Source: an uncultured Lentisphaerales bacterium
GTDB taxonomy: Bacteria > Verrucomicrobiota > Lentisphaeria > JABSQK01 > UBA12247
Direction: 5' to 3'
DNA: 64,000 bases
Assembly (NCBI GenBank): GCA_943788985.1
Contig: CALSSJ010000010.1
Span: forward strand, 1-64,000
Of the stretch, positions 1-64,000 are shown in pieces. The notes below the pieces were generated by a model, which did no database searches, had not been told where the DNA came from, and worked only from the letters and a program-made list of their open reading frames with translations. Numbering within the stretch: position 1 is the stretch's first letter; every line of letters begins with the position of its first letter. Made by a program: the position numbers and the translations under genes.

Positions 1-81
1 CCCGAATCGTCACTCTGTCGCGTGATGCCTACCACCGCAACGTCACCCTCGGGCAATCTGGAGACAACCTCGTGCTCCGGT

Positions 82-94
82 TGCGAACTCCGCA
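82..94 (+). repeat. Iterated motif TGCGAACTCCGCA, copy 1
   Basis: Exact 13-mer; encodes LRTP in the LamG-like ORF. Confidence 0.8.
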
Positions 95-375
95 CACCGG
101 CGACAATGGCGCCGAACCAGAAGTCACTTTTGGCACGCTGAAAGCGGGCACGCATCGGCATGTGGTGGTCAGCTATACGAACGGGGTACTAAGCTGCTAC
201 CAAGACGGCCAGCAGGTACTCTTCAGCGACCAGATCCGTGGCGACCTTTGCAACTAGGCCGAGTACGAGCTCGTATTCGGAGACGAGTGGCAGGACCCAC
301 GATATTGGCAAGTGACGATCAAGCGGGTCACAATGCTTCGCGAGGCACTTCAGCCAGCCGCCGCTCTAGCGCGCA

Positions 376-390
376 TTGCGAACTCCGCAA
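376..390 (+). repeat. Iterated motif TTGCGAACTCCGCAA, copy 2
   Basis: Exact 15-mer; arms extend to GCATTGCG/CGCAATGC. Confidence 0.9.
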
Positions 391-412
391 TGCCCGCTGA
401 ATTGCGAGAAGG

Positions 413-489
413 TGGTACCCCCAACCGGATTCGAACCGGTGTTACCAGGATGAGAACCTGGCGTCCTAGGCCGTCTAGACGATAGGGGC
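413..489 (-). tRNA. tRNA-Glu (anticodon CTC)
   Basis: Reverse complement GCCCCTATCGTCTAGACGGCCTAGGACGCCAGGTTCTCATCCTGGTAACACCGGTTCGAATCCGGTTGGGGGTACCA: cloverleaf, anticodon arm CCAGG-TTCTCAT-CCTGG, GTTCGAATC T-loop, encoded CCA. Confidence 0.97.
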
Positions 490-507
490 ATTCCACGCGA
501 AGCCGGT

Positions 508-536
508 ATCATAACCGCCTTCGCGTCACAAGACAA
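508..536 (-). promoter_or_regulatory. Putative sigma-70 promoter of tRNA-Glu
   Basis: TTGTCT-17 nt-TATGAT on the minus strand just upstream of the tRNA. Confidence 0.55.
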
Positions 537-1090
537 AACGCTTTCTTTCAGCCAGCCATATTTCGGTGCAGGTCTATCCAGGACATGCGCCGGCACGAAC
601 CGTACTCAACTATGGCCTTTTCATCAGCGGGGTGGTCGCCTTTATCGGGGTGTTCTCTTAACGCGGTTGGTGCCACCTACGAGTTTCAGTGAGGCCTAGC
701 CAGACGGTGGCAACTTCCCCTCTCTCCGGTAATTCGAAAGCATTTACATAGGCCCGGTGCGCGAGCGACGCGCTAGAACCGTCGGTGATGACGTCACTGC
801 GATTCCTGCAGCGGACCTACTTGCCAACCTGCGTCGTGAGATTTTGGGGTGACGGTTGATTTCGATCGGGGGGCGCACGCCGACGACCTTGCGGAACCCC
901 TATGCTGCACCGTGAATTGGAAAAAAAATAATTGGATCCTGTCTGTCTTTCCCTTCCTTCCAAGCTGTAGAATACGGGATTGTTGCCTGCAGCTTTCCAG
1001 AGGAAAGTGGAACCGTCGAGGCAACCTGCATGTCGGTCCTGCGCTTGATCTCTAAGCCCAACTGGGGGCGAATGATTTGACCCCCACTCA

Positions 1091-1114
1091 GGGCAGCCCG
1101 GAACCGGGCTGCCC
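1091..1114. terminator. GC-rich hairpin downstream of ahpC
   Basis: Perfect inverted repeat GGGCAGCCCGG-AA-CCGGGCTGCCC, 10 nt after the stop; no clear U-tract. Confidence 0.55.
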
Positions 1115-1124
1115 CGGCTTACCG

Positions 1125-1712
1125 TCAGTGGCTGGCGAGGTAGCTCGCAACACCTTCGGCGGATGGAGTCATCGCGTCGTCGCCGTCCTTCCAGTCAGCG
1201 GGACAGACATCACCATGGGTCTCATGGAAGATCAACGCGTCCAAGGTGCGGACCGCCTCGTCAATGTTCCGCCCGATTGGCAGATCATTGATGGTCGAGT
1301 GGCGCACAACGCCTTCCTTGTCGATCAGAAACAGACCGCGCAAGGCAACACTTTCGTTCAACAGGATGCCGTAGTCGCGGGCAATCTGTTTGCTGAGATC
1401 TGCCACCAGCGGATAGCCAACTCGGCCAATGCCGCCAGCTTCCGGTGCGGTCTCGCGCCACGCGAAATGCGTGAAATGGGAGTCGACAGACACGCCGATC
1501 ACTTCGCAGCCACGGCTCTTGAACTCGCTCAGCTTGCGGTCGAAAGCGATGATCTCGCTCGGACAGACGAAGGTGAAGTCGAGCGGATAGAAGAAAAGCA
1601 CCACGTACTTTCCCTTTTGGCTGGAAAGGGTGAAGGCCTCGTCAAAGGACCCATCAGCCATGACGGCGGTAGCGGTGAAATCAGGTGCGGGATTGGTAAC
1701 AAGAGTGGCCAT
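1125..1712 (-). CDS. ahpC: 2-Cys peroxiredoxin (AhpC/Prx1 family)
   Basis: FFYPLDFTFVCPSE and C-terminal VCPADW motifs; start taken at MATLVTNPAPDF. Confidence 0.93.
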   Translation of the reverse strand: MATLVTNPAPDFTATAVMADGSFDEAFTLSSQKGKYVVLFFYPLDFTFVCPSEIIAFDRKLSEFKSRGCEVIGVSVDSHFTHFAWRETAPEAGGIGRVGYPLVADLSKQIARDYGILLNESVALRGLFLIDKEGVVRHSTINDLPIGRNIDEAVRTLDALIFHETHGDVCPADWKDGDDAMTPSAEGVASYLASH

Positions 1713-1779
1713 AACAGCTCCAGGATTCGGGTGAGAAGAAAGGGATACAGTAACTCGTCCGCTGTGGTTTCCAGTGGGA

Positions 1780-2892
<1,113 letters not shown>

Positions 2893-2893
<1 letters not shown>

Positions 2894-3663
2894 TATGTGG
2901 CCTCCGATTTGCGCACAAAAAGCGGTTTCCCGGGTGTGGAACCCACCGCATCATACACATAGCCGTCCTCGGCAAAGGCCAACAGCTCGGCCTCAGTGCT
3001 AACGCGCCGCTGCACCATGTACCGGGCCATCGTGCCACGCGCTCGCTTGGCAAAGAAGCTAATCATCTTCAGCTTGCCGTCGCGGTGCTCGCGAAACTGC
3101 GGCTCGATGATCGTGGCGCAGACCAGCTTGCGCTTCACGGCCCGAAAGTACTCGTTCGAGGCCAAGTTCAGCAGGATCTTTGATTCGCTCGCTGCCAGCG
3201 CGGCATTCAGTGCCTCGGTGGGCTTGCTGCCCCAGAATTCGTAGAGGTTCTTGCCGCGTGGATTCTCAAGCTTGGTGCCCATCTCCAGGCGATGTGGCTG
3301 GATGCGGTCCAGTGGCCGCAACAGCCCGTAAAGACCAGACAAGATCCGCAGATGGTCCTGCGCATAGGCCAGTTCGTCTTCGGCCAGACTCACCGCCTCC
3401 AGGCCATCATAGACATCCCCTGCGAAAGCATACGCTGCGGCCTTAGCCATGTCTGGCTGCGGGATCTCAAACGTGGTGTAGCGCTCTTCGTTCAAGGCAC
3501 CCAGCTTTTCGCTGATCCCCATCAAGCTTTGTAGACCGGGGCCGTCGAAGGTGCGCATGACTGTGTGGAGCGCACCCGTGTCGGCCAAGAAGTCTGGATC
3601 CGTGGTGCGCCCTTCGAGCGGTGCGAAGTCGAGAGACTTGGCGGGAGAGAGAACTGCGAGCAT
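2893..3663 (-). CDS. yaaA: Peroxide stress protein YaaA (UPF0246)
   Basis: SPAKSLDF, LSGLYGLLRPLD, RLEMG, NLASNEY and AKRARG motifs. Confidence 0.93.
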
Positions 3664-3678
3664 GATCTATTCCAAGGT

Positions 3679-3693
3679 TTGCGAACTCCGCAA
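3679..3693 (+). repeat. Iterated motif TTGCGAACTCCGCAA, copy 4
   Basis: Exact 15-mer, intergenic, just upstream of the yaaA start. Confidence 0.9.
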
Positions 3694-3865
3694 CTCTAGC
3701 GTCGATCGTCTGAAGTGAGCCAACAGATCGCGAGAAAGACGAACGAAGCGGAAGATTCCTGACAAGTCTGCGCCCCGGTGTAGCGTACCCAGTTTTGCGC
3801 CAGAATCACGGGATTTTCCTGTGCTGGCAGGCTACACAATCGCCTGAGAAACTATGGGGCACATC

Positions 3866-5158
3866 ATGAAAGAGATCCGCGTCGGCTTGTTGGGATTTGG
3901 TACCATCGGCACTGGGATGGTAAAATGGATTCAGGATAACGGCGAACTAATCGCCGCCAGAACCGGCATTACCCTGACCACTACCCGCATTGCTGATCTC
4001 GACATTACCACGGATCGTGGGGTGTCTTTGCCGGAGGGCGTACTGACGACGGATGCGAACGATGTGCTGCATGGCGATGATGTCGACGTGGTCGTCGAAC
4101 TCGTCGGTGGGACCGGGATCGCGCTCACCTTTGTGCTTGCTGCATTGAACGCGGGTAAGCCCGTCGTGACGGCTAACAAAGCGTTGCTCGCCTATCATGG
4201 CGATGAAATTTTTGCAGCGGCAAGTGCCAATCACGTCGATGTCTATTACGAGGCAAGTGTTGGCGGCGGCATCCCAATCATCAAGGCATTTCGCGAAGGG
4301 CTGGTGGCGAACAACGTCACCGCCGCTTACGGAATTCTGAATGGCACTTGTAACTACATTCTCACCCGTATGGAGCGCGAAGGCGCACCGTTCGACCAGA
4401 TTCTGAGCGAGGCGCAGGCGCTTGGCTTTGCTGAGGCCGAGCCATCGCTGGATGTGGATGGCGATGACACCGCCCACAAAGCCTGCGTGCTGGGCTCGCT
4501 GGCCTGCGGCAAGTGGCTGGGCATGGATTCGATTGCCAAGCAGGGGATTCGCGATGTCACCACCGATGACATCAGCATCGCCTTAGAAGCGGGGTATCGC
4601 ATCAAGCTACTGGGCATCATCAAGCAAGATAAGGACGGCCTGCAGATTCGCGTACAGCCAACGCTGGTGCCGATTAAGTCGATGATCGGCGGCGTGATGG
4701 AAGTGTACAACGCGGTCTTCGTGACTGGCGACGCCGTGGGCGACACCATGTTCTACGGTGCTGGTGCCGGACGCGATGCGACCGCCAGTGCGGTGATCGC
4801 AGATCTTGTCGATGTAGGCCTGAACCTGGCTAACGGCACGGCACGCCGGACCCCGCCATTCTGTCCCTACAACGACAGTGTCAGTCTCCCCCCAGCCGCC
4901 GACATCGTCACACGCCACTACGTGCGCGTACATGCGGAGGATCAGCCGAACGTGATGGCCCAGTTAACGGCCGCGTTTGGCAAAGCAGGTATTGGACTGG
5001 CAGAGGTCATCCAGCACCAGACGTCCGGCCCAAGTGTGCCGATCGTTTTCATGACCCATCCGGCCCGCGAAGGCCTGGTCACCGAGACGCTGGAGCAGAT
5101 TTCTGATCTGGCCGCGGTGACCGCACCACCGGTTCATTTTCGTATCGAAGACATGTGA
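3866..5158 (+). CDS. hom: Homoserine dehydrogenase with C-terminal ACT domain
   Basis: GLLGFGTIG, VVTANK, EASVGGGIP, GILNGTCNYIL and GAG...TASAV motifs. Confidence 0.95.
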   Translation: MKEIRVGLLGFGTIGTGMVKWIQDNGELIAARTGITLTTTRIADLDITTDRGVSLPEGVLTTDANDVLHGDDVDVVVELVGGTGIALTFVLAALNAGKPVVTANKALLAYHGDEIFAAASANHVDVYYEASVGGGIPIIKAFREGLVANNVTAAYGILNGTCNYILTRMEREGAPFDQILSEAQALGFAEAEPSLDVDGDDTAHKACVLGSLACGKWLGMDSIAKQGIRDVTTDDISIALEAGYRIKLLGIIKQDKDGLQIRVQPTLVPIKSMIGGVMEVYNAVFVTGDAVGDTMFYGAGAGRDATASAVIADLVDVGLNLANGTARRTPPFCPYNDSVSLPPAADIVTRHYVRVHAEDQPNVMAQLTAAFGKAGIGLAEVIQHQTSGPSVPIVFMTHPAREGLVTETLEQISDLAAVTAPPVHFRIEDM

Positions 5159-5207
5159 GCGCTTTCCGCGCTGAAGCCTGCACAGAATCAGGCAAGGAGA
5201 TAGTGTG

Positions 5208-6791
5208 ATGTCCAACACCATAAAAATTTACGACACGACCCTACGCGACGGCGCACAAGCAGAAGGGGTTTCCTTCTCAAAGATCGACAAAGTCCGCATC
5301 GCCCGGATGCTCGACAGCTTCGGCGTCAGCTACATCGAAGGCGGCTGGCCAGGCTCGAACCCCAAAGACATGGGCTTCTTCGAGGATGTCCGCGGGCTGA
5401 CGTTCGAACATGCGAAGATCGCAGCGTTCGGCAGCACCCGACGTGCCACCAACAGCGTCGAGGACGACTACAACATCAAGCTGCTGCTGCAGGCCGAGTC
5501 ACCGGCAGTAACGATCGTTGGCAAGAGCTCGCTGCTACACGTGAACTACGTCCTGCGCGTGGACCCAGACGTGAACCTCACGCTCATCGGCGACTCCTGC
5601 CAGTACCTGCGTGATCAGGGCCGCGAGGTCATCTACGACGCCGAGCACTTCTTCGACGGCTACGAAGAGAATGCTGACTACACGATGTCGACCATCCTGG
5701 CGGCCGCAAACTCCGGTGCCCACTGCATCGTGCTTTGCGACACCAATGGCGGCAGCTTGCCGAGTCGCGTCACCCAGATCGTGACTGAAGTGCGCAGGCG
5801 CTTGCCCGAAGGTGTAGAAGTAGGCATCCACACGCACAACGACAGCGGCTGCGGCGTTGCCAACTCGATCGCTGCAATCGAGTCTGGAGCCGTGCACATC
5901 CAGGGCACGATCAACGGCATCGGCGAGCGCTGCGGCAATGCCGACCTCTGCTCCGTGATCCCGAATCTAGAGCTGAAGATGGGCAGGCGCTGTCTTCCCG
6001 ACGGCCGCCTGGCGCTGTTGAAAGAGACCAGCGACTTCGTCACCGACCTGGCGAACATGCAGCCGAACATTCGCCTGCCCTACGTCGGGGCCACAGCCTT
6101 TGCCCACAAGGGCGGCATTCACGTGGACGCCGTCAAGAAGGTCTCCAAGTCCTACGAGCACATCGAGCCAGAGCAGGTTGGCAATCGCCGGCGCGTTCTC
6201 GTCTCCGACCTGTCCGGCGGCGCGAGCGTGCTGATGAAGGCCGAAGAGCACAACATCAAGCTCGAGGCAAAGAGTCCTGAAGTGAAGGCAATTCTCGCCG
6301 AGCTGAAGAAGCTCGAGAACCAAGGCTACGAGTTCGAGGCAGCCGGCGCATCCTTTCAGGTGTTGATGCAGAAGATTCTCGAGACCCATACGCCGTTCTT
6401 CAAACTCGACGGCTATCGTGTGATCGTCGAAAAGCGCGGCCATGACGAGCCATGCCTCAGCGAAGCCACCGTGAAGGTGATTGTGAACGGGGAGACAGAG
6501 CTCTCTGCTGCAGAAGGCGACGGTCCGGTGAACGCGTTGGATCAGGCACTGCGCAAGGCCCTCATGCGCTTTTACCCGCAGGTCGCAGACGTGCAGCTAC
6601 GCGACTTCAAGGTACGCATTGTCGAAGGCGAGACTGGGACCGCAGCCCGCACGCGGGTACTGATTGAGTCCAGCGATGGTAAGCGCAACTGGGGCACAGT
6701 CGGTGTCAGCGAGAACATTATCGAGGCATCTTGGGAAGCCTTGGTCGACTCGGTCGAATATGCCCTCTACGAGGGCGCCAAAGACCACTGA
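5208..6791 (+). CDS. cimA: Citramalate synthase (LeuA/CimA family)
   Basis: YDTTLRDGAQ, EGGWPGSNPKD, DAEHFFDG, HTHND, GERCGNA and LeuA-type regulatory domain; AAGGAG RBS. Confidence 0.9.
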   Translation: MSNTIKIYDTTLRDGAQAEGVSFSKIDKVRIARMLDSFGVSYIEGGWPGSNPKDMGFFEDVRGLTFEHAKIAAFGSTRRATNSVEDDYNIKLLLQAESPAVTIVGKSSLLHVNYVLRVDPDVNLTLIGDSCQYLRDQGREVIYDAEHFFDGYEENADYTMSTILAAANSGAHCIVLCDTNGGSLPSRVTQIVTEVRRRLPEGVEVGIHTHNDSGCGVANSIAAIESGAVHIQGTINGIGERCGNADLCSVIPNLELKMGRRCLPDGRLALLKETSDFVTDLANMQPNIRLPYVGATAFAHKGGIHVDAVKKVSKSYEHIEPEQVGNRRRVLVSDLSGGASVLMKAEEHNIKLEAKSPEVKAILAELKKLENQGYEFEAAGASFQVLMQKILETHTPFFKLDGYRVIVEKRGHDEPCLSEATVKVIVNGETELSAAEGDGPVNALDQALRKALMRFYPQVADVQLRDFKVRIVEGETGTAARTRVLIESSDGKRNWGTVGVSENIIEASWEALVDSVEYALYEGAKDH

Positions 6792-6809
6792 CATCGCCTT
6801 CCCAGGGAG

Positions 6810-6848
6810 GCTGGGGCCTCAGGCTAACTCAAAGCCGAGGGCCTCGGC
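6810..6848. terminator. Imperfect hairpin between convergent genes
   Basis: GCTGGGGCC...GGCCTCGGC with inner GGCT/AGCC pairing. Confidence 0.35.
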
Positions 6849-6979
6849 CAGCTGCTAGGCGAGCTATTTCGCTCGCTTCTTGCCAGCCACAGTGACGCAT
6901 GGCTTCAAGGCTGATCCCCCGAAAAACGACAGCACCAACCACAGCATGTCTTTCGCGGTCTGTCACTGAAGCTGCACCT

Positions 6980-9330
6980 TCATCGATGTGCACCTTCGAT
7001 CTCTTGCACGCGTTTCAAACTCCCGGCTGCCGCCTGGTGCGACGGATCAATCTTCAGCGCTCGCTCGAAGCAGTCGACCGCCTTGGCCCATTCCTTTTGC
7101 CTAGCCCAGATGTTGCCAAGGTTGGTGTACGTATTGGCGTCTGGTGCCAAAGCCAGCGCGGCCCGAAACGCCTCGCTGGCACCAGGTAAATCGCCCGTCT
7201 GCGTCAAGCAGAAGGCGTACTCACGGTGCACTCTCGGGTTTGCGGAGTCCGCAACCGTGAGTTGGCGAAGCGCGGGCAAGGCCGCCGCATAGGCCTTGGC
7301 CTGCAGGCTCTCCGCTACGATCGCTCGATAGATCGGCACTGCTATGCTGATCTCGGCCTGCGCGAGATGATCCAGGGCCTCGTCGGGCCGCCCCAGATCC
7401 GTCAGACAGCTCGCGATCCCCCTGAGCGCAACGGCATGGTCGGGCGCCTGCTTCAGGATGATCCGATACTCGTTAAGAGCACGCTCCAACTTCCCAGACT
7501 CGCGCAACGCCCGAGCGAGGTTCTGGCGGGCGGGGATCAGGTCCGGCTGGAGTTCCAGCGCCTTGGCAAACAGGGGCATTGCCTCGGACAGCTTCCCTGC
7601 CTTGGCGAAGGCCTGCCCTTGGTTCACATACACGTTTACCCATCCCGGCTTCAGAGCCAGGGCTCTGTCGTAGAGTCTGCTGGCTTCGGCTTGGTTGCCG
7701 CTGGCAGCCGTAAGGCCTGCCAGCTCCAGGGTGGCCTCGGCATGCGCGGGCTCCAGTTCTACGGCACGAGCGAGTGCGGACTCCGCAGCTTCCAGCCTCC
7801 CCGAGCGCTTGAGAGCCAGGCCCAGGTTGTACTGCGCTTCCGGCAGATTCTGGTTCAAGGCGACCGCGCGCTCAAGGTGCGGGAGCGCCTCTTCTAAGCG
7901 ATTGTCTTTCAGATACGCAGCTCCAAGTGCGGCGCGGGACTTAGCCCAGTCGGGGGCATGCTTGATCGACTCCACCAAGTGGCCGATGGCCTTTTCGCCT
8001 TCCCCGCGCAGAAACAGATGCCTGCCCAGCATTTCGTGAACCATGTGGTTGGTAGGCGAGTATTGAAGCGCATGCGCGGCCAACGTATCGGTGTTACGCC
8101 AGGTCCCCACTTGGCGGTGGGCCAGCAGCGCCAAAACAGCCACGGCAACTGCGGAGATCGCACCGACTGCGCCCCGCAGCTTAGGCCGCGATTCGACACA
8201 ATCGCGAAGGCCCCATGCGAGCGCGATAAACACGCCGATGAGCGGGACATAGGTATAGCGATCAGCCATCGCCTGCGCCCCCACCTGCACGATCCCGATC
8301 ACTGGCACCAACGTCCCCACGTACCAGAGCCAGCCAACCACAAGATACGGTTTGCGAACTCCGCAACGCACGGCTCCGTAGGATACGGCGATCAGCAGTC
8401 CGGGCCCGCGCCAATGATCTTGAGCATCGACAGCGAGGCTAAGGGGTGCGGGTAGTAATAGATCAGCCCGATCGGGGCGATGGTATGCCAGAGATACCCC
8501 ACGTAGGCCACGATTGCATTGGTGAAGCGGTGGCTGAGCGGAATCACATCGGTACTTGCCACCGCCTCGCCTTGGGCGATCACGACCAACGCACAAAACA
8601 CGATCGCCAGGCCCAGCAAGGGCAGCTTCTCGATCGCCAAGCGCCGAAACTCCGGCAGTGCCGACCGGCCCTGCGACAGCGACACTCGCTTCAGCGGCCA
8701 GATGTCCATCAGCAGCAGTACACACGGGACGGTGACCAGCATTTGCTTGGCGAGCAAGCCTAGGAGTAGACAGCCCGCGACGGCAAGATAGCGCAGGGTT
8801 CCAGGCTTCCGGGCATACCGCACGTACAGCCATAACGTCAGCATCCAGAGGACTGTGCTCAGCGTGTCCTTGCGTTCCGATACCCAGGCGACGGACTCGA
8901 CGTGCAGGGGATGAATCGCGAACAGTGTCGCGACCAGTAACGAGGGCCAAAGCTGACGCGTGGCGAGATGCAGGACGCGCAATAACAGACAGCTGGCCAG
9001 GATATGCATCAGCAGGTTGCTGAGGTGATGCCCGCCAGCATTAAGCCCGAACAGGGCGCAGTCAACCATGTGCGCCAGCCAGGTAAGCGGATGGTAGTTC
9101 GAGGAGTGAAACGCGGTAAAGGCCCAGCGAATCCCGGTGCCGGTCAGGCCGGCCTGCACCTGTGCGTTCTCAACGATGTAATCGACGTCGTCGAAAGCGA
9201 CAAACTCGAAGCTGTGCACCGGCCAGAACACGGCCAGTGTCAGCGTGATCAGGGCGATGTACACGGCCACGACGGTCGCCGTCGAGTCTACGGTAGGTGA
9301 CGCAGGCTTACCTGCAGAGGACTTCGCCAT
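6980..9330 (-). CDS. TMTC-like membrane protein (GT-C-like N-terminus plus TPR repeats), frameshifted near 8400-8408
   Basis: FDD.DYI, YHPLTWL, HPLHVESVAWVSERKD in ORF 8392-9330; ADRYTYVP followed by multiple TPRs in ORF 6980-8950. Confidence 0.85.
8352..8366 (+). repeat. Iterated motif TTGCGAACTCCGCAA, copy 5
   Basis: Exact 15-mer; encodes CGVRK on the minus strand. Confidence 0.9.
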
Positions 9331-9419
9331 CGATTCAAAAATCCGGCTAGAAGAAAGAGTGGCCCTACCTTAGCAGGCCGTGGCCAAATGCCACATCCAA
9401 ACCCAGATCGGGAACCGCG

Positions 9420-10362
9420 TTAAACGGAGGCGGGCGGGGTCTCAATGAGATCCCACATCGCTTCAGCGCCGCCATCCTGCATCGCGCCACGCATGATCTC
9501 CTTCCCAGCACGGTAGACATCCGCCATGCGTTTGGCGTCGCCTGACTTGGGCGCAGCTCGCCCTTCGAGCAAAGCCGCGAGACGGGCCTCGATCTCACAG
9601 AGCCCCAGTTCACGAGCAACCTCTGCCTGCAGCACCATGGCTTGTCCTTCGATCACCACATTGAACGGTGCCATCGGATCACGCTGCCCTGCCAGGCGCT
9701 CAGCGAGGCCAGTTTCTTGATCCTGGAGCGCGTGGACCAACTCATGCGCGAGAGTGAGGCGGATGACGTCATCCAGATGCGAGCTGTCCAGGCCTGCCTC
9801 TTCGAGCAGACGGTCTGAATTCTCTGGCAACAGGTAGATCTCGCCCGTACGAATCCCGTATTTGCCGATCACGTAGGGCATCATGCGTAAGGAAGACTGC
9901 ATGGCGGTGAGTTCCAGCAGATGATTGGTCAATGCATCGCTGCACTTTTCGCAGCCAGTTCCCAGCTCATCCGCGAGTAGGGCTCCGACCTCCAGCCAAT
10001 CAACCAGCTTCACCGTCGGATAGGTCGAAAAGCTCCGCCCAGAAACCTTCTCGACGGGCCGGGATGATCGAGACCATCCAGGCGGACGCATCTTGCTGGC
10101 TGAAGGGAAAGTCAGGACGTGGTTTTCTCGGGGGCGCGGCGGCCTTACGCAGGGCGCGCTGAATCATGGAGATGCCGACGATGCTGAAGAGAAACACGAC
10201 GACGCTCAGAAAGGTGAAGATGAGCAGACTGGAAGCCCGCTCTTGGAGCGAGACCGTGTTGCGGAAATACATGTTGAAGCCGACCATTGCGGTCAACATC
10301 ACGGTAATCAACAGTCCAACGCTCATGACCAGTGCAGCCAATCGATACGATGCTTTTCTCAT
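9420..10362 (-). CDS. Membrane-anchored putative zincin (HExxH) protein, frameshifted near 10056-10058
   Basis: Two N-terminal TM helices, then AHELVHALQDQ and EGQA. Removing one C joins the two ORFs as IIPAVEKVSGR. Confidence 0.65.
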
Positions 10363-10473
10363 TTTTGCCTACCCACGCGCGTTCACATCAAAGCCCTCTA
10401 TCTGGAGGACGCTCGGCAACGCAAAACTGCACGCACTTCTACTGAATTACCTTCCGACCGCGTAGAAAATGGG

Positions 10474-11367
10474 TCAGGCTGACTGCACAGGCATGCAGAA
10501 ATCCAGACCTATATCGATCGCGGGAGATGAGTGTGTGAGTGCGCCGGCCGAGATGTAGTCCACACCGGTGACCGCTACCTCCGGGACGCGGCCCAAGGTA
10601 ATGCCACCGCTGGCCTCGAGCAGGCACTGCTGGTAAATCTCTTTGCGAAGCTCGTGCGCCTTGCGCATTTGCTGACAAGTCATGTTATCCAGCAGGACGT
10701 AATCTGCCTGGACCTCTAACGCCTCTTTGACCTCGTCCAGCGAGTCAGCTTCTACCTCCACCTCTAGGATCGGGTATTGGCGCCTGCAGGCTTTGACGGC
10801 GCGGGTGATCCCGCCGGGCCCTTCCAGCGCGGCAATCAGACGGTGGTTGTCTTTGATCATGATGCGATCGTAGAGGCCAAAGCGGTGATTTTCCCCGCCG
10901 CCAGCTCGGACGGCGTACTTCTCAAGATGGCGCCAGCCGGGAGTGGTCTTGCGCGTGTCGAGAATTCTCGCACTGGTGCCGCGCACCGCCGCTACATAGT
11001 GCGACGTCATGGTCGCGATCCCGCTCAGCCGCTGCAAATAGTTCAGCAGCGTCCGTTCCGCTGTAAGAATCCCACGGGCTTCGCCTGAGATTTCCGCCAG
11101 GCACTGATCCGCCTCGCAGACCTCGCCGTCCTCGACGTGAATAGAAAGGGCGGCATTGCTACTGGTTTCTGAGAGGACCGCTTCTACAATCTGCAGCCCG
11201 GCCACGACGCAGCGTTCTCGCGCCACTAGTCGCGCATTTACCACCACCCCCTTGGGGGCGATTGCGAGCGTAGTGGCATCGCCCTCGCCGATGTCTTCGG
11301 CAAGCGCGGTCCGCACCATTGACTGTAATTGCTGGGGCTGAAGCGCCGGGTCTGCTCTTAAGGCCAT
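10474..11367 (-). CDS. nadC: Nicotinate-nucleotide diphosphorylase (quinolinate phosphoribosyltransferase)
   Basis: DTRKTTPG, NHRFGL, IKDNH, EVE, LLDN, EASGGI and GALTHS motifs. Confidence 0.95.
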   Translation of the reverse strand: MALRADPALQPQQLQSMVRTALAEDIGEGDATTLAIAPKGVVVNARLVARERCVVAGLQIVEAVLSETSSNAALSIHVEDGEVCEADQCLAEISGEARGILTAERTLLNYLQRLSGIATMTSHYVAAVRGTSARILDTRKTTPGWRHLEKYAVRAGGGENHRFGLYDRIMIKDNHRLIAALEGPGGITRAVKACRRQYPILEVEVEADSLDEVKEALEVQADYVLLDNMTCQQMRKAHELRKEIYQQCLLEASGGITLGRVPEVAVTGVDYISAGALTHSSPAIDIGLDFCMPVQSA

Positions 11368-11368
11368 C

Positions 11369-11815
11369 TCATCCGTCCTTGCTTTCCACCATGACGGTCA
11401 CTGGGCCGTCGTTCCTGATCTCCACTCCCATCATGGCTCCAAAGCGGCCAGTTTCCACTCGAAATCCCAAGCCTTGTAAAACTTCGACGAAGTACTCGTA
11501 GATCGGTTCGGCTATTTCCGGTCGAGCCGCCCGCGTAAAATTCGGTCTGCGGCCCTTCCGGCAGTCCCCATAGAGCGTAAACTGCGAGACCACCAACGCC
11601 GCGCCTGCCACGTCCGCGAGCGATCGGTCAAAACGCCCGTCGGCGTCCGCGAAGATTCGCAGGTTCGCGCATTTTTCAGCGATCAGTTTCGCTTCCTCGC
11701 GCGTGTCGCCGTCGCGAACTCCCAGCAGGATCACCATTCCGTGACCGATCTCGCCGATGCACCCGCCGTCTACTGTCACACGCCCGGATCGCACGCGCTG
11801 CACCAAGGCCCTCAT
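11369..11815 (-). CDS. dtd: D-aminoacyl-tRNA deacylase
   Basis: MRALVQRV, SQFTL, GRRP and NDGPVT motifs. Confidence 0.95.
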   Translation of the reverse strand: MRALVQRVRSGRVTVDGGCIGEIGHGMVILLGVRDGDTREEAKLIAEKCANLRIFADADGRFDRSLADVAGAALVVSQFTLYGDCRKGRRPNFTRAARPEIAEPIYEYFVEVLQGLGFRVETGRFGAMMGVEIRNDGPVTVMVESKDG

Positions 11816-12440
11816 TGGTCGATGAACCTCCCTGTTTGGCGCTGCCATGCCTCGCGGGAATTCAAGGGCAGGTCAGGAGAGACATGCAGGACGTCCTCGA
11901 CAGCCTGCCGGAACTGCACCGCAGCTGACCCAGCTGACAGCTGATCTTGTGCCGTAACAAACGCCGGCACCGCAATTTTACGCACCAGCTGCTTGAGCGG
12001 GACGGGCTGTCCCCTCCCCTCGAAATCGCCATATTTCAGTAGCAGCAAGACGGCTCGCATGGCTAGATAGCCCCTAAACAGTCACCCGGTGCTGCCTGCG
12101 GACATCGCACAACCGGCGCTGCAATCAGAAACCGAACCTGCTCCACACCGCTAGACACGATCGTAGCCTGTCCGACGGGCAGCTCGCCAAAATGATTATG
12201 CGAGATGTCCATGCGCAGGTGCGACATCACTTCATTGCCAAACGCCGTCTCGATCACCACATCACGGTCTTCGGGCACCAGCGCGAAGCCATTTGTCGGC
12301 AGCACGATCGCGTCTACCTGCAGATCCAGAATGTCCCCGCCATGGATCGTCACCTCAGGAAGCCGGACGCAATACTCCTGCCAATACTCGATATCATCAC
12401 TATTTTCCGAACAAAGAACAACCTGCATATGCCGCTCCAC
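11812..12440 (-). CDS. Macro-domain (Appr-1-p processing)-like protein, frameshifted near 12065-12074
   Basis: GDILDLQVDAIVLPTN, GELPVGQA and FLIAAP in the first frame; continues as YLAMRAVLL in the next frame and overlaps the dtd start. Confidence 0.65.
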
Positions 12441-12497
12441 CTTCTGCGTTCAGTATACGAAATATTGGCGCAGGTTGCAACCAATTTTGGCTTTGCG

Positions 12498-14591
12498 TTA
12501 AAACTTCAACTCTGCAGCCAGGACCAAATTGCGGCCCGACTCATTGAGCCCCGAGCCATGGACGCGGTAGTCTAGATCTTCGAGATTCTCGACCGCAGCG
12601 GTAATCGTCAGGTGCTCCGTCGCCTCCCAGCCAGCCCGCAGGTCCAGGACTGCATATCCCGGTGTTCCTCCGGGCGGAATACGGCTCGTGTCACCGCGAT
12701 CGCGGGTCGAAAGCCGATCCGCGTCGGCCGCAGCCGTGCCGACCACACTGATCCACCAGTTGTCACGCGCCTCCCAGCGCACGCCCAGCCGCCCGGTCAA
12801 TGGCATCAGCCGGTCCAAATATTCTCGCTGCGCGGCCGCGTCGCTGGTCGGATAGCTCTCCACGTCTCCGTCTAACCACGTCACCGCACCAAATACAGAC
12901 CATTTCTCCGCCAGGTCCACGGCGCCGTCAAATTCCACGCCGTGCACCTGACCATCTCCGGCATTGCGCTTGGTCACCTCGAAGTCACCGTCTACAATCT
13001 GGCCCGTAGGCGTCCGCACGATCATCCCGTCTATGCCTGTGTAAAAGCACGCCAGCTGCAGCGAATAGCGCTCGGTTTCTGCCTTCACCCCAAGCTCAAA
13101 AGAAGTGTAGTGCTCAGGATCCAAGTTAGGCGAAGGCGTCTCAATCTCATCGGTCCGCGCCGAATCCAATCGCGTCAAATCGGATAGGTTCGGCGAGCGA
13201 AAGCCTTGCGAGATTCCGCCATACGCAATCCAGCTGCGATCTTCCCGCAGCGCCACCTGAAGCCTGGCGCTGCCGACCACATCCGACCAGCTATCGGCGA
13301 TCTGAATCTTCTCCCCGGAGTTCGGGTCCTCCACCGCATGGGCATCTGCTTCGGATCGTTCGTAGCGGGCCCCTAGCGTCAGGCTCCAGCGCTCATTCAG
13401 GGCGATCCTGTCCTGCAGATGCAGGCCGACCGTGTCGTAGGTCGCGTCATCGGCGACCGGGCCTTGGATCGACGTGCCTGTGACCGTTCCTGCCGCATCC
13501 AGTTTGCGTTTGAACGAGCTCACCTCGTCATGATACGCCTCAACGCCGTAGGTCAGGTCTCCGACGGCAGTCGCTGTATGGAGCGTCACAAAGCCGCCCA
13601 GCGTTTGCACCTCGAACCCTTGCTGGTCATGACGATCTCCGGTCCTCAGCCGGTCGCGATCCTCCAACTGTCGCTGTAGCGACACGCCAGCATGCAATTC
13701 GTCCACGAATCCGGGTCCATCGTCTACTGCCAGCTGCAGGTAGCTGAGGGACCGCTCCTGATCGAGGACTCGCCGTAGCTCGGAGCCCACCGACAGCCCG
13801 CGCCAAGTAGTCCCGTACACCGTCTTGTGGGTTCGCCAAGCATCGTCAATCCGCACCGTTTGATGTGCCACCGTGAGCGCCACATTGTCAGAAAGCGCCA
13901 GCTCTACCTTGGCATCCCAGTCGCGCTCATCGTATCCGGTCTTTTGCTGCGTGCCAACGTCTCGCCCGCCCTCCAGATCGCCAAACTCCTTGAGTGTGTA
14001 CCCCAGCGTCAGCGTCACGCGGTCGGACAATGCAGCGATCGAGTCGCCACGCAAGACCAGAGAATCCTCGGCCGACGCATAGCGCACGTAGAGCCGCCGT
14101 TGCCAATCCTCGTCCGGGGCGAGTTGGTCCTGCCCGCGGGTCACGGCCTGGACCGTGCCTCCCACGGCGTCACTGCCATACAGCACCGCGGCTGGCCCAC
14201 GCACCAATTCGAGCCGTGCCAGCGAAAGAGCATCCACCGTATTCCAGTACTGATTCGGGCCATCGCGAAAGACCGAATTGTTCAGCCGCACGCCGTCGAT
14301 CATGAACAAGGTACGCTGACTGGTAAAGCCACGGATATACGGCGATCCCTGGCCATGCCCCGTCTTCTGGGTCATGACGCCCGTTTCTGCCTTCAGTGCT
14401 TCTGGAACCGTGCGAACTGCTCGCTCCAGCTGCATCTCTTCCGCCTGTAAGGCTGACGTAGCGTAGGGCGTCTCCTGCTCGGATTGCGCGCTCCGTGATG
14501 CCGTAATCACCGTGTCCGCCAACACCGTCGGAGTGTCGTCTGCACCACAAAGAAAAGTCAGTAGAAAAAGTGGTAGAATCCGTCGAATCAT
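12498..14591 (-). CDS. TonB-dependent outer-membrane receptor
   Basis: Signal peptide, VITASR, plug motifs (IRGF, IDGVR, ELVRGPAAVLYGSDAVGG), ENL.D..Y and C-terminal Phe. Confidence 0.92.
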   Translation of the reverse strand: MIRRILPLFLLTFLCGADDTPTVLADTVITASRSAQSEQETPYATSALQAEEMQLERAVRTVPEALKAETGVMTQKTGHGQGSPYIRGFTSQRTLFMIDGVRLNNSVFRDGPNQYWNTVDALSLARLELVRGPAAVLYGSDAVGGTVQAVTRGQDQLAPDEDWQRRLYVRYASAEDSLVLRGDSIAALSDRVTLTLGYTLKEFGDLEGGRDVGTQQKTGYDERDWDAKVELALSDNVALTVAHQTVRIDDAWRTHKTVYGTTWRGLSVGSELRRVLDQERSLSYLQLAVDDGPGFVDELHAGVSLQRQLEDRDRLRTGDRHDQQGFEVQTLGGFVTLHTATAVGDLTYGVEAYHDEVSSFKRKLDAAGTVTGTSIQGPVADDATYDTVGLHLQDRIALNERWSLTLGARYERSEADAHAVEDPNSGEKIQIADSWSDVVGSARLQVALREDRSWIAYGGISQGFRSPNLSDLTRLDSARTDEIETPSPNLDPEHYTSFELGVKAETERYSLQLACFYTGIDGMIVRTPTGQIVDGDFEVTKRNAGDGQVHGVEFDGAVDLAEKWSVFGAVTWLDGDVESYPTSDAAAQREYLDRLMPLTGRLGVRWEARDNWWISVVGTAAADADRLSTRDRGDTSRIPPGGTPGYAVLDLRAGWEATEHLTITAAVENLEDLDYRVHGSGLNESGRNLVLAAELKF

Positions 14592-14602
14592 TGCATTGCT
14601 GC

Positions 14603-16036
14603 CTATCGCCGTTTGTTGGAAGACGCCAGGGTCGCGCGGCCAAAGGCCCAATTCCGTAGCGCCTTAATCTGCTCACTCATCGTCTCCGACAGCGGAACCA
14701 TCGTCCGGATGTGCCGGCCGATATCACGCAGCGTCATTGCGCGATCCGTCACCTGCGCGTCAATCCGCGCTGCCCGCACTGCCTCTTCGATCTCCGCGCC
14801 TGTCCAACCATCGGTCGCCGTGACCAGATGCTCCAAGTCGAAGTCCTCTGGACTCGCCCCGTGCGCTTGCAGATGAATCCGAAAAATTGCCTCACGATCC
14901 TGCCCAGCTGGCAGATCGCAGAAAAAGACCTGATCAAATCGCCCCTTTCGCAGAATCTCCGCCGGCAGCATCTCAATGCGATTCGCGGTGGCGGCGACAA
15001 AAATCAGGGGCGGTTTCTCCTGCATCCAAGTCAGGAACGCCGAGAACAAATGCGATTGATCCAGCCCGCCTCCCTCACGCGAGCCCAGGCCATTCTCCAG
15101 CTCATCAATCCACAGCACCGCAGGTGCGACCGACTCGATGGTCTGCAAGGCCGTGTGAAACGCAGCCTCGGGCGAGCCGCAGGCGCCGGAGTAGATCACG
15201 TTCATATCCAGCCGAAACAACGGCAGCTTCCAAGTCGACGCCACCACCTTGGCCACCAGACTCTTGCCACAGCCGCTGACGCCCATCATCAGAATCCCTC
15301 GCGGAATTGGCAGCCCGGCATCCACGGACGTCTGGCAAAACAGCCCGCTTCGCTTCTCGATCCAATCCGTCAGGTTGCCCAAGCCGCCGACGCCGCTGAG
15401 CTCTCCCTGCGGCGGCACAAACTGCAAGTAGCCCAACTGGCCAATAAGCGCTTCTTTCGCGGCAAAAATCTCCCGCAGCACCCGCTGTTCATCGAACTCT
15501 CCTTCGCTCGCCAGCACGCGGCGGATCACCTGCCCAGCCTGGGTCACCGACAGCCCGCGCAACGCGAGCAACACCGTCTCGTGCAACGCCACCGGCAAGG
15601 CTCGCGTCGGGTGCGCACCTGCCAACACTGCCAACAGCTCGCTCCCGTCCGGCGGCTTCGGCTGAATGACCGCCAGCTCCTCGCTCAAATCGGTCGGCAC
15701 CTCCCCCAGCTTCCCGATCAACACCACCAACTTGTTTGACGCAAGCCCCTCATAGTAGAGGTCGCGCAGCGCCCGAATCACCCCCGGGAGCTGGAAGTGA
15801 GCGTGCAGATCCTTGAACACGACCACTCGGTTTTCCAAACGCCGTGTATGCACCAGCGCCGCGATCGGATCCCTCGTCTCCGGCGAAAAGCCTGTCAGGC
15901 AGTTCCAGACCGTGTACGCTTCGCCATCCAGCGCGGCTTTCAATGCCGCCAGGGCCCGGTCTTCTTCTTGCGTGGCCAGCGCCAGCAACGGCGGCCCTGC
16001 CTGTAAGGCGTGTCGAATTTGGTCGCGAAAGTTCAT
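14603..16036 (-). CDS. AAA+ ATPase, Ycf46-like
   Basis: Walker A GVSGCGKS, Walker B LWIDE, ATAN, RKGRFD, C-terminal LRNWA. Confidence 0.85.
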   Translation of the reverse strand: MNFRDQIRHALQAGPPLLALATQEEDRALAALKAALDGEAYTVWNCLTGFSPETRDPIAALVHTRRLENRVVVFKDLHAHFQLPGVIRALRDLYYEGLASNKLVVLIGKLGEVPTDLSEELAVIQPKPPDGSELLAVLAGAHPTRALPVALHETVLLALRGLSVTQAGQVIRRVLASEGEFDEQRVLREIFAAKEALIGQLGYLQFVPPQGELSGVGGLGNLTDWIEKRSGLFCQTSVDAGLPIPRGILMMGVSGCGKSLVAKVVASTWKLPLFRLDMNVIYSGACGSPEAAFHTALQTIESVAPAVLWIDELENGLGSREGGGLDQSHLFSAFLTWMQEKPPLIFVAATANRIEMLPAEILRKGRFDQVFFCDLPAGQDREAIFRIHLQAHGASPEDFDLEHLVTATDGWTGAEIEEAVRAARIDAQVTDRAMTLRDIGRHIRTMVPLSETMSEQIKALRNWAFGRATLASSNKRR

Positions 16037-16079
16037 AGACTGTGATATGGTCCAAGTTTGTCTGTGCAGACTTTACACG

Positions 16080-16325
16080 ATGGCCCGCTCTTTGTATCGA
16101 CTCCTTCTACTTTTTCTGATCTGGCCCTGTGCGGCATTCGCCGCGCCAGCTGCCCTGTATGATGGGCTGCCATTCGGTCCTAGACACCTGCTGGCCGGCA
16201 TTGCTGGCGTCATGCTCGTGGTTCTCATGGTTGCTCGCTTCTGCCTGACCGACGCCGATGACGAGGCGAAGAATGAGGCGAAAAGGCAAGAAGATTCCGC
16301 GGACTCGGGTGATTCCGCGGCCTGA
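16080..16325 (+). CDS. Small membrane protein, hypothetical
   Basis: Signal-like N-terminus, one TM helix and an acidic tail; lies just upstream of valS. Confidence 0.5.
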   Translation: MARSLYRLLLLFLIWPCAAFAAPAALYDGLPFGPRHLLAGIAGVMLVVLMVARFCLTDADDEAKNEAKRQEDSADSGDSAA

Positions 16326-16403
16326 GCTGCCGCCAAGCATTGACCGGCCACTGGCACAGCCGTATCGTACCGGTTTCCCTTTTTGCAGATTTGGAGATCT
16401 CCG

Positions 16404-19088
16404 ATGACAACGCCCGAAATGGCCAAGGCCTATGAGCCCGCCACGGCCGAAGAGCGCTGGTACCCCGAGTGGGAAGCGCGCGGCTATTTTCACGCAGACA
16501 GCGACGACGAGCGCGAGCCCTATACCATCGTAATCCCGCCGCCGAACGTCACCGGCGTCCTGCATCTGGGACACGTCCTTAATAACACGCTCCAAGACAT
16601 CCTTATCCGCTTCGAGAAGATGCGCGGCAAGAACACCTGTTGGATTCCCGGCACCGATCATGCCGGCATTGCCACCCAAGCCAAAGTCGAACGCGTCCTC
16701 CGCGAGACAGAGGGCGTCACCCGCCACGACCTTGGCCGCGAGAAGTTTCTCGAGCGCGTCTGGGACTGGAAGGACCAATACGGCGGCACCATTATTCGCC
16801 AGCTACGCACCCTCGGTTGCGGCTGCGACTGGACACGCGAGCGCTTTACCCTGGACGACAAGCTCTCCGAAGCCGTCCGCGACGTCTTTATCCAGCTCTA
16901 TCACAAGGGCCTGATCTACCAAGGCACCCGGATGATTAACTGGTGTCCGGTCTCGCACACCGCCCTCTCCGACGAAGAAGTCATCTTCAAAAACGCACCC
17001 GGCAAGCTCTGGCACATCCGCTATGACCGGGTCGATGGCCAGGGATCTGTCATCGTCGCCACCACTCGGCCCGAGACCATGCTGGGCGACACCGGCATCG
17101 CCGTACATCCGGAAGACGAGCGCTACACCGACCTCGTCGGCCATGGCGTTATCCTGCCAATTGTCGATCGTGAGATCCCCGTATTTGCTGACGACTACGT
17201 TAAGCCGGAATTCGGCACCGGCGCCGTAAAAGTCACGCCCGCGCATGACCCGAATGACTACGAAATGGGCCAGCGACATGACCTCGAGACGATCGACATC
17301 ATGAACGATGACGCCTCGATGAATGACCACGTGCCGGAGCGCTTTCGTGGCCTCACCCGCGAGGCCGCCCGCAAGGCCGTCGTCGCCGAACTCGAAGCCA
17401 GCGGCCACCTCGTCTTGGTCGAGCAGCACGACCATGAAGTCGGCTTTTCCGAGCGCGGCGATGTCCCCGTCGAGCCGCGCCTTTCCCAGCAGTGGTTCGT
17501 GCGCATGGAATCCCTCGCCAAGCCCGCACTCGAGGCCGTCGAGGACGGGAGCATCAGCTTCCATCCCGAGCGCCACGTCAAGACCTACCGTCACTGGCTC
17601 GAGAACATCCGCGACTGGTGCATCAGCCGCCAGCTTTGGTGGGGCCACCGCATTCCGGCCTACCACTGCGCTAGCTGCTCACACATTAATGTGGCCAAGG
17701 ACACCCCCACGGCCTGCGAGCAATGCGAATCTACAGCGCTCACCCAGGACCCAGACGTGCTCGACACCTGGTTCAGCTCCTGGCTCTGGCCATTTTCCGT
17801 TCACGATTGGCCGGAAGAAAGTGCGGACCTCGCGAAGTTCTACCCCACCGCCACCCTGGTCACTGGGCCAGACATCATCTTCTTCTGGGTTGCCCGCATG
17901 ATTATGGCCGGGCTCGAGTTCAAGCAAGAGATCCCGTTCAAAGACGTCTACTTCACCTCCATCATTCGGGACGAGAAGGGCCGCAAGCTGTCCAAAAGCC
18001 TCGGCAACTCCCCCGACCCGGTCGACGTGATCGCCGAGTACGGTGCCGACGCGCTTCGCTACGCCATCATCTACATCGCCCCCGTTGGCCAAGACCTCCG
18101 TTACAGCAACAAGCGCTGCGAAATTGGCCGCAACTTTGCCAACAAGCTCTGGAACGCTACCCGCTTTCGGAGCATTCAGGGCCCACTGGCCGAGAACTGG
18201 CAATCGCTCGATGGCCTCAGCGTCGCCGATCTCCGTCCCGACGATCGTTGGATGCTGGCCCGGCTCAACCACGCCATCACCAGCGCCACCAAGAACCTCG
18301 AGACCTTCGACTTCCACGCCTACGCCCTCGACCTCTACGAGTTCGTCTGGAACGAGTTCTGTGATTGGTACGTCGAATCAGCGAAGGCCGCATTCTACGG
18401 CGACGATGAAGCCGCCAAAGCCACGGCCCTGCGCGTCTTCGACTTTGCCCTCAGTCGGATCCTACGGGTCATGCACCCGGTCATCCCCTTCCTCACCGAA
18501 GAGCTTTACCATGCCCTCGGCTTCGTCGCCGAAGACGACTCGATTATGCTTAGCACCTGGCCCGAGCCGCTCAGCGCCGAAACCTGCGTCCGGCTTGGTG
18601 TGGACTCCGCAACCGAAGAGCTCGTCAGCCATAAGTTTGACCTCGTTCGCGCTGGTCGGAACCTGCGTGCCACCTACAACATTCCGTTTGCCAAGCGCGT
18701 TCCTTACTTCGTCAAGCCTACCGACACGGCTACCGGCGAACTGCTCGCGGCCGATCCGGACTCTCTGCGCACCTTGCTGAACGCCGCCAGCGTCAGCATT
18801 GATCCTGACTTCGAGCCAGAAGGCCTGATGCCCTCAGCCGTCGGCCAAGGCTGCCTCATCTATCTGCCGCTCGAAGGCGTCATCGACCTCGAAGAAGAGA
18901 AGGCCAGACTAGACAAGCAACGCGGCGAACTTGTCAAGGGCATCACCGGCATCACCAAGAAGCTCGGCAACGAGAACTTCGTCAGCCGCGCTCCCGAATC
19001 CGTCGTCGCCCGCGAGCGCGAGCGCCGTGGCGAGCTTCAGGAGAAGCTCGATCAAGTAGACGAGTTGGCAGCCCTCCTGGGCGGCTGA
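16404..19088 (+). CDS. valS: Valine--tRNA ligase
   Basis: PPPNVTG-HLGH, DHAGIATQ, WCISRQLWWGH, KLSKS and C-terminal coiled coil. Confidence 0.97.
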   Translation: MTTPEMAKAYEPATAEERWYPEWEARGYFHADSDDEREPYTIVIPPPNVTGVLHLGHVLNNTLQDILIRFEKMRGKNTCWIPGTDHAGIATQAKVERVLRETEGVTRHDLGREKFLERVWDWKDQYGGTIIRQLRTLGCGCDWTRERFTLDDKLSEAVRDVFIQLYHKGLIYQGTRMINWCPVSHTALSDEEVIFKNAPGKLWHIRYDRVDGQGSVIVATTRPETMLGDTGIAVHPEDERYTDLVGHGVILPIVDREIPVFADDYVKPEFGTGAVKVTPAHDPNDYEMGQRHDLETIDIMNDDASMNDHVPERFRGLTREAARKAVVAELEASGHLVLVEQHDHEVGFSERGDVPVEPRLSQQWFVRMESLAKPALEAVEDGSISFHPERHVKTYRHWLENIRDWCISRQLWWGHRIPAYHCASCSHINVAKDTPTACEQCESTALTQDPDVLDTWFSSWLWPFSVHDWPEESADLAKFYPTATLVTGPDIIFFWVARMIMAGLEFKQEIPFKDVYFTSIIRDEKGRKLSKSLGNSPDPVDVIAEYGADALRYAIIYIAPVGQDLRYSNKRCEIGRNFANKLWNATRFRSIQGPLAENWQSLDGLSVADLRPDDRWMLARLNHAITSATKNLETFDFHAYALDLYEFVWNEFCDWYVESAKAAFYGDDEAAKATALRVFDFALSRILRVMHPVIPFLTEELYHALGFVAEDDSIMLSTWPEPLSAETCVRLGVDSATEELVSHKFDLVRAGRNLRATYNIPFAKRVPYFVKPTDTATGELLAADPDSLRTLLNAASVSIDPDFEPEGLMPSAVGQGCLIYLPLEGVIDLEEEKARLDKQRGELVKGITGITKKLGNENFVSRAPESVVARERERRGELQEKLDQVDELAALLGG

Positions 19089-19122
19089 TCATGACTGTGC
19101 GTCATGAGCGGGGCTCTCGCCC

Positions 19123-20487
19123 ATGATTGGCGAGGCCCCGTGGCGTGCGACTGTGCGCAGGTTGCTCGCCAATCGTCTTGCGACGATTGGTGGCAGCCTG
19201 GTCATGATCATGATGCTGGCCGTCGGCATTGGCCCGTGGTTCGTCCCGCATGATCCCTTCCTGCAGCGCGCCTGGCTCGGTGCCCTTCCTCCCGGTTCCG
19301 AGCACCCGCTCTGCAACGCTGAGAACCGCTTTCTCATCGGCAAGGCCCCCACCGGCCCGCCAGAGTTTGCGAACTCCGCAACCATCAAACTAAACACTAT
19401 TGAAGCGCGGACCGAGCGCTATCGCGCCAGCCTTCGCCGTGGCAAAGTGCGCAGCATCGTGCTTATGCAGGGCGCTCAGCGCACCGACTCGCTCCTCCTC
19501 GGCGATGCCGACCGCACCGCCATAGCCATCGCCGAAGACGGCAGTCGGCGCACTCTGCCCCAAGTCACCCTCCAGGCAGGCGAGCTCCCACCGCCCGGCG
19601 TCTTCGCCCCAGACAAGCGAGTCCTCGAGTTCGAGCTCGGCCTGCCGCCCGTGCACAGCGCCTGCACCATCGAACTTACCAACGGCCTTGTCACCCGCAT
19701 TCAGCAAGGCGACACCACCGTGGACTCCCTGACTCTGTTTGGCGATGCCATCGAAGGCGTCGAGCTCGATGGCACCACCCGCACGGTCAGGCACACGCTT
19801 GGAACCGATGAGAAAGGCCGAGACCTCCTGGCCCGCGTCCTCTTTGGCGGGCGAGTCTCGATCATGGTCGGCATCGTAGCCACCGCCGTCAGCCTGCTCA
19901 TCGGCGTCTGCTATGGGGCTACTGCCGGCTACTTTGGGGGGCGCATCGATCGCACCATGATGAGCGCTGTCGACATCCTTTACGCCGTCCCGTTCATGTT
20001 CATCGTCATTCTCTTGATGGTCATCTTCAGCCGCAGCCTGATCATGCTATTCATTGCCCTTGGGGCAGTCCAGTGGCTTACCATGTCGCGCATTGTCCGC
20101 GGCCAGGTCCTCGGCCTCAAAGAGATGGACTTTGTCGTTGCCGCCAAGATCAGCGGTGCCCGGACGCCGTCCATCATTTTCCAGCATCTCTTGCCCAATG
20201 CCATTGGCCCGGTTATCGTCTACGCCACACTAACCGTACCGGCCGTGATCCTCGAAGAGAGCTTTCTCTCGTTCATCGGGCTTTCCGTACAATACAATGG
20301 GCAGGCTCTCGACAGCTGGGGCGCTCTCGTCAAGCAAGGCGTGGACGCCTTTGGCTCCGGCGGCGACAACCTCTGGCTGCTGCTGTTCCCCTGTCTGGCC
20401 ATGGCCGCCACCCTGCTCGGGCTCAACGCCCTCGGCGACGGCCTCCGCGACTGCTTTGACCCCAAGCAAAACCGCTCCGATGCCTAG
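19123..20487 (+). CDS. Oligopeptide/dipeptide ABC transporter permease (OppC/DppC type) with a large extracytoplasmic insertion
   Basis: HTLGTDEKGRDLLAR, EAA-loop-like FVVAAKISGA, ESFLSFIG and GDGLRD motifs. Confidence 0.88.
   Translation: MIGEAPWRATVRRLLANRLATIGGSLVMIMMLAVGIGPWFVPHDPFLQRAWLGALPPGSEHPLCNAENRFLIGKAPTGPPEFANSATIKLNTIEARTERYRASLRRGKVRSIVLMQGAQRTDSLLLGDADRTAIAIAEDGSRRTLPQVTLQAGELPPPGVFAPDKRVLEFELGLPPVHSACTIELTNGLVTRIQQGDTTVDSLTLFGDAIEGVELDGTTRTVRHTLGTDEKGRDLLARVLFGGRVSIMVGIVATAVSLLIGVCYGATAGYFGGRIDRTMMSAVDILYAVPFMFIVILLMVIFSRSLIMLFIALGAVQWLTMSRIVRGQVLGLKEMDFVVAAKISGARTPSIIFQHLLPNAIGPVIVYATLTVPAVILEESFLSFIGLSVQYNGQALDSWGALVKQGVDAFGSGGDNLWLLLFPCLAMAATLLGLNALGDGLRDCFDPKQNRSDA
19367..19381 (+). 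repeat. Iterated motif TTGCGAACTCCGCAA, copy 6
   Basis: Exact 15-mer; encodes FANSA. Confidence 0.9.
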
Positions 20488-20599
20488 CTTGTTGCGAGAC
20501 TGGGAGCGCCGGATGTATCTGGCATTCTTTACCCTGCAACCGAGTAAGTAGCAGACTCTTTTGCCGGATGTATCCGGCGCTCCCAGTCTCGCAACAAGC
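20487..20599. repeat. 113-bp element with perfect 28-bp terminal inverted repeats (REP pair or MITE-like)
   Basis: GCTTGTTGCGAGACTGGGAGCGCCGGAT (20487-20514) and its exact reverse complement (20572-20599). Confidence 0.85.
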
Positions 20600-20676
20600 A
20601 ATAAGGTCCAAAATGAAAATCAGCGTCCATCGGTGTTGATCAGTGGTTGGCTTTGAAGGCCTCGTTCGGGAATGGA

Positions 20677-20701
20677 GACGGCGGGACGCCTGCGCTCCCA
20701 G
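20677..20701. repeat. REP-like short hairpin repeat
   Basis: GACGGCGGGACGCCTGCGCTCCCAG; shares the GCGCTCCCAG end with the neighbouring inverted repeat. Confidence 0.45.
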
Positions 20702-20827
20702 CGGCAAGATTGCGCCCGTGGTCGAGAGGGGGCCGATCCGGTAGGCTGTGGAATTGCTTGCAGTGCAAGGCGGGCTCGGGTAGCGTTTGGCGACTGTCGC
20801 CTCAAAACCTTTGGAAGTACACGTGCT

Positions 20828-21796
20828 ATGAATTCAGATTGGTTTCATGAAGCTGGCTGGGGGGTGTTTACCCACTGGTGCAAAGGGGCCGCATCGCCCG
20901 ACGAATACAACGCCCGGGTCGATGCCTTTGATGTCGACTTGCTCGTGCAACAACTGGTCGAGATTGGCACGCCGTACTATTTCATCACGCTGGGTCAATG
21001 CAGCGGCTATTATTGCGCGCCTAACCCGACCTATGACGCCGTCGTCGGCTATGAGCAAAGCCATTGCTCACGCCGCGACTTGGTCAGCGATATCGCCACG
21101 GCGCTGGCGCCGCATGGAATTCGGCTGATGCTCTACCTCGCCAGCGAAGGCCCAGCGGGAGATCCAGCCGCCGCACGAAAGTTCATGCAGCTGGGCGGGC
21201 AGACGCTGGGCTGGGACATCGAAGGAAACCGCCTGCGTGAAGGGCGCCGCGGCGTCGAATTCATGAAGCTGTGGCAGCCCTGTATTCGAGACTGGTCAGA
21301 GCGCTTTGGCGATCAAGTCCATGGCTGGTGGGTCGATGGCTGCTATTGGCCTGAGCAGATCTACCGCCATGCCGACGCGCCAAACGACAAGAGCTTCGCA
21401 GCTGCCTTCCGCGCCGGTAACCCCAAAGCGCTGCTGGCATTCAATGGTGGATTGGAGACGCCGATCATCGCGCACAGTGAGCATGAAGACTACACCGCTG
21501 GTGAAGTCGGACATCTGCTGCCAGTCGGCACGCGGCGCACTGGCGGGGCGCTACTGCCTATCTCACGCTTCGTTGGCGGCGGCATTCAGTACCACATCCT
21601 CACCCATCTCGGCGAGCATTGGGGCGGGCGCCCATCCCGGTTTCCCACAGAGTTGGTCGTCGGCTACACGAAACTAGTGACCGACAGTGGCGGGGTCATG
21701 ACTTGGGACGCGGGACTGGATGATACCGGAAACCTGTATCCAGAACATTTCGACCAGCTCAGAGAACTTGGCGACGCCATGCGTCAATCGCCGTAG
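20828..21796 (+). CDS. Putative glycoside hydrolase, alpha-L-fucosidase (GH29)-like TIM barrel
   Basis: WFHEAGWGVFTHW, RRDLV, RLMLY, GWWVDG and EDYTAGE motifs. Confidence 0.6.
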   Translation: MNSDWFHEAGWGVFTHWCKGAASPDEYNARVDAFDVDLLVQQLVEIGTPYYFITLGQCSGYYCAPNPTYDAVVGYEQSHCSRRDLVSDIATALAPHGIRLMLYLASEGPAGDPAAARKFMQLGGQTLGWDIEGNRLREGRRGVEFMKLWQPCIRDWSERFGDQVHGWWVDGCYWPEQIYRHADAPNDKSFAAAFRAGNPKALLAFNGGLETPIIAHSEHEDYTAGEVGHLLPVGTRRTGGALLPISRFVGGGIQYHILTHLGEHWGGRPSRFPTELVVGYTKLVTDSGGVMTWDAGLDDTGNLYPEHFDQLRELGDAMRQSP

Positions 21797-21869
21797 GGGG
21801 AACCTTAGGGCGTGGCTTCCAGCCTGTCGCGGTAGGAACCGTGGCGTACGCAGAGAGCCAGGCTGCGGA

Positions 21870-22599
21870 TCAGTGCAGCGTCTCTTCGAAGAATCGTAGC
21901 ATAGCTGCCCAGGATCGTTCGTCTGCCAAGCGATTGTAACCGACGCCCCCGATTCCCGCACGATCGGCCGCGGGGTTGGTGAAGCCGTGCTTAGCGCCAC
22001 TACAGATATACGGCTGTAAGTCGACCTTGCTGGCCGCAAGCGCGGCTTCGAACTCCTGGGCTGTCTCCATCGAAACCATCGGGTCGGCTGCGCCGTGGCA
22101 GACCAGCACACTCGCCTTGATTCAGGCAGCATCCTGGTCTTTGGGCAACGGCAGCGAGCCATGAAAGCTGACCACGCCTTTGAGCTCGGCCCCGGAATAG
22201 GCCAGTTGCATGACAGTCGACCCACCGAAGCAGTAGCCGATTGCTGCCACTCTCGCCGGATCGCACAGCGGATCTTGGGCCAGCATCGCCAACCCAGGTG
22301 CGTGCGTCGGCTGGATGCGCTGAGACCTTGCGCTTGCCTTCTTGGTCCGCGCCATACATATCCAGAGCAAAGGCAACATAGCCTTGCGCTGCCAGTTGTT
22401 CGGCTCGCTCGCGGGCGTAGTCGTTCAGCCCCCACCACTCGTGAACTACCAGAATCCCAGGTCGCATCCCAACGACGCTGTCATCCCAGGCCAGATGCCC
22501 ACTCAGACTGGTACCTTCATGCTCATAGGCGACCGCTCGGCTCTGGATTTCCGCCTGGCAGGCGATTGTGAACAACAGGGCAACAAGGTAAAAACGCAT
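21870..22599 (-). pseudogene. Dienelactone hydrolase family, disrupted
   Basis: HEWWGLN, GYCFGG, SFHG, HGAADP and HGF motifs; frameshift/deletion near 22290 and in-frame TGA at 22122-22124. Confidence 0.8.
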
Positions 22600-22862
22600 C
22601 GACCCAACTCCGCCAGTGTGGTGGGTCATTAGTTCGTGGGTCAATGGGAGAGGCATTTTGGCTGCTCCGGTGTGCTGGTAGACACGAGTCGATGCTGGGC
22701 CATCGGCGAGCTGTCACCAGTGCGGTGGAGCGCCGAAAAACCCTCGGGTTTTCCGACGAACTTGTGATTCACCACACTAGCAATCATCTCTGACAAGGAG
22801 CACCTACCCTACGTTGCCCTCATTCAGTTTCAACCCTCCCGGCTGCGTCAGGGCCGTATCGA

Positions 22863-24011
22863 TTACCCCAACGGCCGGTTGGCTTTGCGCCAGACGCCGG
22901 GGGAAGTGCCCAGGCGGCGCTGGAAGATGCGCTGCAGTCGCAACGCAGTGCCTAGGCCGGTTCGGCGGGCAATGCCGTCGACGGTGTCATCGGTGGCGAG
23001 CAGAGTTTCACAGGCACGTTCCAGCCGGATGTTCTCAAGCAAGCGGGCAGGAGGCACGCCCAAGGCGCGTTGGGTTGCGCTCGTCAGCTGACGCCGGGTG
23101 ATGCCCAGTGCCTCGGTCATCTGTGAGACGCCGATGGGCTCACTGAAATGATCGAGGATGAAGCGCACCGCCTCCCGGCCCACAGGATCTTCTACGGCCA
23201 GGGTGTAGGTACTGCGGCGTTCTTCGATGCCTGACGGCGGCAGCAGTGCCGATTCCGGCGGCGGGTCGCCACGCATCAGGCCATCCAGCAGCTCGGCGGC
23301 TTGGTAGCCCAGAGCCTGATAGTCGATGCGCACGCTGGATATCGGCACCGCCGAGCATTCGCAGGCAATCTCCAGATCACCAACCCCCAGTACGGCGACT
23401 TCGTCGGGAACGCGGATACCGCAATCAAAGCAAGCCTCGACCAGGCTCACGGCCAGACGGTCATCCGTGCAGAATACCGCCAGCGGCTTCGGCAACTCCG
23501 TCAGCTGCTGCCTCAGCCACGCCTTGCGTTGCGCCCAGGCTTTGGGCGCGTTTGCTGGCTTTGGAAAAAGCCCAGTGACGGTGAAGCCGGCGTCTTCGAC
23601 CTCCCGCGCAAAGCTGGTCTCGCGAGCAGTCGCGACATTGTAGGCATCAGTCCGATAGTAGGCGAAGTGGGCAAAGCCGATGTCGAGAAAGTAGCGGGCA
23701 GCGAGCGCACCGATCGCCTGGTTGTCTTCATGGATTCGCGGGATCTCGTTGTCGAATTGTTCGGTAATGTCGACAACCGGGACTTGCAACGACTCAATGA
23801 AGCGAAGGATCTCGGGACTACCAGCCATGGCAATGCAGCCGTCGCCTTGCCAGCCCCAAGGCAGTTCATGACTGTAGACGCAGTCCAGGTTCAGATGCCA
23901 CTCCGCCGCGCGAGCGTATTGGGCTACGCTGCGCTGGAACCTGGCATCTGCCCATTCTGCCACCAGAAGAATTGATTTCTGTCGTTGAATCGCCATCCTG
24001 TACCGTATCAC
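22863..24011 (-). CDS. XylR-type regulator (periplasmic-binding-protein-like domain plus AraC HTH)
   Basis: LPKPLAVF, VPDEVAVLGV, GYQAAELLD, RRST and C-terminal AraC HTH; divergent from a sulfatase. Confidence 0.88.
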   Translation of the reverse strand: MIRYRMAIQRQKSILLVAEWADARFQRSVAQYARAAEWHLNLDCVYSHELPWGWQGDGCIAMAGSPEILRFIESLQVPVVDITEQFDNEIPRIHEDNQAIGALAARYFLDIGFAHFAYYRTDAYNVATARETSFAREVEDAGFTVTGLFPKPANAPKAWAQRKAWLRQQLTELPKPLAVFCTDDRLAVSLVEACFDCGIRVPDEVAVLGVGDLEIACECSAVPISSVRIDYQALGYQAAELLDGLMRGDPPPESALLPPSGIEERRSTYTLAVEDPVGREAVRFILDHFSEPIGVSQMTEALGITRRQLTSATQRALGVPPARLLENIRLERACETLLATDDTVDGIARRTGLGTALRLQRIFQRRLGTSPGVWRKANRPLG

Positions 24012-24125
24012 TATTACGTTCAGAATGATATATAATCTTCACTTATTTGATTCAATCCGATCCTTGTATCCGCCTGTTCGAGCCATATCGTATTTGGCTT
24101 CGACAGGCCCCAAATGGAATCAATA

Positions 24126-26792
24126 ATGATGGACCGAATCCGAATCGTGGCGCTGTTTGTGCTGGTACTTCTTTCCCTACCAATCGCCACACACGCGGCC
24201 CCCAAACCGAACATTGTGCACATTCTGACGGATGACTTGGGCTGGGTAGATGTGGCCGCCTATCACCGGGCGGTGCGCGGCGAGGAATCAATCTACGAAA
24301 CGCCGCATATGGACCGGCTTGCGCGCAACGGCAAGCGGTTTATGCAGGCCTACTCCCCCGCGCCGACCTGTGCGCCGTCGAGGGCCGCGTACATCTCGGG
24401 GCAGTATGGCCCGCACAATGGGGTGCTGCATGTCATGGGCGGACGCTTGGCGCGGCCGTTTCACGCGGTGCATGCCTACGGCGAGCCGTTCTACCCCAGC
24501 CGGCTGCCGCTTGAGGGGCCGTCGCTCCCAAGAGAGTTGAAGAAAGCCGGCTATACAACGGCACACATTCAGAAATGGCATCTGGGCGGACGCAGCAATG
24601 GCTACCCCGGACCGGTTGCCTATGGCTTTGATTTCAGTTGGCAGGGCCGTCCTGGTACGCCGTACAATGACGCCGAGCTGTGGCGCGAAGCGGCCAGCCG
24701 CAGGTACTATTGGAATGGCCTCTGGACACCGCTCAAGCCGCGCCATGAGGGCTTTGCCACAGTCGCTACCGATGATCCCTTTCGGACGGACCCGGCAGAT
24801 GACGATCGCCCCTTCGATGGCGTCACGGACCTTACGCTGCGCTGGTTAGCCAAGGCCAAGGACGAGGGAAAGCCATTCTTTCTGAACTTCTGCCCCTCGT
24901 TCGTGCATGGGCCATTTTCGACACGAGACGGCAAGCGCCTGGCCTACTACTGCAAGAAGATGGGCATCCCATTCCCAGACGATCCGGGCCTAGTGGCAGA
25001 GGCCAATCCGCCGCGTCAGGCCAATCCCTATTATGCTGCGATGCTCGACAGCCTCGACTGGCAGGTAGGCAAGTTGCTGACGTATCTCGAGCAGACGGAC
25101 GACCCGCGCAATCCGGGGCATAAGCTAATTGCCAATACCTATGTGATGCTCAGCTCAGACAACGGCGGCCTGGAAGCCTCGCCGGTGGCAAGCGGAAAGC
25201 GGCAGGGCGAGCGCGAACGAATCACGGACAACACGCCACTACGGGGCGGGAAGCTGCGGGTCTACGAGGGCGGGCTGCGGATCCCGTTCATCATCCAAGG
25301 GCCGGGCATCGCGGCAAGCAGTGTCAGCGAGACGCCGATCAACCTTATCGACATGTTTCCCACCTACCTCGCCATGGCTGGGACAGCACCCGCGCCCAAT
25401 CTCGCTCTCGATGGCTGCAATGTCCTGCCGGTGATACTCGGCCAAGACGGTGCAGCCCGTTTTGCCGATGGCACGGCGCGAGAGAGCATCTTCTTCCATT
25501 ACCCAAGCCCACTACCGTCCTCGAGTGTGATTCGCAAAGGCGGCTGGAAGCTGCTGCTCTACCACGCGATCGGGATGGACGTATCACGACCGCGGGTTCA
25601 GCTGTTCCGGCTCTATCATGACAATGGCACGGTCGCCGACCTGGGAGAGAGCACCAATCTAGCCACCGAGCAGCCAAAGAAGCGCAATGAACTGCTCACC
25701 GAGCTCAAGACCTGGTTGGCGAAGCATGACGCAGACCTCCCTTACCGAAACGCGCACACGCCTGACCGAAGCTTGCCGCACAACGACAAAGTGCCGACCG
25801 TCCTCCAGCGCCGCGCCGACGGTGCCCGCATCGAGGTCCAGGTCGATTCGGGGGCCGGCAAGGCCAGGATTGTTGATGCGAAGCTGGTCTTCACCACGAA
25901 TGGCTGCGACTTCCTCAGAGACCATAGTGGCTACGAGGAGTGGTTCGAGGCCCCGGCGTCGGTTCAGGGCGACGTGGCGAGCGCCATTGCGCCTCCGGGC
26001 ATGACTCACGGCGTGTTCTACCTGCGCGACGAAAACGGCTATCAAGTGAACTCCGAATGGGTGCCACCGTATCAGGGGCCAGGTGGCAAAGAAGGCACCG
26101 GCGTCGAGCTAATCACCGACGGCTTTGCCTACCGCCCTGGGCTGACCTCGCTGATCAAAACCGGGGTCTCGGCCCAGAAACAGGGAAGGGAATCCGGCCT
26201 GGATACCGCCGCTCTGGCCAAGGAAATTCGCTTTGCCCAGGCCGTCGTCGCCACGCCGGTCGACGAGACAACGTACGCGGTAGCCATGCGCAATCTACGG
26301 CACGCGATCCGAAGCCTCGACGTTGCCGAAGCCAAGCTGCCTGTGCTCAATCAGTTTGTGTGTGACAAGTGGTCGGGCGACGACCGTGAAAACGCGACGG
26401 CCCGGGGCAACAATCCGCCCAATCAGACCGCGAAGCAGGCGTTTGATGGCGATCTCACGACCAAGTGGCTCGACTTCTCTCCACAAGGCAGCTGGATTCA
26501 ATACGACTGTCAGATCCCGACATTGGTGACTGGCTACGCCATTACCTCTGGCGCGGACGGGCCGGAACGCGATCCGGCCAGCTGGCAGTTGCTGGGCTCC
26601 AACGACGGCAAAACCTGGACCACTCTGGACACCAGAACTTGGGAACGGTGGTCTGCTCGCCAGCAAACCCGTGACTTCACCTGCACCAGCCCCGCAACCT
26701 ACCGGTTTTACCGCTTGAAAATCACCGCAGTCCGCGATGCGGGGGCCGCAAACTCCGTGCAGATCTCAGAAATTAAATTCACCACTCAATGA
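24126..26792 (+). CDS. Secreted sulfatase with C-terminal discoidin/F5-8-like domain
   Basis: Signal peptide, PNIVHILTDDLG, CAPSR, KWHLG and SDNG; C-terminal AFDG..TKW...WQLLGSNDG...YRFYRL. Confidence 0.9.
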   Translation: MMDRIRIVALFVLVLLSLPIATHAAPKPNIVHILTDDLGWVDVAAYHRAVRGEESIYETPHMDRLARNGKRFMQAYSPAPTCAPSRAAYISGQYGPHNGVLHVMGGRLARPFHAVHAYGEPFYPSRLPLEGPSLPRELKKAGYTTAHIQKWHLGGRSNGYPGPVAYGFDFSWQGRPGTPYNDAELWREAASRRYYWNGLWTPLKPRHEGFATVATDDPFRTDPADDDRPFDGVTDLTLRWLAKAKDEGKPFFLNFCPSFVHGPFSTRDGKRLAYYCKKMGIPFPDDPGLVAEANPPRQANPYYAAMLDSLDWQVGKLLTYLEQTDDPRNPGHKLIANTYVMLSSDNGGLEASPVASGKRQGERERITDNTPLRGGKLRVYEGGLRIPFIIQGPGIAASSVSETPINLIDMFPTYLAMAGTAPAPNLALDGCNVLPVILGQDGAARFADGTARESIFFHYPSPLPSSSVIRKGGWKLLLYHAIGMDVSRPRVQLFRLYHDNGTVADLGESTNLATEQPKKRNELLTELKTWLAKHDADLPYRNAHTPDRSLPHNDKVPTVLQRRADGARIEVQVDSGAGKARIVDAKLVFTTNGCDFLRDHSGYEEWFEAPASVQGDVASAIAPPGMTHGVFYLRDENGYQVNSEWVPPYQGPGGKEGTGVELITDGFAYRPGLTSLIKTGVSAQKQGRESGLDTAALAKEIRFAQAVVATPVDETTYAVAMRNLRHAIRSLDVAEAKLPVLNQFVCDKWSGDDRENATARGNNPPNQTAKQAFDGDLTTKWLDFSPQGSWIQYDCQIPTLVTGYAITSGADGPERDPASWQLLGSNDGKTWTTLDTRTWERWSARQQTRDFTCTSPATYRFYRLKITAVRDAGAANSVQISEIKFTTQ

Positions 26793-26916
26793 GCATAGTG
26801 CCTTCTGCTGACAGGGCGGTTAACGTCCGGGCAGCCCCGCAGAGAACGCGGCGGCGAAGCGAAACTGCCACTCTGCACAGGAGGACGTCGAACTTTGGAC
26901 GTTCACAACTTCGGTT

Positions 26917-29900
26917 GTGTCCCATGCAGGATGGCCGTTGCAGCGTGGCACATCTAAAGCTGTGAACGGATTACCTACACATGGAGTCGCACTGTGCGAC
27001 CTTGCTGGCACCATGTCCGAATTTGGGACCTCCAACCGGGTTCGCCTTCGCCCTTTTCTACGCCCCGGACTGCTCATCCCTAAGCCCTCAGCGTGGCTCT
27101 TATGCCTGATTCACACAGCACTGTCGCTATCTGCACCCGCCAACGAAAAGGACAGTAAAATGGACAGCAGCTTCTTCGACGGCGTCTTCAGCGGCGCGGC
27201 ACATCTCCCCGAACCAGCAGGAACGGAGGCATTCGCACTCTATAACGGCCCACTCCCCGCGGATCGGGATCCGGCGTTCTGGACGCTCTACGAGAAGGAT
27301 TGGTACCAATACGTGTCTGAGAAGGACGTCTTCAATGTCCTGCTCAGGCACTCCGACGATGCCGGCAAGAAGAACTGGGAGATTGGCATCGGCGCTGGCG
27401 GCCAGTTGTACTCCTGGCGAGGCCCTTGGGGAGAGGCGATTCCGCCACAGGCAGCCCCATGGATGGACGAGGTCTGGCAAGCCACCATGCACTGCCCGGA
27501 CGTCCAGAGGCTCCTAGAGGCGATCTACGAGCACGATCCTGCGCAGTCAAACGCGACCAACAGCGTCGGCCAGGGATTTGTCCACGGCTCCGGCTGCAGC
27601 AACAAGTACGGCGCTGCCAGTGATGAGCCCTATGAGATGTTCTTTTGCCCCAAACTCGCCAGCTGGTACGATGACACAGATCACTCGTACGCCATCATTA
27701 ACTGGGGCCAGTCCTCAACCCAGCCAACGATCTTTCCCCACAAGATACTCTACTACTCGCGGTACCGCTATCTCGGCGATGGCGTCTTGGAAGTATCCAA
27801 TGTCATCTATAATTTTGGCGATTTCGAATACGGCTATAATGGCACCCCATGGGGCGGTGTCCGTCACTCCACCTATCCTAACATCTTCTGGTCCAACATC
27901 GACGGCTCCTACACGTTCAACAACAGCCACCGGCAGTTTGGCGGCGGCTCGTACTTGACCGTCGACCAGACCGACGGCTGGCTTGGTGCGGCCGCTGCGA
28001 AGGATGATCCGAACAGCCAGGCGTTTGGCTTTGCCCATGGCACCCGCGTCGCCAGCGTCTGCGTCGGAACCGCTGGCGCTGGCGGTGCGCGTGACTACAT
28101 CGTCATGGCCAGCAATCCCGGCCTCGGCGGTGACTCGAATCTAGCCAAGGGCGAGAGCTTCTGGAACCGCTACTACCTGATGGTCGGCACCTTCGCAGAC
28201 GTCAGCCGCAACGCTGCGAAGTACGCAGCTAAGGCTGGCTGGGGGGACCTGAACCAGCCCGAGCAGGATGCCACGTCCCAGGCACTGTACCGCACCGTGC
28301 TGGCCGACGGCACGGTCAGCTTAACGCGCGAGGTGCAGATCCAGGCGCAGCCAGCCTGCCGGGTCTACAACGAGCCTGTCCGCCATGCCGTCCCGCTATT
28401 CGTGATTAGCGAGCAGCCGACCGGGCGCACGCTGGTCAGCACAGATCCCTACGCCCTGTCCCGAACCGAGCCGTACGCCAATCCGCTGCCTGCCGAGCAC
28501 GAGAGTCATGCCGATCTGGAGGGGGCGATCAAGCGCTACACCTACGAAAGCGATGCCCGCAAAAAGCTGGACTGGGACCTGCTTGGCTTCGTCATGCCCG
28601 CGGCGCACATCAGCGCCGACCGGGCAGGCTACGTCGATCTGGCATCCATCGTCGACACGCCCGGAAATCGCGGCATGCTGGCGCTCGCGCCCGGTGCCTT
28701 TTCCTACAGCGACCTCGTGGTCACCCAACAAGTCGACTTGCGTTTTACTGTCCAGGCTGCGGTGCAAAACCTTGGCCCGACCGCGGCTTTGGCAATCGTA
28801 AAACTCTACCTCGCGGACCGTAAGCTCCTCGAATCTCGGCAGCTACAACTGGCGGCCGGTGAGCGGCAAACCGTTGCTTTTGCAGTGACCGCAGAGCAGC
28901 TGAGCGTGGTGAATGCCGAGGGTGACCGCGTCGTCGAACCGGGCACCTTCACCGTCATACTCGGGCCATCGTCCCAGGATATTCTGCTGCAGAGTGAGCT
29001 GCAGGTGGCCAAGCGCACCGTCGTCCGGCGCCGTCCGCAGTTTCAGGTTTCTCCCCTCAAGATGCCCGCGAAAGTCGCCGCCAACAAGACCTTCAGCGTC
29101 CGAGCCACGGTCACCAATACCGGTGAAAGAGCGGGGACTACCAAGGTGGCCTTTCTGGTCGACGGTGAGCCTACCGAAACCAAGCGGATCCAGGTGCAGC
29201 CGGGAAAGACGGAAACGGTGGAATTTCGCACTCACCGTTTCGAGATCGGCGACCACACCGTGCAGGTCGGTGACCAGGCTGCGAGCGTACAGATCACAGC
29301 CCGACCGCCGACCTTCGCCTTTCGCGAACTCGAGGCCGATGCCTTTGGCTACGCTGGACAGGCCGTTCGCGCCAGTGCCACCATCACCAATTTGGGAAGC
29401 ACCACCGGAACCGTTGCTGCGACACTGCAGATCGACGGGACCGTCGTCGCCACCAAAGACATCCGCGTTCCGGCTGGGCTTGGCGGGGCGACTGCTGTCG
29501 TGCGGTTCTCGCACCGCTTCGCTAAATCGGGCGAGTACAAGCTGACGATTGGCGACCTCGCGCCTGCCACAGTCTTGATCGGAGAACCAATAAAGGCCCC
29601 CAATCTGGCCTTCACCAACACCAAGGCTGGCATGTTTCAGGCGGACGATCGGTTCATCATCCGGGCCAATCAATCCGACACCTGGAAGCACCGAGATGCC
29701 TACGGCGCGATCTTTCGTGAGCAGGTGACGGGAGACTTTGAGGCTGTCGTGCGGGTCGATTCGCTGGAGCTCAGCAATCCCGATGTCAAGGCCGGGCTCA
29801 TGGTCCGGAATGACATCACCAAGCCGGGTGTCTCGCCGGGCTATGTCTCGATCCTACTCTCGCCCAAGTGGCGCTACATGTTCCTCTGGGATTCGGACCA

Positions 29901-30162
29901 GAACGGCTCTGTCGATAGCATCCGCGAGGTTGCCCAAAAAGAGCTAACCTTTCCGATCTGGCTCAAGCTCGAAAAGCGGGGCAAGCGGATTTTCGGGTCC
30001 CGGAGCGACGACGGCACGACCTGGATTCAGATGGCCTCCCACAAGGTGCTGGCCGCGGCTAACACCCAGGACGTTGGCTTTTTTGCCACCTCAGGCGACG
30101 ATGACACCCCATATTGGGCCACTTTTAGTAACTTTGATGTCAGCAGTTCAGGAGAACATTAG
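26917..30162 (+). CDS. Large multidomain protein (unknown N-terminal domain, Fn3/CARDB-like Ig domains, C-terminal ConA/DUF1349-like domain); start uncertain, possibly 27160
   Basis: Long ORF with repeated V.A.V.N.G Ig-like motifs, VVEPGTF, and KAGLMVR...WLKLEKRG...S.DG..W. Confidence 0.75.
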   Translation: MSHAGWPLQRGTSKAVNGLPTHGVALCDLAGTMSEFGTSNRVRLRPFLRPGLLIPKPSAWLLCLIHTALSLSAPANEKDSKMDSSFFDGVFSGAAHLPEPAGTEAFALYNGPLPADRDPAFWTLYEKDWYQYVSEKDVFNVLLRHSDDAGKKNWEIGIGAGGQLYSWRGPWGEAIPPQAAPWMDEVWQATMHCPDVQRLLEAIYEHDPAQSNATNSVGQGFVHGSGCSNKYGAASDEPYEMFFCPKLASWYDDTDHSYAIINWGQSSTQPTIFPHKILYYSRYRYLGDGVLEVSNVIYNFGDFEYGYNGTPWGGVRHSTYPNIFWSNIDGSYTFNNSHRQFGGGSYLTVDQTDGWLGAAAAKDDPNSQAFGFAHGTRVASVCVGTAGAGGARDYIVMASNPGLGGDSNLAKGESFWNRYYLMVGTFADVSRNAAKYAAKAGWGDLNQPEQDATSQALYRTVLADGTVSLTREVQIQAQPACRVYNEPVRHAVPLFVISEQPTGRTLVSTDPYALSRTEPYANPLPAEHESHADLEGAIKRYTYESDARKKLDWDLLGFVMPAAHISADRAGYVDLASIVDTPGNRGMLALAPGAFSYSDLVVTQQVDLRFTVQAAVQNLGPTAALAIVKLYLADRKLLESRQLQLAAGERQTVAFAVTAEQLSVVNAEGDRVVEPGTFTVILGPSSQDILLQSELQVAKRTVVRRRPQFQVSPLKMPAKVAANKTFSVRATVTNTGERAGTTKVAFLVDGEPTETKRIQVQPGKTETVEFRTHRFEIGDHTVQVGDQAASVQITARPPTFAFRELEADAFGYAGQAVRASATITNLGSTTGTVAATLQIDGTVVATKDIRVPAGLGGATAVVRFSHRFAKSGEYKLTIGDLAPATVLIGEPIKAPNLAFTNTKAGMFQADDRFIIRANQSDTWKHRDAYGAIFREQVTGDFEAVVRVDSLELSNPDVKAGLMVRNDITKPGVSPGYVSILLSPKWRYMFLWDSDQNGSVDSIREVAQKELTFPIWLKLEKRGKRIFGSRSDDGTTWIQMASHKVLAAANTQDVGFFATSGDDDTPYWATFSNFDVSSSGEH

Positions 30163-30163
30163 A

Positions 30164-32425
30164 ATGCCCAAAAGCACAGCAGATTTTATCGACCCCATGA
30201 TCGGGGCTATCACCGAGCACGAATCGACCTGGGCCGGACTGGGCAAGACCTATCCCGGCGCTTGGCTGCCCTCGGGCCTCGTCCAACTCGGACCCGACAC
30301 CATCACCGGCGGTGACAACGGCTCCGGCTACTCCGCCGGCCACGACTCGATCGAAGGCTTCAGCTTCACCCACATGAGCGGCATCGGCGCCTATGGCGAC
30401 CTCGGAAACCTGCTGGTCACCCCGACCACCGGCCCGCTCTACACCTACGGCGGCCTGCCCAATGAGATCCTAGACGAGACCTACCGCAGTCGCTTCAATG
30501 CCGACGACGAGACAGCCGAAGCTGGCTACTATGCCGTTGCTCTGGAAAACCAAGTGCACGCCGAAGCCACCTGCACCAACCGCGCTGGCATCCTGCGCTT
30601 TGCCTTTCCGGCTGACAGCCGCGCCCGCATTCAGCTCGATCTAGCCCGCCGTGTCGGTGGGCGCAGTCTCGAGCAATATGTGCGGCAGGTCGATAACCAA
30701 ACACTGGAAGGGTGGATGCGCTGTGGGCCCGAGGGCGGTGGCTGGCGTGGCGGCAACACCCCGCTTGCTTACACCGTCTACTTCTCGCTGCAATTCAGCC
30801 AGCCCATCGAGCGCTCTGGTGTCTGGTCTGTCGTCGTCCCCGAGGTCTGGCGCGGCGAATGGCCCGAGCGCATGTATGCCCAATGGAAAACTCCGGCCTA
30901 TATCGAAGCCATCCGCAATGCCACTATCGAGCCGTTCCCAGAATCCGGCGAGCACCGCGGCGAGCACATCGGCTACTACGCAGAGTGGCCCGAGGGCGTC
31001 ACCGAGCCACTGCTGGTCAAAGCCGGCATTTCCTACGTCAGCATCGACGGGGCGCGTGACAACCTGGCCGCCGAACTCGCACACTGGGATTTCGACTGCG
31101 TCCGCGCCGACGGCAAGGCTGCCTGGAACCACGCAGTCGGCGCCCTTGCCGATGTCACCGCCAGCGACGAGCAGCGCACCATTTTGCGGACTGCGCAATA
31201 CCGCACGCTGTGCGACCCGCGTTACTTCGCCGATGCCGATGGCAGCTATCCGACGCCAGACGGCGGCAGTAAGCGCAGCACCAGTTTTACCCGGCGGACC
31301 ATCTTCAGCGGCTGGGACGTCTTTCGCTCGCAGTTTCCCTGGCTGACTCTGGCTGCGCCCGACACCGTCAACGACACCATCTGTTCACTCATCGAAGTCG
31401 CCGAGAGCCGCGGTGGCGGTCTGCCCTGCTGGGAACTGCTCGGTTGCTACACCGGCTGCATGCTCGGCGATCCCGCGATCGTAGTCATCGTCGATGCCTA
31501 CATCAAAGGCATTCGCAACTATGACGTCGAGCGCGCCTACGCCGTCTGCCGGCAAACCGCCCTCGGCCCCAACACCACCCGCAAGGGCTCGGCCGAATAC
31601 AACGAACTCGGCTACGTTCCCGGCAACATCTCCATGACCCTCGAAAACTGCTATGCCGACTGGTGCATGGCCGTCTTCGCCGAGGCCCTTGGCAAGCACG
31701 AGGATGCCACGCTGTTCCGCAGTCGCACCGCCAACTACAAAAACCTCTACGACCCCGAAGTCGGCCTCATGCGGCCCAAGGACGAACACGGCAACTGGCT
31801 ACCCTGGGTCGGCAAGCTGCAAATGCACGGCAGCGGCTGCGTCGAGAGTAACTCACTCCAGCAGACCTTCTTCGTCCCGCATGACACCGACGGGCTGGTC
31901 AACCTCATGGGCGCAGAACGCTATCTCGCCACCTTGACCGAGCTGTTCGAGAAAACACCGGCCGGGGCAAACTGGACCGACTACTACAATCACCCCAACG
32001 AACCCGTCCACAGCCTGCCCTTCTTGTTCAACCGCATCGGCAAGCCAGCGCTGACTCAGAAATGGTCGCGTTGGGCAGCGAAGAGCTTCTACGGCACCGG
32101 CATCTTTGGCCTCAACGGCAACGAAGACGTCGGCCAAATGTCCGCTTGGTACGTCCTGGCTGCGATTGGCCTGCACCCCGTCTGCCCTGGCGACGGCACC
32201 TACGAACTCACCAGCCCCGTCGTCTCGCGTGCGACTCTGCGGCTCCACCCGGACTACCACACAGGAAGCAGCTTCACCATCGTCGCCGAGAACAACAACG
32301 ACGACAACATCTACATCCAGTCAGCCGTCCTCAATGGTCAGCCGCTGGACCGTTGCCAGTTACAATACGATGAAATCACCGCCGGCGGCGAACTCATCCT
32401 TACCATGGGAGCAAAACCAGTATGA
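30164..32425 (+). CDS. GH92 family glycoside hydrolase (alpha-mannosidase-like)
   Basis: PGA..P.GLVQLGPDT, GFSFTHMSG, FSGWDVFR, TLE..Y.D, NEP and GNEDVGQMSAWYV motifs. Confidence 0.93.
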   Translation: MPKSTADFIDPMIGAITEHESTWAGLGKTYPGAWLPSGLVQLGPDTITGGDNGSGYSAGHDSIEGFSFTHMSGIGAYGDLGNLLVTPTTGPLYTYGGLPNEILDETYRSRFNADDETAEAGYYAVALENQVHAEATCTNRAGILRFAFPADSRARIQLDLARRVGGRSLEQYVRQVDNQTLEGWMRCGPEGGGWRGGNTPLAYTVYFSLQFSQPIERSGVWSVVVPEVWRGEWPERMYAQWKTPAYIEAIRNATIEPFPESGEHRGEHIGYYAEWPEGVTEPLLVKAGISYVSIDGARDNLAAELAHWDFDCVRADGKAAWNHAVGALADVTASDEQRTILRTAQYRTLCDPRYFADADGSYPTPDGGSKRSTSFTRRTIFSGWDVFRSQFPWLTLAAPDTVNDTICSLIEVAESRGGGLPCWELLGCYTGCMLGDPAIVVIVDAYIKGIRNYDVERAYAVCRQTALGPNTTRKGSAEYNELGYVPGNISMTLENCYADWCMAVFAEALGKHEDATLFRSRTANYKNLYDPEVGLMRPKDEHGNWLPWVGKLQMHGSGCVESNSLQQTFFVPHDTDGLVNLMGAERYLATLTELFEKTPAGANWTDYYNHPNEPVHSLPFLFNRIGKPALTQKWSRWAAKSFYGTGIFGLNGNEDVGQMSAWYVLAAIGLHPVCPGDGTYELTSPVVSRATLRLHPDYHTGSSFTIVAENNNDDNIYIQSAVLNGQPLDRCQLQYDEITAGGELILTMGAKPV

Positions 32426-32583
32426 ACCCAGGGACCATTCGCACAGACTTTGAACGCGACGGCTACTACCTCGCCCGCGGTGTCTTCAGCGGCGACCAAC
32501 TCGCGGCCAGCCAACAGAGTGCGTCGGCAAGATTTCAAGCGGTAGGCTCAATGTGGCGCTCGATGGGATTAATGCCATTTTAG
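32422..32583 (+). pseudogene. 5' remnant of a phytanoyl-CoA dioxygenase (PhyH)-family gene
   Basis: ATGA overlap with the GH92 stop; MNPGTIRTDFERDGYYLARGVFS is a typical PhyH N-terminus, after which similarity is lost (53 aa). Confidence 0.6.
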
Positions 32584-32812
32584 GGCGTCAAACTACGGCG
32601 TCTCTACAGCCGAATCCCGCGGCTCGACCCCGTTCCGCCGGCGCACATATGCCGGCGGGCGGCCAGAAGTCCCAGGCATCATTCTTCCTACCTACCCGAG
32701 CTTCCTGTAAAATACTCTCCTCTCCTCGACGCCCGGAGGGCTAGTCGAGTGACAGTCACGCGGGTTAGGGTAAGTAAGAGCGACTCCCACTCATCATCCA
32801 GAGTCTTGCCCC

Positions 32813-34333
32813 ATGCCTCACGTTTTGATATTCCTGCTTCTCCTCGCCGCATCCGCCTTCGCAGTCCAGCCCAACGTGGTTATCATCTATGGCGATGATG
32901 TCGGCTATGCGGACGTCGGTGCCTATGGCTCCGAACTGATTCCAACACCGAATATCGATAGACTCGCGGCCGGTGGCCTGCGCTTCACCGATGGGCATTG
33001 CTCTGCAGCGACCTGTACGCCCTCGCGTTTTTCGCTACTTACTGGCGTACATGCATTCCGCCACGGCGTGCGCGTTCTCGGCCCCAACGCCCCACTCACC
33101 ATCCCCCTGGGCGCCATGACCCTGCCGAAGCTGTTCGGCAAGGCGGACTACGCGACTGCGGTGATCGGTAAGTGGCACCTCGGCATTGGCCAGAAAGGGA
33201 CGCCCGTGGATTGGAATGGCGAGGTCAAACCGGGCCCGCTCGAAGTGGGCTTCGACTATTGTTTTCTGCTGCCGAGTACCAACGACCGCGTGCCCTGCGT
33301 ATATCTCGAGAATCACCGCGTCGTAAACCACGATCCAAACGATCCCATCTTCATTCGCAAGACCTCACCTGATCCGCGCAGCACCATCTACCCTGATGGC
33401 AAAACCAATCGCGAGGCGATGACCTACTACCAGAGCAGCCATGGGCACAACAACAGCGTCATCAATGGCATTGGCAGAATCGGCTACATGTCTGGTGGCA
33501 AATCCGCTCTCTGGAATGACGAGACCATGGCCGACGAGTATGTGAAGCAGATGCGCAGCTACATTGCCGCGAACAAGGAGAAGCCCTTCTTTCTGTTCTT
33601 CTCGTCGCAGGATATCCATGTGCCGCGGGTCCCACATCCACGGTTCATCGGCAAGACCGAGCTCGGCCATCGCGGCGATGCCATGGTCCAGTTCGACTGG
33701 TCCACCGGCGAAATCATGAAGACTCTCGAAGAGCACAACCTGACCGAGAACACCATTGTCATCTTTTCCAGCGACAACGGCCCCGTCTACGACGATGGCT
33801 ATCGGGATGGCACAGTCACCAAGACCTCCAGCAAAGAAACCGACCACGGGCACGACGGCTCCGGCATCTATCGTGGTGGCAAGTACCAGATCTACGAAGG
33901 CGGCACGCGGGTGCCCTTGATCGTGCGCTGGCCCGCCCGCATTAAGCCCGGGATCTCCGACGCCCTCGTCAGTCAGATCGACCTGCTGGCGTCCTTCGCC
34001 AAACTTCTCGATGTCGAACTTGGCCCCGATGAAGCGCGCGATAGCCGTGAGCTGCTGGCCAGCTTTCTTGGTGAGAGCAAGACCGGCCTTCCCTTTATGA
34101 TCGAAGAGGCCAAAGGTCTGGCCTTGCGCCGCGGTGACTGGAAGTACATCCAAGGGAAAAAGTCCCAGAAGAAGAATAAGAAGCAGAATGCTAAGCCTTC
34201 TGCTGGCCAGCTCTACAATCTCAAGGCTGACCCCGGCGAGGCCAAGAACGTGATCGCAGCCCACCCAGAGGTTGCGAAGTCCCTCCAGGAGCAGCTTCAA
34301 CAGCTGGTGGATGCCGGCGGTATCCGCGAATAA
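32813..34333 (+). CDS. Secreted arylsulfatase
   Basis: Signal peptide, DDVG, CTPSR, GKWHLG, SDNG and GGKY..YEGG motifs. Confidence 0.93.
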   Translation: MPHVLIFLLLLAASAFAVQPNVVIIYGDDVGYADVGAYGSELIPTPNIDRLAAGGLRFTDGHCSAATCTPSRFSLLTGVHAFRHGVRVLGPNAPLTIPLGAMTLPKLFGKADYATAVIGKWHLGIGQKGTPVDWNGEVKPGPLEVGFDYCFLLPSTNDRVPCVYLENHRVVNHDPNDPIFIRKTSPDPRSTIYPDGKTNREAMTYYQSSHGHNNSVINGIGRIGYMSGGKSALWNDETMADEYVKQMRSYIAANKEKPFFLFFSSQDIHVPRVPHPRFIGKTELGHRGDAMVQFDWSTGEIMKTLEEHNLTENTIVIFSSDNGPVYDDGYRDGTVTKTSSKETDHGHDGSGIYRGGKYQIYEGGTRVPLIVRWPARIKPGISDALVSQIDLLASFAKLLDVELGPDEARDSRELLASFLGESKTGLPFMIEEAKGLALRRGDWKYIQGKKSQKKNKKQNAKPSAGQLYNLKADPGEAKNVIAAHPEVAKSLQEQLQQLVDAGGIRE

Positions 34334-34424
34334 GAACCAAGATGGCTCCCGCAGCGCGCCAAGACGGATATCGCCTGCTACATAGATTTTCTACATCCGC
34401 TTGATTCTTACGTGCCTATATGCA

Positions 34425-34451
34425 ATCTTACTTAAATGCTAAAAGTAAGAT
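34425..34451. promoter_or_regulatory. Putative autoregulatory operator of the vapBC pair
   Basis: ATCTTACTT-N9-AAGTAAGAT perfect inverted repeat upstream of the antitoxin ATG; extra TCTTAC half-site at about 34406. Confidence 0.6.
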
Positions 34452-34469
34452 ACCAAGAGGTGCGGACGA

Positions 34470-34715
34470 ATGATTGCAACATTGACATCCAAAGGCCAAT
34501 TGACACTGCCGAAGCCTGTTCGTGAGCAGTGTGGGCTACGCACAGGTGACCGGGTTGATTGCATTGTCAGAGAAGATGGCCTGATCGAAATAGTCCCTCT
34601 TCGTCAGCCAGCTTCAAAGCTTCGCGGCCTCCTCCCCAAGCCGAGCACTCCCGTGACCATTGAGGAGATGAACGAAGCCATCGCCAGAGGAGCTTCTGCC
34701 CATGGTGGGCATTGA
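34470..34715 (+). CDS. AbrB/MazE/SpoVT-family antitoxin
   Basis: TLTSKGQLTLPKPVR..GL..GD; overlaps the PIN gene. Confidence 0.9.
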   Translation: MIATLTSKGQLTLPKPVREQCGLRTGDRVDCIVREDGLIEIVPLRQPASKLRGLLPKPSTPVTIEEMNEAIARGASAHGGH

Positions 34716-35112
34716 CACGAATGTTCTGGTTCGCCATGTCGTGCAGGACGACGAGCGGCAGGCAGCGTTGGCCAGCGAACTCATCGAGAACCACCTCAGT
34801 GCCGAACACCATGCCCACATTCCGCTGATCGTCCTATGCGAGTTTGTCTGGGTTCTGGGCACGGCCTACGGGTATTCCCGGCAGCAGATTTCTCTTGCTC
34901 TCAGACAGCTTCTTGTTACCGACTGTTTCGCGGTCGAGAGGCATGATCTGGCCTGGACCGCATACCGAGACTACCACGTCGGAAGCGCGGACTATGCCGA
35001 CTGCCTTATCGCGCAAATCAACAGCGACCGCGGGGCTTCCCCCACATTTACCTTTGATCGTAAAGCAGCCAAAAACTCCAAGTTCTTGCTATTGACTGAG
35101 AAGAATCTGTAG
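34702..35112 (+). CDS. vapC: PIN-domain toxin (VapC family)
   Basis: IDTNVLVR, E..WVL, DYADCLI and TFD motifs. Confidence 0.9.
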   Translation: MVGIDTNVLVRHVVQDDERQAALASELIENHLSAEHHAHIPLIVLCEFVWVLGTAYGYSRQQISLALRQLLVTDCFAVERHDLAWTAYRDYHVGSADYADCLIAQINSDRGASPTFTFDRKAAKNSKFLLLTEKNL

Positions 35113-35243
35113 CTGGGTATCACACCAGGAGTAAATCGCCTCATCCTGTGATCCTGCCGTCTAAACTCCCCCGCGCCTTGCATTTTCACGTATTTGCGGA
35201 TACGGGTCCGCACTGTCGACGTAAATCCGGATCTGGATCCGCC

Positions 35244-36416
35244 ATGTATAAACGGTCGCTTAGCTTGCGCAGATCGAATAGTTTCATTCTCTTTGGGGCG
35301 CGCGGAACTGGCAAGTCTACGCTTCTGAGGGCCCTTTTTGCAGATGTAGATACCCTATGGATCGACCTGCTGCGGCCGGAGTTAGAAGACCGCTACGCGC
35401 GGCAACCAGAGTTGCTCTATGAGGAGATCAAGGGGCGGCAGGCACATCTGGAATGGGTGGTGATCGACGAGGTGCAAAAACTGCCGCGGCTGCTTGACAC
35501 GGTGCATCGTTGCATCGAGAGCGACGAGTTCAAACCGCCCCGTTTTGCGTTGACCGGTTCCAGCACCCGCAAACTCAAGCATGGCGGGGCAAACCTGTTG
35601 GCCGGCAGGGCATTCGTGAAGCATCTCCATCCGCTGCTAAATTCCGAGTTGAGTGCTGCATTTGACCTTGACGACGTCCTGAATTTTGGCGCTCTTCCGG
35701 GGCGTTTTACCTTCGCCTGTGATGAGGACCGCTGCGATTTTCTTGCGGCGTATGCATTGACCTATCTGAACGAGGAAGTCTGGGCAGAGCATCTGGTCCA
35801 GAAGCTGGCCCCGTTTCGCCGCTTTCTGGAAGTAGCGGCGCAGTGCAATGGCAAGGTCGTCAACTATAAGAAGGTGGCAAGAGACGTCTGCGCAGACGAG
35901 AAAACCGTCAAACGGTATTACCAGATTCTCGAAGACACACTTGTGGGCACACTCTTAGAACCACATCACAATTCACTCCGCAAAAGGCTGGTGAAGTCAC
36001 CAAAATTTTACTTTTTCGACCTCGGAGTGACACGAGCCCTCGCCAGAACCCTTCGCCAAAGAATCGTGCCAGCTACCTATGCCTATGGGAAGGCATTCGA
36101 GCATTTCTACATCCTTGAAGTCCTCCGCAGGAACGACTACGAGCAGATGGATTTTCGATTTACTTGGCTGCAAACGGAATCTGGGTTGGAGATCGACCTC
36201 ATTGTCGAAAGACCAGGATGCCCGCTGGTCCTGCTTGAAATCAAATCCGGAACCCAGCTCGACGACAGGGATGCTAAGGCCCTCAGGAGCTTGCGAGATC
36301 TGTTTGAAGGCTGTGTCTGTTTCGTGGTTTCCAACGACCCAATTGAGCGAGAGACGGATGGCATCTCCTTTCTCCATTGGACCAGCAGCTTTGTGGCTTT
36401 GGGATTCCAGTCCTGA
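35244..36416 (+). CDS. AAA_14 plus DUF4143 ATPase with C-terminal PD-(D/E)xK-like domain
   Basis: GARGTGKS, IDEVQK, LTGSS, LAGR, PKFYFFDLG and EIDL...EIK motifs. Confidence 0.88.
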   Translation: MYKRSLSLRRSNSFILFGARGTGKSTLLRALFADVDTLWIDLLRPELEDRYARQPELLYEEIKGRQAHLEWVVIDEVQKLPRLLDTVHRCIESDEFKPPRFALTGSSTRKLKHGGANLLAGRAFVKHLHPLLNSELSAAFDLDDVLNFGALPGRFTFACDEDRCDFLAAYALTYLNEEVWAEHLVQKLAPFRRFLEVAAQCNGKVVNYKKVARDVCADEKTVKRYYQILEDTLVGTLLEPHHNSLRKRLVKSPKFYFFDLGVTRALARTLRQRIVPATYAYGKAFEHFYILEVLRRNDYEQMDFRFTWLQTESGLEIDLIVERPGCPLVLLEIKSGTQLDDRDAKALRSLRDLFEGCVCFVVSNDPIERETDGISFLHWTSSFVALGFQS

Positions 36417-36588
36417 GCTGACGCTGTATTGCACTCTCCGGCGTGTCTTCCTAACCGTCCCGCCTTCCTGTAGAAACCACGCCACGATCCAAGGAAGTCA
36501 CGGCGCAAGACACTTGCGCATTCTTCATGGGCGCGCTACTCTTTCCGTTGCGATTCGAAACGACGACACCCGAATGGCCCCCGCAGAC

Positions 36589-38370
36589 ATGACCGCGATC
36601 CCCCGCTCCGAGCACCCCAGACCGCAGTTTTTTCGCGATCAGTGGCTGAACTTGAACGGCCGCTGGCGCTTCGACTTCGACTTTGGCGCGTCTGGCGTCG
36701 AGCGTGGGATCCCGGCCGATCCATCGTCCCTGTCGCAGGAGATCCTAGTTCCCTTTTGTCCGGAGAGCAGCCTGTCTGGCATCGGGCACACAGATTTCAT
36801 CCCGTGCGCCTGGTACCACCGCACCTTCAGCCTGCCGGAGAACTGGACTGGCGATCGGGTATTCCTGCATTTCGGCGCAGTCGACTACGACTGTCAGGTC
36901 TGGCTGAATGGTGAGCAAGTCGGACGCCATCGGGGCGGTTCGGCGTCGTTCTCGTTCGACATCACGGACGCCTTGGCCGACGGCGAGAACGACCTCGTGG
37001 TCTGCGCGACGGACGACGTACGCAGTGGCACCCAGCCCTCGGGCAAGCAGTCCGCGGCCTACGGCTCTCGCGGCTGCCACTACACCCGGGTTACCGGCAT
37101 CTGGCAGACCGTCTGGCTCGAGTCGCGGCCGGCCACACACCTGACGTCCGCCCGGATCGTGCCAGACTTGGATGGCGGACGCCTGGTTGTGACGCCGACG
37201 ATCACCGGCGCTCGGACCGGATTGCGCTTTCGGGCTACGGTGACGGCCGACGGAACAGCAGCTGGTGCCGCCGAAGCGCCAGCCGGCAGCGGGAGCGCCG
37301 TCGTTGTCCAGCTGGCCAATCCACGGCCCTGGTCACCGACCGCCCCGTTCCTCTACGATGTCCGCCTCGAGTTAGTCGACGGCGAGACGATCGTTGATTC
37401 GGTCGCCAGCTATGCCGGCCTGCGCAAGTTTCACATTGAGGGCAATCGTTTCTACCTGAACAACGAGCCCTTCTTCTTCCGCTCCGTCCTAGATCAAGGT
37501 TTCTACCCCGACGGCATCTGGACCGCCCCAAGCGACGCCGAACTCAAGGCAGACATCGAGCGAGCCAAAGCAGTCGGCTTCAATGGTGCACGCCTCCACC
37601 AAAAGGTGTTCGAAGAGCGGTTTCACTATTGGGCGGACCAGCTCGGCTACATCACATGGGGCGAGTTCTGCGATTGGGGTGCCTGGCGCCAACAGGCCAG
37701 CCTGGAGGCGTTCCACAATCTCCAAAACGAGTGGCGCGAAGTGGTGATGCGCGATCTAAACCATCCCTCGATCGTCGCCTGGACACCCTATAACGAAACG
37801 GCAGAAGTCGCCAAGGCTCACATCGAGCGCCATCGGCGTTGCGTACAAGAGACGGTGGACCTCACCCGCGCCTTGGACCCGACCCGACCGGTCAACGATT
37901 GCAGCGGCTATGTGCACGTGGACACCGACATCTACACCGTGCATTGCTATGACCAAGACGTGGCGACCTTTGCTGAAAAGTTCACAGCAGTCGCGCCAGG
38001 CGCTCGCGAGGGCTTCCACGTGAACGTCCCCGAGCTTGATGCCCCCTACGCCGGCCAGCCCTACGTAGTCGACGAATACGGCGGCACCTGGTGGCGCGAG
38101 GAGATCGCCCCAGCGCAAGCCGATCCCGCCAGTTGGGGCTACGGCAGGCCGCCCGAAGGCATCGAGGAAGTCTACGCCCGAATCGCTGGGCTGACCAAGG
38201 TCTTGACAGATCACCCCCACATCGCTGGCTACACCTACACCCAACTCACCGATGTGGAGCAGGAGCAGAACGGCATCTACACCTACGATCGCCAGCTCAA
38301 GTTCGACGCCGAGCGCCTGCGCGCCATCTTCGGCGCCTCCGCGGCAAGCGAAGGGGAAGAATCCCCATGA
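36589..38370 (+). CDS. GH2 family glycoside hydrolase (beta-galactosidase/glucuronidase-like)
   Basis: HPRPQ, LNGRW, HFGAVDY, GIWQTVWLE, NHPSIVAW..YNE and YTQLTDVEQE motifs. Confidence 0.92.
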   Translation: MTAIPRSEHPRPQFFRDQWLNLNGRWRFDFDFGASGVERGIPADPSSLSQEILVPFCPESSLSGIGHTDFIPCAWYHRTFSLPENWTGDRVFLHFGAVDYDCQVWLNGEQVGRHRGGSASFSFDITDALADGENDLVVCATDDVRSGTQPSGKQSAAYGSRGCHYTRVTGIWQTVWLESRPATHLTSARIVPDLDGGRLVVTPTITGARTGLRFRATVTADGTAAGAAEAPAGSGSAVVVQLANPRPWSPTAPFLYDVRLELVDGETIVDSVASYAGLRKFHIEGNRFYLNNEPFFFRSVLDQGFYPDGIWTAPSDAELKADIERAKAVGFNGARLHQKVFEERFHYWADQLGYITWGEFCDWGAWRQQASLEAFHNLQNEWREVVMRDLNHPSIVAWTPYNETAEVAKAHIERHRRCVQETVDLTRALDPTRPVNDCSGYVHVDTDIYTVHCYDQDVATFAEKFTAVAPGAREGFHVNVPELDAPYAGQPYVVDEYGGTWWREEIAPAQADPASWGYGRPPEGIEEVYARIAGLTKVLTDHPHIAGYTYTQLTDVEQEQNGIYTYDRQLKFDAERLRAIFGASAASEGEESP

Positions 38371-39959
38371 CCAAACGACCGAACATTCTGCTCATCATCA
38401 ACGACGACATGGGCTACTCTGACTTAGGCTGCTACGGTGGCGAAGCCCGCACGCCCAATCTGAATGCCTTGGCCGAGAATGGCCTGCGCTACACCCAGTT
38501 CTACAACACCGCCCGCTGTTGCCCGTCGCGCGCATCGATGCTCACCGGCCTCTACCCGCAGCAGGCAGACGTGGGCCACATGGTCGGCGACGACCAGATC
38601 GACGGCTACCTCGGGGACCTGAACCGCGACACCGTCACCATCGCCGAAGCGCTCGGCACCAGCGGTTACCGCAGCTACATGTGTGGCAAGTGGCATGTCA
38701 CCGGCCATATCGGCGCAGATGGGCCGAAGCACAACTGGCCGGCCAATCGCGGATTCGACGATTTCTACGGCATCATCACCGGCGCTGCGAATTACTGGAA
38801 TCCCCAGACGTTGACTCGAAACAACGAGCGCATCGCGCCCGAGCCAGGGCACTTCTTCACTGACCGCATTTCGGAGGAAGCCGTCCGCCAGATCAGCGAG
38901 CATTGTACTGACCACGCTGACACGCCCTTTTTCCAATACGTTGCCTACACCGCGCCCCACTGGCCCTTGCACGCGCATCCCGAAGACATTGCGGAGTACG
39001 CAGGTGCGTTCGACGCCGGCTGGGACACGCTCCGCGAAGAGCGCTTGGCCCGCATGGTCAAGATGGGCATCATCGACCGCCAGTGGCTGCTCACCGCCCG
39101 CGATCCCCGGGTTGCGGCTTGGGATGAGGCTGATCACAAAGAATGGCAAGCGGGCAGAATGGAAGTCTATGCCGCCCAACTCGACCGCATGGACCGCGGC
39201 ATTGGCACCATCCTGCAGTCCCTCAAGGACAACGGCCAGTGGGACAACACCCTCATTGTGTTCTTGGCCGACAACGGTGCTTGCGCCGAAGAACTCGGGC
39301 CCAAGATGGGCCAGGGAGTTCGCGAAGGCTCAGTCCCGTACGCCACCGCCCAGACCAGCGATGGCCGCGAGGTCCGCTTCGGCAACGATCCCGCGGTCAT
39401 GCCGGGCCCCGAAGACACCTACCAGAGCTGCGGTACGGCGTGGGCAAACGTCAGCAACACGCCCTTTCGGCTCTACAAGCATTGGGTGCACGAAGGCGGC
39501 ATTTCGACACCGTTCATCGCCCATTGGCCCGCCGGGATCGCCGCTCGGAATGAGCTTCGCGATCAACCCGCACAGCTGCCAGATATTATGGCCACCTTCC
39601 TCGACATTGCGGACACCGCCTATCCGGCCAGCCACAACGGTCGAACCATCAAGCCTCTGGAGGGCTTCAGCATCGTGCCAACTTTTGCGGACTCCGCACC
39701 GACTCGCGAGGTGCTGTACTGGGAGCACGAGGGCAACAAAGCAGTCCGCCGCGGAATCTGGAAGCTTGTCTGCCGCTATGGCCAAGACTGGGAGCTCTAC
39801 AACATGGCCGCAGACCGCAGCGAGACCCGCGATCTAGCCGTCACCCATCCCCGCATTGTGAGTGAGCTGACAGCTCTCCACGATGCCTGGGCCGAACGCT
39901 GCGGCGTCATGCCATGGGAGGCGCTGCAAGAGCATCGGCGCTGGCAAGAGCAGCACTGA
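38367..39959 (+). CDS. Arylsulfatase (no evident signal peptide)
   Basis: RPNIL..DDMG, CCPSR, GKWH, APHWPLHA and DNG motifs; ATGA overlap with GH2. Confidence 0.93.
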   Translation: MTKRPNILLIINDDMGYSDLGCYGGEARTPNLNALAENGLRYTQFYNTARCCPSRASMLTGLYPQQADVGHMVGDDQIDGYLGDLNRDTVTIAEALGTSGYRSYMCGKWHVTGHIGADGPKHNWPANRGFDDFYGIITGAANYWNPQTLTRNNERIAPEPGHFFTDRISEEAVRQISEHCTDHADTPFFQYVAYTAPHWPLHAHPEDIAEYAGAFDAGWDTLREERLARMVKMGIIDRQWLLTARDPRVAAWDEADHKEWQAGRMEVYAAQLDRMDRGIGTILQSLKDNGQWDNTLIVFLADNGACAEELGPKMGQGVREGSVPYATAQTSDGREVRFGNDPAVMPGPEDTYQSCGTAWANVSNTPFRLYKHWVHEGGISTPFIAHWPAGIAARNELRDQPAQLPDIMATFLDIADTAYPASHNGRTIKPLEGFSIVPTFADSAPTREVLYWEHEGNKAVRRGIWKLVCRYGQDWELYNMAADRSETRDLAVTHPRIVSELTALHDAWAERCGVMPWEALQEHRRWQEQH

Positions 39960-40083
39960 CAGCCAGAGACGGCAGGCTCTCAATTGGAGCGTGCTCTTCC
40001 CAGCACGGGGCGAAAGAACGCCACTCCCCTAGCTGACTACGAACAACGCCGTTGCCCGTTTGTAGTTAGCGACGGGAGTCGCG

Positions 40084-41010
40084 TTACAGCACGAGTGTCC
40101 CCGCGATTGCGCCGCTACTCTCGTCATCTGGTTGGCCACCGCCGACGCTGATGGCGTAGTCGCCGCTTGCGAAAATGGGCGCGCCCTTGGCGCTGTAGGC
40201 GGTAAGCTGCTTGCGCTTGATGGTCAGGCTAACGGTCTTGGTCGCGCCCGCTTTGATGCGAACCCGCTTGAAGGCCAAAAGCTGCTTGATCGGCGTCGGG
40301 ACCCGGACCGGGCTGTCCGTGACGTACACCTGGACCACTTCGTCGCCGTCGCGCTTGCCGCTGTTCTTCACCTCGACGGTCAGGGTCAAGCCATCCACCT
40401 TTAGCTTACTATACTTGGACGTTGTGTAACTCAGCCCATAGCCGAACTGGTAGAGCGCCTCCTTCTTCATGAACCGATAGGTGCGCCCCTTCATCCGGTA
40501 GTCGGTGAAGGTAGGAATATCTGCCAGCGACTTAATGAAGGTCAGGGGCAGGCGTCCGGCCGGATTGTAGTCGCCGAAGATGGCATCGGCCATTGCTTCG
40601 CCGCCAGCCTCGCCCGGATACCAGACCATCAAGATGGCCGCTCAGTGTTCCTTGGCCCAGTTGAACTCAATCGGGCTGCCTCCGGTAAGCACGAGGATCA
40701 CCGGCTTGCCGGTCGCGACCAACTTCTCCAGCAAGGCCTGCTGCTGCGTGGGCAGTCCGATGCTGACACGATCCCCGCCGCCCTCGGCATCGGGCACGCC
40801 CATGTCACCCGCCTCTTCGCCCTCCATCTCAGGTGTGACGCCCATGCAGGCGATGATCACCTCGGCATCATTCAAGGCCCAGCCGATCTCTTCTTCGATC
40901 GCACCCGAGCAGTAATTCACCTGGGTGCCCGCTGAGACCTTGCCGACCACGCCCTCGAGCAGCGTCGAGAAGCGAGAGGATAAGCCGTTGTAGTTACCCC
41001 ACAGCACGTC
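40084..41010 (-). pseudogene. C-terminal half of a GH3 beta-glucosidase/xylosidase
   Basis: EGE...GDR..I.LP..Q, WYPGEAGG, PAGRLP.TF, FGYGLSYT and EVVQVY motifs; in-frame TGA at 40642-40644; N-terminal catalytic domain absent. Confidence 0.85.
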
Positions 41011-41290
41011 ATGCCGCGAATGCGGCAGGAACCACCGGTATTCAGCGGCGTTGCCTCCGCCCTGGACGGTGTGCCAGAAGCCGTTACCGTAGGCAGATAC
41101 TCCTCCTTCGACGCATCCCCATACCGCCGATTCCCAGGAGCTTTCCAGCTGGTCTAGCTCGTCGCCGGGGTGGCATCACGAGGCGGGGAAACCGCGTCCT
41201 GCGTTGTATGTTCCTCGCACAGGCGGATTATACCGGTTCAGCCGATGCGTCCACTGGAGACGCAGACGACCTTAACAGCACGGTGTGAGA

Positions 41291-42679
41291 ATGTCGGAAT
41301 TAGACAAGTCGCTGGTTGGCTTTCATAGCAGCTTTTCCCCTGGCGAGCAAGTGACAGGCGTGATCATCTCGATCACGCGAGATTGGGTTTTCGTAGATGT
41401 CCGGGCCAAGAGCGAGGGCATCATCCCTCGCCAGGAACTAGAACGCGATGGTGAAATATCGGTCAAGGAAGGCGATGAGATTACGTCGCACTTTTCCCAC
41501 CAAGACAGCAATGGCATCCATCTCATGGTCCGCGTCGGTGGCAAGGACAGCGATCAGATCGACGAAGCGCTCGCAGACGCCGCAGCCAGCGGCATCCCCG
41601 TAGAGGGGAAGGTGGCCGAAGAACGTAAAGGCGGCTTCGAAGTCACGATTGGCTCGCAGCGAGCCTTCTGCCCCTACTCGCAAATCGACATGCATCGGCG
41701 TGATGCCGCAGACCACTTGGGCCGAGTATACAGCTTTCTGGTCACCGAGTACGCAGATGGAAACCTCGTGGTTTCGCGTCGCAAACTTATGGAGCAGGAG
41801 CAGCAGGGCCAGATCGAGGTGCTGAAGGAGCGCCTGCAGGTCGGGGAGATCATCGGAGGCGAGGTCACACGCCTCGCAGACTTTGGCGCATTTGTGGAGC
41901 TCGGTGGGACTGAAGGGCTTATTCCAATGCGCGAAATGGCCTGGAAACGGGTCGAAACCGCCGGCGATGTCGTGCAGCCTGGCCAAACCGTACAGGTCAA
42001 AATTCTGAGCTTGGACTGGGCGCGGAATCGCATTTCGCTGAGTTTGCGCGAAGCCCAAGGAGATCCGTGGGGCAAGGCTGAGAACAGCTACCACGTTTCC
42101 AATCGTTACCACGGCAAGGTCGTGCGCCTGATGCCATTCGGTGCCTTTGTCGAGCTTGAGCCCGGGATCGAAGGCCTGGTCCATATTTCGAAACTAGGCG
42201 CTGGCAAGCGCCTGCGCCACGCCGCCGAAGTTCTGCATGAAGATGAAGAGCTCGAGGTCTACATTCAGGCGATCGACATCGAGAAGCGTCGCATCTCCCT
42301 GACCATGGAGAACCCGCAATTGGGCCGCACCATGGATGTGGACGGCGCTGCGCTTACGGTTGGCCAACAGCACGTCGGCAAGGTTGAAGAGATTCGCCCA
42401 TTTGGCGTATTCGTTCGCTTGACGGACCGCCTGGTCGGGCTGCTTCATGTGAGCGAAGTATCGATCGACGGGGCGGTTAACCCGGGCAAAGCCCTGTGGA
42501 AGCGGCACCCTCCAGGATCCGAGGTGACGGTCGTCGTGAAATCGATTCATAACGATCGGGTTTCGCTGATGCTGCCTGATTCAGGTGACGATGATTCAGA
42601 CGAGTTCCGGGAGTATCTCTCGGGCAGTCAGGATGACTTCGGCAGCGTGGGCTCGGCATTCGACGGGCTGTCCCTCTAG
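41291..42679 (+). CDS. Ribosomal protein S1-like multi-S1-domain protein
   Basis: About five S1 repeats (KSEG.IP, AFCPYSQID, FGAFVEL...EGL.H.S, RISL). Confidence 0.85.
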   Translation: MSELDKSLVGFHSSFSPGEQVTGVIISITRDWVFVDVRAKSEGIIPRQELERDGEISVKEGDEITSHFSHQDSNGIHLMVRVGGKDSDQIDEALADAAASGIPVEGKVAEERKGGFEVTIGSQRAFCPYSQIDMHRRDAADHLGRVYSFLVTEYADGNLVVSRRKLMEQEQQGQIEVLKERLQVGEIIGGEVTRLADFGAFVELGGTEGLIPMREMAWKRVETAGDVVQPGQTVQVKILSLDWARNRISLSLREAQGDPWGKAENSYHVSNRYHGKVVRLMPFGAFVELEPGIEGLVHISKLGAGKRLRHAAEVLHEDEELEVYIQAIDIEKRRISLTMENPQLGRTMDVDGAALTVGQQHVGKVEEIRPFGVFVRLTDRLVGLLHVSEVSIDGAVNPGKALWKRHPPGSEVTVVVKSIHNDRVSLMLPDSGDDDSDEFREYLSGSQDDFGSVGSAFDGLSL

Positions 42680-42693
42680 CCTCGAAGCTGGTC

Positions 42694-43386
42694 ATGGCGC
42701 AGAAAATTCTGGTAGTCGAGGATGAATCGGCGATTGCCGACACCATTCAGTATGCCTTGGCCACCGAAGGGTTTGACGTGACCGTCGTCGGAACTGGCAG
42801 CGCCGCGCGCGAAGCGCTGGCTGCTGCGCAGTTTGAGTTAGCAGTGCTGGATGTCGGCCTGCCGGACTGCAATGGCTTCGACCTCTTTCGCGAACTCCGC
42901 AGATCCTCCGAACTGCCGGTGGTCTTCCTGACCGCACGAAGCGAGGAGGTCGACCGCATTGTCGGCCTGGAGATCGGTGCCGATGACTACATGGCGAAGC
43001 CGTTCAGCCCCCGCGAATTGACGGCCCGCGTCCGTGCGATCCTCCGCCGTTGCGCCAGCGCCAAGGATCCAGAGCCAGAAGTTGCGGAGTCCGCACCAGG
43101 CTTCTCGCACTGCGAGTCAGCGTGCGAAATTCGCTATCACGGTGAATTGCTGCGGCTGTCCCGCGGGGAGTATCGCCTACTGACTGCCATGCTGTCGCGA
43201 CCTGGCTGGGTCCTCTCGCGCGAGCAACTGCTCGACCTTGCCTGGGACGATCCCATGGCGAGCGAGCCGCGCACGGTCGATACGCACATCAAGACCATCC
43301 GCGCCAAGCTGCGCAAGATCACGCCAGACCAGTGCCCGATCATCACGCACCACAGCATGGGCTACTCGCTCAGTGTTGACCCATGA
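42694..43386 (+). CDS. creB: OmpR-family response regulator, CreB-like
   Basis: Receiver domain plus winged helix; RTVDTHIKTIRAKL and I.TH...GYSL are CreB-like. Confidence 0.75.
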   Translation: MAQKILVVEDESAIADTIQYALATEGFDVTVVGTGSAAREALAAAQFELAVLDVGLPDCNGFDLFRELRRSSELPVVFLTARSEEVDRIVGLEIGADDYMAKPFSPRELTARVRAILRRCASAKDPEPEVAESAPGFSHCESACEIRYHGELLRLSRGEYRLLTAMLSRPGWVLSREQLLDLAWDDPMASEPRTVDTHIKTIRAKLRKITPDQCPIITHHSMGYSLSVDP

Positions 43387-43751
43387 ATAGCAAGGCCAGC
43401 CGCCAATGGTGAGTTTACTAGTTAAACTGCCCTCTTGACACGATACTGTTTCCAGCGATGGTTCCGGATGCCTTTTGCTCATTGAGGAGCAGTCTCGGAA
43501 AATTAGCATAGTGGCCAGAACACACGCCGCGTCACACTTCTCTTGCCACTGCAGACACATGATGCATTGAATCTGCAGCGTTCTATCGTGAGGTAGAGGC
43601 CTTCGGGCTCACTCGAATTTGTATCTAAGCGACGCTGAAAGCAGTGACAGGGTTGAGCTCGACAATTTGGATGCTTACGATGGACTGGTAGCTACGCACT
43701 GAGGCGTATGGGACAGCCCTGGGTTCAGCTCAGTAAAGGATTGGGCAATAG

Positions 43752-44078
43752 ATGAAAGCTGAAGCCATCTCTGCGAAGGACAGAGTACTCCAAGTCATAT
43801 TCGGTTCCATGCTGCTTGGCCTTCTGCTGGCTTTCGGGATCGTTTGCACGGCTCTATTGCTTCCAAGCATCCACCGGCTGTCGGCAGGGTCAGCGCTGTG
43901 GCGCTCATTTCATGTGGTTGTCGCAGCAGCGCTCGGGTTCTTCGTCTCACTGATTCTTGCTGGCTTCCTGGCGTTCATTATAGTGAGCGGGCGTACCGTT
44001 GGCTATGATCGCGAGCCTACAACCGGATTGCGATTAACGGGCGGTGGGTACCTATCGTATGAGATTCCCGGCGAATGA
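43752..44078 (+). CDS. Hypothetical two-TM membrane protein
   Basis: ORF with two hydrophobic segments; no family recognised. Confidence 0.35.
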   Translation: MKAEAISAKDRVLQVIFGSMLLGLLLAFGIVCTALLLPSIHRLSAGSALWRSFHVVVAAALGFFVSLILAGFLAFIIVSGRTVGYDREPTTGLRLTGGGYLSYEIPGE

Positions 44079-44110
44079 GTGGGCAGAGAGAGTAGGGACT
44101 GGTCGAGTGC

Positions 44111-44399
44111 CTACGCACCATCGTCAGGTCGGCCGCTATGCGCCCGGTCTGCCCAGTAGACGGGCTTACGTTGTTGATGGGCGACGCGATAGAGACCAGC
44201 GTAGGGGGAAGCGAGTGAGCTGATGGTGTCGATTATCACAGAAGGTGACTGGCCATGCGAAAGAAAATTGGTCAATATGCCCGTAGGCTGTGACCAGTTC
44301 GAGAATGATCTCTCGGCCGAAGCCGGGCTCGACGTTGCTGTAGTAGTCTTCCGCGGCCGAAATCTCTTCGGCAGCCTCGTGAAGCAAGATGCGCTTCAC
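44111..44399 (-). pseudogene. RelE/ParE-family toxin, frameshifted
   Basis: LHEAAEEI..A..YY..; removing one C from the run at 44204-44208 gives RFPYAGLYRVAHQQRKPVYW, a typical ParE-like C-terminus. Confidence 0.7.
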
Positions 44400-44625
44400 G
44401 AATCGTAAGCAGATAGACGCGCACGCAGGAACTCGTCAGCGTCAATAAACTTAGCTTCGCCGCGATTGAGTTTGTCCAGACGGCGTTCGATTTCAGCCTT
44501 CCATTCAACGCTCAACTCTTGGGACTGGTGGCCTGGAAATGTGACATGCACTTCCGCGCGGCAGGACGGCAGATTCTGGTCGAGAAACAGCAAGTGACCG
44601 TGGTCGTAAATGGCCCGGTTTCCAT
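44396..44625 (-). pseudogene. Addiction-module antitoxin with a damaged 5' end
   Basis: EWKAEIERRLDKLNRGEA addiction-module pattern; overlaps the toxin start; upstream RAIYDHG segment is out of frame with its ATG. Confidence 0.6.
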
Positions 44626-44869
44626 GCGTATTTTTTCATGTCGCGTTCCGCCTGATACAGGTCGATACACCGGGACAGAACCAGCTGTCGGCTCCCACGG
44701 CTGGTTGTGTCCCTGACGCCTACGACGTGACTGCAGCCGGACATCCCGACTCACGTTTTGGAGCCTTTCCGAGTGGCAGCACGAGGATCAGAAGTAGCTG
44801 GCAAGTAGCACGGGGCCTACTGGGAATCATAGACCGGCGATGAAGGGACCGTTGCGCTCGCTCCTGACG

Positions 44870-45225
44870 CCAGCAGCAAGCTCACCCAGACGGCTTGGCC
44901 GCCTAGCTGCACTTCCGCCCAGAGAGCGCGCCTGTTGTTGCGCGTGATGTAGAACGGACGCCGGCCTGCCAGGTCAAAATTTATCAGAGGCGTCAGGGCA
45001 GATTTGCTGAGGATTGCCGTCGCGCCGACGACCAGAAACAGGGCAAATCCGATGTTGTAGCATTCCCCAAAGACCCAGGTATAGATGCCAAGGGCCTGGG
45101 CGATTGCCTCGACTTGTTTAATGCGAATGTGCGCGATCTCGATGACCACTTCCTGCAAGACCAGAATGTCGGGATCGTAGGGCTTGAGGGTCTCGATTAC
45201 GGCCTCGAGATTCTCGCGAACTTGC
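44870..45225 (-). pseudogene. Internal fragment of an endonuclease/exonuclease/phosphatase (EEP) family gene
   Basis: LKPYDPDILVLQEV, QVEAIA and G.AILSK...R.AL.A motifs; no proper N- or C-terminus; boundaries approximate. Confidence 0.55.
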
Positions 45226-45353
45226 TGGCTTTGCGGGATGCCACGGCCACGGCTCCGCAAATGGACCTTGACCGCAATGGGGTGATCGATCGGCGAGACG
45301 TGGTCCTGCTGCTGTTCTACCTGCGCGGCCGGCTCAGCCCGGTTCCGCTGTAG
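45226..45353 (+). pseudogene. 3' remnant encoding a dockerin/EF-hand-like repeat
   Basis: DLDRNGVIDRRDVVLLL followed by a stop; boundaries approximate. Confidence 0.45.
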
Positions 45354-45363
45354 GCCAGCGTCC

Positions 45364-46623
45364 TTACTCCAAGTCGGGCGACACGGAGTCCCAGCGGTGC
45401 GCAAGCATTGCCGAGAACTGGTGTGCCTGCGGCTGTGGGCCATGCGCGAAGAAGGTTGAGCCGATCACGTCAAAGGACAGCGCGTTGAGCTGTTCATCGT
45501 GCCGCTCGTGGTACATGCGCAGCGTCGCCGCGACGCGATAGCGCCCCAACGGCAGCGGCAGCGAGGGGATATCGCAACGAAGCTTCCCACGCTGGCCCAG
45601 TGCGACTCGTGGGCCGCAGAAGGCAGTGCCCAGGCGAGTGATGGGCACACCTCGGTCGTTAAAAATCATGAGGTCCGCCTCGCAGCTCTCGGTGCCCTCA
45701 GGATTCTCATAGCCCAGCAGAAACGCTACCGCCTGGCCCGCAAAGGCTTCAGCGATGATGTCTCCTGCTTCGCTCACCATCTCCAGGGAAGAAATGTGCA
45801 GGCCGGTGCCGCTGAACGTCTGAGCCTTTGGATCTTCCGCCAGTGAGCTCTGATAGGCCGCGATCACGTCCTCAGTCGGGCCATCGGCGATCATTTCACC
45901 GTACTGCAGGAGAATCGAGCGTGGGCATAGTTGCCGCACGCTGGCCAGGTTGTGGCTGACGAACAGGATGGTCCGCTCTTGCTGTGCAATCTGATTCATC
46001 TTGCCGATGCACTTGCGTTGAAATGCCGCGTCTCCCACAGCTAGAATCTCGTCAATGATCAGGATCTCCGGATCCAGATGCGCGGCTACGGCAAAGCCCA
46101 ACCGCACAGACATCCCGCTAGAGTAGCGCTTGATCGGCGTGTCAATAAAGGTCTCGAACTCAGAGAAGCTGACGATATCATCGAACTTTCGCGAGATTTC
46201 ACGGCGAGACATGCCCAACACGGCGCCATTCAGATAGATGTTTTCACGGCCGGTCAGCTCGGGATGGAAGCCGGTTCCCACCTCTAGAAGGCTGGCCACG
46301 CGTCCCCGGATTCGGGCGCGCCCACGGGTGGGGGGGGTGATTCTCGACAGGACTTTGAGCAGAGTACTCTTGCCAGCTCCGTTGTGGCCGACGATACCAA
46401 GGACCTCGCCTCGCTTTACGTGAAACGTGAGGTCCCGGACCGCCCAAATCTGATCGGCGTCTCCCTCCCTAAATCGCCCCAGCCGGCGCAGGTTGTGGAA
46501 GTTACGCAGGGGGGCTGTGGCCAGCTGGGCGATGCGCCCGCCCAACGTCTCAGGGTGGCGGGAGGCCTGACCGATTCGGTAACACTTGCCGAGGCCTTCT
46601 ACGTCTATGATGGGTTCGCTCAT
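45364..46623 (-). CDS. Polysaccharide ABC exporter ATP-binding subunit (Wzt/TagH-like) with C-terminal domain
   Basis: GHNGAGKST, GFHPELTGRENI, YSSGM..RL.F, IDE and VSH motifs. Confidence 0.92.
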   Translation of the reverse strand: MSEPIIDVEGLGKCYRIGQASRHPETLGGRIAQLATAPLRNFHNLRRLGRFREGDADQIWAVRDLTFHVKRGEVLGIVGHNGAGKSTLLKVLSRITPPTRGRARIRGRVASLLEVGTGFHPELTGRENIYLNGAVLGMSRREISRKFDDIVSFSEFETFIDTPIKRYSSGMSVRLGFAVAAHLDPEILIIDEILAVGDAAFQRKCIGKMNQIAQQERTILFVSHNLASVRQLCPRSILLQYGEMIADGPTEDVIAAYQSSLAEDPKAQTFSGTGLHISSLEMVSEAGDIIAEAFAGQAVAFLLGYENPEGTESCEADLMIFNDRGVPITRLGTAFCGPRVALGQRGKLRCDIPSLPLPLGRYRVAATLRMYHERHDEQLNALSFDVIGSTFFAHGPQPQAHQFSAMLAHRWDSVSPDLE

Positions 46624-46688
46624 GGAGCTACCTTGGCAAGCGGCTCGCGCTTGTCAACCGGCCCCAGCCGGAGCTAGGGGTGAGCCTC

Positions 46689-47252
46689 TCATGGAATGGG
46701 ACTGGGGAACGCCATGACCTGATGACGCCCGGCGAAAGTCACGGAGTTAGCGAAGTCATGGATGTCGTCCGGCGTGACTTGGTCATCCAGTCCTGCTCCT
46801 TCTGAGAGCACGCACGCGTTTACGACCTCCTCTGCGGCGTGGCTCTCCACGGTGGTACGGCTTGGGACGGGGACACGCGGTGCTGTGTCAAGATCCTCAT
46901 GCTCAGGCTCTTCCTGACGGAGCGCGTATTCTCGGTAGTAGCCGACGGCAAGGCCCAGCGAGACGACCAAAGTGAGCATGCTGCGTTGGGTGTAGTAGAC
47001 CGGTACCCAACATTCCAGAAGGCCATGGGCGATCACCAGCCCATGAGCAAGTGCATCGTAGCGATCGACGAGGTATCGCTCACGTTTGGCCATGCACGAC
47101 AGCGCCCCCATACCAGTTGCCCAGACCGCTCCGAGCAGAAAGATGCCTTCTTGGGCATCCTGCAGCCCCTTGATGCGAATGAGTATGGAAGTCAGCTCAA
47201 AAAGAGCTGCGTATACAACGAGTTTGACAATGCTGAAGGACCAACGACGCAT
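46689..47252 (-). CDS. Hypothetical membrane protein
   Basis: About four hydrophobic segments followed by an acidic tail. Confidence 0.55.
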   Translation of the reverse strand: MRRWSFSIVKLVVYAALFELTSILIRIKGLQDAQEGIFLLGAVWATGMGALSCMAKRERYLVDRYDALAHGLVIAHGLLECWVPVYYTQRSMLTLVVSLGLAVGYYREYALRQEEPEHEDLDTAPRVPVPSRTTVESHAAEEVVNACVLSEGAGLDDQVTPDDIHDFANSVTFAGRHQVMAFPSPIP

Positions 47253-47393
47253 GCTACATCCCCAATTCCAATGACTACTGCTACTTCAGCATGATTGGAT
47301 CGGTGCTCCTGTACGAGAGCTGTCCTCTAAAATATTTGTGCGGCCAAGCCAGGGCCGATTTTGAAGGCCGTATTGGCTACTTAAACCAGGCAC

Positions 47394-47425
47394 AAAAAAG
47401 CCCGGCCGCGCGAGCGCGACCGGGC
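47394..47425 (-). terminator. Rho-independent terminator of the groEL operon
   Basis: Minus strand GCCCGGTCGCGCTCGCGCGGCCGGGC followed by TTTTTT. Confidence 0.88.
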
Positions 47426-47444
47426 CTTCAGGCAACGGGGGGAA

Positions 47445-49127
<1,683 letters not shown>

Positions 49128-49415
49128 TTACTTGACCACGGCGAGGATGTCGCCGGCGTTCAAGATTTTGTACTCACTGTCGTCAATCTTGACGTCAGTT
49201 CCGCCGTATTTGCTGGTCAGCACGATGTCGTCAACTGCGACTTCAAACGCAATCAGCTTGCCGTCATCGTCTTTCTTGCCGGTGCCTAGAGCAACGACGC
49301 GAGCTTCCTGCGGCTTTTCCTTGGCGGTGTCGGGAATGACAATGCCACCCTTGAGTTCTTCGTCGGCCTCAATGGCTTCGACCAGTACGCGGTCGCCCAG
49401 CGGTTGGATGTTCAT
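49128..49415 (-). CDS. groES: Co-chaperonin GroES
   Basis: [25 protein letters not shown]. Confidence 0.98.
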
Positions 49416-49452
49416 GCTACTTCTCCCTTGTTGGGTTGTTGTGGTTTGGTGA

Positions 49453-51417
<1,965 letters not shown>

Positions 51418-51479
51418 GATTCTCTCTCCAGCTAAACGCAAATAAATCGTGACACAGTGTAAGTTACACCGGAATCAAT

Positions 51480-51495
51480 AGCAAGGTGCGTGCCA
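51480..51495 (-). promoter_or_regulatory. Sigma-54 (-24/-12) promoter of dnaK-groES-groEL
   Basis: Minus strand TGGCACGCACCTTGCT matches TGGCACG-N4-TTGCW, in the correct orientation about 62 nt upstream of the dnaK ATG. Confidence 0.82.
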
Positions 51496-51540
51496 TCACT
51501 TCTGTGTAGAGCTGCAACTGCTTGCAAATCAGATGGATAC

Positions 51541-51580
51541 AAAAAAGAAAGGCCCGCACTCATGACAAGTACGGGCCTTC
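51541..51580 (-). terminator. Rho-independent terminator of the sigma factor gene
   Basis: AAGGCCCG/CGGGCCTT stem followed on the minus strand by a T-rich run. Confidence 0.8.
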
Positions 51581-51599
51581 CGTGCGGGAGGCTGGGTCA

Positions 51600-51620
51600 G
51601 CGTGTCACAGTGTGACACGC
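51600..51620. promoter_or_regulatory. Perfect palindrome, candidate activator or operator site
   Basis: GCGTGTCACA-G-TGTGACACGC about 105 bp upstream of the sigma-54 site; related copy CGTGACACAGTGTAA at 51448-51462. Confidence 0.55.
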
Positions 51621-51638
51621 ACTAAAAGGCGGTGTGTC

Positions 51639-52478
51639 TCAGTTCATCGTGCTCATCGGCATGTCTTCCCTATGGAGCTGGCCCCTGAGTTTGGAGAGAG
51701 CGCGCTTCTGAATCTGACGGACGCGCTCCCGGGTGCGACCGATGGTCTGGCTGACTTCTTCGAGCGTCTTCGGCGGGCTGCCGTCCAGCCCATACCGCAT
51801 CAGGAGAATCTTTCGTTCGCGTTCGTCCAGGTTCTGGATCAGCAGATTCAGGCGATCAGTCATCTGCGAATCACCCAGAATCTCGTCCGGCGTCAAGGCG
51901 CGTTCGTCAGGAATTAGATCCTTTAGCCAGCCATCTTCATTGCGGGTGATCGGGTCCTGGAGGGATACCGAACGCAGCTCGACGTGGCTCAGTCTTTTGA
52001 CCACGCGCTCGCTGAAATCCACCTTCTCGGCGATCTCGGCAGCAGTGGGATCCCGATCCAGCTCGTCGCGAAGCTTCGCTCGAACGGTCCGAATCTTGTG
52101 GACCTTACCAGCCGAGGTGACTGGAATCCGAATGCACTTACTCTTCTCAAGCAAGGCGCGACGCATTGCCTGCTTGATCCACCAGGCGGCATAGCTACTG
52201 AACTTGGCGCCCTTCCGCGGATCAAACTTCTCGGCTGCGCGCATCAAGCCCACGTTTCCTTCGGAGACGAGATCTTGTATTGGGAGTCCAGGACCACGGA
52301 AATCATGGGCGATCTTTACGACCAATCGCAGGTTCGCACTGATCAGGTCGGCCCAAGCATCACGATCCCCGGAAGCGATGAGTTTTGCGAGTCTCGCCTC
52401 TTCCTGAATGTCAATCAGCGGTATCGCGCCGATATTCCTCATGTAACATGCCATACTGTCGATGCGTTCTGCTATCAT
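51639..52478 (-). CDS. Sigma-70 family factor (RpoD/RpoS-like, lacking region 1.1)
   Basis: ANLRLVVKIA, DLVSEGNVGL, KFSSYAAWWIKQ and TLEEV...TRERVRQI motifs. Confidence 0.92.
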   Translation of the reverse strand: MIAERIDSMACYMRNIGAIPLIDIQEEARLAKLIASGDRDAWADLISANLRLVVKIAHDFRGPGLPIQDLVSEGNVGLMRAAEKFDPRKGAKFSSYAAWWIKQAMRRALLEKSKCIRIPVTSAGKVHKIRTVRAKLRDELDRDPTAAEIAEKVDFSERVVKRLSHVELRSVSLQDPITRNEDGWLKDLIPDERALTPDEILGDSQMTDRLNLLIQNLDERERKILLMRYGLDGSPPKTLEEVSQTIGRTRERVRQIQKRALSKLRGQLHREDMPMSTMN

Positions 52479-52676
52479 CGTTACCCTCACACCGTGAACT
52501 CCGTGGTCGCTCCAACTGTGAGATAGGATGCAAGGAATGAGGGTCTGGTCGCAGCCTTCTGCAAAAAAAGTCGCCGGGTCTGCTGCGGGACCGGATTCAC
52601 GCAAGCGAGCGTGCCGCCTCGTACGGGACAACGTATAGTGCGGCTTTCGCCTGCGGAGAAGGAACTGGGAACGACT

Positions 52677-53156
52677 GTGCACTGTAGACTAATCGGTTTG
52701 TGTCTTGTGGTCCTGGCGTGTGGTTGCGAACAGCGCAAACCTGCCGCGCTTGACGTACCCACACCGCGTGCTGACCAGCGCACCCAGCCGCCCGATCCTC
52801 CGCCCGTAGAGCGCCCCAAGCCGCGCCTTTCGCTGAACGCTCAGCGGATTGAGAATTTCATTGTCCACGCCCACCAGATTGGCTATTTGCAGCCGGGAAA
52901 GATGGCCAGCTTTGAACTGGAGCTATTCGACCAAAAAACCTGGCCGGTGTCACCGGTGGCTTGGGTCGGGAGAGAAACGACCGACAAGCGCTGGCGTCGG
53001 CCAAGTCGCAACGACACTGGCCGCGTACGTCTTTTTAAGATCCCCGTCCCCAGCCCGATTCCCGCGGACAGCAGGCTCTGGGTGATGTTTCCAGATGAAG
53101 ACGCCACCGAGGACGCGCCCGCGGCGAGTGCCTCGTTCAAACTTCGCAGGGAATAG
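52677..53156 (+). CDS. Hypothetical lipoprotein
   Basis: Hydrophobic stretch ending LACGC, then a Pro-rich linker; start uncertain. Confidence 0.55.
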   Translation: MHCRLIGLCLVVLACGCEQRKPAALDVPTPRADQRTQPPDPPPVERPKPRLSLNAQRIENFIVHAHQIGYLQPGKMASFELELFDQKTWPVSPVAWVGRETTDKRWRRPSRNDTGRVRLFKIPVPSPIPADSRLWVMFPDEDATEDAPAASASFKLRRE

Positions 53157-53157
53157 C

Positions 53158-54108
53158 ATGGGCCAGACTAGAGTCCTGACAGATCCTGCCTGCTGCCTGC
53201 ATGACACCGGCACCGGGCACCCCGAGCGGGCCGCTCGAATTGAGGCGGTGACCGCAGCCATTGAGGCAGCCGGCTTGCGACTGGAGAGCCCCACCAACCT
53301 GCTGGGAATTCCGATGGTGGAATGGTTTCTTGCTGTTCATGAGGAGCAACTCGTAGAGCAAGTACGCCTGCCGGTGCCAGCTGGCACCCTGCATCATCTC
53401 GACCCCGATACACCGCTCTGCCCCGAGACCTGGAACGTGGTCGAGCGCGCGGGCCGTTGCGTCTTGCGGGCCGTCGATCTGGTCCTCACCGGCGATGCCG
53501 CCAACGCCTTCTGCGCCGTGCGTCCCCCTGGCCATCACGCAGAATCCGACCGGGCCATGGGCTTCTGCCCGCTCAACCTGATCGCCACTGCAGCCCGTTA
53601 TGCCCAGCGAGCCCACGGTGTAAAGAAGGTCGCCATTCTCGACTTCGATGTCCATCACGGGAACGGGACCCAGCAGATCTTCTATGACGACCCGACCGTC
53701 CTCTACATCAGCTCGCACCAGCATCCGTTCTATCCGGGAACCGGGAGCCGCGCCGAGAAGGGCAGCGGCGCGGGCATCGGGTTTACCGTGAACTTTCCAG
53801 TAGCGGCTGGCTCTGGAGACCAGGAATTACTCGCAGTATACACAGAGCAAGCAAAGAGCCACCTCGACCGCTTCTGCCCAGACTTAATTTTGCTCTCTGC
53901 TGGTTTCGATGCCCATATAGACGACCCACTCGCCTATCTCACGGTCAGTGACGCTGGGTTTGCTGCGCTCAGCCGCGTGCTTGTGGGCTTTGCCCGCGAC
54001 TATTGTGACGGCAAGCTAGTCTCTGTCCTTGAGGGCGGATACAACGTAGATGCCCTGTCACGAAATGTCGTCGACCACATCCGCGCACTGCAAGAGGGAG
54101 CATCGTGA
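53158..54108 (+). CDS. Histone deacetylase family protein
   Basis: HPE, RPPGHHA, DFDVHHGNGTQ, SAGFD and LEGGY motifs. Confidence 0.94.
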   Translation: MGQTRVLTDPACCLHDTGTGHPERAARIEAVTAAIEAAGLRLESPTNLLGIPMVEWFLAVHEEQLVEQVRLPVPAGTLHHLDPDTPLCPETWNVVERAGRCVLRAVDLVLTGDAANAFCAVRPPGHHAESDRAMGFCPLNLIATAARYAQRAHGVKKVAILDFDVHHGNGTQQIFYDDPTVLYISSHQHPFYPGTGSRAEKGSGAGIGFTVNFPVAAGSGDQELLAVYTEQAKSHLDRFCPDLILLSAGFDAHIDDPLAYLTVSDAGFAALSRVLVGFARDYCDGKLVSVLEGGYNVDALSRNVVDHIRALQEGAS

Positions 54109-54782
54109 CCACGCTACTTGGTCGTTCCTGCCCGCTAATTGCTGGGGTTGTTTCAACCCCCGAGGCATTGGCCGCGCTCGACGTGGAGTCCGCCGCGGCC
54201 TGCGACTTAATCGAGCTTCGCTTTGATCAACTGGCAATGCCCCTTGCAGCCTTTCGCGCAGAGTGCGCGCGCGTCCGCACGCTGGTCCCTATCCTGCTAA
54301 CCCACCGCTGGTCTGCGGAAGGCGGTGGGGCAGACGATGACCAGGCCCGCTGGGCCGTCTATGAGGCATTGGTGCAGGACGTCGACGCATTCGATATTGA
54401 GTTGGCGAGCAGCCTCGCGGCCAGAGTAAGCGCCTTGGCGGTTGCCAATGGCGTGACCCTAATTCTCAGCTTTCATGATTTCCAAGGCCTGCCCGAAATT
54501 TGCGAACTCCGCAAAAAGATCGCCCGCATGCGCGAGTTAGGCGCAGTCCCCAAGCTGGCCGTGACCGTCGAAACCGACGAGCAAGTTCGCGAACTCGAGG
54601 CCCTTTTGCGCGACTGCGGCTCAGAGCCAACCTGCGTGATCGGGATGGGCACCGCCGGCCAGCAGACGCGCTTTGGCTTTCCCCGCCTGGGTTCCTGCCT
54701 GACCTACGGCTACATCGACCGACCGAGTGCCCCCGGCCAGCCAAGCTGTTGCGAACTCCGCAACGCCCTTAAGCCCGGCTGA
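54105..54782 (+). CDS. aroD: Type I 3-dehydroquinate dehydratase
   Basis: ELRFD, EGG, DIEL, SFHDF, PKLA, MG..G..TR and APGQ motifs. Confidence 0.88.
   Translation: MTTLLGRSCPLIAGVVSTPEALAALDVESAAACDLIELRFDQLAMPLAAFRAECARVRTLVPILLTHRWSAEGGGADDDQARWAVYEALVQDVDAFDIELASSLAARVSALAVANGVTLILSFHDFQGLPEICELRKKIARMRELGAVPKLAVTVETDEQVRELEALLRDCGSEPTCVIGMGTAGQQTRFGFPRLGSCLTYGYIDRPSAPGQPSCCELRNALKPG
54500..54514 (+). repeat. Iterated motif TTGCGAACTCCGCAA, copy 7
   Basis: Exact 15-mer; encodes CELRK in aroD. Confidence 0.9.
54749..54763 (+). repeat. Iterated motif TTGCGAACTCCGCAA, copy 8
   Basis: Exact 15-mer; encodes CELRN in aroD. Confidence 0.9.
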
Positions 54783-54787
54783 ACTCC

Positions 54788-56659
54788 TCAGCTGTTTGCC
54801 AGCGCCTCTAGCTCCGCCCAGCGCTCATAGAGCACTGCTGTTCGGTCCTGAAGCGTCTTCAGCGCATCGCCATGCCTCTGAGCATCCTTAGGCGATGTCG
54901 CATAGAGATCCGGGTCCGCCAAAAGCGTCTCCAACTCCACCGCCTTCTCTTCGGCAGCGAGAATTGTAGCTTCCATGCCGGCCAACTCCTGCGTCTGCTT
55001 ATAATTGAGGCGCGAACGGCGCTTGGACGGGCGACCCGTTGCGGACTTGGCACCGCCCTGCTGCTCGGCACCACTCTTTTTGTTGCGCGCAGCCAGCTTC
55101 TCCCGATAGTAGTCATAATCACCTTCCTGGTAGACAACCTCTCCATTGCCCTCAAACGCCAGAATCGCCGTGCAGACCCGGTTCAGGAAATAACGATCAT
55201 GGCTCACCACGATCACGCACCCTCCGAACTCTGCAAGCCCCTCTTCAAGCACGCGGAGCGTCGCCAGATCAAGATCATTAGTCGGTTCGTCTAAAATCAG
55301 CAGATTCCCGCCGCGGATCAACTGCTTCGCGAGGAGGAGTCGGTTGCGCTCCCCGCCGGACAGGTCCTTGACCAGGGTGTTGATGCGGTCGTCCGTGAAC
55401 AAAAAACGATGCAAATAGGACCAGACCGTAATCGTGCCTGAGCCAAAGGGGATATCACGCTTGCCATCGCCCACTTCATCGAGCACAGTTTTCTCGTTAT
55501 TCAGCTGCACGCGGCCCTGGTCAATGTAGTTGAACATGACCTTGGGGCCGACCAAGACGGTGCCGGATTCAGCCTTCTGCTGCCCCATCAGGACGCGGAG
55601 CAAAGTGGTCTTGCCGATTCCGTTCGGCCCGACAATGCCCAGTCGCGTACCGGCTGTAAACTCCAGGTTCAGCCCCCGGACCAGCGGCCGATCGCCGACG
55701 TTCACGCAGACATCCTCCAGCTCGACCACGCGAGTGCCCAGCCGGGGCGGGGCGGGCAACAGCAAGTCCACGTCACGCGCAATGTTCGGCCCCTCTTGAG
55801 CGGCGGCCTCATAGAAACGGTCGAGCCGGCCCTTCCCTTTCGTCGTCCGGGCCTTGGGGCCGCGGCGTACCCAGTCCAACTCACGGCGGATAAAACTTTT
55901 GCGCCGGTCGTCCTGCTTAATCTCCGCAGCCTGGCGTTCGGCACTTCCCGTCAAATAGGCCGTGTAATTTCCCGGGTAGCTATAAATCTGGCCATCACGC
56001 AGCTCCAAGATGCGGGTGCAGACGCGATCCAGAAAGTAGCGATCATGGGTGACCAGCAGCAGGGTGCGGGCGTTGCGCTGGAGAAAGGTCTCGAGCCACT
56101 CGATCGTGCTTGCGTCCAGATGGTTCGTCGGTTCGTCCAAGATCAGCAGATCTGCTGCCGCCACGAGCGTACGGGCAATGGCGATGCGACGTTTTTCCCC
56201 GCCTGACATCGAAGACACTGGGCGCTCATCTACTGGGATCCCGAGCGCGTCAATCAGCTTGCGGCGCCGTACATCTACGTCCCAGCCATCGCGTGCGGTC
56301 AACTCGGTCTCGATCTCCAGGCGTCGCGTCTCCTCCGCATGATCACACTCATCGAGCAGGTCATAGAGCTCCTTTGCGCCCAGGCGCACGTTCGCATCCG
56401 CGGTTTGGGCCTCATCCAGCGCAAACTCCTGGGGCAACATCGCCGCATGCAGACCCTTGCGCCGCCGCACATCCCCGTCATTGGCCTCCTGTTGGCCAGC
56501 CAGAATGCGGAGCATCGTAGATTTCCCCGTGCCGTTGCGACCGACAACGCCGACGCGCTCTCCTTCATGAATCGTGAACGAGACGCCATCCAGCAGGATT
56601 TGAGGACCGATATTGGCAGAAAGGGCATCGGCAGCCAAAACAGGGGTAGTAGGTGCCAT
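54788..56659 (-). CDS. ABC-F family ATPase (Uup-like)
   Basis: Two ABC cassettes (GRNGTGKST, GPNGIGKTT, LDEPTN), no TM segments, C-terminal coiled coil ending WAELE. Confidence 0.92.
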   Translation of the reverse strand: MAPTTPVLAADALSANIGPQILLDGVSFTIHEGERVGVVGRNGTGKSTMLRILAGQQEANDGDVRRRKGLHAAMLPQEFALDEAQTADANVRLGAKELYDLLDECDHAEETRRLEIETELTARDGWDVDVRRRKLIDALGIPVDERPVSSMSGGEKRRIAIARTLVAAADLLILDEPTNHLDASTIEWLETFLQRNARTLLLVTHDRYFLDRVCTRILELRDGQIYSYPGNYTAYLTGSAERQAAEIKQDDRRKSFIRRELDWVRRGPKARTTKGKGRLDRFYEAAAQEGPNIARDVDLLLPAPPRLGTRVVELEDVCVNVGDRPLVRGLNLEFTAGTRLGIVGPNGIGKTTLLRVLMGQQKAESGTVLVGPKVMFNYIDQGRVQLNNEKTVLDEVGDGKRDIPFGSGTITVWSYLHRFLFTDDRINTLVKDLSGGERNRLLLAKQLIRGGNLLILDEPTNDLDLATLRVLEEGLAEFGGCVIVVSHDRYFLNRVCTAILAFEGNGEVVYQEGDYDYYREKLAARNKKSGAEQQGGAKSATGRPSKRRSRLNYKQTQELAGMEATILAAEEKAVELETLLADPDLYATSPKDAQRHGDALKTLQDRTAVLYERWAELEALANS

Positions 56660-56845
56660 CTATCAGTGACCCACGGAGGGCGTTGCGCCATCCATGCTCC
56701 AAACTCTTTGAAATCCTCTCACGTGCACACCTGTCTCCTCAGCCATATTAGTCATCCGACATATCGTCAATCCGATACAGTGGAGCCTGGCGCGCAATAG
56801 TCAGTGAGTATCGTAAGTTGGATTTGAGCGATCGTGCCGCCTGGC

Positions 56846-57352
56846 CTATAATGCAAGCGTATGGGTCTTACCGCGGGCGTTTTTGATCACGATTTGGTCG
56901 TTCCCGACAGCCGCAGTACTCAGCCAACGGGCGCCAGGATCTCCGCTAATTATAGGCTCCCCCGGAATGGGGCGCAGCAGAAAGTCAATGAATTCACTGG
57001 CAAGGTGTCTTTTTACCGAGCCATCGCGATCATGAATGATAATCACGCTATCGGTGAGTTTTGAGACCTGATGGTTGCCACGGATGTGGACGATGCGGTC
57101 GCCGCCCTCAAGGACATGGACGGTGCTGAAGAGACCACTGAAACCGATCAACTTCACCGACCACAGTGCCGTATCGCGCTTGCCAGCAGCGAACACCGTG
57201 ACGACGCCGTCGGTGTTACTCCGGCGCACGTCCACTGCCTTGCCTTTATCGGTAAGCCAGACTTCAGCGGGAGGCGGTGCAAACAAGCAGGCGCTGGCAT
57301 GCGGTACGGCGGCACTCAGAAAGATGGCGAGAAAGAGCAGGGCGGTTTTCAT
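56846..57352 (-). CDS. Hypothetical secreted protein
   Basis: Clear signal peptide MKTALLFLAIFLSAAVPHASA. Confidence 0.6.
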   Translation of the reverse strand: MKTALLFLAIFLSAAVPHASACLFAPPPAEVWLTDKGKAVDVRRSNTDGVVTVFAAGKRDTALWSVKLIGFSGLFSTVHVLEGGDRIVHIRGNHQVSKLTDSVIIIHDRDGSVKRHLASEFIDFLLRPIPGEPIISGDPGARWLSTAAVGNDQIVIKNARGKTHTLAL

Positions 57353-57605
57353 GGGGACGCTCCAGAAGATGGGTCATGCCTATTTTCTACACGTGGTGCT
57401 GAGAAATCTCACCAGCAAAGGGGAACTGCAGTCGGACGATGCCTGTTCCGTAGGTCTTTTCCAAGGGTCAGGCAGTTGCCCTGCGCCGAGGATGGAAAGG
57501 CCCGATGCGGTGATTCCTAGCGTTGAGTTCAGTTGTGGTCGCAGGGCCCGTAGAGCCAGGTAACGACGACTACCCCTCAGCAGTACTCCTGAGGGTATCG
57601 GTCAA

Positions 57606-59585
57606 TCAGTCCAGAATTGTGTCCAAGGGGCCAAGCCCGGGGTTTACATCCTGTGGGGCTTGGCGGCTAAAGAACCAATCGAAGGATTTGATCGGTGCGG
57701 TGTCCGCAGCACTGGGGATCGCCCGCTCGCCAGTTCGGTTCCACGTACGAATCACATTGATCGCATGGCTGTGTGCATGGGCGACTTCCATGTTGTACTC
57801 TAGGTCACCGAGCACGCGTCGCGCAGCAGCCGCACTGATCAACTTTCCGCTCCCCTCGAAGCGTCCAAGCTGATCCTGATAGCGCGAGAGAATCACAAGG
57901 TGGAGCATGTTGAAGCCCACCAAGTAGGTGGCCACGTGTTCGGGATCATAGCTGCGTTGGAGGAAGCGCCGGATCTCGGCAGAGATATTCTGGAGTTGGC
58001 CATCGTTTACGCCCTTGTGACGACTCAGCAGATCGTCGATCCTTTCGGCAAGTTGGGGCGGGACCGCGAGCGCGCGCAGGTAGCGCACGACTTCCTTGCG
58101 GAGCGCTTCCATGGCCTCCGGCTGAGTCTTGCCCGAGCGCGCCAACATTTCAGCCGTGATGAAGTACTCGGCGAGCTTGCTGCCGAGGACAAAGGACAGG
58201 ACGCGCGGCGGCTCGTTCTGCAGGGTGCGGATCTCACTGGTGATCGCCTCCAGCTTCTTGACGACTTCGCTGAGGTAGCCATGCTCAGAGTTCGCAGTTA
58301 GCATCCGGGAGACCGGGCCAAAATCCAAGTCTGCCATCTCGTTCTGCATCAAGCCAAAGCGGGTAGTCAACTCGCGCGCCCAGAGGTTGTTATCGCCAGC
58401 GGTCATCAGCGAGATCGGGCTGCGATACTGCCTGCGAAACCGCTCCATGGCCCGGCTCGTTCCCAAGGCATAGCCAAGCGTGCCCTGGTGGCGATGATAA
58501 TGCAGCTTCCAGTTCTGCCCGTCGCTCCGGGCAATGTAGAAGGCGTCGCGTACCCGCGCGCCATTGTCGATTGCTTCAAGCTGCTCGAACGGACTCGCTA
58601 GCTCCCCGGCGCACATGGTGACACCGAGAACGCTCGCCGGATCGGAGACCGTCAGCTCAGCTGCGATCGAAAAGACGTGCGGTTCGCGCATGTCTAAGCC
58701 GGTGATGGCATAGTCCTTGATGCGTACCGGCGTACGCTCAAAAGCTGCCGCATCCACATGCACCCCCTCCAACTCCACCAGGCTGTCACGATGCGCCGCC
58801 AAGTTGCCGTTGGACCAGGCGGAGAGGATGCGATCCAGGGTGGCGACGGCCATCAGCGCCCGGGAGATCCGGTCCTGCCCCGTTGTCAGAAAGGTGGGAG
58901 CTAGCACCTCCATCGGCCCACGTGCCTCGGCCTCCTCAAGCTTCCTGGCGATCTCCGGTAATACCATGTCAGGCCGAATACCTAGGGAGGGGCGTTGCTG
59001 TAAGCGAGCGAGCAAAGCCACGATCTCAATGGTCGCGGGCAACCCGGGCTGCACCTTCTTGGTCGTCTCCTGCCACTCTCTGCGGGCTCTGGCGTGCTCA
59101 AGCAGGACGCCGAGTGGCTCCAACGCGGTCGGGGCCACAAGCTGAAGCCGCTTGCCATCGCTGCGCCACGTCAGCCGGCCAAGTTGTGAGGCGGTTTTGC
59201 TGTAAGCTGCCAGCATCGTCGGCGACAGGCGGTCATCGCGCACCAGATAGTTAAAAGCCGTCGATGCCGGGTCCGACAACGTGAGCCGGTAGTCGGCCGC
59301 CCACGTTTCTGCATCCACCTGACGCACCTGTAGCACGGCGATGTCGTGGATCAACAGCGGCCCGCCTACGGCATCGCCCAAGCCGAGCGCAGAATAGGTC
59401 TGCAGGTAGCCTTTGTCGTTGTTGGCAATCGCCAGAAACAACCCGTGCGCTTGGGTCGCCAACGTCCGTTCGATGGTGCTTGCGGCATCCTCCGCCTGTG
59501 GTGCCTCATCACGGCCACAGCCGCAAACCAGAAGCACCGCGATCATAACGGACAGGAGTAAGAATTGCGGAGATTTCCCGGTCAC
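57606..59585 (-). CDS. Hypothetical lipoprotein with an internal duplication
   Basis: Lipobox-like LVCGC; two related segments containing LT(L/V)SDPAS. Confidence 0.7.
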   Translation of the reverse strand: MTGKSPQFLLLSVMIAVLLVCGCGRDEAPQAEDAASTIERTLATQAHGLFLAIANNDKGYLQTYSALGLGDAVGGPLLIHDIAVLQVRQVDAETWAADYRLTLSDPASTAFNYLVRDDRLSPTMLAAYSKTASQLGRLTWRSDGKRLQLVAPTALEPLGVLLEHARARREWQETTKKVQPGLPATIEIVALLARLQQRPSLGIRPDMVLPEIARKLEEAEARGPMEVLAPTFLTTGQDRISRALMAVATLDRILSAWSNGNLAAHRDSLVELEGVHVDAAAFERTPVRIKDYAITGLDMREPHVFSIAAELTVSDPASVLGVTMCAGELASPFEQLEAIDNGARVRDAFYIARSDGQNWKLHYHRHQGTLGYALGTSRAMERFRRQYRSPISLMTAGDNNLWARELTTRFGLMQNEMADLDFGPVSRMLTANSEHGYLSEVVKKLEAITSEIRTLQNEPPRVLSFVLGSKLAEYFITAEMLARSGKTQPEAMEALRKEVVRYLRALAVPPQLAERIDDLLSRHKGVNDGQLQNISAEIRRFLQRSYDPEHVATYLVGFNMLHLVILSRYQDQLGRFEGSGKLISAAAARRVLGDLEYNMEVAHAHSHAINVIRTWNRTGERAIPSAADTAPIKSFDWFFSRQAPQDVNPGLGPLDTILD

Positions 59586-59663
59586 ATATACCTCATCACT
59601 GGGCGGCTTCGCTGGATCATTATACCCACGGCAAAACCTGCGCCATGGGCACCCTTAGAACGC

Positions 59664-60809
59664 CTACTTTACGTACATTCCCAGCACACGCTTGGTGTTT
59701 ACAAGTTTCTCTTTCTCCGGATAGTTCGGATATTTGACGACAAACTCGTCGATCAGCTTAATTGCCTTGGCGGCATTTGCACCGCGCTGGTCTTTGAGAT
59801 TCTTGTTTTTGACGTTTTTGATCACGGCCTTGATCGCTGCGTAGGCGCTGTCTGCATCGCTCGCTGGGGCTGCCGCAGGCGCTGCTGGGGCTACTGCTGT
59901 CGCTGGCGTTGTCGCCGCTGCAGGCGCAGGCTTCTTATTGCCGCTCGAGGAGAGCCACGCAACGCCAAGGGCGAGAATCACAACCGCACCCACGATCAGG
60001 ACAATGAACATCTTCTTGGACTTCTTCTCGTCCTCAGACGGTTCGGTGGTCGCGTGCGTGGCGTGAATTGAATGCGGCCGGGATGCAGTCGTTCTTGCGC
60101 CGGGCTTCGTGGCAGTGCGACTCCTGGCCTTTACTCGCGCACTCTTGCTCCTGCCACCAGCCGCTGCGCCCTTACCGGCACCCGCTTTAGCCCTGGCTAC
60201 CGCTTTAGCCTTGGCCACGGCCTTAGTCCGTGCCTCCGCGCCAGGATCTGTCTCCGCGCTGTCATCTTCAGCCCCAATCAGCGGTTCTTTAGCGGCGGGC
60301 TTCTTCTTCACGGTCCCAGTCGCAGCAAGCTTTTTCTTTGCGGCCGTACCGCTGCCTGGTTTTCTTCTTGCCCCCGTAGCGGCGGGCTTCTTCCTTGCGG
60401 ATCCTGTAGGACCTGGCTTCTTCGCCTTCGGTGCGGGCGCAATTGCGGTGGCTTGCTCCTCTTCTTTTTCTTCCTCAGCGAGGGCAGGCGCTGCCTCCTC
60501 ATCCGAATCTAGAAAGTCGCTAGGAAGATCCAGCTCAGCAAGAGCTTCGGCCTCTATCTGGCGTAAAGTCTCTTCATCCAGCTCAAAATCAGCGTCTCCG
60601 CCCCCAGAAGCGGCGTCCTCTTCCACAGCATCCGACGCCGGTTCCGCATCATTGCCGTCCAGATCCAAATCGCTGAGGTCGATAGAATCCAAATCAGCGT
60701 CATCCAAATCTAGGCCGAATTCATCCAATCCGAGCTCGGCAGCAGCCTGCCGCTTGGCTTCCGCTTCGATCTCTCGAAGGGTCTCAGGGTCTAGTTCGTA
60801 GTCACTCAT
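59664..60809 (-). CDS. Low-complexity single-pass membrane protein (acidic N-terminus, Lys/Ala-rich middle)
   Basis: Composition, one TM helix, small C-terminal helical domain. Confidence 0.75.
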   Translation of the reverse strand: MSDYELDPETLREIEAEAKRQAAAELGLDEFGLDLDDADLDSIDLSDLDLDGNDAEPASDAVEEDAASGGGDADFELDEETLRQIEAEALAELDLPSDFLDSDEEAAPALAEEEKEEEQATAIAPAPKAKKPGPTGSARKKPAATGARRKPGSGTAAKKKLAATGTVKKKPAAKEPLIGAEDDSAETDPGAEARTKAVAKAKAVARAKAGAGKGAAAGGRSKSARVKARSRTATKPGARTTASRPHSIHATHATTEPSEDEKKSKKMFIVLIVGAVVILALGVAWLSSSGNKKPAPAAATTPATAVAPAAPAAAPASDADSAYAAIKAVIKNVKNKNLKDQRGANAAKAIKLIDEFVVKYPNYPEKEKLVNTKRVLGMYVK

Positions 60810-60981
60810 GGTACTTCCATAATCGAGATTCGATTCGTTACCTATAGCTCGAATCGGGCCGATTGACACTGGAGTTTACCGATGCTACACAGGGCCTTCC
60901 CGCGCTGGTGATCTTTGCAGGGCTCGCGGGGTCTACCATGTTCAACACTTCAGTACCACCTATTCACAGTAGGAGCCCACC

Positions 60982-61647
60982 GTGATCGGGATTCCTCAGC
61001 CCTCAGCCAAAGATTTGCGCTTTACGATCTTCGGCATTCGCGTGCGCGTCAACATCCTGTTTTGGGTGATCGCATTGCTGTTCGCCTGGGATATTGGCCG
61101 GGGTGATCAACGGGGCCTGCTCGTTGGCTTGTTCGTCGTCTTCATTTCCATCCTTGGCCATGAACTTGGGCACGCGCTGGTGTCAAAAAAATACGGGGGC
61201 TGTCCGCGTGAGATCGTGCTGCACATCATGGGCGGCCATGCCATCTCGGAGCGCCAGCTACCGAGGAACAAGCGACTGCTCGGGATCGCCGCTGGGCCGG
61301 GCTTTAACCTTGCCCTTGCCCTCATCGCCTTCTTGATCTATCCGTATGTACAAGGCACCAATCTGGCAAAAATCTCGCAATTCACATTCTGGGTGAACTT
61401 GGTCTGGGGCGTGTTCAACTTGGCTCCGGTGCTTCCCCTAGACGGCGGCATGTTGGTTGAGACCTTTCTCGAAGGCCAGGTCTCGAATCCCAGCTATCGG
61501 GCGTTGCGCGTCAGCGTTTACGCGGGCATCGTCTGCGCCATCCTAGCGCTGTGGGCTGGCTTTGTCTTTGGCACGATGATTTATGGTATGATGGCTTATA
61601 TGGCACACCAACAAACACGCCTGCCGCCAAGACCCGCTTGGCGTTAA
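60982..61647 (+). CDS. Site-2 protease (M50 family)
   Basis: HELGH, AAGP..N and FNLAPVLPLDGG motifs. Confidence 0.9.
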   Translation: MIGIPQPSAKDLRFTIFGIRVRVNILFWVIALLFAWDIGRGDQRGLLVGLFVVFISILGHELGHALVSKKYGGCPREIVLHIMGGHAISERQLPRNKRLLGIAAGPGFNLALALIAFLIYPYVQGTNLAKISQFTFWVNLVWGVFNLAPVLPLDGGMLVETFLEGQVSNPSYRALRVSVYAGIVCAILALWAGFVFGTMIYGMMAYMAHQQTRLPPRPAWR

Positions 61648-61660
61648 GAAGCCCCGACTT

Positions 61661-61675
61661 TTGCGAACTCCGCAA
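61661..61675 (+). repeat. Iterated motif TTGCGAACTCCGCAA, copy 9
   Basis: Exact 15-mer, intergenic. Confidence 0.9.
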
Positions 61676-61698
61676 CTCCCACACTCTTCGAGACCCAC

Positions 61699-61881
61699 AT
61701 GACGCGTCGCCTTCTCCTATTTCTGGCTGTAGCCCTCTTGGTATCTGGTTGCGTAGTTCGCACCACGCGCCGCACACCGACCATTGACGAACTCGGCAAC
61801 AATCGCGCTAGAATCGGACCGGATGGTCGTATTGAGGAATCAGAGATCATCTGGCTCTGGGGATCAGAGAAGAAGAAGTGA
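61699..61881 (+). CDS. Small lipoprotein
   Basis: MTRR, hydrophobic core and LVSGC lipobox; overlaps the next gene (GTGA). Confidence 0.65.
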   Translation: MTRRLLLFLAVALLVSGCVVRTTRRTPTIDELGNNRARIGPDGRIEESEIIWLWGSEKKK

Positions 61882-62492
61882 CCCACCCGCCCACCGACCC
61901 GGATCTTCCCATCCGCCAGGCTGTCCTAGTGGCCATCGACTTCGAGGCGACTGGCAGTGTCCCGGGCTATGACAATGAGCCGTGGCAAATCGGTATGGTC
62001 CGCATGCGCGAGGGCTGCGTCGAGATCTCTGACATCTTCGAGTCGTACCTCCAAGTCGGTGAGCGCCCGTTCAATCCCTACGCGCCGGGCAATCACCATG
62101 CCTTGCGCGACACACTTGCCGCCGCACCGACCCTTTCCTCCTTGTGGGGGGAGCTTGGACGGCCTTGGCTCTCTGGCCCCTTGGTCGCCCATAACGCTGG
62201 CACCGAGCGGGGCCTATTGCAACCCGTGGCCCCGTTGCATGACTTTGGCCCCTGGCTGGACACCTTGCGGCTGACGCGGCTGGCCTACCCGGACCTGGCC
62301 TCGCACGCATTGCAGGATGTCATCGACGCACTCGGGCTGGCGGACAGGCTGGCAGAGCTATGCCCAGGCAGGTCCGCTCACGACGCCCTTTACGATGCCG
62401 TTGGCTCCGCGCTTATTCTGGAGCAGCTTCTCGCCCACCCTGCCTGGAAGCAGCTTACCTTTCGCCAGGCTGCCGCCCGCTGGAAACGTTAG
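61878..62492 (+). CDS. DEDDh 3'-5' exonuclease
   Basis: IDFEATG, VAHNA, DTL and HDALYDA motifs. Confidence 0.88.
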   Translation: MTHPPTDPDLPIRQAVLVAIDFEATGSVPGYDNEPWQIGMVRMREGCVEISDIFESYLQVGERPFNPYAPGNHHALRDTLAAAPTLSSLWGELGRPWLSGPLVAHNAGTERGLLQPVAPLHDFGPWLDTLRLTRLAYPDLASHALQDVIDALGLADRLAELCPGRSAHDALYDAVGSALILEQLLAHPAWKQLTFRQAAARWKR

Positions 62493-62517
62493 CTGCCTGT
62501 CGCCCAGACGATCCGTG

Positions 62518-62532
62518 TTGCGGAGTTCGCAA
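62518..62532 (-). repeat. Iterated motif TTGCGAACTCCGCAA, copy 10 (reverse orientation)
   Basis: TTGCGGAGTTCGCAA on the plus strand, intergenic. Confidence 0.9.
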
Positions 62533-62582
62533 CGCAACGTACGGTGACGGCGTTCGTACAGTTCCATGAAATCGGTACCTTC

Positions 62583-64000
62583 ATGATTCGGCGCTTTTTT
62601 CCCGCGGTCCTCGCTGCACTTCTCCTGACTGGCCCAGCCAGCGGCCAACAACAGATCACCCTGGAGCCCATGGTTGGCCTGTGGGTGCTCAATGACACCG
62701 GGGTCGAGCAAGTCCTCGCAACTCTTAGGCAGGAGCAAAAGGACGACAGCGAGATTTCCTTTGCCCGGGAAGTCATGACCCGCATGATGAAATCCACAAC
62801 CTATGAGATTCAACCTCGGGCGATCATTGCCCTGATGAACGGCAAGCGCCATGTGCTGCAGGTCGAATCAATCTCAAAAGAGGGCCCGCGCTACACACTC
62901 ATGCTCGACGGCAACCATTCCATCGAACTGACCTGGAATGATCCCATCGTACTGTTCAAGCAACAGAGACAGGCATTCGGCCTGCCGCTTTCGCAGTTGA
63001 GCGGCCACGCGCTGCGCGAGCGCGAGCAGGCGATCGCCGAAGCCTTCCAGCGGGCGATCGAAGGGCCGAGCGATCAGATGCCGCCCTTGCAGCGCATCAT
63101 GTGGCTGCTTAATACCGAGCTCGCAGTCGTAGAGAAAAAGCTCGCCATGACGCCAGCATGGGCGAAGCTACAAGGAGCGGCAAATCGCACGGCATTGCAC
63201 TACGCCGCCCAGCACAACAAGCCAAGCTTGGTAAAGCTACTGCTTAGCTCCGGTGCCGATCCAACCCAGACTGACGACAATGGCCGGATTGCGTTGCATG
63301 ACGCGGTCTCTGGACCCGGCCCGCGATCCTTGGAATCCATCGAGCTGCTGCTCGCCGCTGGAAGTGACCTCAACGCAGTTGATCGATTTCGCCGCACGCC
63401 GGTCACCCAAGTCCAGAACCCCGACGTTCTTAAGCTCCTGCTGCAGAAAGGTGTCGAGACAGACCCTGTTGCCCTCCGCCCTGCCCTGGAAAACGCGCTG
63501 CGCGCCGAAAACTTCGCGCTCATCCAGCAGGTCCTCGACGCCGGGGTCAACATCAATGCAGTGTTGGATTCCAGACAGGACACGCTGCTGCACCGCGCAG
63601 CCGCACAGGACAACGTCGCAGCCGTGCGCTGGCTCCTTAAGCAGGGAGCCGACCCGCAGCCAGCGGGCAAGGACGGCTTCGTACCACTGTCCTACGCCGC
63701 GCGAAACCAAGGGCTGGCCTGTCTGAGCGCACTCCTGGAGGCAGGCGCTCTGCCCGATGGGCAACCGGGTGCCGCGTACAGCCCGCTTCATCTGGCAGCG
63801 TCATCCGGCAAGCCGGAGGCAGTCTCGCTGCTACTGCAAGCCGGGGCAGACGCCAATCTCCAACCCAAGACTCCGACCGACCAGATCGGAGCCACTGCCT
63901 TGCTCCTCGCTGTAGAGGAGCAACAGGTGGAATGTGTGAAACTGTTGCTAGCCGCTGGGGCCAAGCCAGAACAGATCTGCTCCAGGCTTCAAACGCCCAT
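62583..64000 (+). CDS. Secreted ankyrin-repeat protein, running off the window end
   Basis: Not in the ORF track; manual translation gives MIRRFFPAVLAALLLTGPASG...TALHYAA...LLLSSGAD...ALHDA...PLHLAA...LLLQAGAD. Confidence 0.85.
   Translation, partial: MIRRFFPAVLAALLLTGPASGQQQITLEPMVGLWVLNDTGVEQVLATLRQEQKDDSEISFAREVMTRMMKSTTYEIQPRAIIALMNGKRHVLQVESISKEGPRYTLMLDGNHSIELTWNDPIVLFKQQRQAFGLPLSQLSGHALREREQAIAEAFQRAIEGPSDQMPPLQRIMWLLNTELAVVEKKLAMTPAWAKLQGAANRTALHYAAQHNKPSLVKLLLSSGADPTQTDDNGRIALHDAVSGPGPRSLESIELLLAAGSDLNAVDRFRRTPVTQVQNPDVLKLLLQKGVETDPVALRPALENALRAENFALIQQVLDAGVNINAVLDSRQDTLLHRAAAQDNVAAVRWLLKQGADPQPAGKDGFVPLSYAARNQGLACLSALLEAGALPDGQPGAAYSPLHLAASSGKPEAVSLLLQAGADANLQPKTPTDQIGATALLLAVEEQQVECVKLLLAAGAKPEQICSRLQTP

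Follow-up and report, generated by a model that had tools for sequence, protein, structure and literature searches.

A bipartite palindromic DNA word iterated through the genes and spacers of a Lentisphaerales genome

Copies of the word in the window

The window, a 64-kb stretch of DNA from an uncultured Lentisphaerales bacterium, carries many copies of a 15-base quasi-palindrome with the arms TTGCG and CGCAA. They lie in tgt, in a TPR gene, in genes for an OppC-like permease, a sulfatase, and a response regulator, in a GH92 gene, in an AroD-like gene, and in intergenic spacers. The copies and their variants are the following.

81..95, plus strand: exact 13-mer core; the 15-mer ends in C
376..390, plus strand: exact match to the 15-mer, TTGCGAACTCCGCAA
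1809..1823, plus strand: exact 13-mer core inside tgt, CGVR on the gene strand
3679..3693, plus strand: exact 15-mer in the spacer of the divergent yaaA and hom
7241..7253, no strand: variant TGCGGASTCCGCA, the fully palindromic form, in the TPR gene
7775..7787, no strand: variant TGCGGASTCCGCA in the TPR gene
8150..8162, minus strand: variant TGCGATCTCCGCA, with an AT half-site
8352..8366, plus strand: exact 15-mer in the TPR gene, CGVR
19367..19381, plus strand: exact 15-mer in the OppC-like permease gene, F-ANSA-T
31185..31197, no strand: two-mismatch variant in the GH92 gene
38990..39002, minus strand: one-mismatch variant in the sulfatase gene
39686..39698, no strand: variant TGCGGASTCCGCA in the sulfatase gene
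42889..42901, plus strand: one-mismatch variant with a CGCG arm in the response-regulator gene
43083..43095, no strand: variant TGCGGASTCCGCA in the response-regulator gene
52724..52738, plus strand: both arms intact, spacer AACAG
54500..54514, plus strand: exact 15-mer in the AroD-like gene, CELR
54749..54763, plus strand: second exact 15-mer in the AroD-like gene, CELR
57696..57708, minus strand: two-mismatch variant
61661..61675, plus strand: exact 15-mer, 14 bases past the stop of the ORF at 60982-61647
61750..61762, minus strand: one-mismatch variant
62518..62532, minus strand: exact 15-mer in the spacer between the ORF at 61878-62492 and the ORF that begins at 62544

The initial annotation had placed the 15-mer at eight positions, all of which are correct, and its 13-mer core at 82 and 1810 as well, which brings the exact copies of the core in the window to ten; the near-variants that it claimed are likewise present (7241, 7775, 8150, 31185, 38990, 39686, 42889, 43083, 52725, and 57696). 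Against the eight real copies, the 15-mer is absent from 100 dinucleotide-preserving shuffles of the window, and 35 rows with at most two mismatches are present where shuffles give 2.99 on average and never more than 9. The listed genes account for five of the ten exact copies, and the other five lie elsewhere. Coding copies use different frames, in agreement with the initial annotation, namely CGVR in tgt and the TPR gene (the antisense phase), ANSA in the OppC-like gene, and CELR twice in the AroD-like gene; LRTP and ANSA are the readings in open frames at 82 and 377. The 9:1 strand bias of the window is absent genome-wide, where the strands carry 217 and 207 copies.

Genome-wide excess and its origin at the DNA level

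The parent genome (58% GC, 83.6% complete, and fragmented) contains 424 exact 13-mers, whereas Markov backgrounds of orders 1-5 predict 0.23-1.41. Approximately 1,600 sites (1,599) fall within two mismatches of TTGCG-RASTY-CGCAA, compared with 30 for the reversed word, and versions of the motif take the top 36 ranks among all 15-mers of the genome. Genes and spacers alike carry roughly one site in every 3 kb. Coding sequence holds 83% of the sites, which are spread evenly along genes, and site density in divergent, convergent, and tandem spacers tracks spacer length.

The pressure that maintains this excess acts on DNA. In called coding sequences, the family has 705 copies; 20 synonymous-codon shuffles, with the proteins left unchanged, give a mean of 12.15 and a range of 5-18. 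The proteins themselves are altered to fit the word: AEFA occurs 184 times and AFEA 19 times, ANSA 127 and ASNA 31, and AESA 187 and ASEA 30, whereas the control tetrapeptides AELA and ALEA are balanced (134 and 122). Together with the use of all frames, both orientations, and spacers, these results bear out the earlier proposal of selection on DNA rather than on protein; the force, be it selection or drive, does not act on RNA either.

A protein or RNA motif, a REP/MITE mobile element, or an assembly artefact has next to no chance of accounting for the word, being refuted by frames, flanks, and an independent assembly. The 61% of coding AACTC-type copies that sit in the Ala-x-x-Ala phase would suit a protein motif, but this preference arises because GCG and GCA are tolerable codons, and both other phases, both orientations, and intergenic DNA are used as well. 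With 154 copies in sense and 188 in antisense orientation, an RNA hairpin is disfavored as well. Nothing is conserved past ±2 bases across the 424 genome copies, so that the absence of shared flanks, already noted for the window and taken there to argue against a mobile element, extends to the genome; the longer unit and mostly extragenic placement of REP/MITE elements are not seen either. An independently assembled metagenome contig, which matches 21,977 bases at 99.82% identity with 31 SNPs and one 8-base indel, keeps 12 of 12 sites unchanged, and the same arms recur in other genomes; both observations speak against an artefact.

Bipartite architecture and candidate readers

The unit of the word is the bipartite palindrome TTGCG-N5-CGCAA. 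Among spacings from N0 to N12, N5 accounts for 594 copies in this genome and every other spacing for 4-14; the same strictness is observed in a relative, G025 (38 copies vs 0-1 in 400 kb). The arms comprise 5-6 bases, TTGCG(R) and (Y)CGCAA, with exactly five bases between them, which places the arm centres at a distance of one helical turn in a site of 15-17 bases overall. A partner half with at most two mismatches accompanies 1,580 of the 2,269 perfect half-sites, and lone half-sites are not enriched (~690 vs 775 in the control). The AACTC form, which the initial annotation had singled out, does not stand as a special word; it is rather the heterozygous combination of the half-site variants TTGCGAA and TTGCGGA. 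Such variants combine roughly independently, with 424 mixed, 239 GA/GA, and 109 AA/AA sites. Strict N5 spacing and independent assortment of half-sites are compatible with the dimeric reader proposed earlier, and we infer that the word is read by a dimer.

The arms raise the notion that an ordinary transcription factor, such as an NnrR-like CRP/FNR protein with a much-expanded regulon, uses the sites as operators. The NnrR box of α-proteobacteria, bound by a member of that family, has identical five-base arms in the consensus ctTTGcg-N4-cgCAAag (PMC1274295), but with an N4 gap, whereas the word here is strictly N5 and its sites are not at promoters. The N4 form is at background, with 11 copies in this genome and none in 400 kb of G025. 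The predominance of intragenic sites, evenly placed along genes, and the lack of an excess in divergent promoter spacers largely refute this reading, which we consider very improbable. In addition, no CRP/FNR helix-turn-helix was found in this genome, where two weak PF13545 matches are GntR-type sugar regulators.

One-base deviations from the word fall mostly at the outermost base (345 of 577), a pattern of the kind reportedly seen by Elhai in HIP1 (PMC4390886), and the commonest deviations inside the core are C-to-T and G-to-A. The outer-base pattern would suit a sequence-specific repair or mutation bias that turns near-matches into the consensus and leaves the word as a functionless by-product, as in the methylation-linked mismatch-repair model of Elhai for HIP1. 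Drive of this kind, free of benefit, would explain both accumulation at a cost to proteins and upkeep of existing sites. A T:G-correcting system, however, would deplete the very core variants that are commonest, and neither Vsr nor an N6/N4 methyltransferase was found in this genome, an absence left unproven by its 83.6% completeness. The N6_Mtase genes that do occur all belong to a decayed type I locus, as frameshifted fragments. A single C5 methyltransferase gene adjoins an HNH nuclease and has no orthologue in other motif-rich genomes, most of which carry no C5 gene: any C5 homologue occurs in 5 of 25, with 0 of 8 in family f9 and 0 of 5 in family f3. Overall, the search of this 83.6%-complete genome turned up no methyltransferase, Vsr, or CRP/FNR protein linked to the word, and no binding protein came to light. 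On this evidence a repair bias seems distinctly improbable as the source of the word.

Conservation, chromosomal position, and dialects

Sites are conserved in position between the sister species G025 and G034, where 5 of 7 keep all ten arm bases in blocks that are ~75% identical; the baseline is 7.9% of 55,131 windows, with 7 of 113 for CpG control words (P = 5.5e-5, for seven sites in these relatives rather than in the present genome). In the conserved sites the spacers have changed at the background rate, with differences at 6 of 25 bases. Across families, 1 of 41 comparable sites is kept, and sites therefore turn over.

Chromosomal density, the test proposed in the initial annotation, was assessed in G025, a near-complete relative with the same arms, and is uniform: among 57 sampled 20-kb windows from both replicons, site counts in the eight that adjoin the four GC-skew switches (3-8 each) resemble those in the rest. 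The sites of matS/MatP, Noc (NBS), SlmA (SBS), parS, and RacA (ram) are palindromes of 12-16 bases that are read by dimers and are sometimes intragenic, and they number in the tens and either occur only in particular chromosome regions or are kept out of them. The word here differs in sequence, has ~600-1,600 sites, and continues evenly past all four switches in G025. Under models of the matS/MatP, Noc, and SlmA type, which the initial annotation had named, sites should cluster at the terminus or be kept out of it; neither is seen in G025, and the even spread speaks against such roles and leaves an uptake or HIP-like function or a general nucleoid protein.

The sites could accordingly bind an abundant nucleoid-associated or chromosome-organising dimer and be kept for chromosome structure, unrelated to uptake, a role that Xu et al. 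suggested for HIP1 (PMC5861425). Palindromic arms at strict spacing suit a dimer, positional conservation between G025 and G034 fits as well, and local clustering, including nine pairs of sites exactly 16 bases apart, would suit cooperative binding. No periodic or even spacing is seen, however, and selection per site would be tiny, yet tetrapeptide frequencies are shifted up to tenfold, for which per-site drive is an easier fit. We regard this explanation as unlikely.

The arms were also found in other families of the same class. Enrichment relative to the reversed control is 10- to 180-fold in families f9, f15, f8, f16, f12, f18, f19, and f3, and the arms are common to at least nine families of Lentisphaeria, among them that of G025, whose GC content is 41%, compared with 58% here. 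Genomes of other classes in a 401-genome sample are all at the control level. Spacers vary by lineage, with the RASTY constraint in this genome and a free spacer in other families.

Known iterated words and a possible self-recognition role

No described site in searchable papers matches the word, in agreement with the initial annotation. HIP1 (GCGATCGC) and the alternate highly iterated palindromes of cyanobacteria resemble it in being GC-rich palindromes, in hundreds-fold excess, in both genes and spacers; HIP1 and the word are both confined to a lineage with patchy exceptions, are conserved between species, and have their one-base deviations concentrated at the ends. HIP1 is now argued to be an uptake or transformation signal (PMC13756078). 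It is an uninterrupted 8-mer with two methyltransferase sites inside it, whereas the present word is bipartite, with 5+5 bases around an exact 5-base gap, has a lineage-variable spacer and no associated methyltransferase found in this 83.6%-complete genome, and is rarer (~1 per 3-10 kb). Of the properties of HIP-type words, palindromic excess and positional conservation (G025 and G034, not this genome) are present, and the cognate orphan methyltransferase of Elhai's rule was not found.

The DUS of Neisseriaceae and USS of Pasteurellaceae share with the word a genome-wide, mostly intragenic distribution, preferred frames, a proteome imprint, lineage dialects, and scarcity in foreign-looking islands; the dialects, frame bias, and proteome imprint expected of uptake sequences are all observed here. 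DUS and USS have a proven uptake bias, occur at ~1 per kb, and are uninterrupted 9-12-mers without symmetry; uptake sequences are also rather evenly spaced. The symmetric bipartite word differs, and its sites are clustered rather than even in this genome (CV of spacing 1.03-1.52), both of which count against an uptake reading; values in relatives are inconsistent (0.71 and 1.13). Chi and KOPS are short asymmetric words without a gap and with a strong replication-linked strand skew, Chi at a density comparable to ~1 per 3-10 kb, whereas the word is palindromic and has no strong strand skew; its asymmetric variant tracks local GC skew weakly (234 vs 190).

We tentatively favor the notion that this is a lineage-wide "self" DNA word, new in architecture but akin to HIP1 and to Neisseria and Haemophilus uptake sequences, a reading that is plausible though short of probable. 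The word would be read as duplex DNA by a sequence-specific protein that is symmetric, probably a homodimer, and found in much of the class; the R-A-S-T-Y limit on the spacer of this genome may be imposed by the same protein or by a partner. Pressure at each site, from direct selection or from preferential uptake of kin DNA and its subsequent recombination, would create and keep sites wherever proteins tolerate them. The most likely role would be the marking of kin DNA for uptake or recombination, with HIP1 as a precedent. That kin DNA is recognized independently of methylation in much of Lentisphaeria, by a dimeric reader and with spacer dialects that could set barriers to or preferences in DNA exchange, is possible but doubtful. 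If correct, no earlier uptake or self-recognition signal would have been both bipartite and palindromic, and the word would be a tractable second system for solving the role of HIP-type words.

Competence and pilus genes, which do not track the word, lend no support to uptake: ComEC and PilM are each present in 72 of 74 genomes of the class, motif-rich and motif-poor alike, and so do not separate the two groups. DprA and PilM are present in this genome and ComEC was not found in its 83.6%-complete assembly; to our knowledge, natural transformation is not known in Lentisphaeria.

Regions devoid of sites look foreign. Positions 1-86632 of contig C12 contain no site, have 55% GC and atypical tetranucleotide use, and comprise an island of sulfatases and glycosidases that also carries a transposase. 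Sites are likewise missing around the decayed type I restriction locus.

Copies in the window and genome-wide excess

The commonest form of the two-armed palindrome TTGCG-N5-CGCAA in the source genome, TTGCGAACTCCGCAA (spacer AACTC), is present in the window at all eight positions reported by the initial annotation (376, 3679, 8352, 19367, 54500, 54749 and 61661 on the forward strand and 62518 on the reverse strand), and no copy arose in 100 dinucleotide-preserving shuffles of the window. The exact 13-mer core occurs additionally at 82 and 1810, as that annotation stated, and every near-variant that it listed is present; the window gives 35 matches with up to two mismatches to the motif, compared with a shuffle mean of 2.99. 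The coding copies are read in the window genes in the frames originally given, and half of the ten exact copies fall outside the genes listed for the window.

Table. Readings of coding copies in the window
CGVR: tgt and one TPR gene
ANSA: OppC-like permease
CELR: AroD-like gene, two copies
LRTP and ANSA: open frames close to the window start

Window genes, named from NCBIfam, include tgt, yaaA, hom, cimA, valS, groEL, dnaK, rpsA and numerous sulfatases and glycosidases. Three sulfatase genes, a GH92 gene, a GH2-like beta-glucuronidase/galactosidase and a large glycosidase-like open reading frame are clustered at 24114–39959, adjoining a regulator of the GntR/periplasmic-binding type (22863–24011); this cluster carries near-variants of the motif only, with no exact copy.

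The excess extends to the whole assembly (4.58 Mb, 48 contigs, 58.3% GC, 83.6% complete), in which the window corresponds to C10:1–64000. The genome-wide count against background models, a check proposed by the initial annotation, gave 424 copies of the exact 13-mer on both strands (217 + 207), far above the 0.23–1.41 expected from Markov models of orders 1–5; order 7 predicts 47. When all 15-mers are ranked by frequency, the top 36 are versions of the motif throughout. Sites within two mismatches of TTGCGRASTYCGCAA number 1,599 (380, 600 and 619 at zero, one and two mismatches, respectively), compared with 30 for the reversed word. The motif is thus a real genome word with a very strong DNA-level signal, of the kind represented by HIP1 and the uptake sequences. 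HIP1, DUS and USS are hyper-abundant genome words, and few known DNA-level signals are stronger; to our knowledge, the function of HIP1 has been open for three decades. The motif strings have no match in the literature searched, in line with the earlier view that no known site corresponds to them, and no report of such a word in Lentisphaerae was found there. Excerpts of papers pairing “DNA uptake sequence” with “Verrucomicrobia” concerned gene-strand bias, detection of horizontal gene transfer (HGT) in metagenomes, and HGT into plants.

The flanks of the 424 copies carry no information beyond ±2 bases, which excludes a mobile element and bears out the original observation of unshared flanks on a genome-wide scale. 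An assembly artefact is likewise excluded, as a contig from an independent metagenome, 99.82% identical over 21,977 bases, retains all 12 sites of the stretch unchanged. This 99.8% identical strain was the only relative recovered by the metagenome scan; none of the 31 SNPs that separate it from the source genome touches a site, so that the comparison has no power for conservation. In IMG/VR, 60 contigs contain the exact 15-mer, each with one match and none with two or more, which is roughly chance level by a rough, uncomputed estimate.

Two repeat regions of the source genome were also observed. At C2:110464–111281, five motif copies lie 201–202 bases apart in near-identical repeats of a motif-bearing tandem domain of 67 codons, which raise the genome count by only a few copies. 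At C10:313783–327000, outside the window, a 336-base unit is repeated in tandem about 39 times in an array that presumably encodes a giant repeat protein; its 15-mers rank directly behind those of the motif in frequency, and no region of the genome is more atypical in composition.

Anatomy of the motif and its imprint on proteins

The TTGCG and CGCAA arms are found 594 times in the source genome at a gap of five bases and 4–14 times at each other gap from 0 to 12, with reversed control arms at 2–10 across gaps. The spacer follows the consensus R-A-S-T-Y, its positions being matched in 571, 500, 547, 504 and 564 of the 594 copies and all five together in 380. The AACTC form is a mixed combination of two half-site variants, and its asymmetry is only apparent: 424 mixed, 239 GA/GA and 109 AA/AA combinations are present, near independent assortment. 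Among 2,269 occurrences of a perfect half-site plus centre, the second half has zero, one or two mismatches in 760, 577 and 243 cases, respectively. Lone halves (about 690) are not above the control (775), and the whole palindrome is therefore the unit. One-base deviations fall on the outermost base in 345 of 577 cases, and those in the core are mainly transitions. The half-site centres are about 10 bases apart, a geometry that would fit a symmetric dimer touching successive major grooves.

Nine pairs of sites in the source genome start exactly 16 bases apart (for example, C10:142618/142634 and C15:102315/102331), so that a single base separates the two 15-mers and the paired sites lie in different reading frames. 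These pairs could be a sign of cooperative binding.

A crude, self-trained gene call of the source genome (3,034 genes, 79% coding) places 705 of 850 copies of the motif family in coding sequence, which at this coding density amounts to no intergenic enrichment. Shuffling synonymous codons within genes while keeping the proteins (n = 20) leaves 5–18 copies (mean 12.15) in place of the 705 observed, supporting the proposal of the initial annotation that selection acts on the DNA and not on protein. The motif has, in turn, pushed the amino-acid sequences of this genome.

Table. Tetrapeptide counts in the source genome
AEFA (motif-encoded), 184; reversed AFEA, 19
ANSA (motif-encoded), 127; reversed ASNA, 31
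AESA (motif-encoded), 187; reversed ASEA, 30
AELA (control), 134; ALEA, 122

The Ala-x-x-Ala phase accounts for 61% of the coding AACTC-type copies, the remaining phases being used too, and coding copies occur in both orientations (154 sense, 188 antisense); use of all phases and both orientations excludes an RNA hairpin or a peptide motif. Sites are distributed evenly along genes, and their number in tandem, divergent and convergent spacers scales with spacer length; they are neither promoter nor terminator elements.

Distribution, maintenance and chromosomal position

The GroEL protein of the source genome is 76–77% identical to proteins of Verrucomicrobiota MAGs, and TTGCG-N5-CGCAA was counted in 401 genomes of this phylum, among which the source genome is the sole member of its family.

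Table. Copies of TTGCG-N5-CGCAA by family
Family of the source genome: 594 copies, reversed control 9
f9: 364 (G018), 216 (G022) and 469 (G025) copies
f15: seven genomes, 75–365 copies
f8: 185 copies
f16: 140 copies
f12: 75 and 70 copies
f18: 76 copies
f19: 43 copies
f3 (same order as the source genome): 103 and 56 copies, controls 6 and 7

Reversed controls in the enriched families f9, f15, f8, f16, f12, f18 and f19 number 0–7. Families f7, f6, f13, f5, f4 and f2 and all genomes related at phylum rank only are at control level, with at most 25 copies. The arms are constant and the spacers lineage-specific: the f9 genome G018 mostly has TTGCGG-N3-CCGCAA, the spacer of G025 is near random, and that of f3 reads R...Y. 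This bipartite architecture, two constant arms at a strict distance with a spacer that varies by lineage, is new. In the first 400 kb of G025 (41% GC), 38 sites were found versus 1 control, at N5 only, which excludes a compositional explanation. The simplest account of the shared arms would be a conserved sequence-specific reader.

Maintenance of sites was examined in these relatives rather than in the source genome, with 400 kb of G025 aligned to 339 kb of its congener G034 in blocks about 75% identical. In this small sample of seven G025 sites in blocks of at least 400 bases, five keep all ten arm bases, one has a single outer change and one is lost (P = 5.5e-5 for at least five of seven kept). 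In the same alignments all ten positions are kept in 7.86% of 55,131 gapped windows and in 7 of 113 non-motif control words (NNNCG-N5-CGNNN). The spacers of the five kept sites differ at 6 of 25 bases, the background rate, so that in this lineage constraint falls on the arms and leaves the spacer free. At family-level distance the sites turn over, as only 1 of the 41 f9 sites placeable on orthologous codons of the source genome keeps all ten arm bases (C17:126671). An element of about 1.9 kb in G025 (C1:187394–189280; L168 7394–9280), with many copies 92–93% identical in G028 and G034 and further copies at about 70% identity, is presumably an insertion sequence common to the genus.

Because the 48 contigs of the source genome are unordered and preclude ori/ter mapping, G025 was sampled with 57 windows of 20 kb over its contigs C1 (2.81 Mb) and C2 (2.65 Mb). 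These contain 108 full sites and 209 TGCG-N5-CGCA cores, versus 6 controls. On C1 the GC skew changes sign at about 1.55 and 2.7 Mb, and on C2 at about 1.33 and 2.57 Mb; the eight windows beside these changes hold 3–8 cores, as elsewhere (sample mean 3.7, 209/57). The uniform pattern among those envisaged by the initial annotation is thus the one observed in G025, and it argues against matS-, Noc- and SlmA-like roles. A general nucleoid-protein role for the sites, the main rival to the marking of kin DNA, appears rather unlikely. Each of the two contigs has its own pair of skew changes, as expected of two similar-sized circular replicons, and motif density is equal on both.

Site spacing is neither regular nor periodic (CV 0.71 in G025, 1.13 in G034 and 1.03–1.52 on six contigs of the source genome). 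In the source genome sites are clustered, with gaps below 300 bases at twice expectation, and gaps above 16 kb number 28 versus 5.8 expected. A replication-strand bias was considered there and rejected as weak only. The largest desert, C12:1–86632, outside the window, is free of sites, has a GC content of 55% and is atypical in its tetranucleotide use. Among its roughly 48 genes, nearly all on one strand, are those for sulfatases, GH20, GH29, GH78 and GH95 enzymes, a DDE transposase and a sialate esterase-like protein; the region was probably acquired recently, as an island for degrading sulfated glycans. A motif-free stretch of 28.8 kb, likewise outside the window, holds a decayed type I restriction-modification locus (C36:35500–43000; L157 5530–13012) in which two hsdM genes are frameshifted, hsdS is reduced to a 122-aa half and hsdR persists as several fragments. 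The deserts fit a word that accumulates by residence time in the lineage. Motif-free regions in these genomes look horizontally acquired, making the motif a practical marker, and it could aid binning of metagenomic contigs from these lineages.

Recognition and candidate machinery

The mechanism is most likely recognition of the motif as duplex DNA by a conserved symmetric dimer, which would be accompanied by drive or selection at each site. For its role we tentatively favor the marking of kin DNA for uptake or recombination, as a possibility. Given a long bipartite word with a strict gap, the reader would be a sequence-specific dimer that could be caught by pull-down; the constant arms with spacers differing by family constitute natural specificity variants, and close relatives at control level make a comparison of gene content possible.

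Excerpts on HIP1 describe selection and periodicity (Xu et al. 2018, PMC5861425) and a correlation with pilus and competence proteins, methylation-dependent transformation and an uptake-signal hypothesis (Rodriguez-Cruz et al. 2026, PMC13756078). Whereas a methyltransferase link has been proposed for HIP1, the present motif has no detectable cognate methyltransferase and seems independent of one, unlike the current HIP1 picture. Vsr, the N6_N4 and N6 methyltransferases and, over 74 genomes, the C5 enzyme were searched for, and methyltransferase motifs were screened by regex. Vsr and N6_N4 methyltransferase were not found in the 83.6% complete source genome, and its N6_Mtase matches are only frameshifted pieces by the half hsdS and hsdR fragments. 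Its single C5 methyltransferase adjoins an HNH nuclease and has homologues at E ≤ 1e-15 in 18 of 74 class genomes and 5 of 25 motif-rich ones (f9, 0/8; f3, 0/5). These searches yielded no association, and a HIP1-type methyltransferase link is therefore not seen here.

The NnrR box, TTGcg-N4-cgCAA as given in an excerpt of PMC1274295, has arms identical to those of the motif but a spacing of N4 rather than N5; an NnrR-like reader of the CRP/FNR type was rejected on this spacing and because no CRP/FNR protein was found in the source genome. An autoregulated reader gene beside site clusters was also rejected, the clusters all lying within ordinary genes.

ComEC and PilM are each present in 72 of 74 class genomes, motif-rich or not, and are not discriminating. 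The source genome has DprA and PilM; ComEC was not found in its 83.6%, and HHH_3 occurs there only within one 668-aa open reading frame. A second, long ComEC-like open reading frame (930–1270 aa), not seen in f9, f12, f16 or the source genome, lies beside the ordinary comEC only in motif-rich f3, f8 and f15 among the 74 genomes.

Table. Contigs with the long ComEC-like open reading frame (930–1244 aa in those listed)
G011:C31
G005:C166
G017:C192
G251:C141
G201:C21
G274:C343
G013:C375
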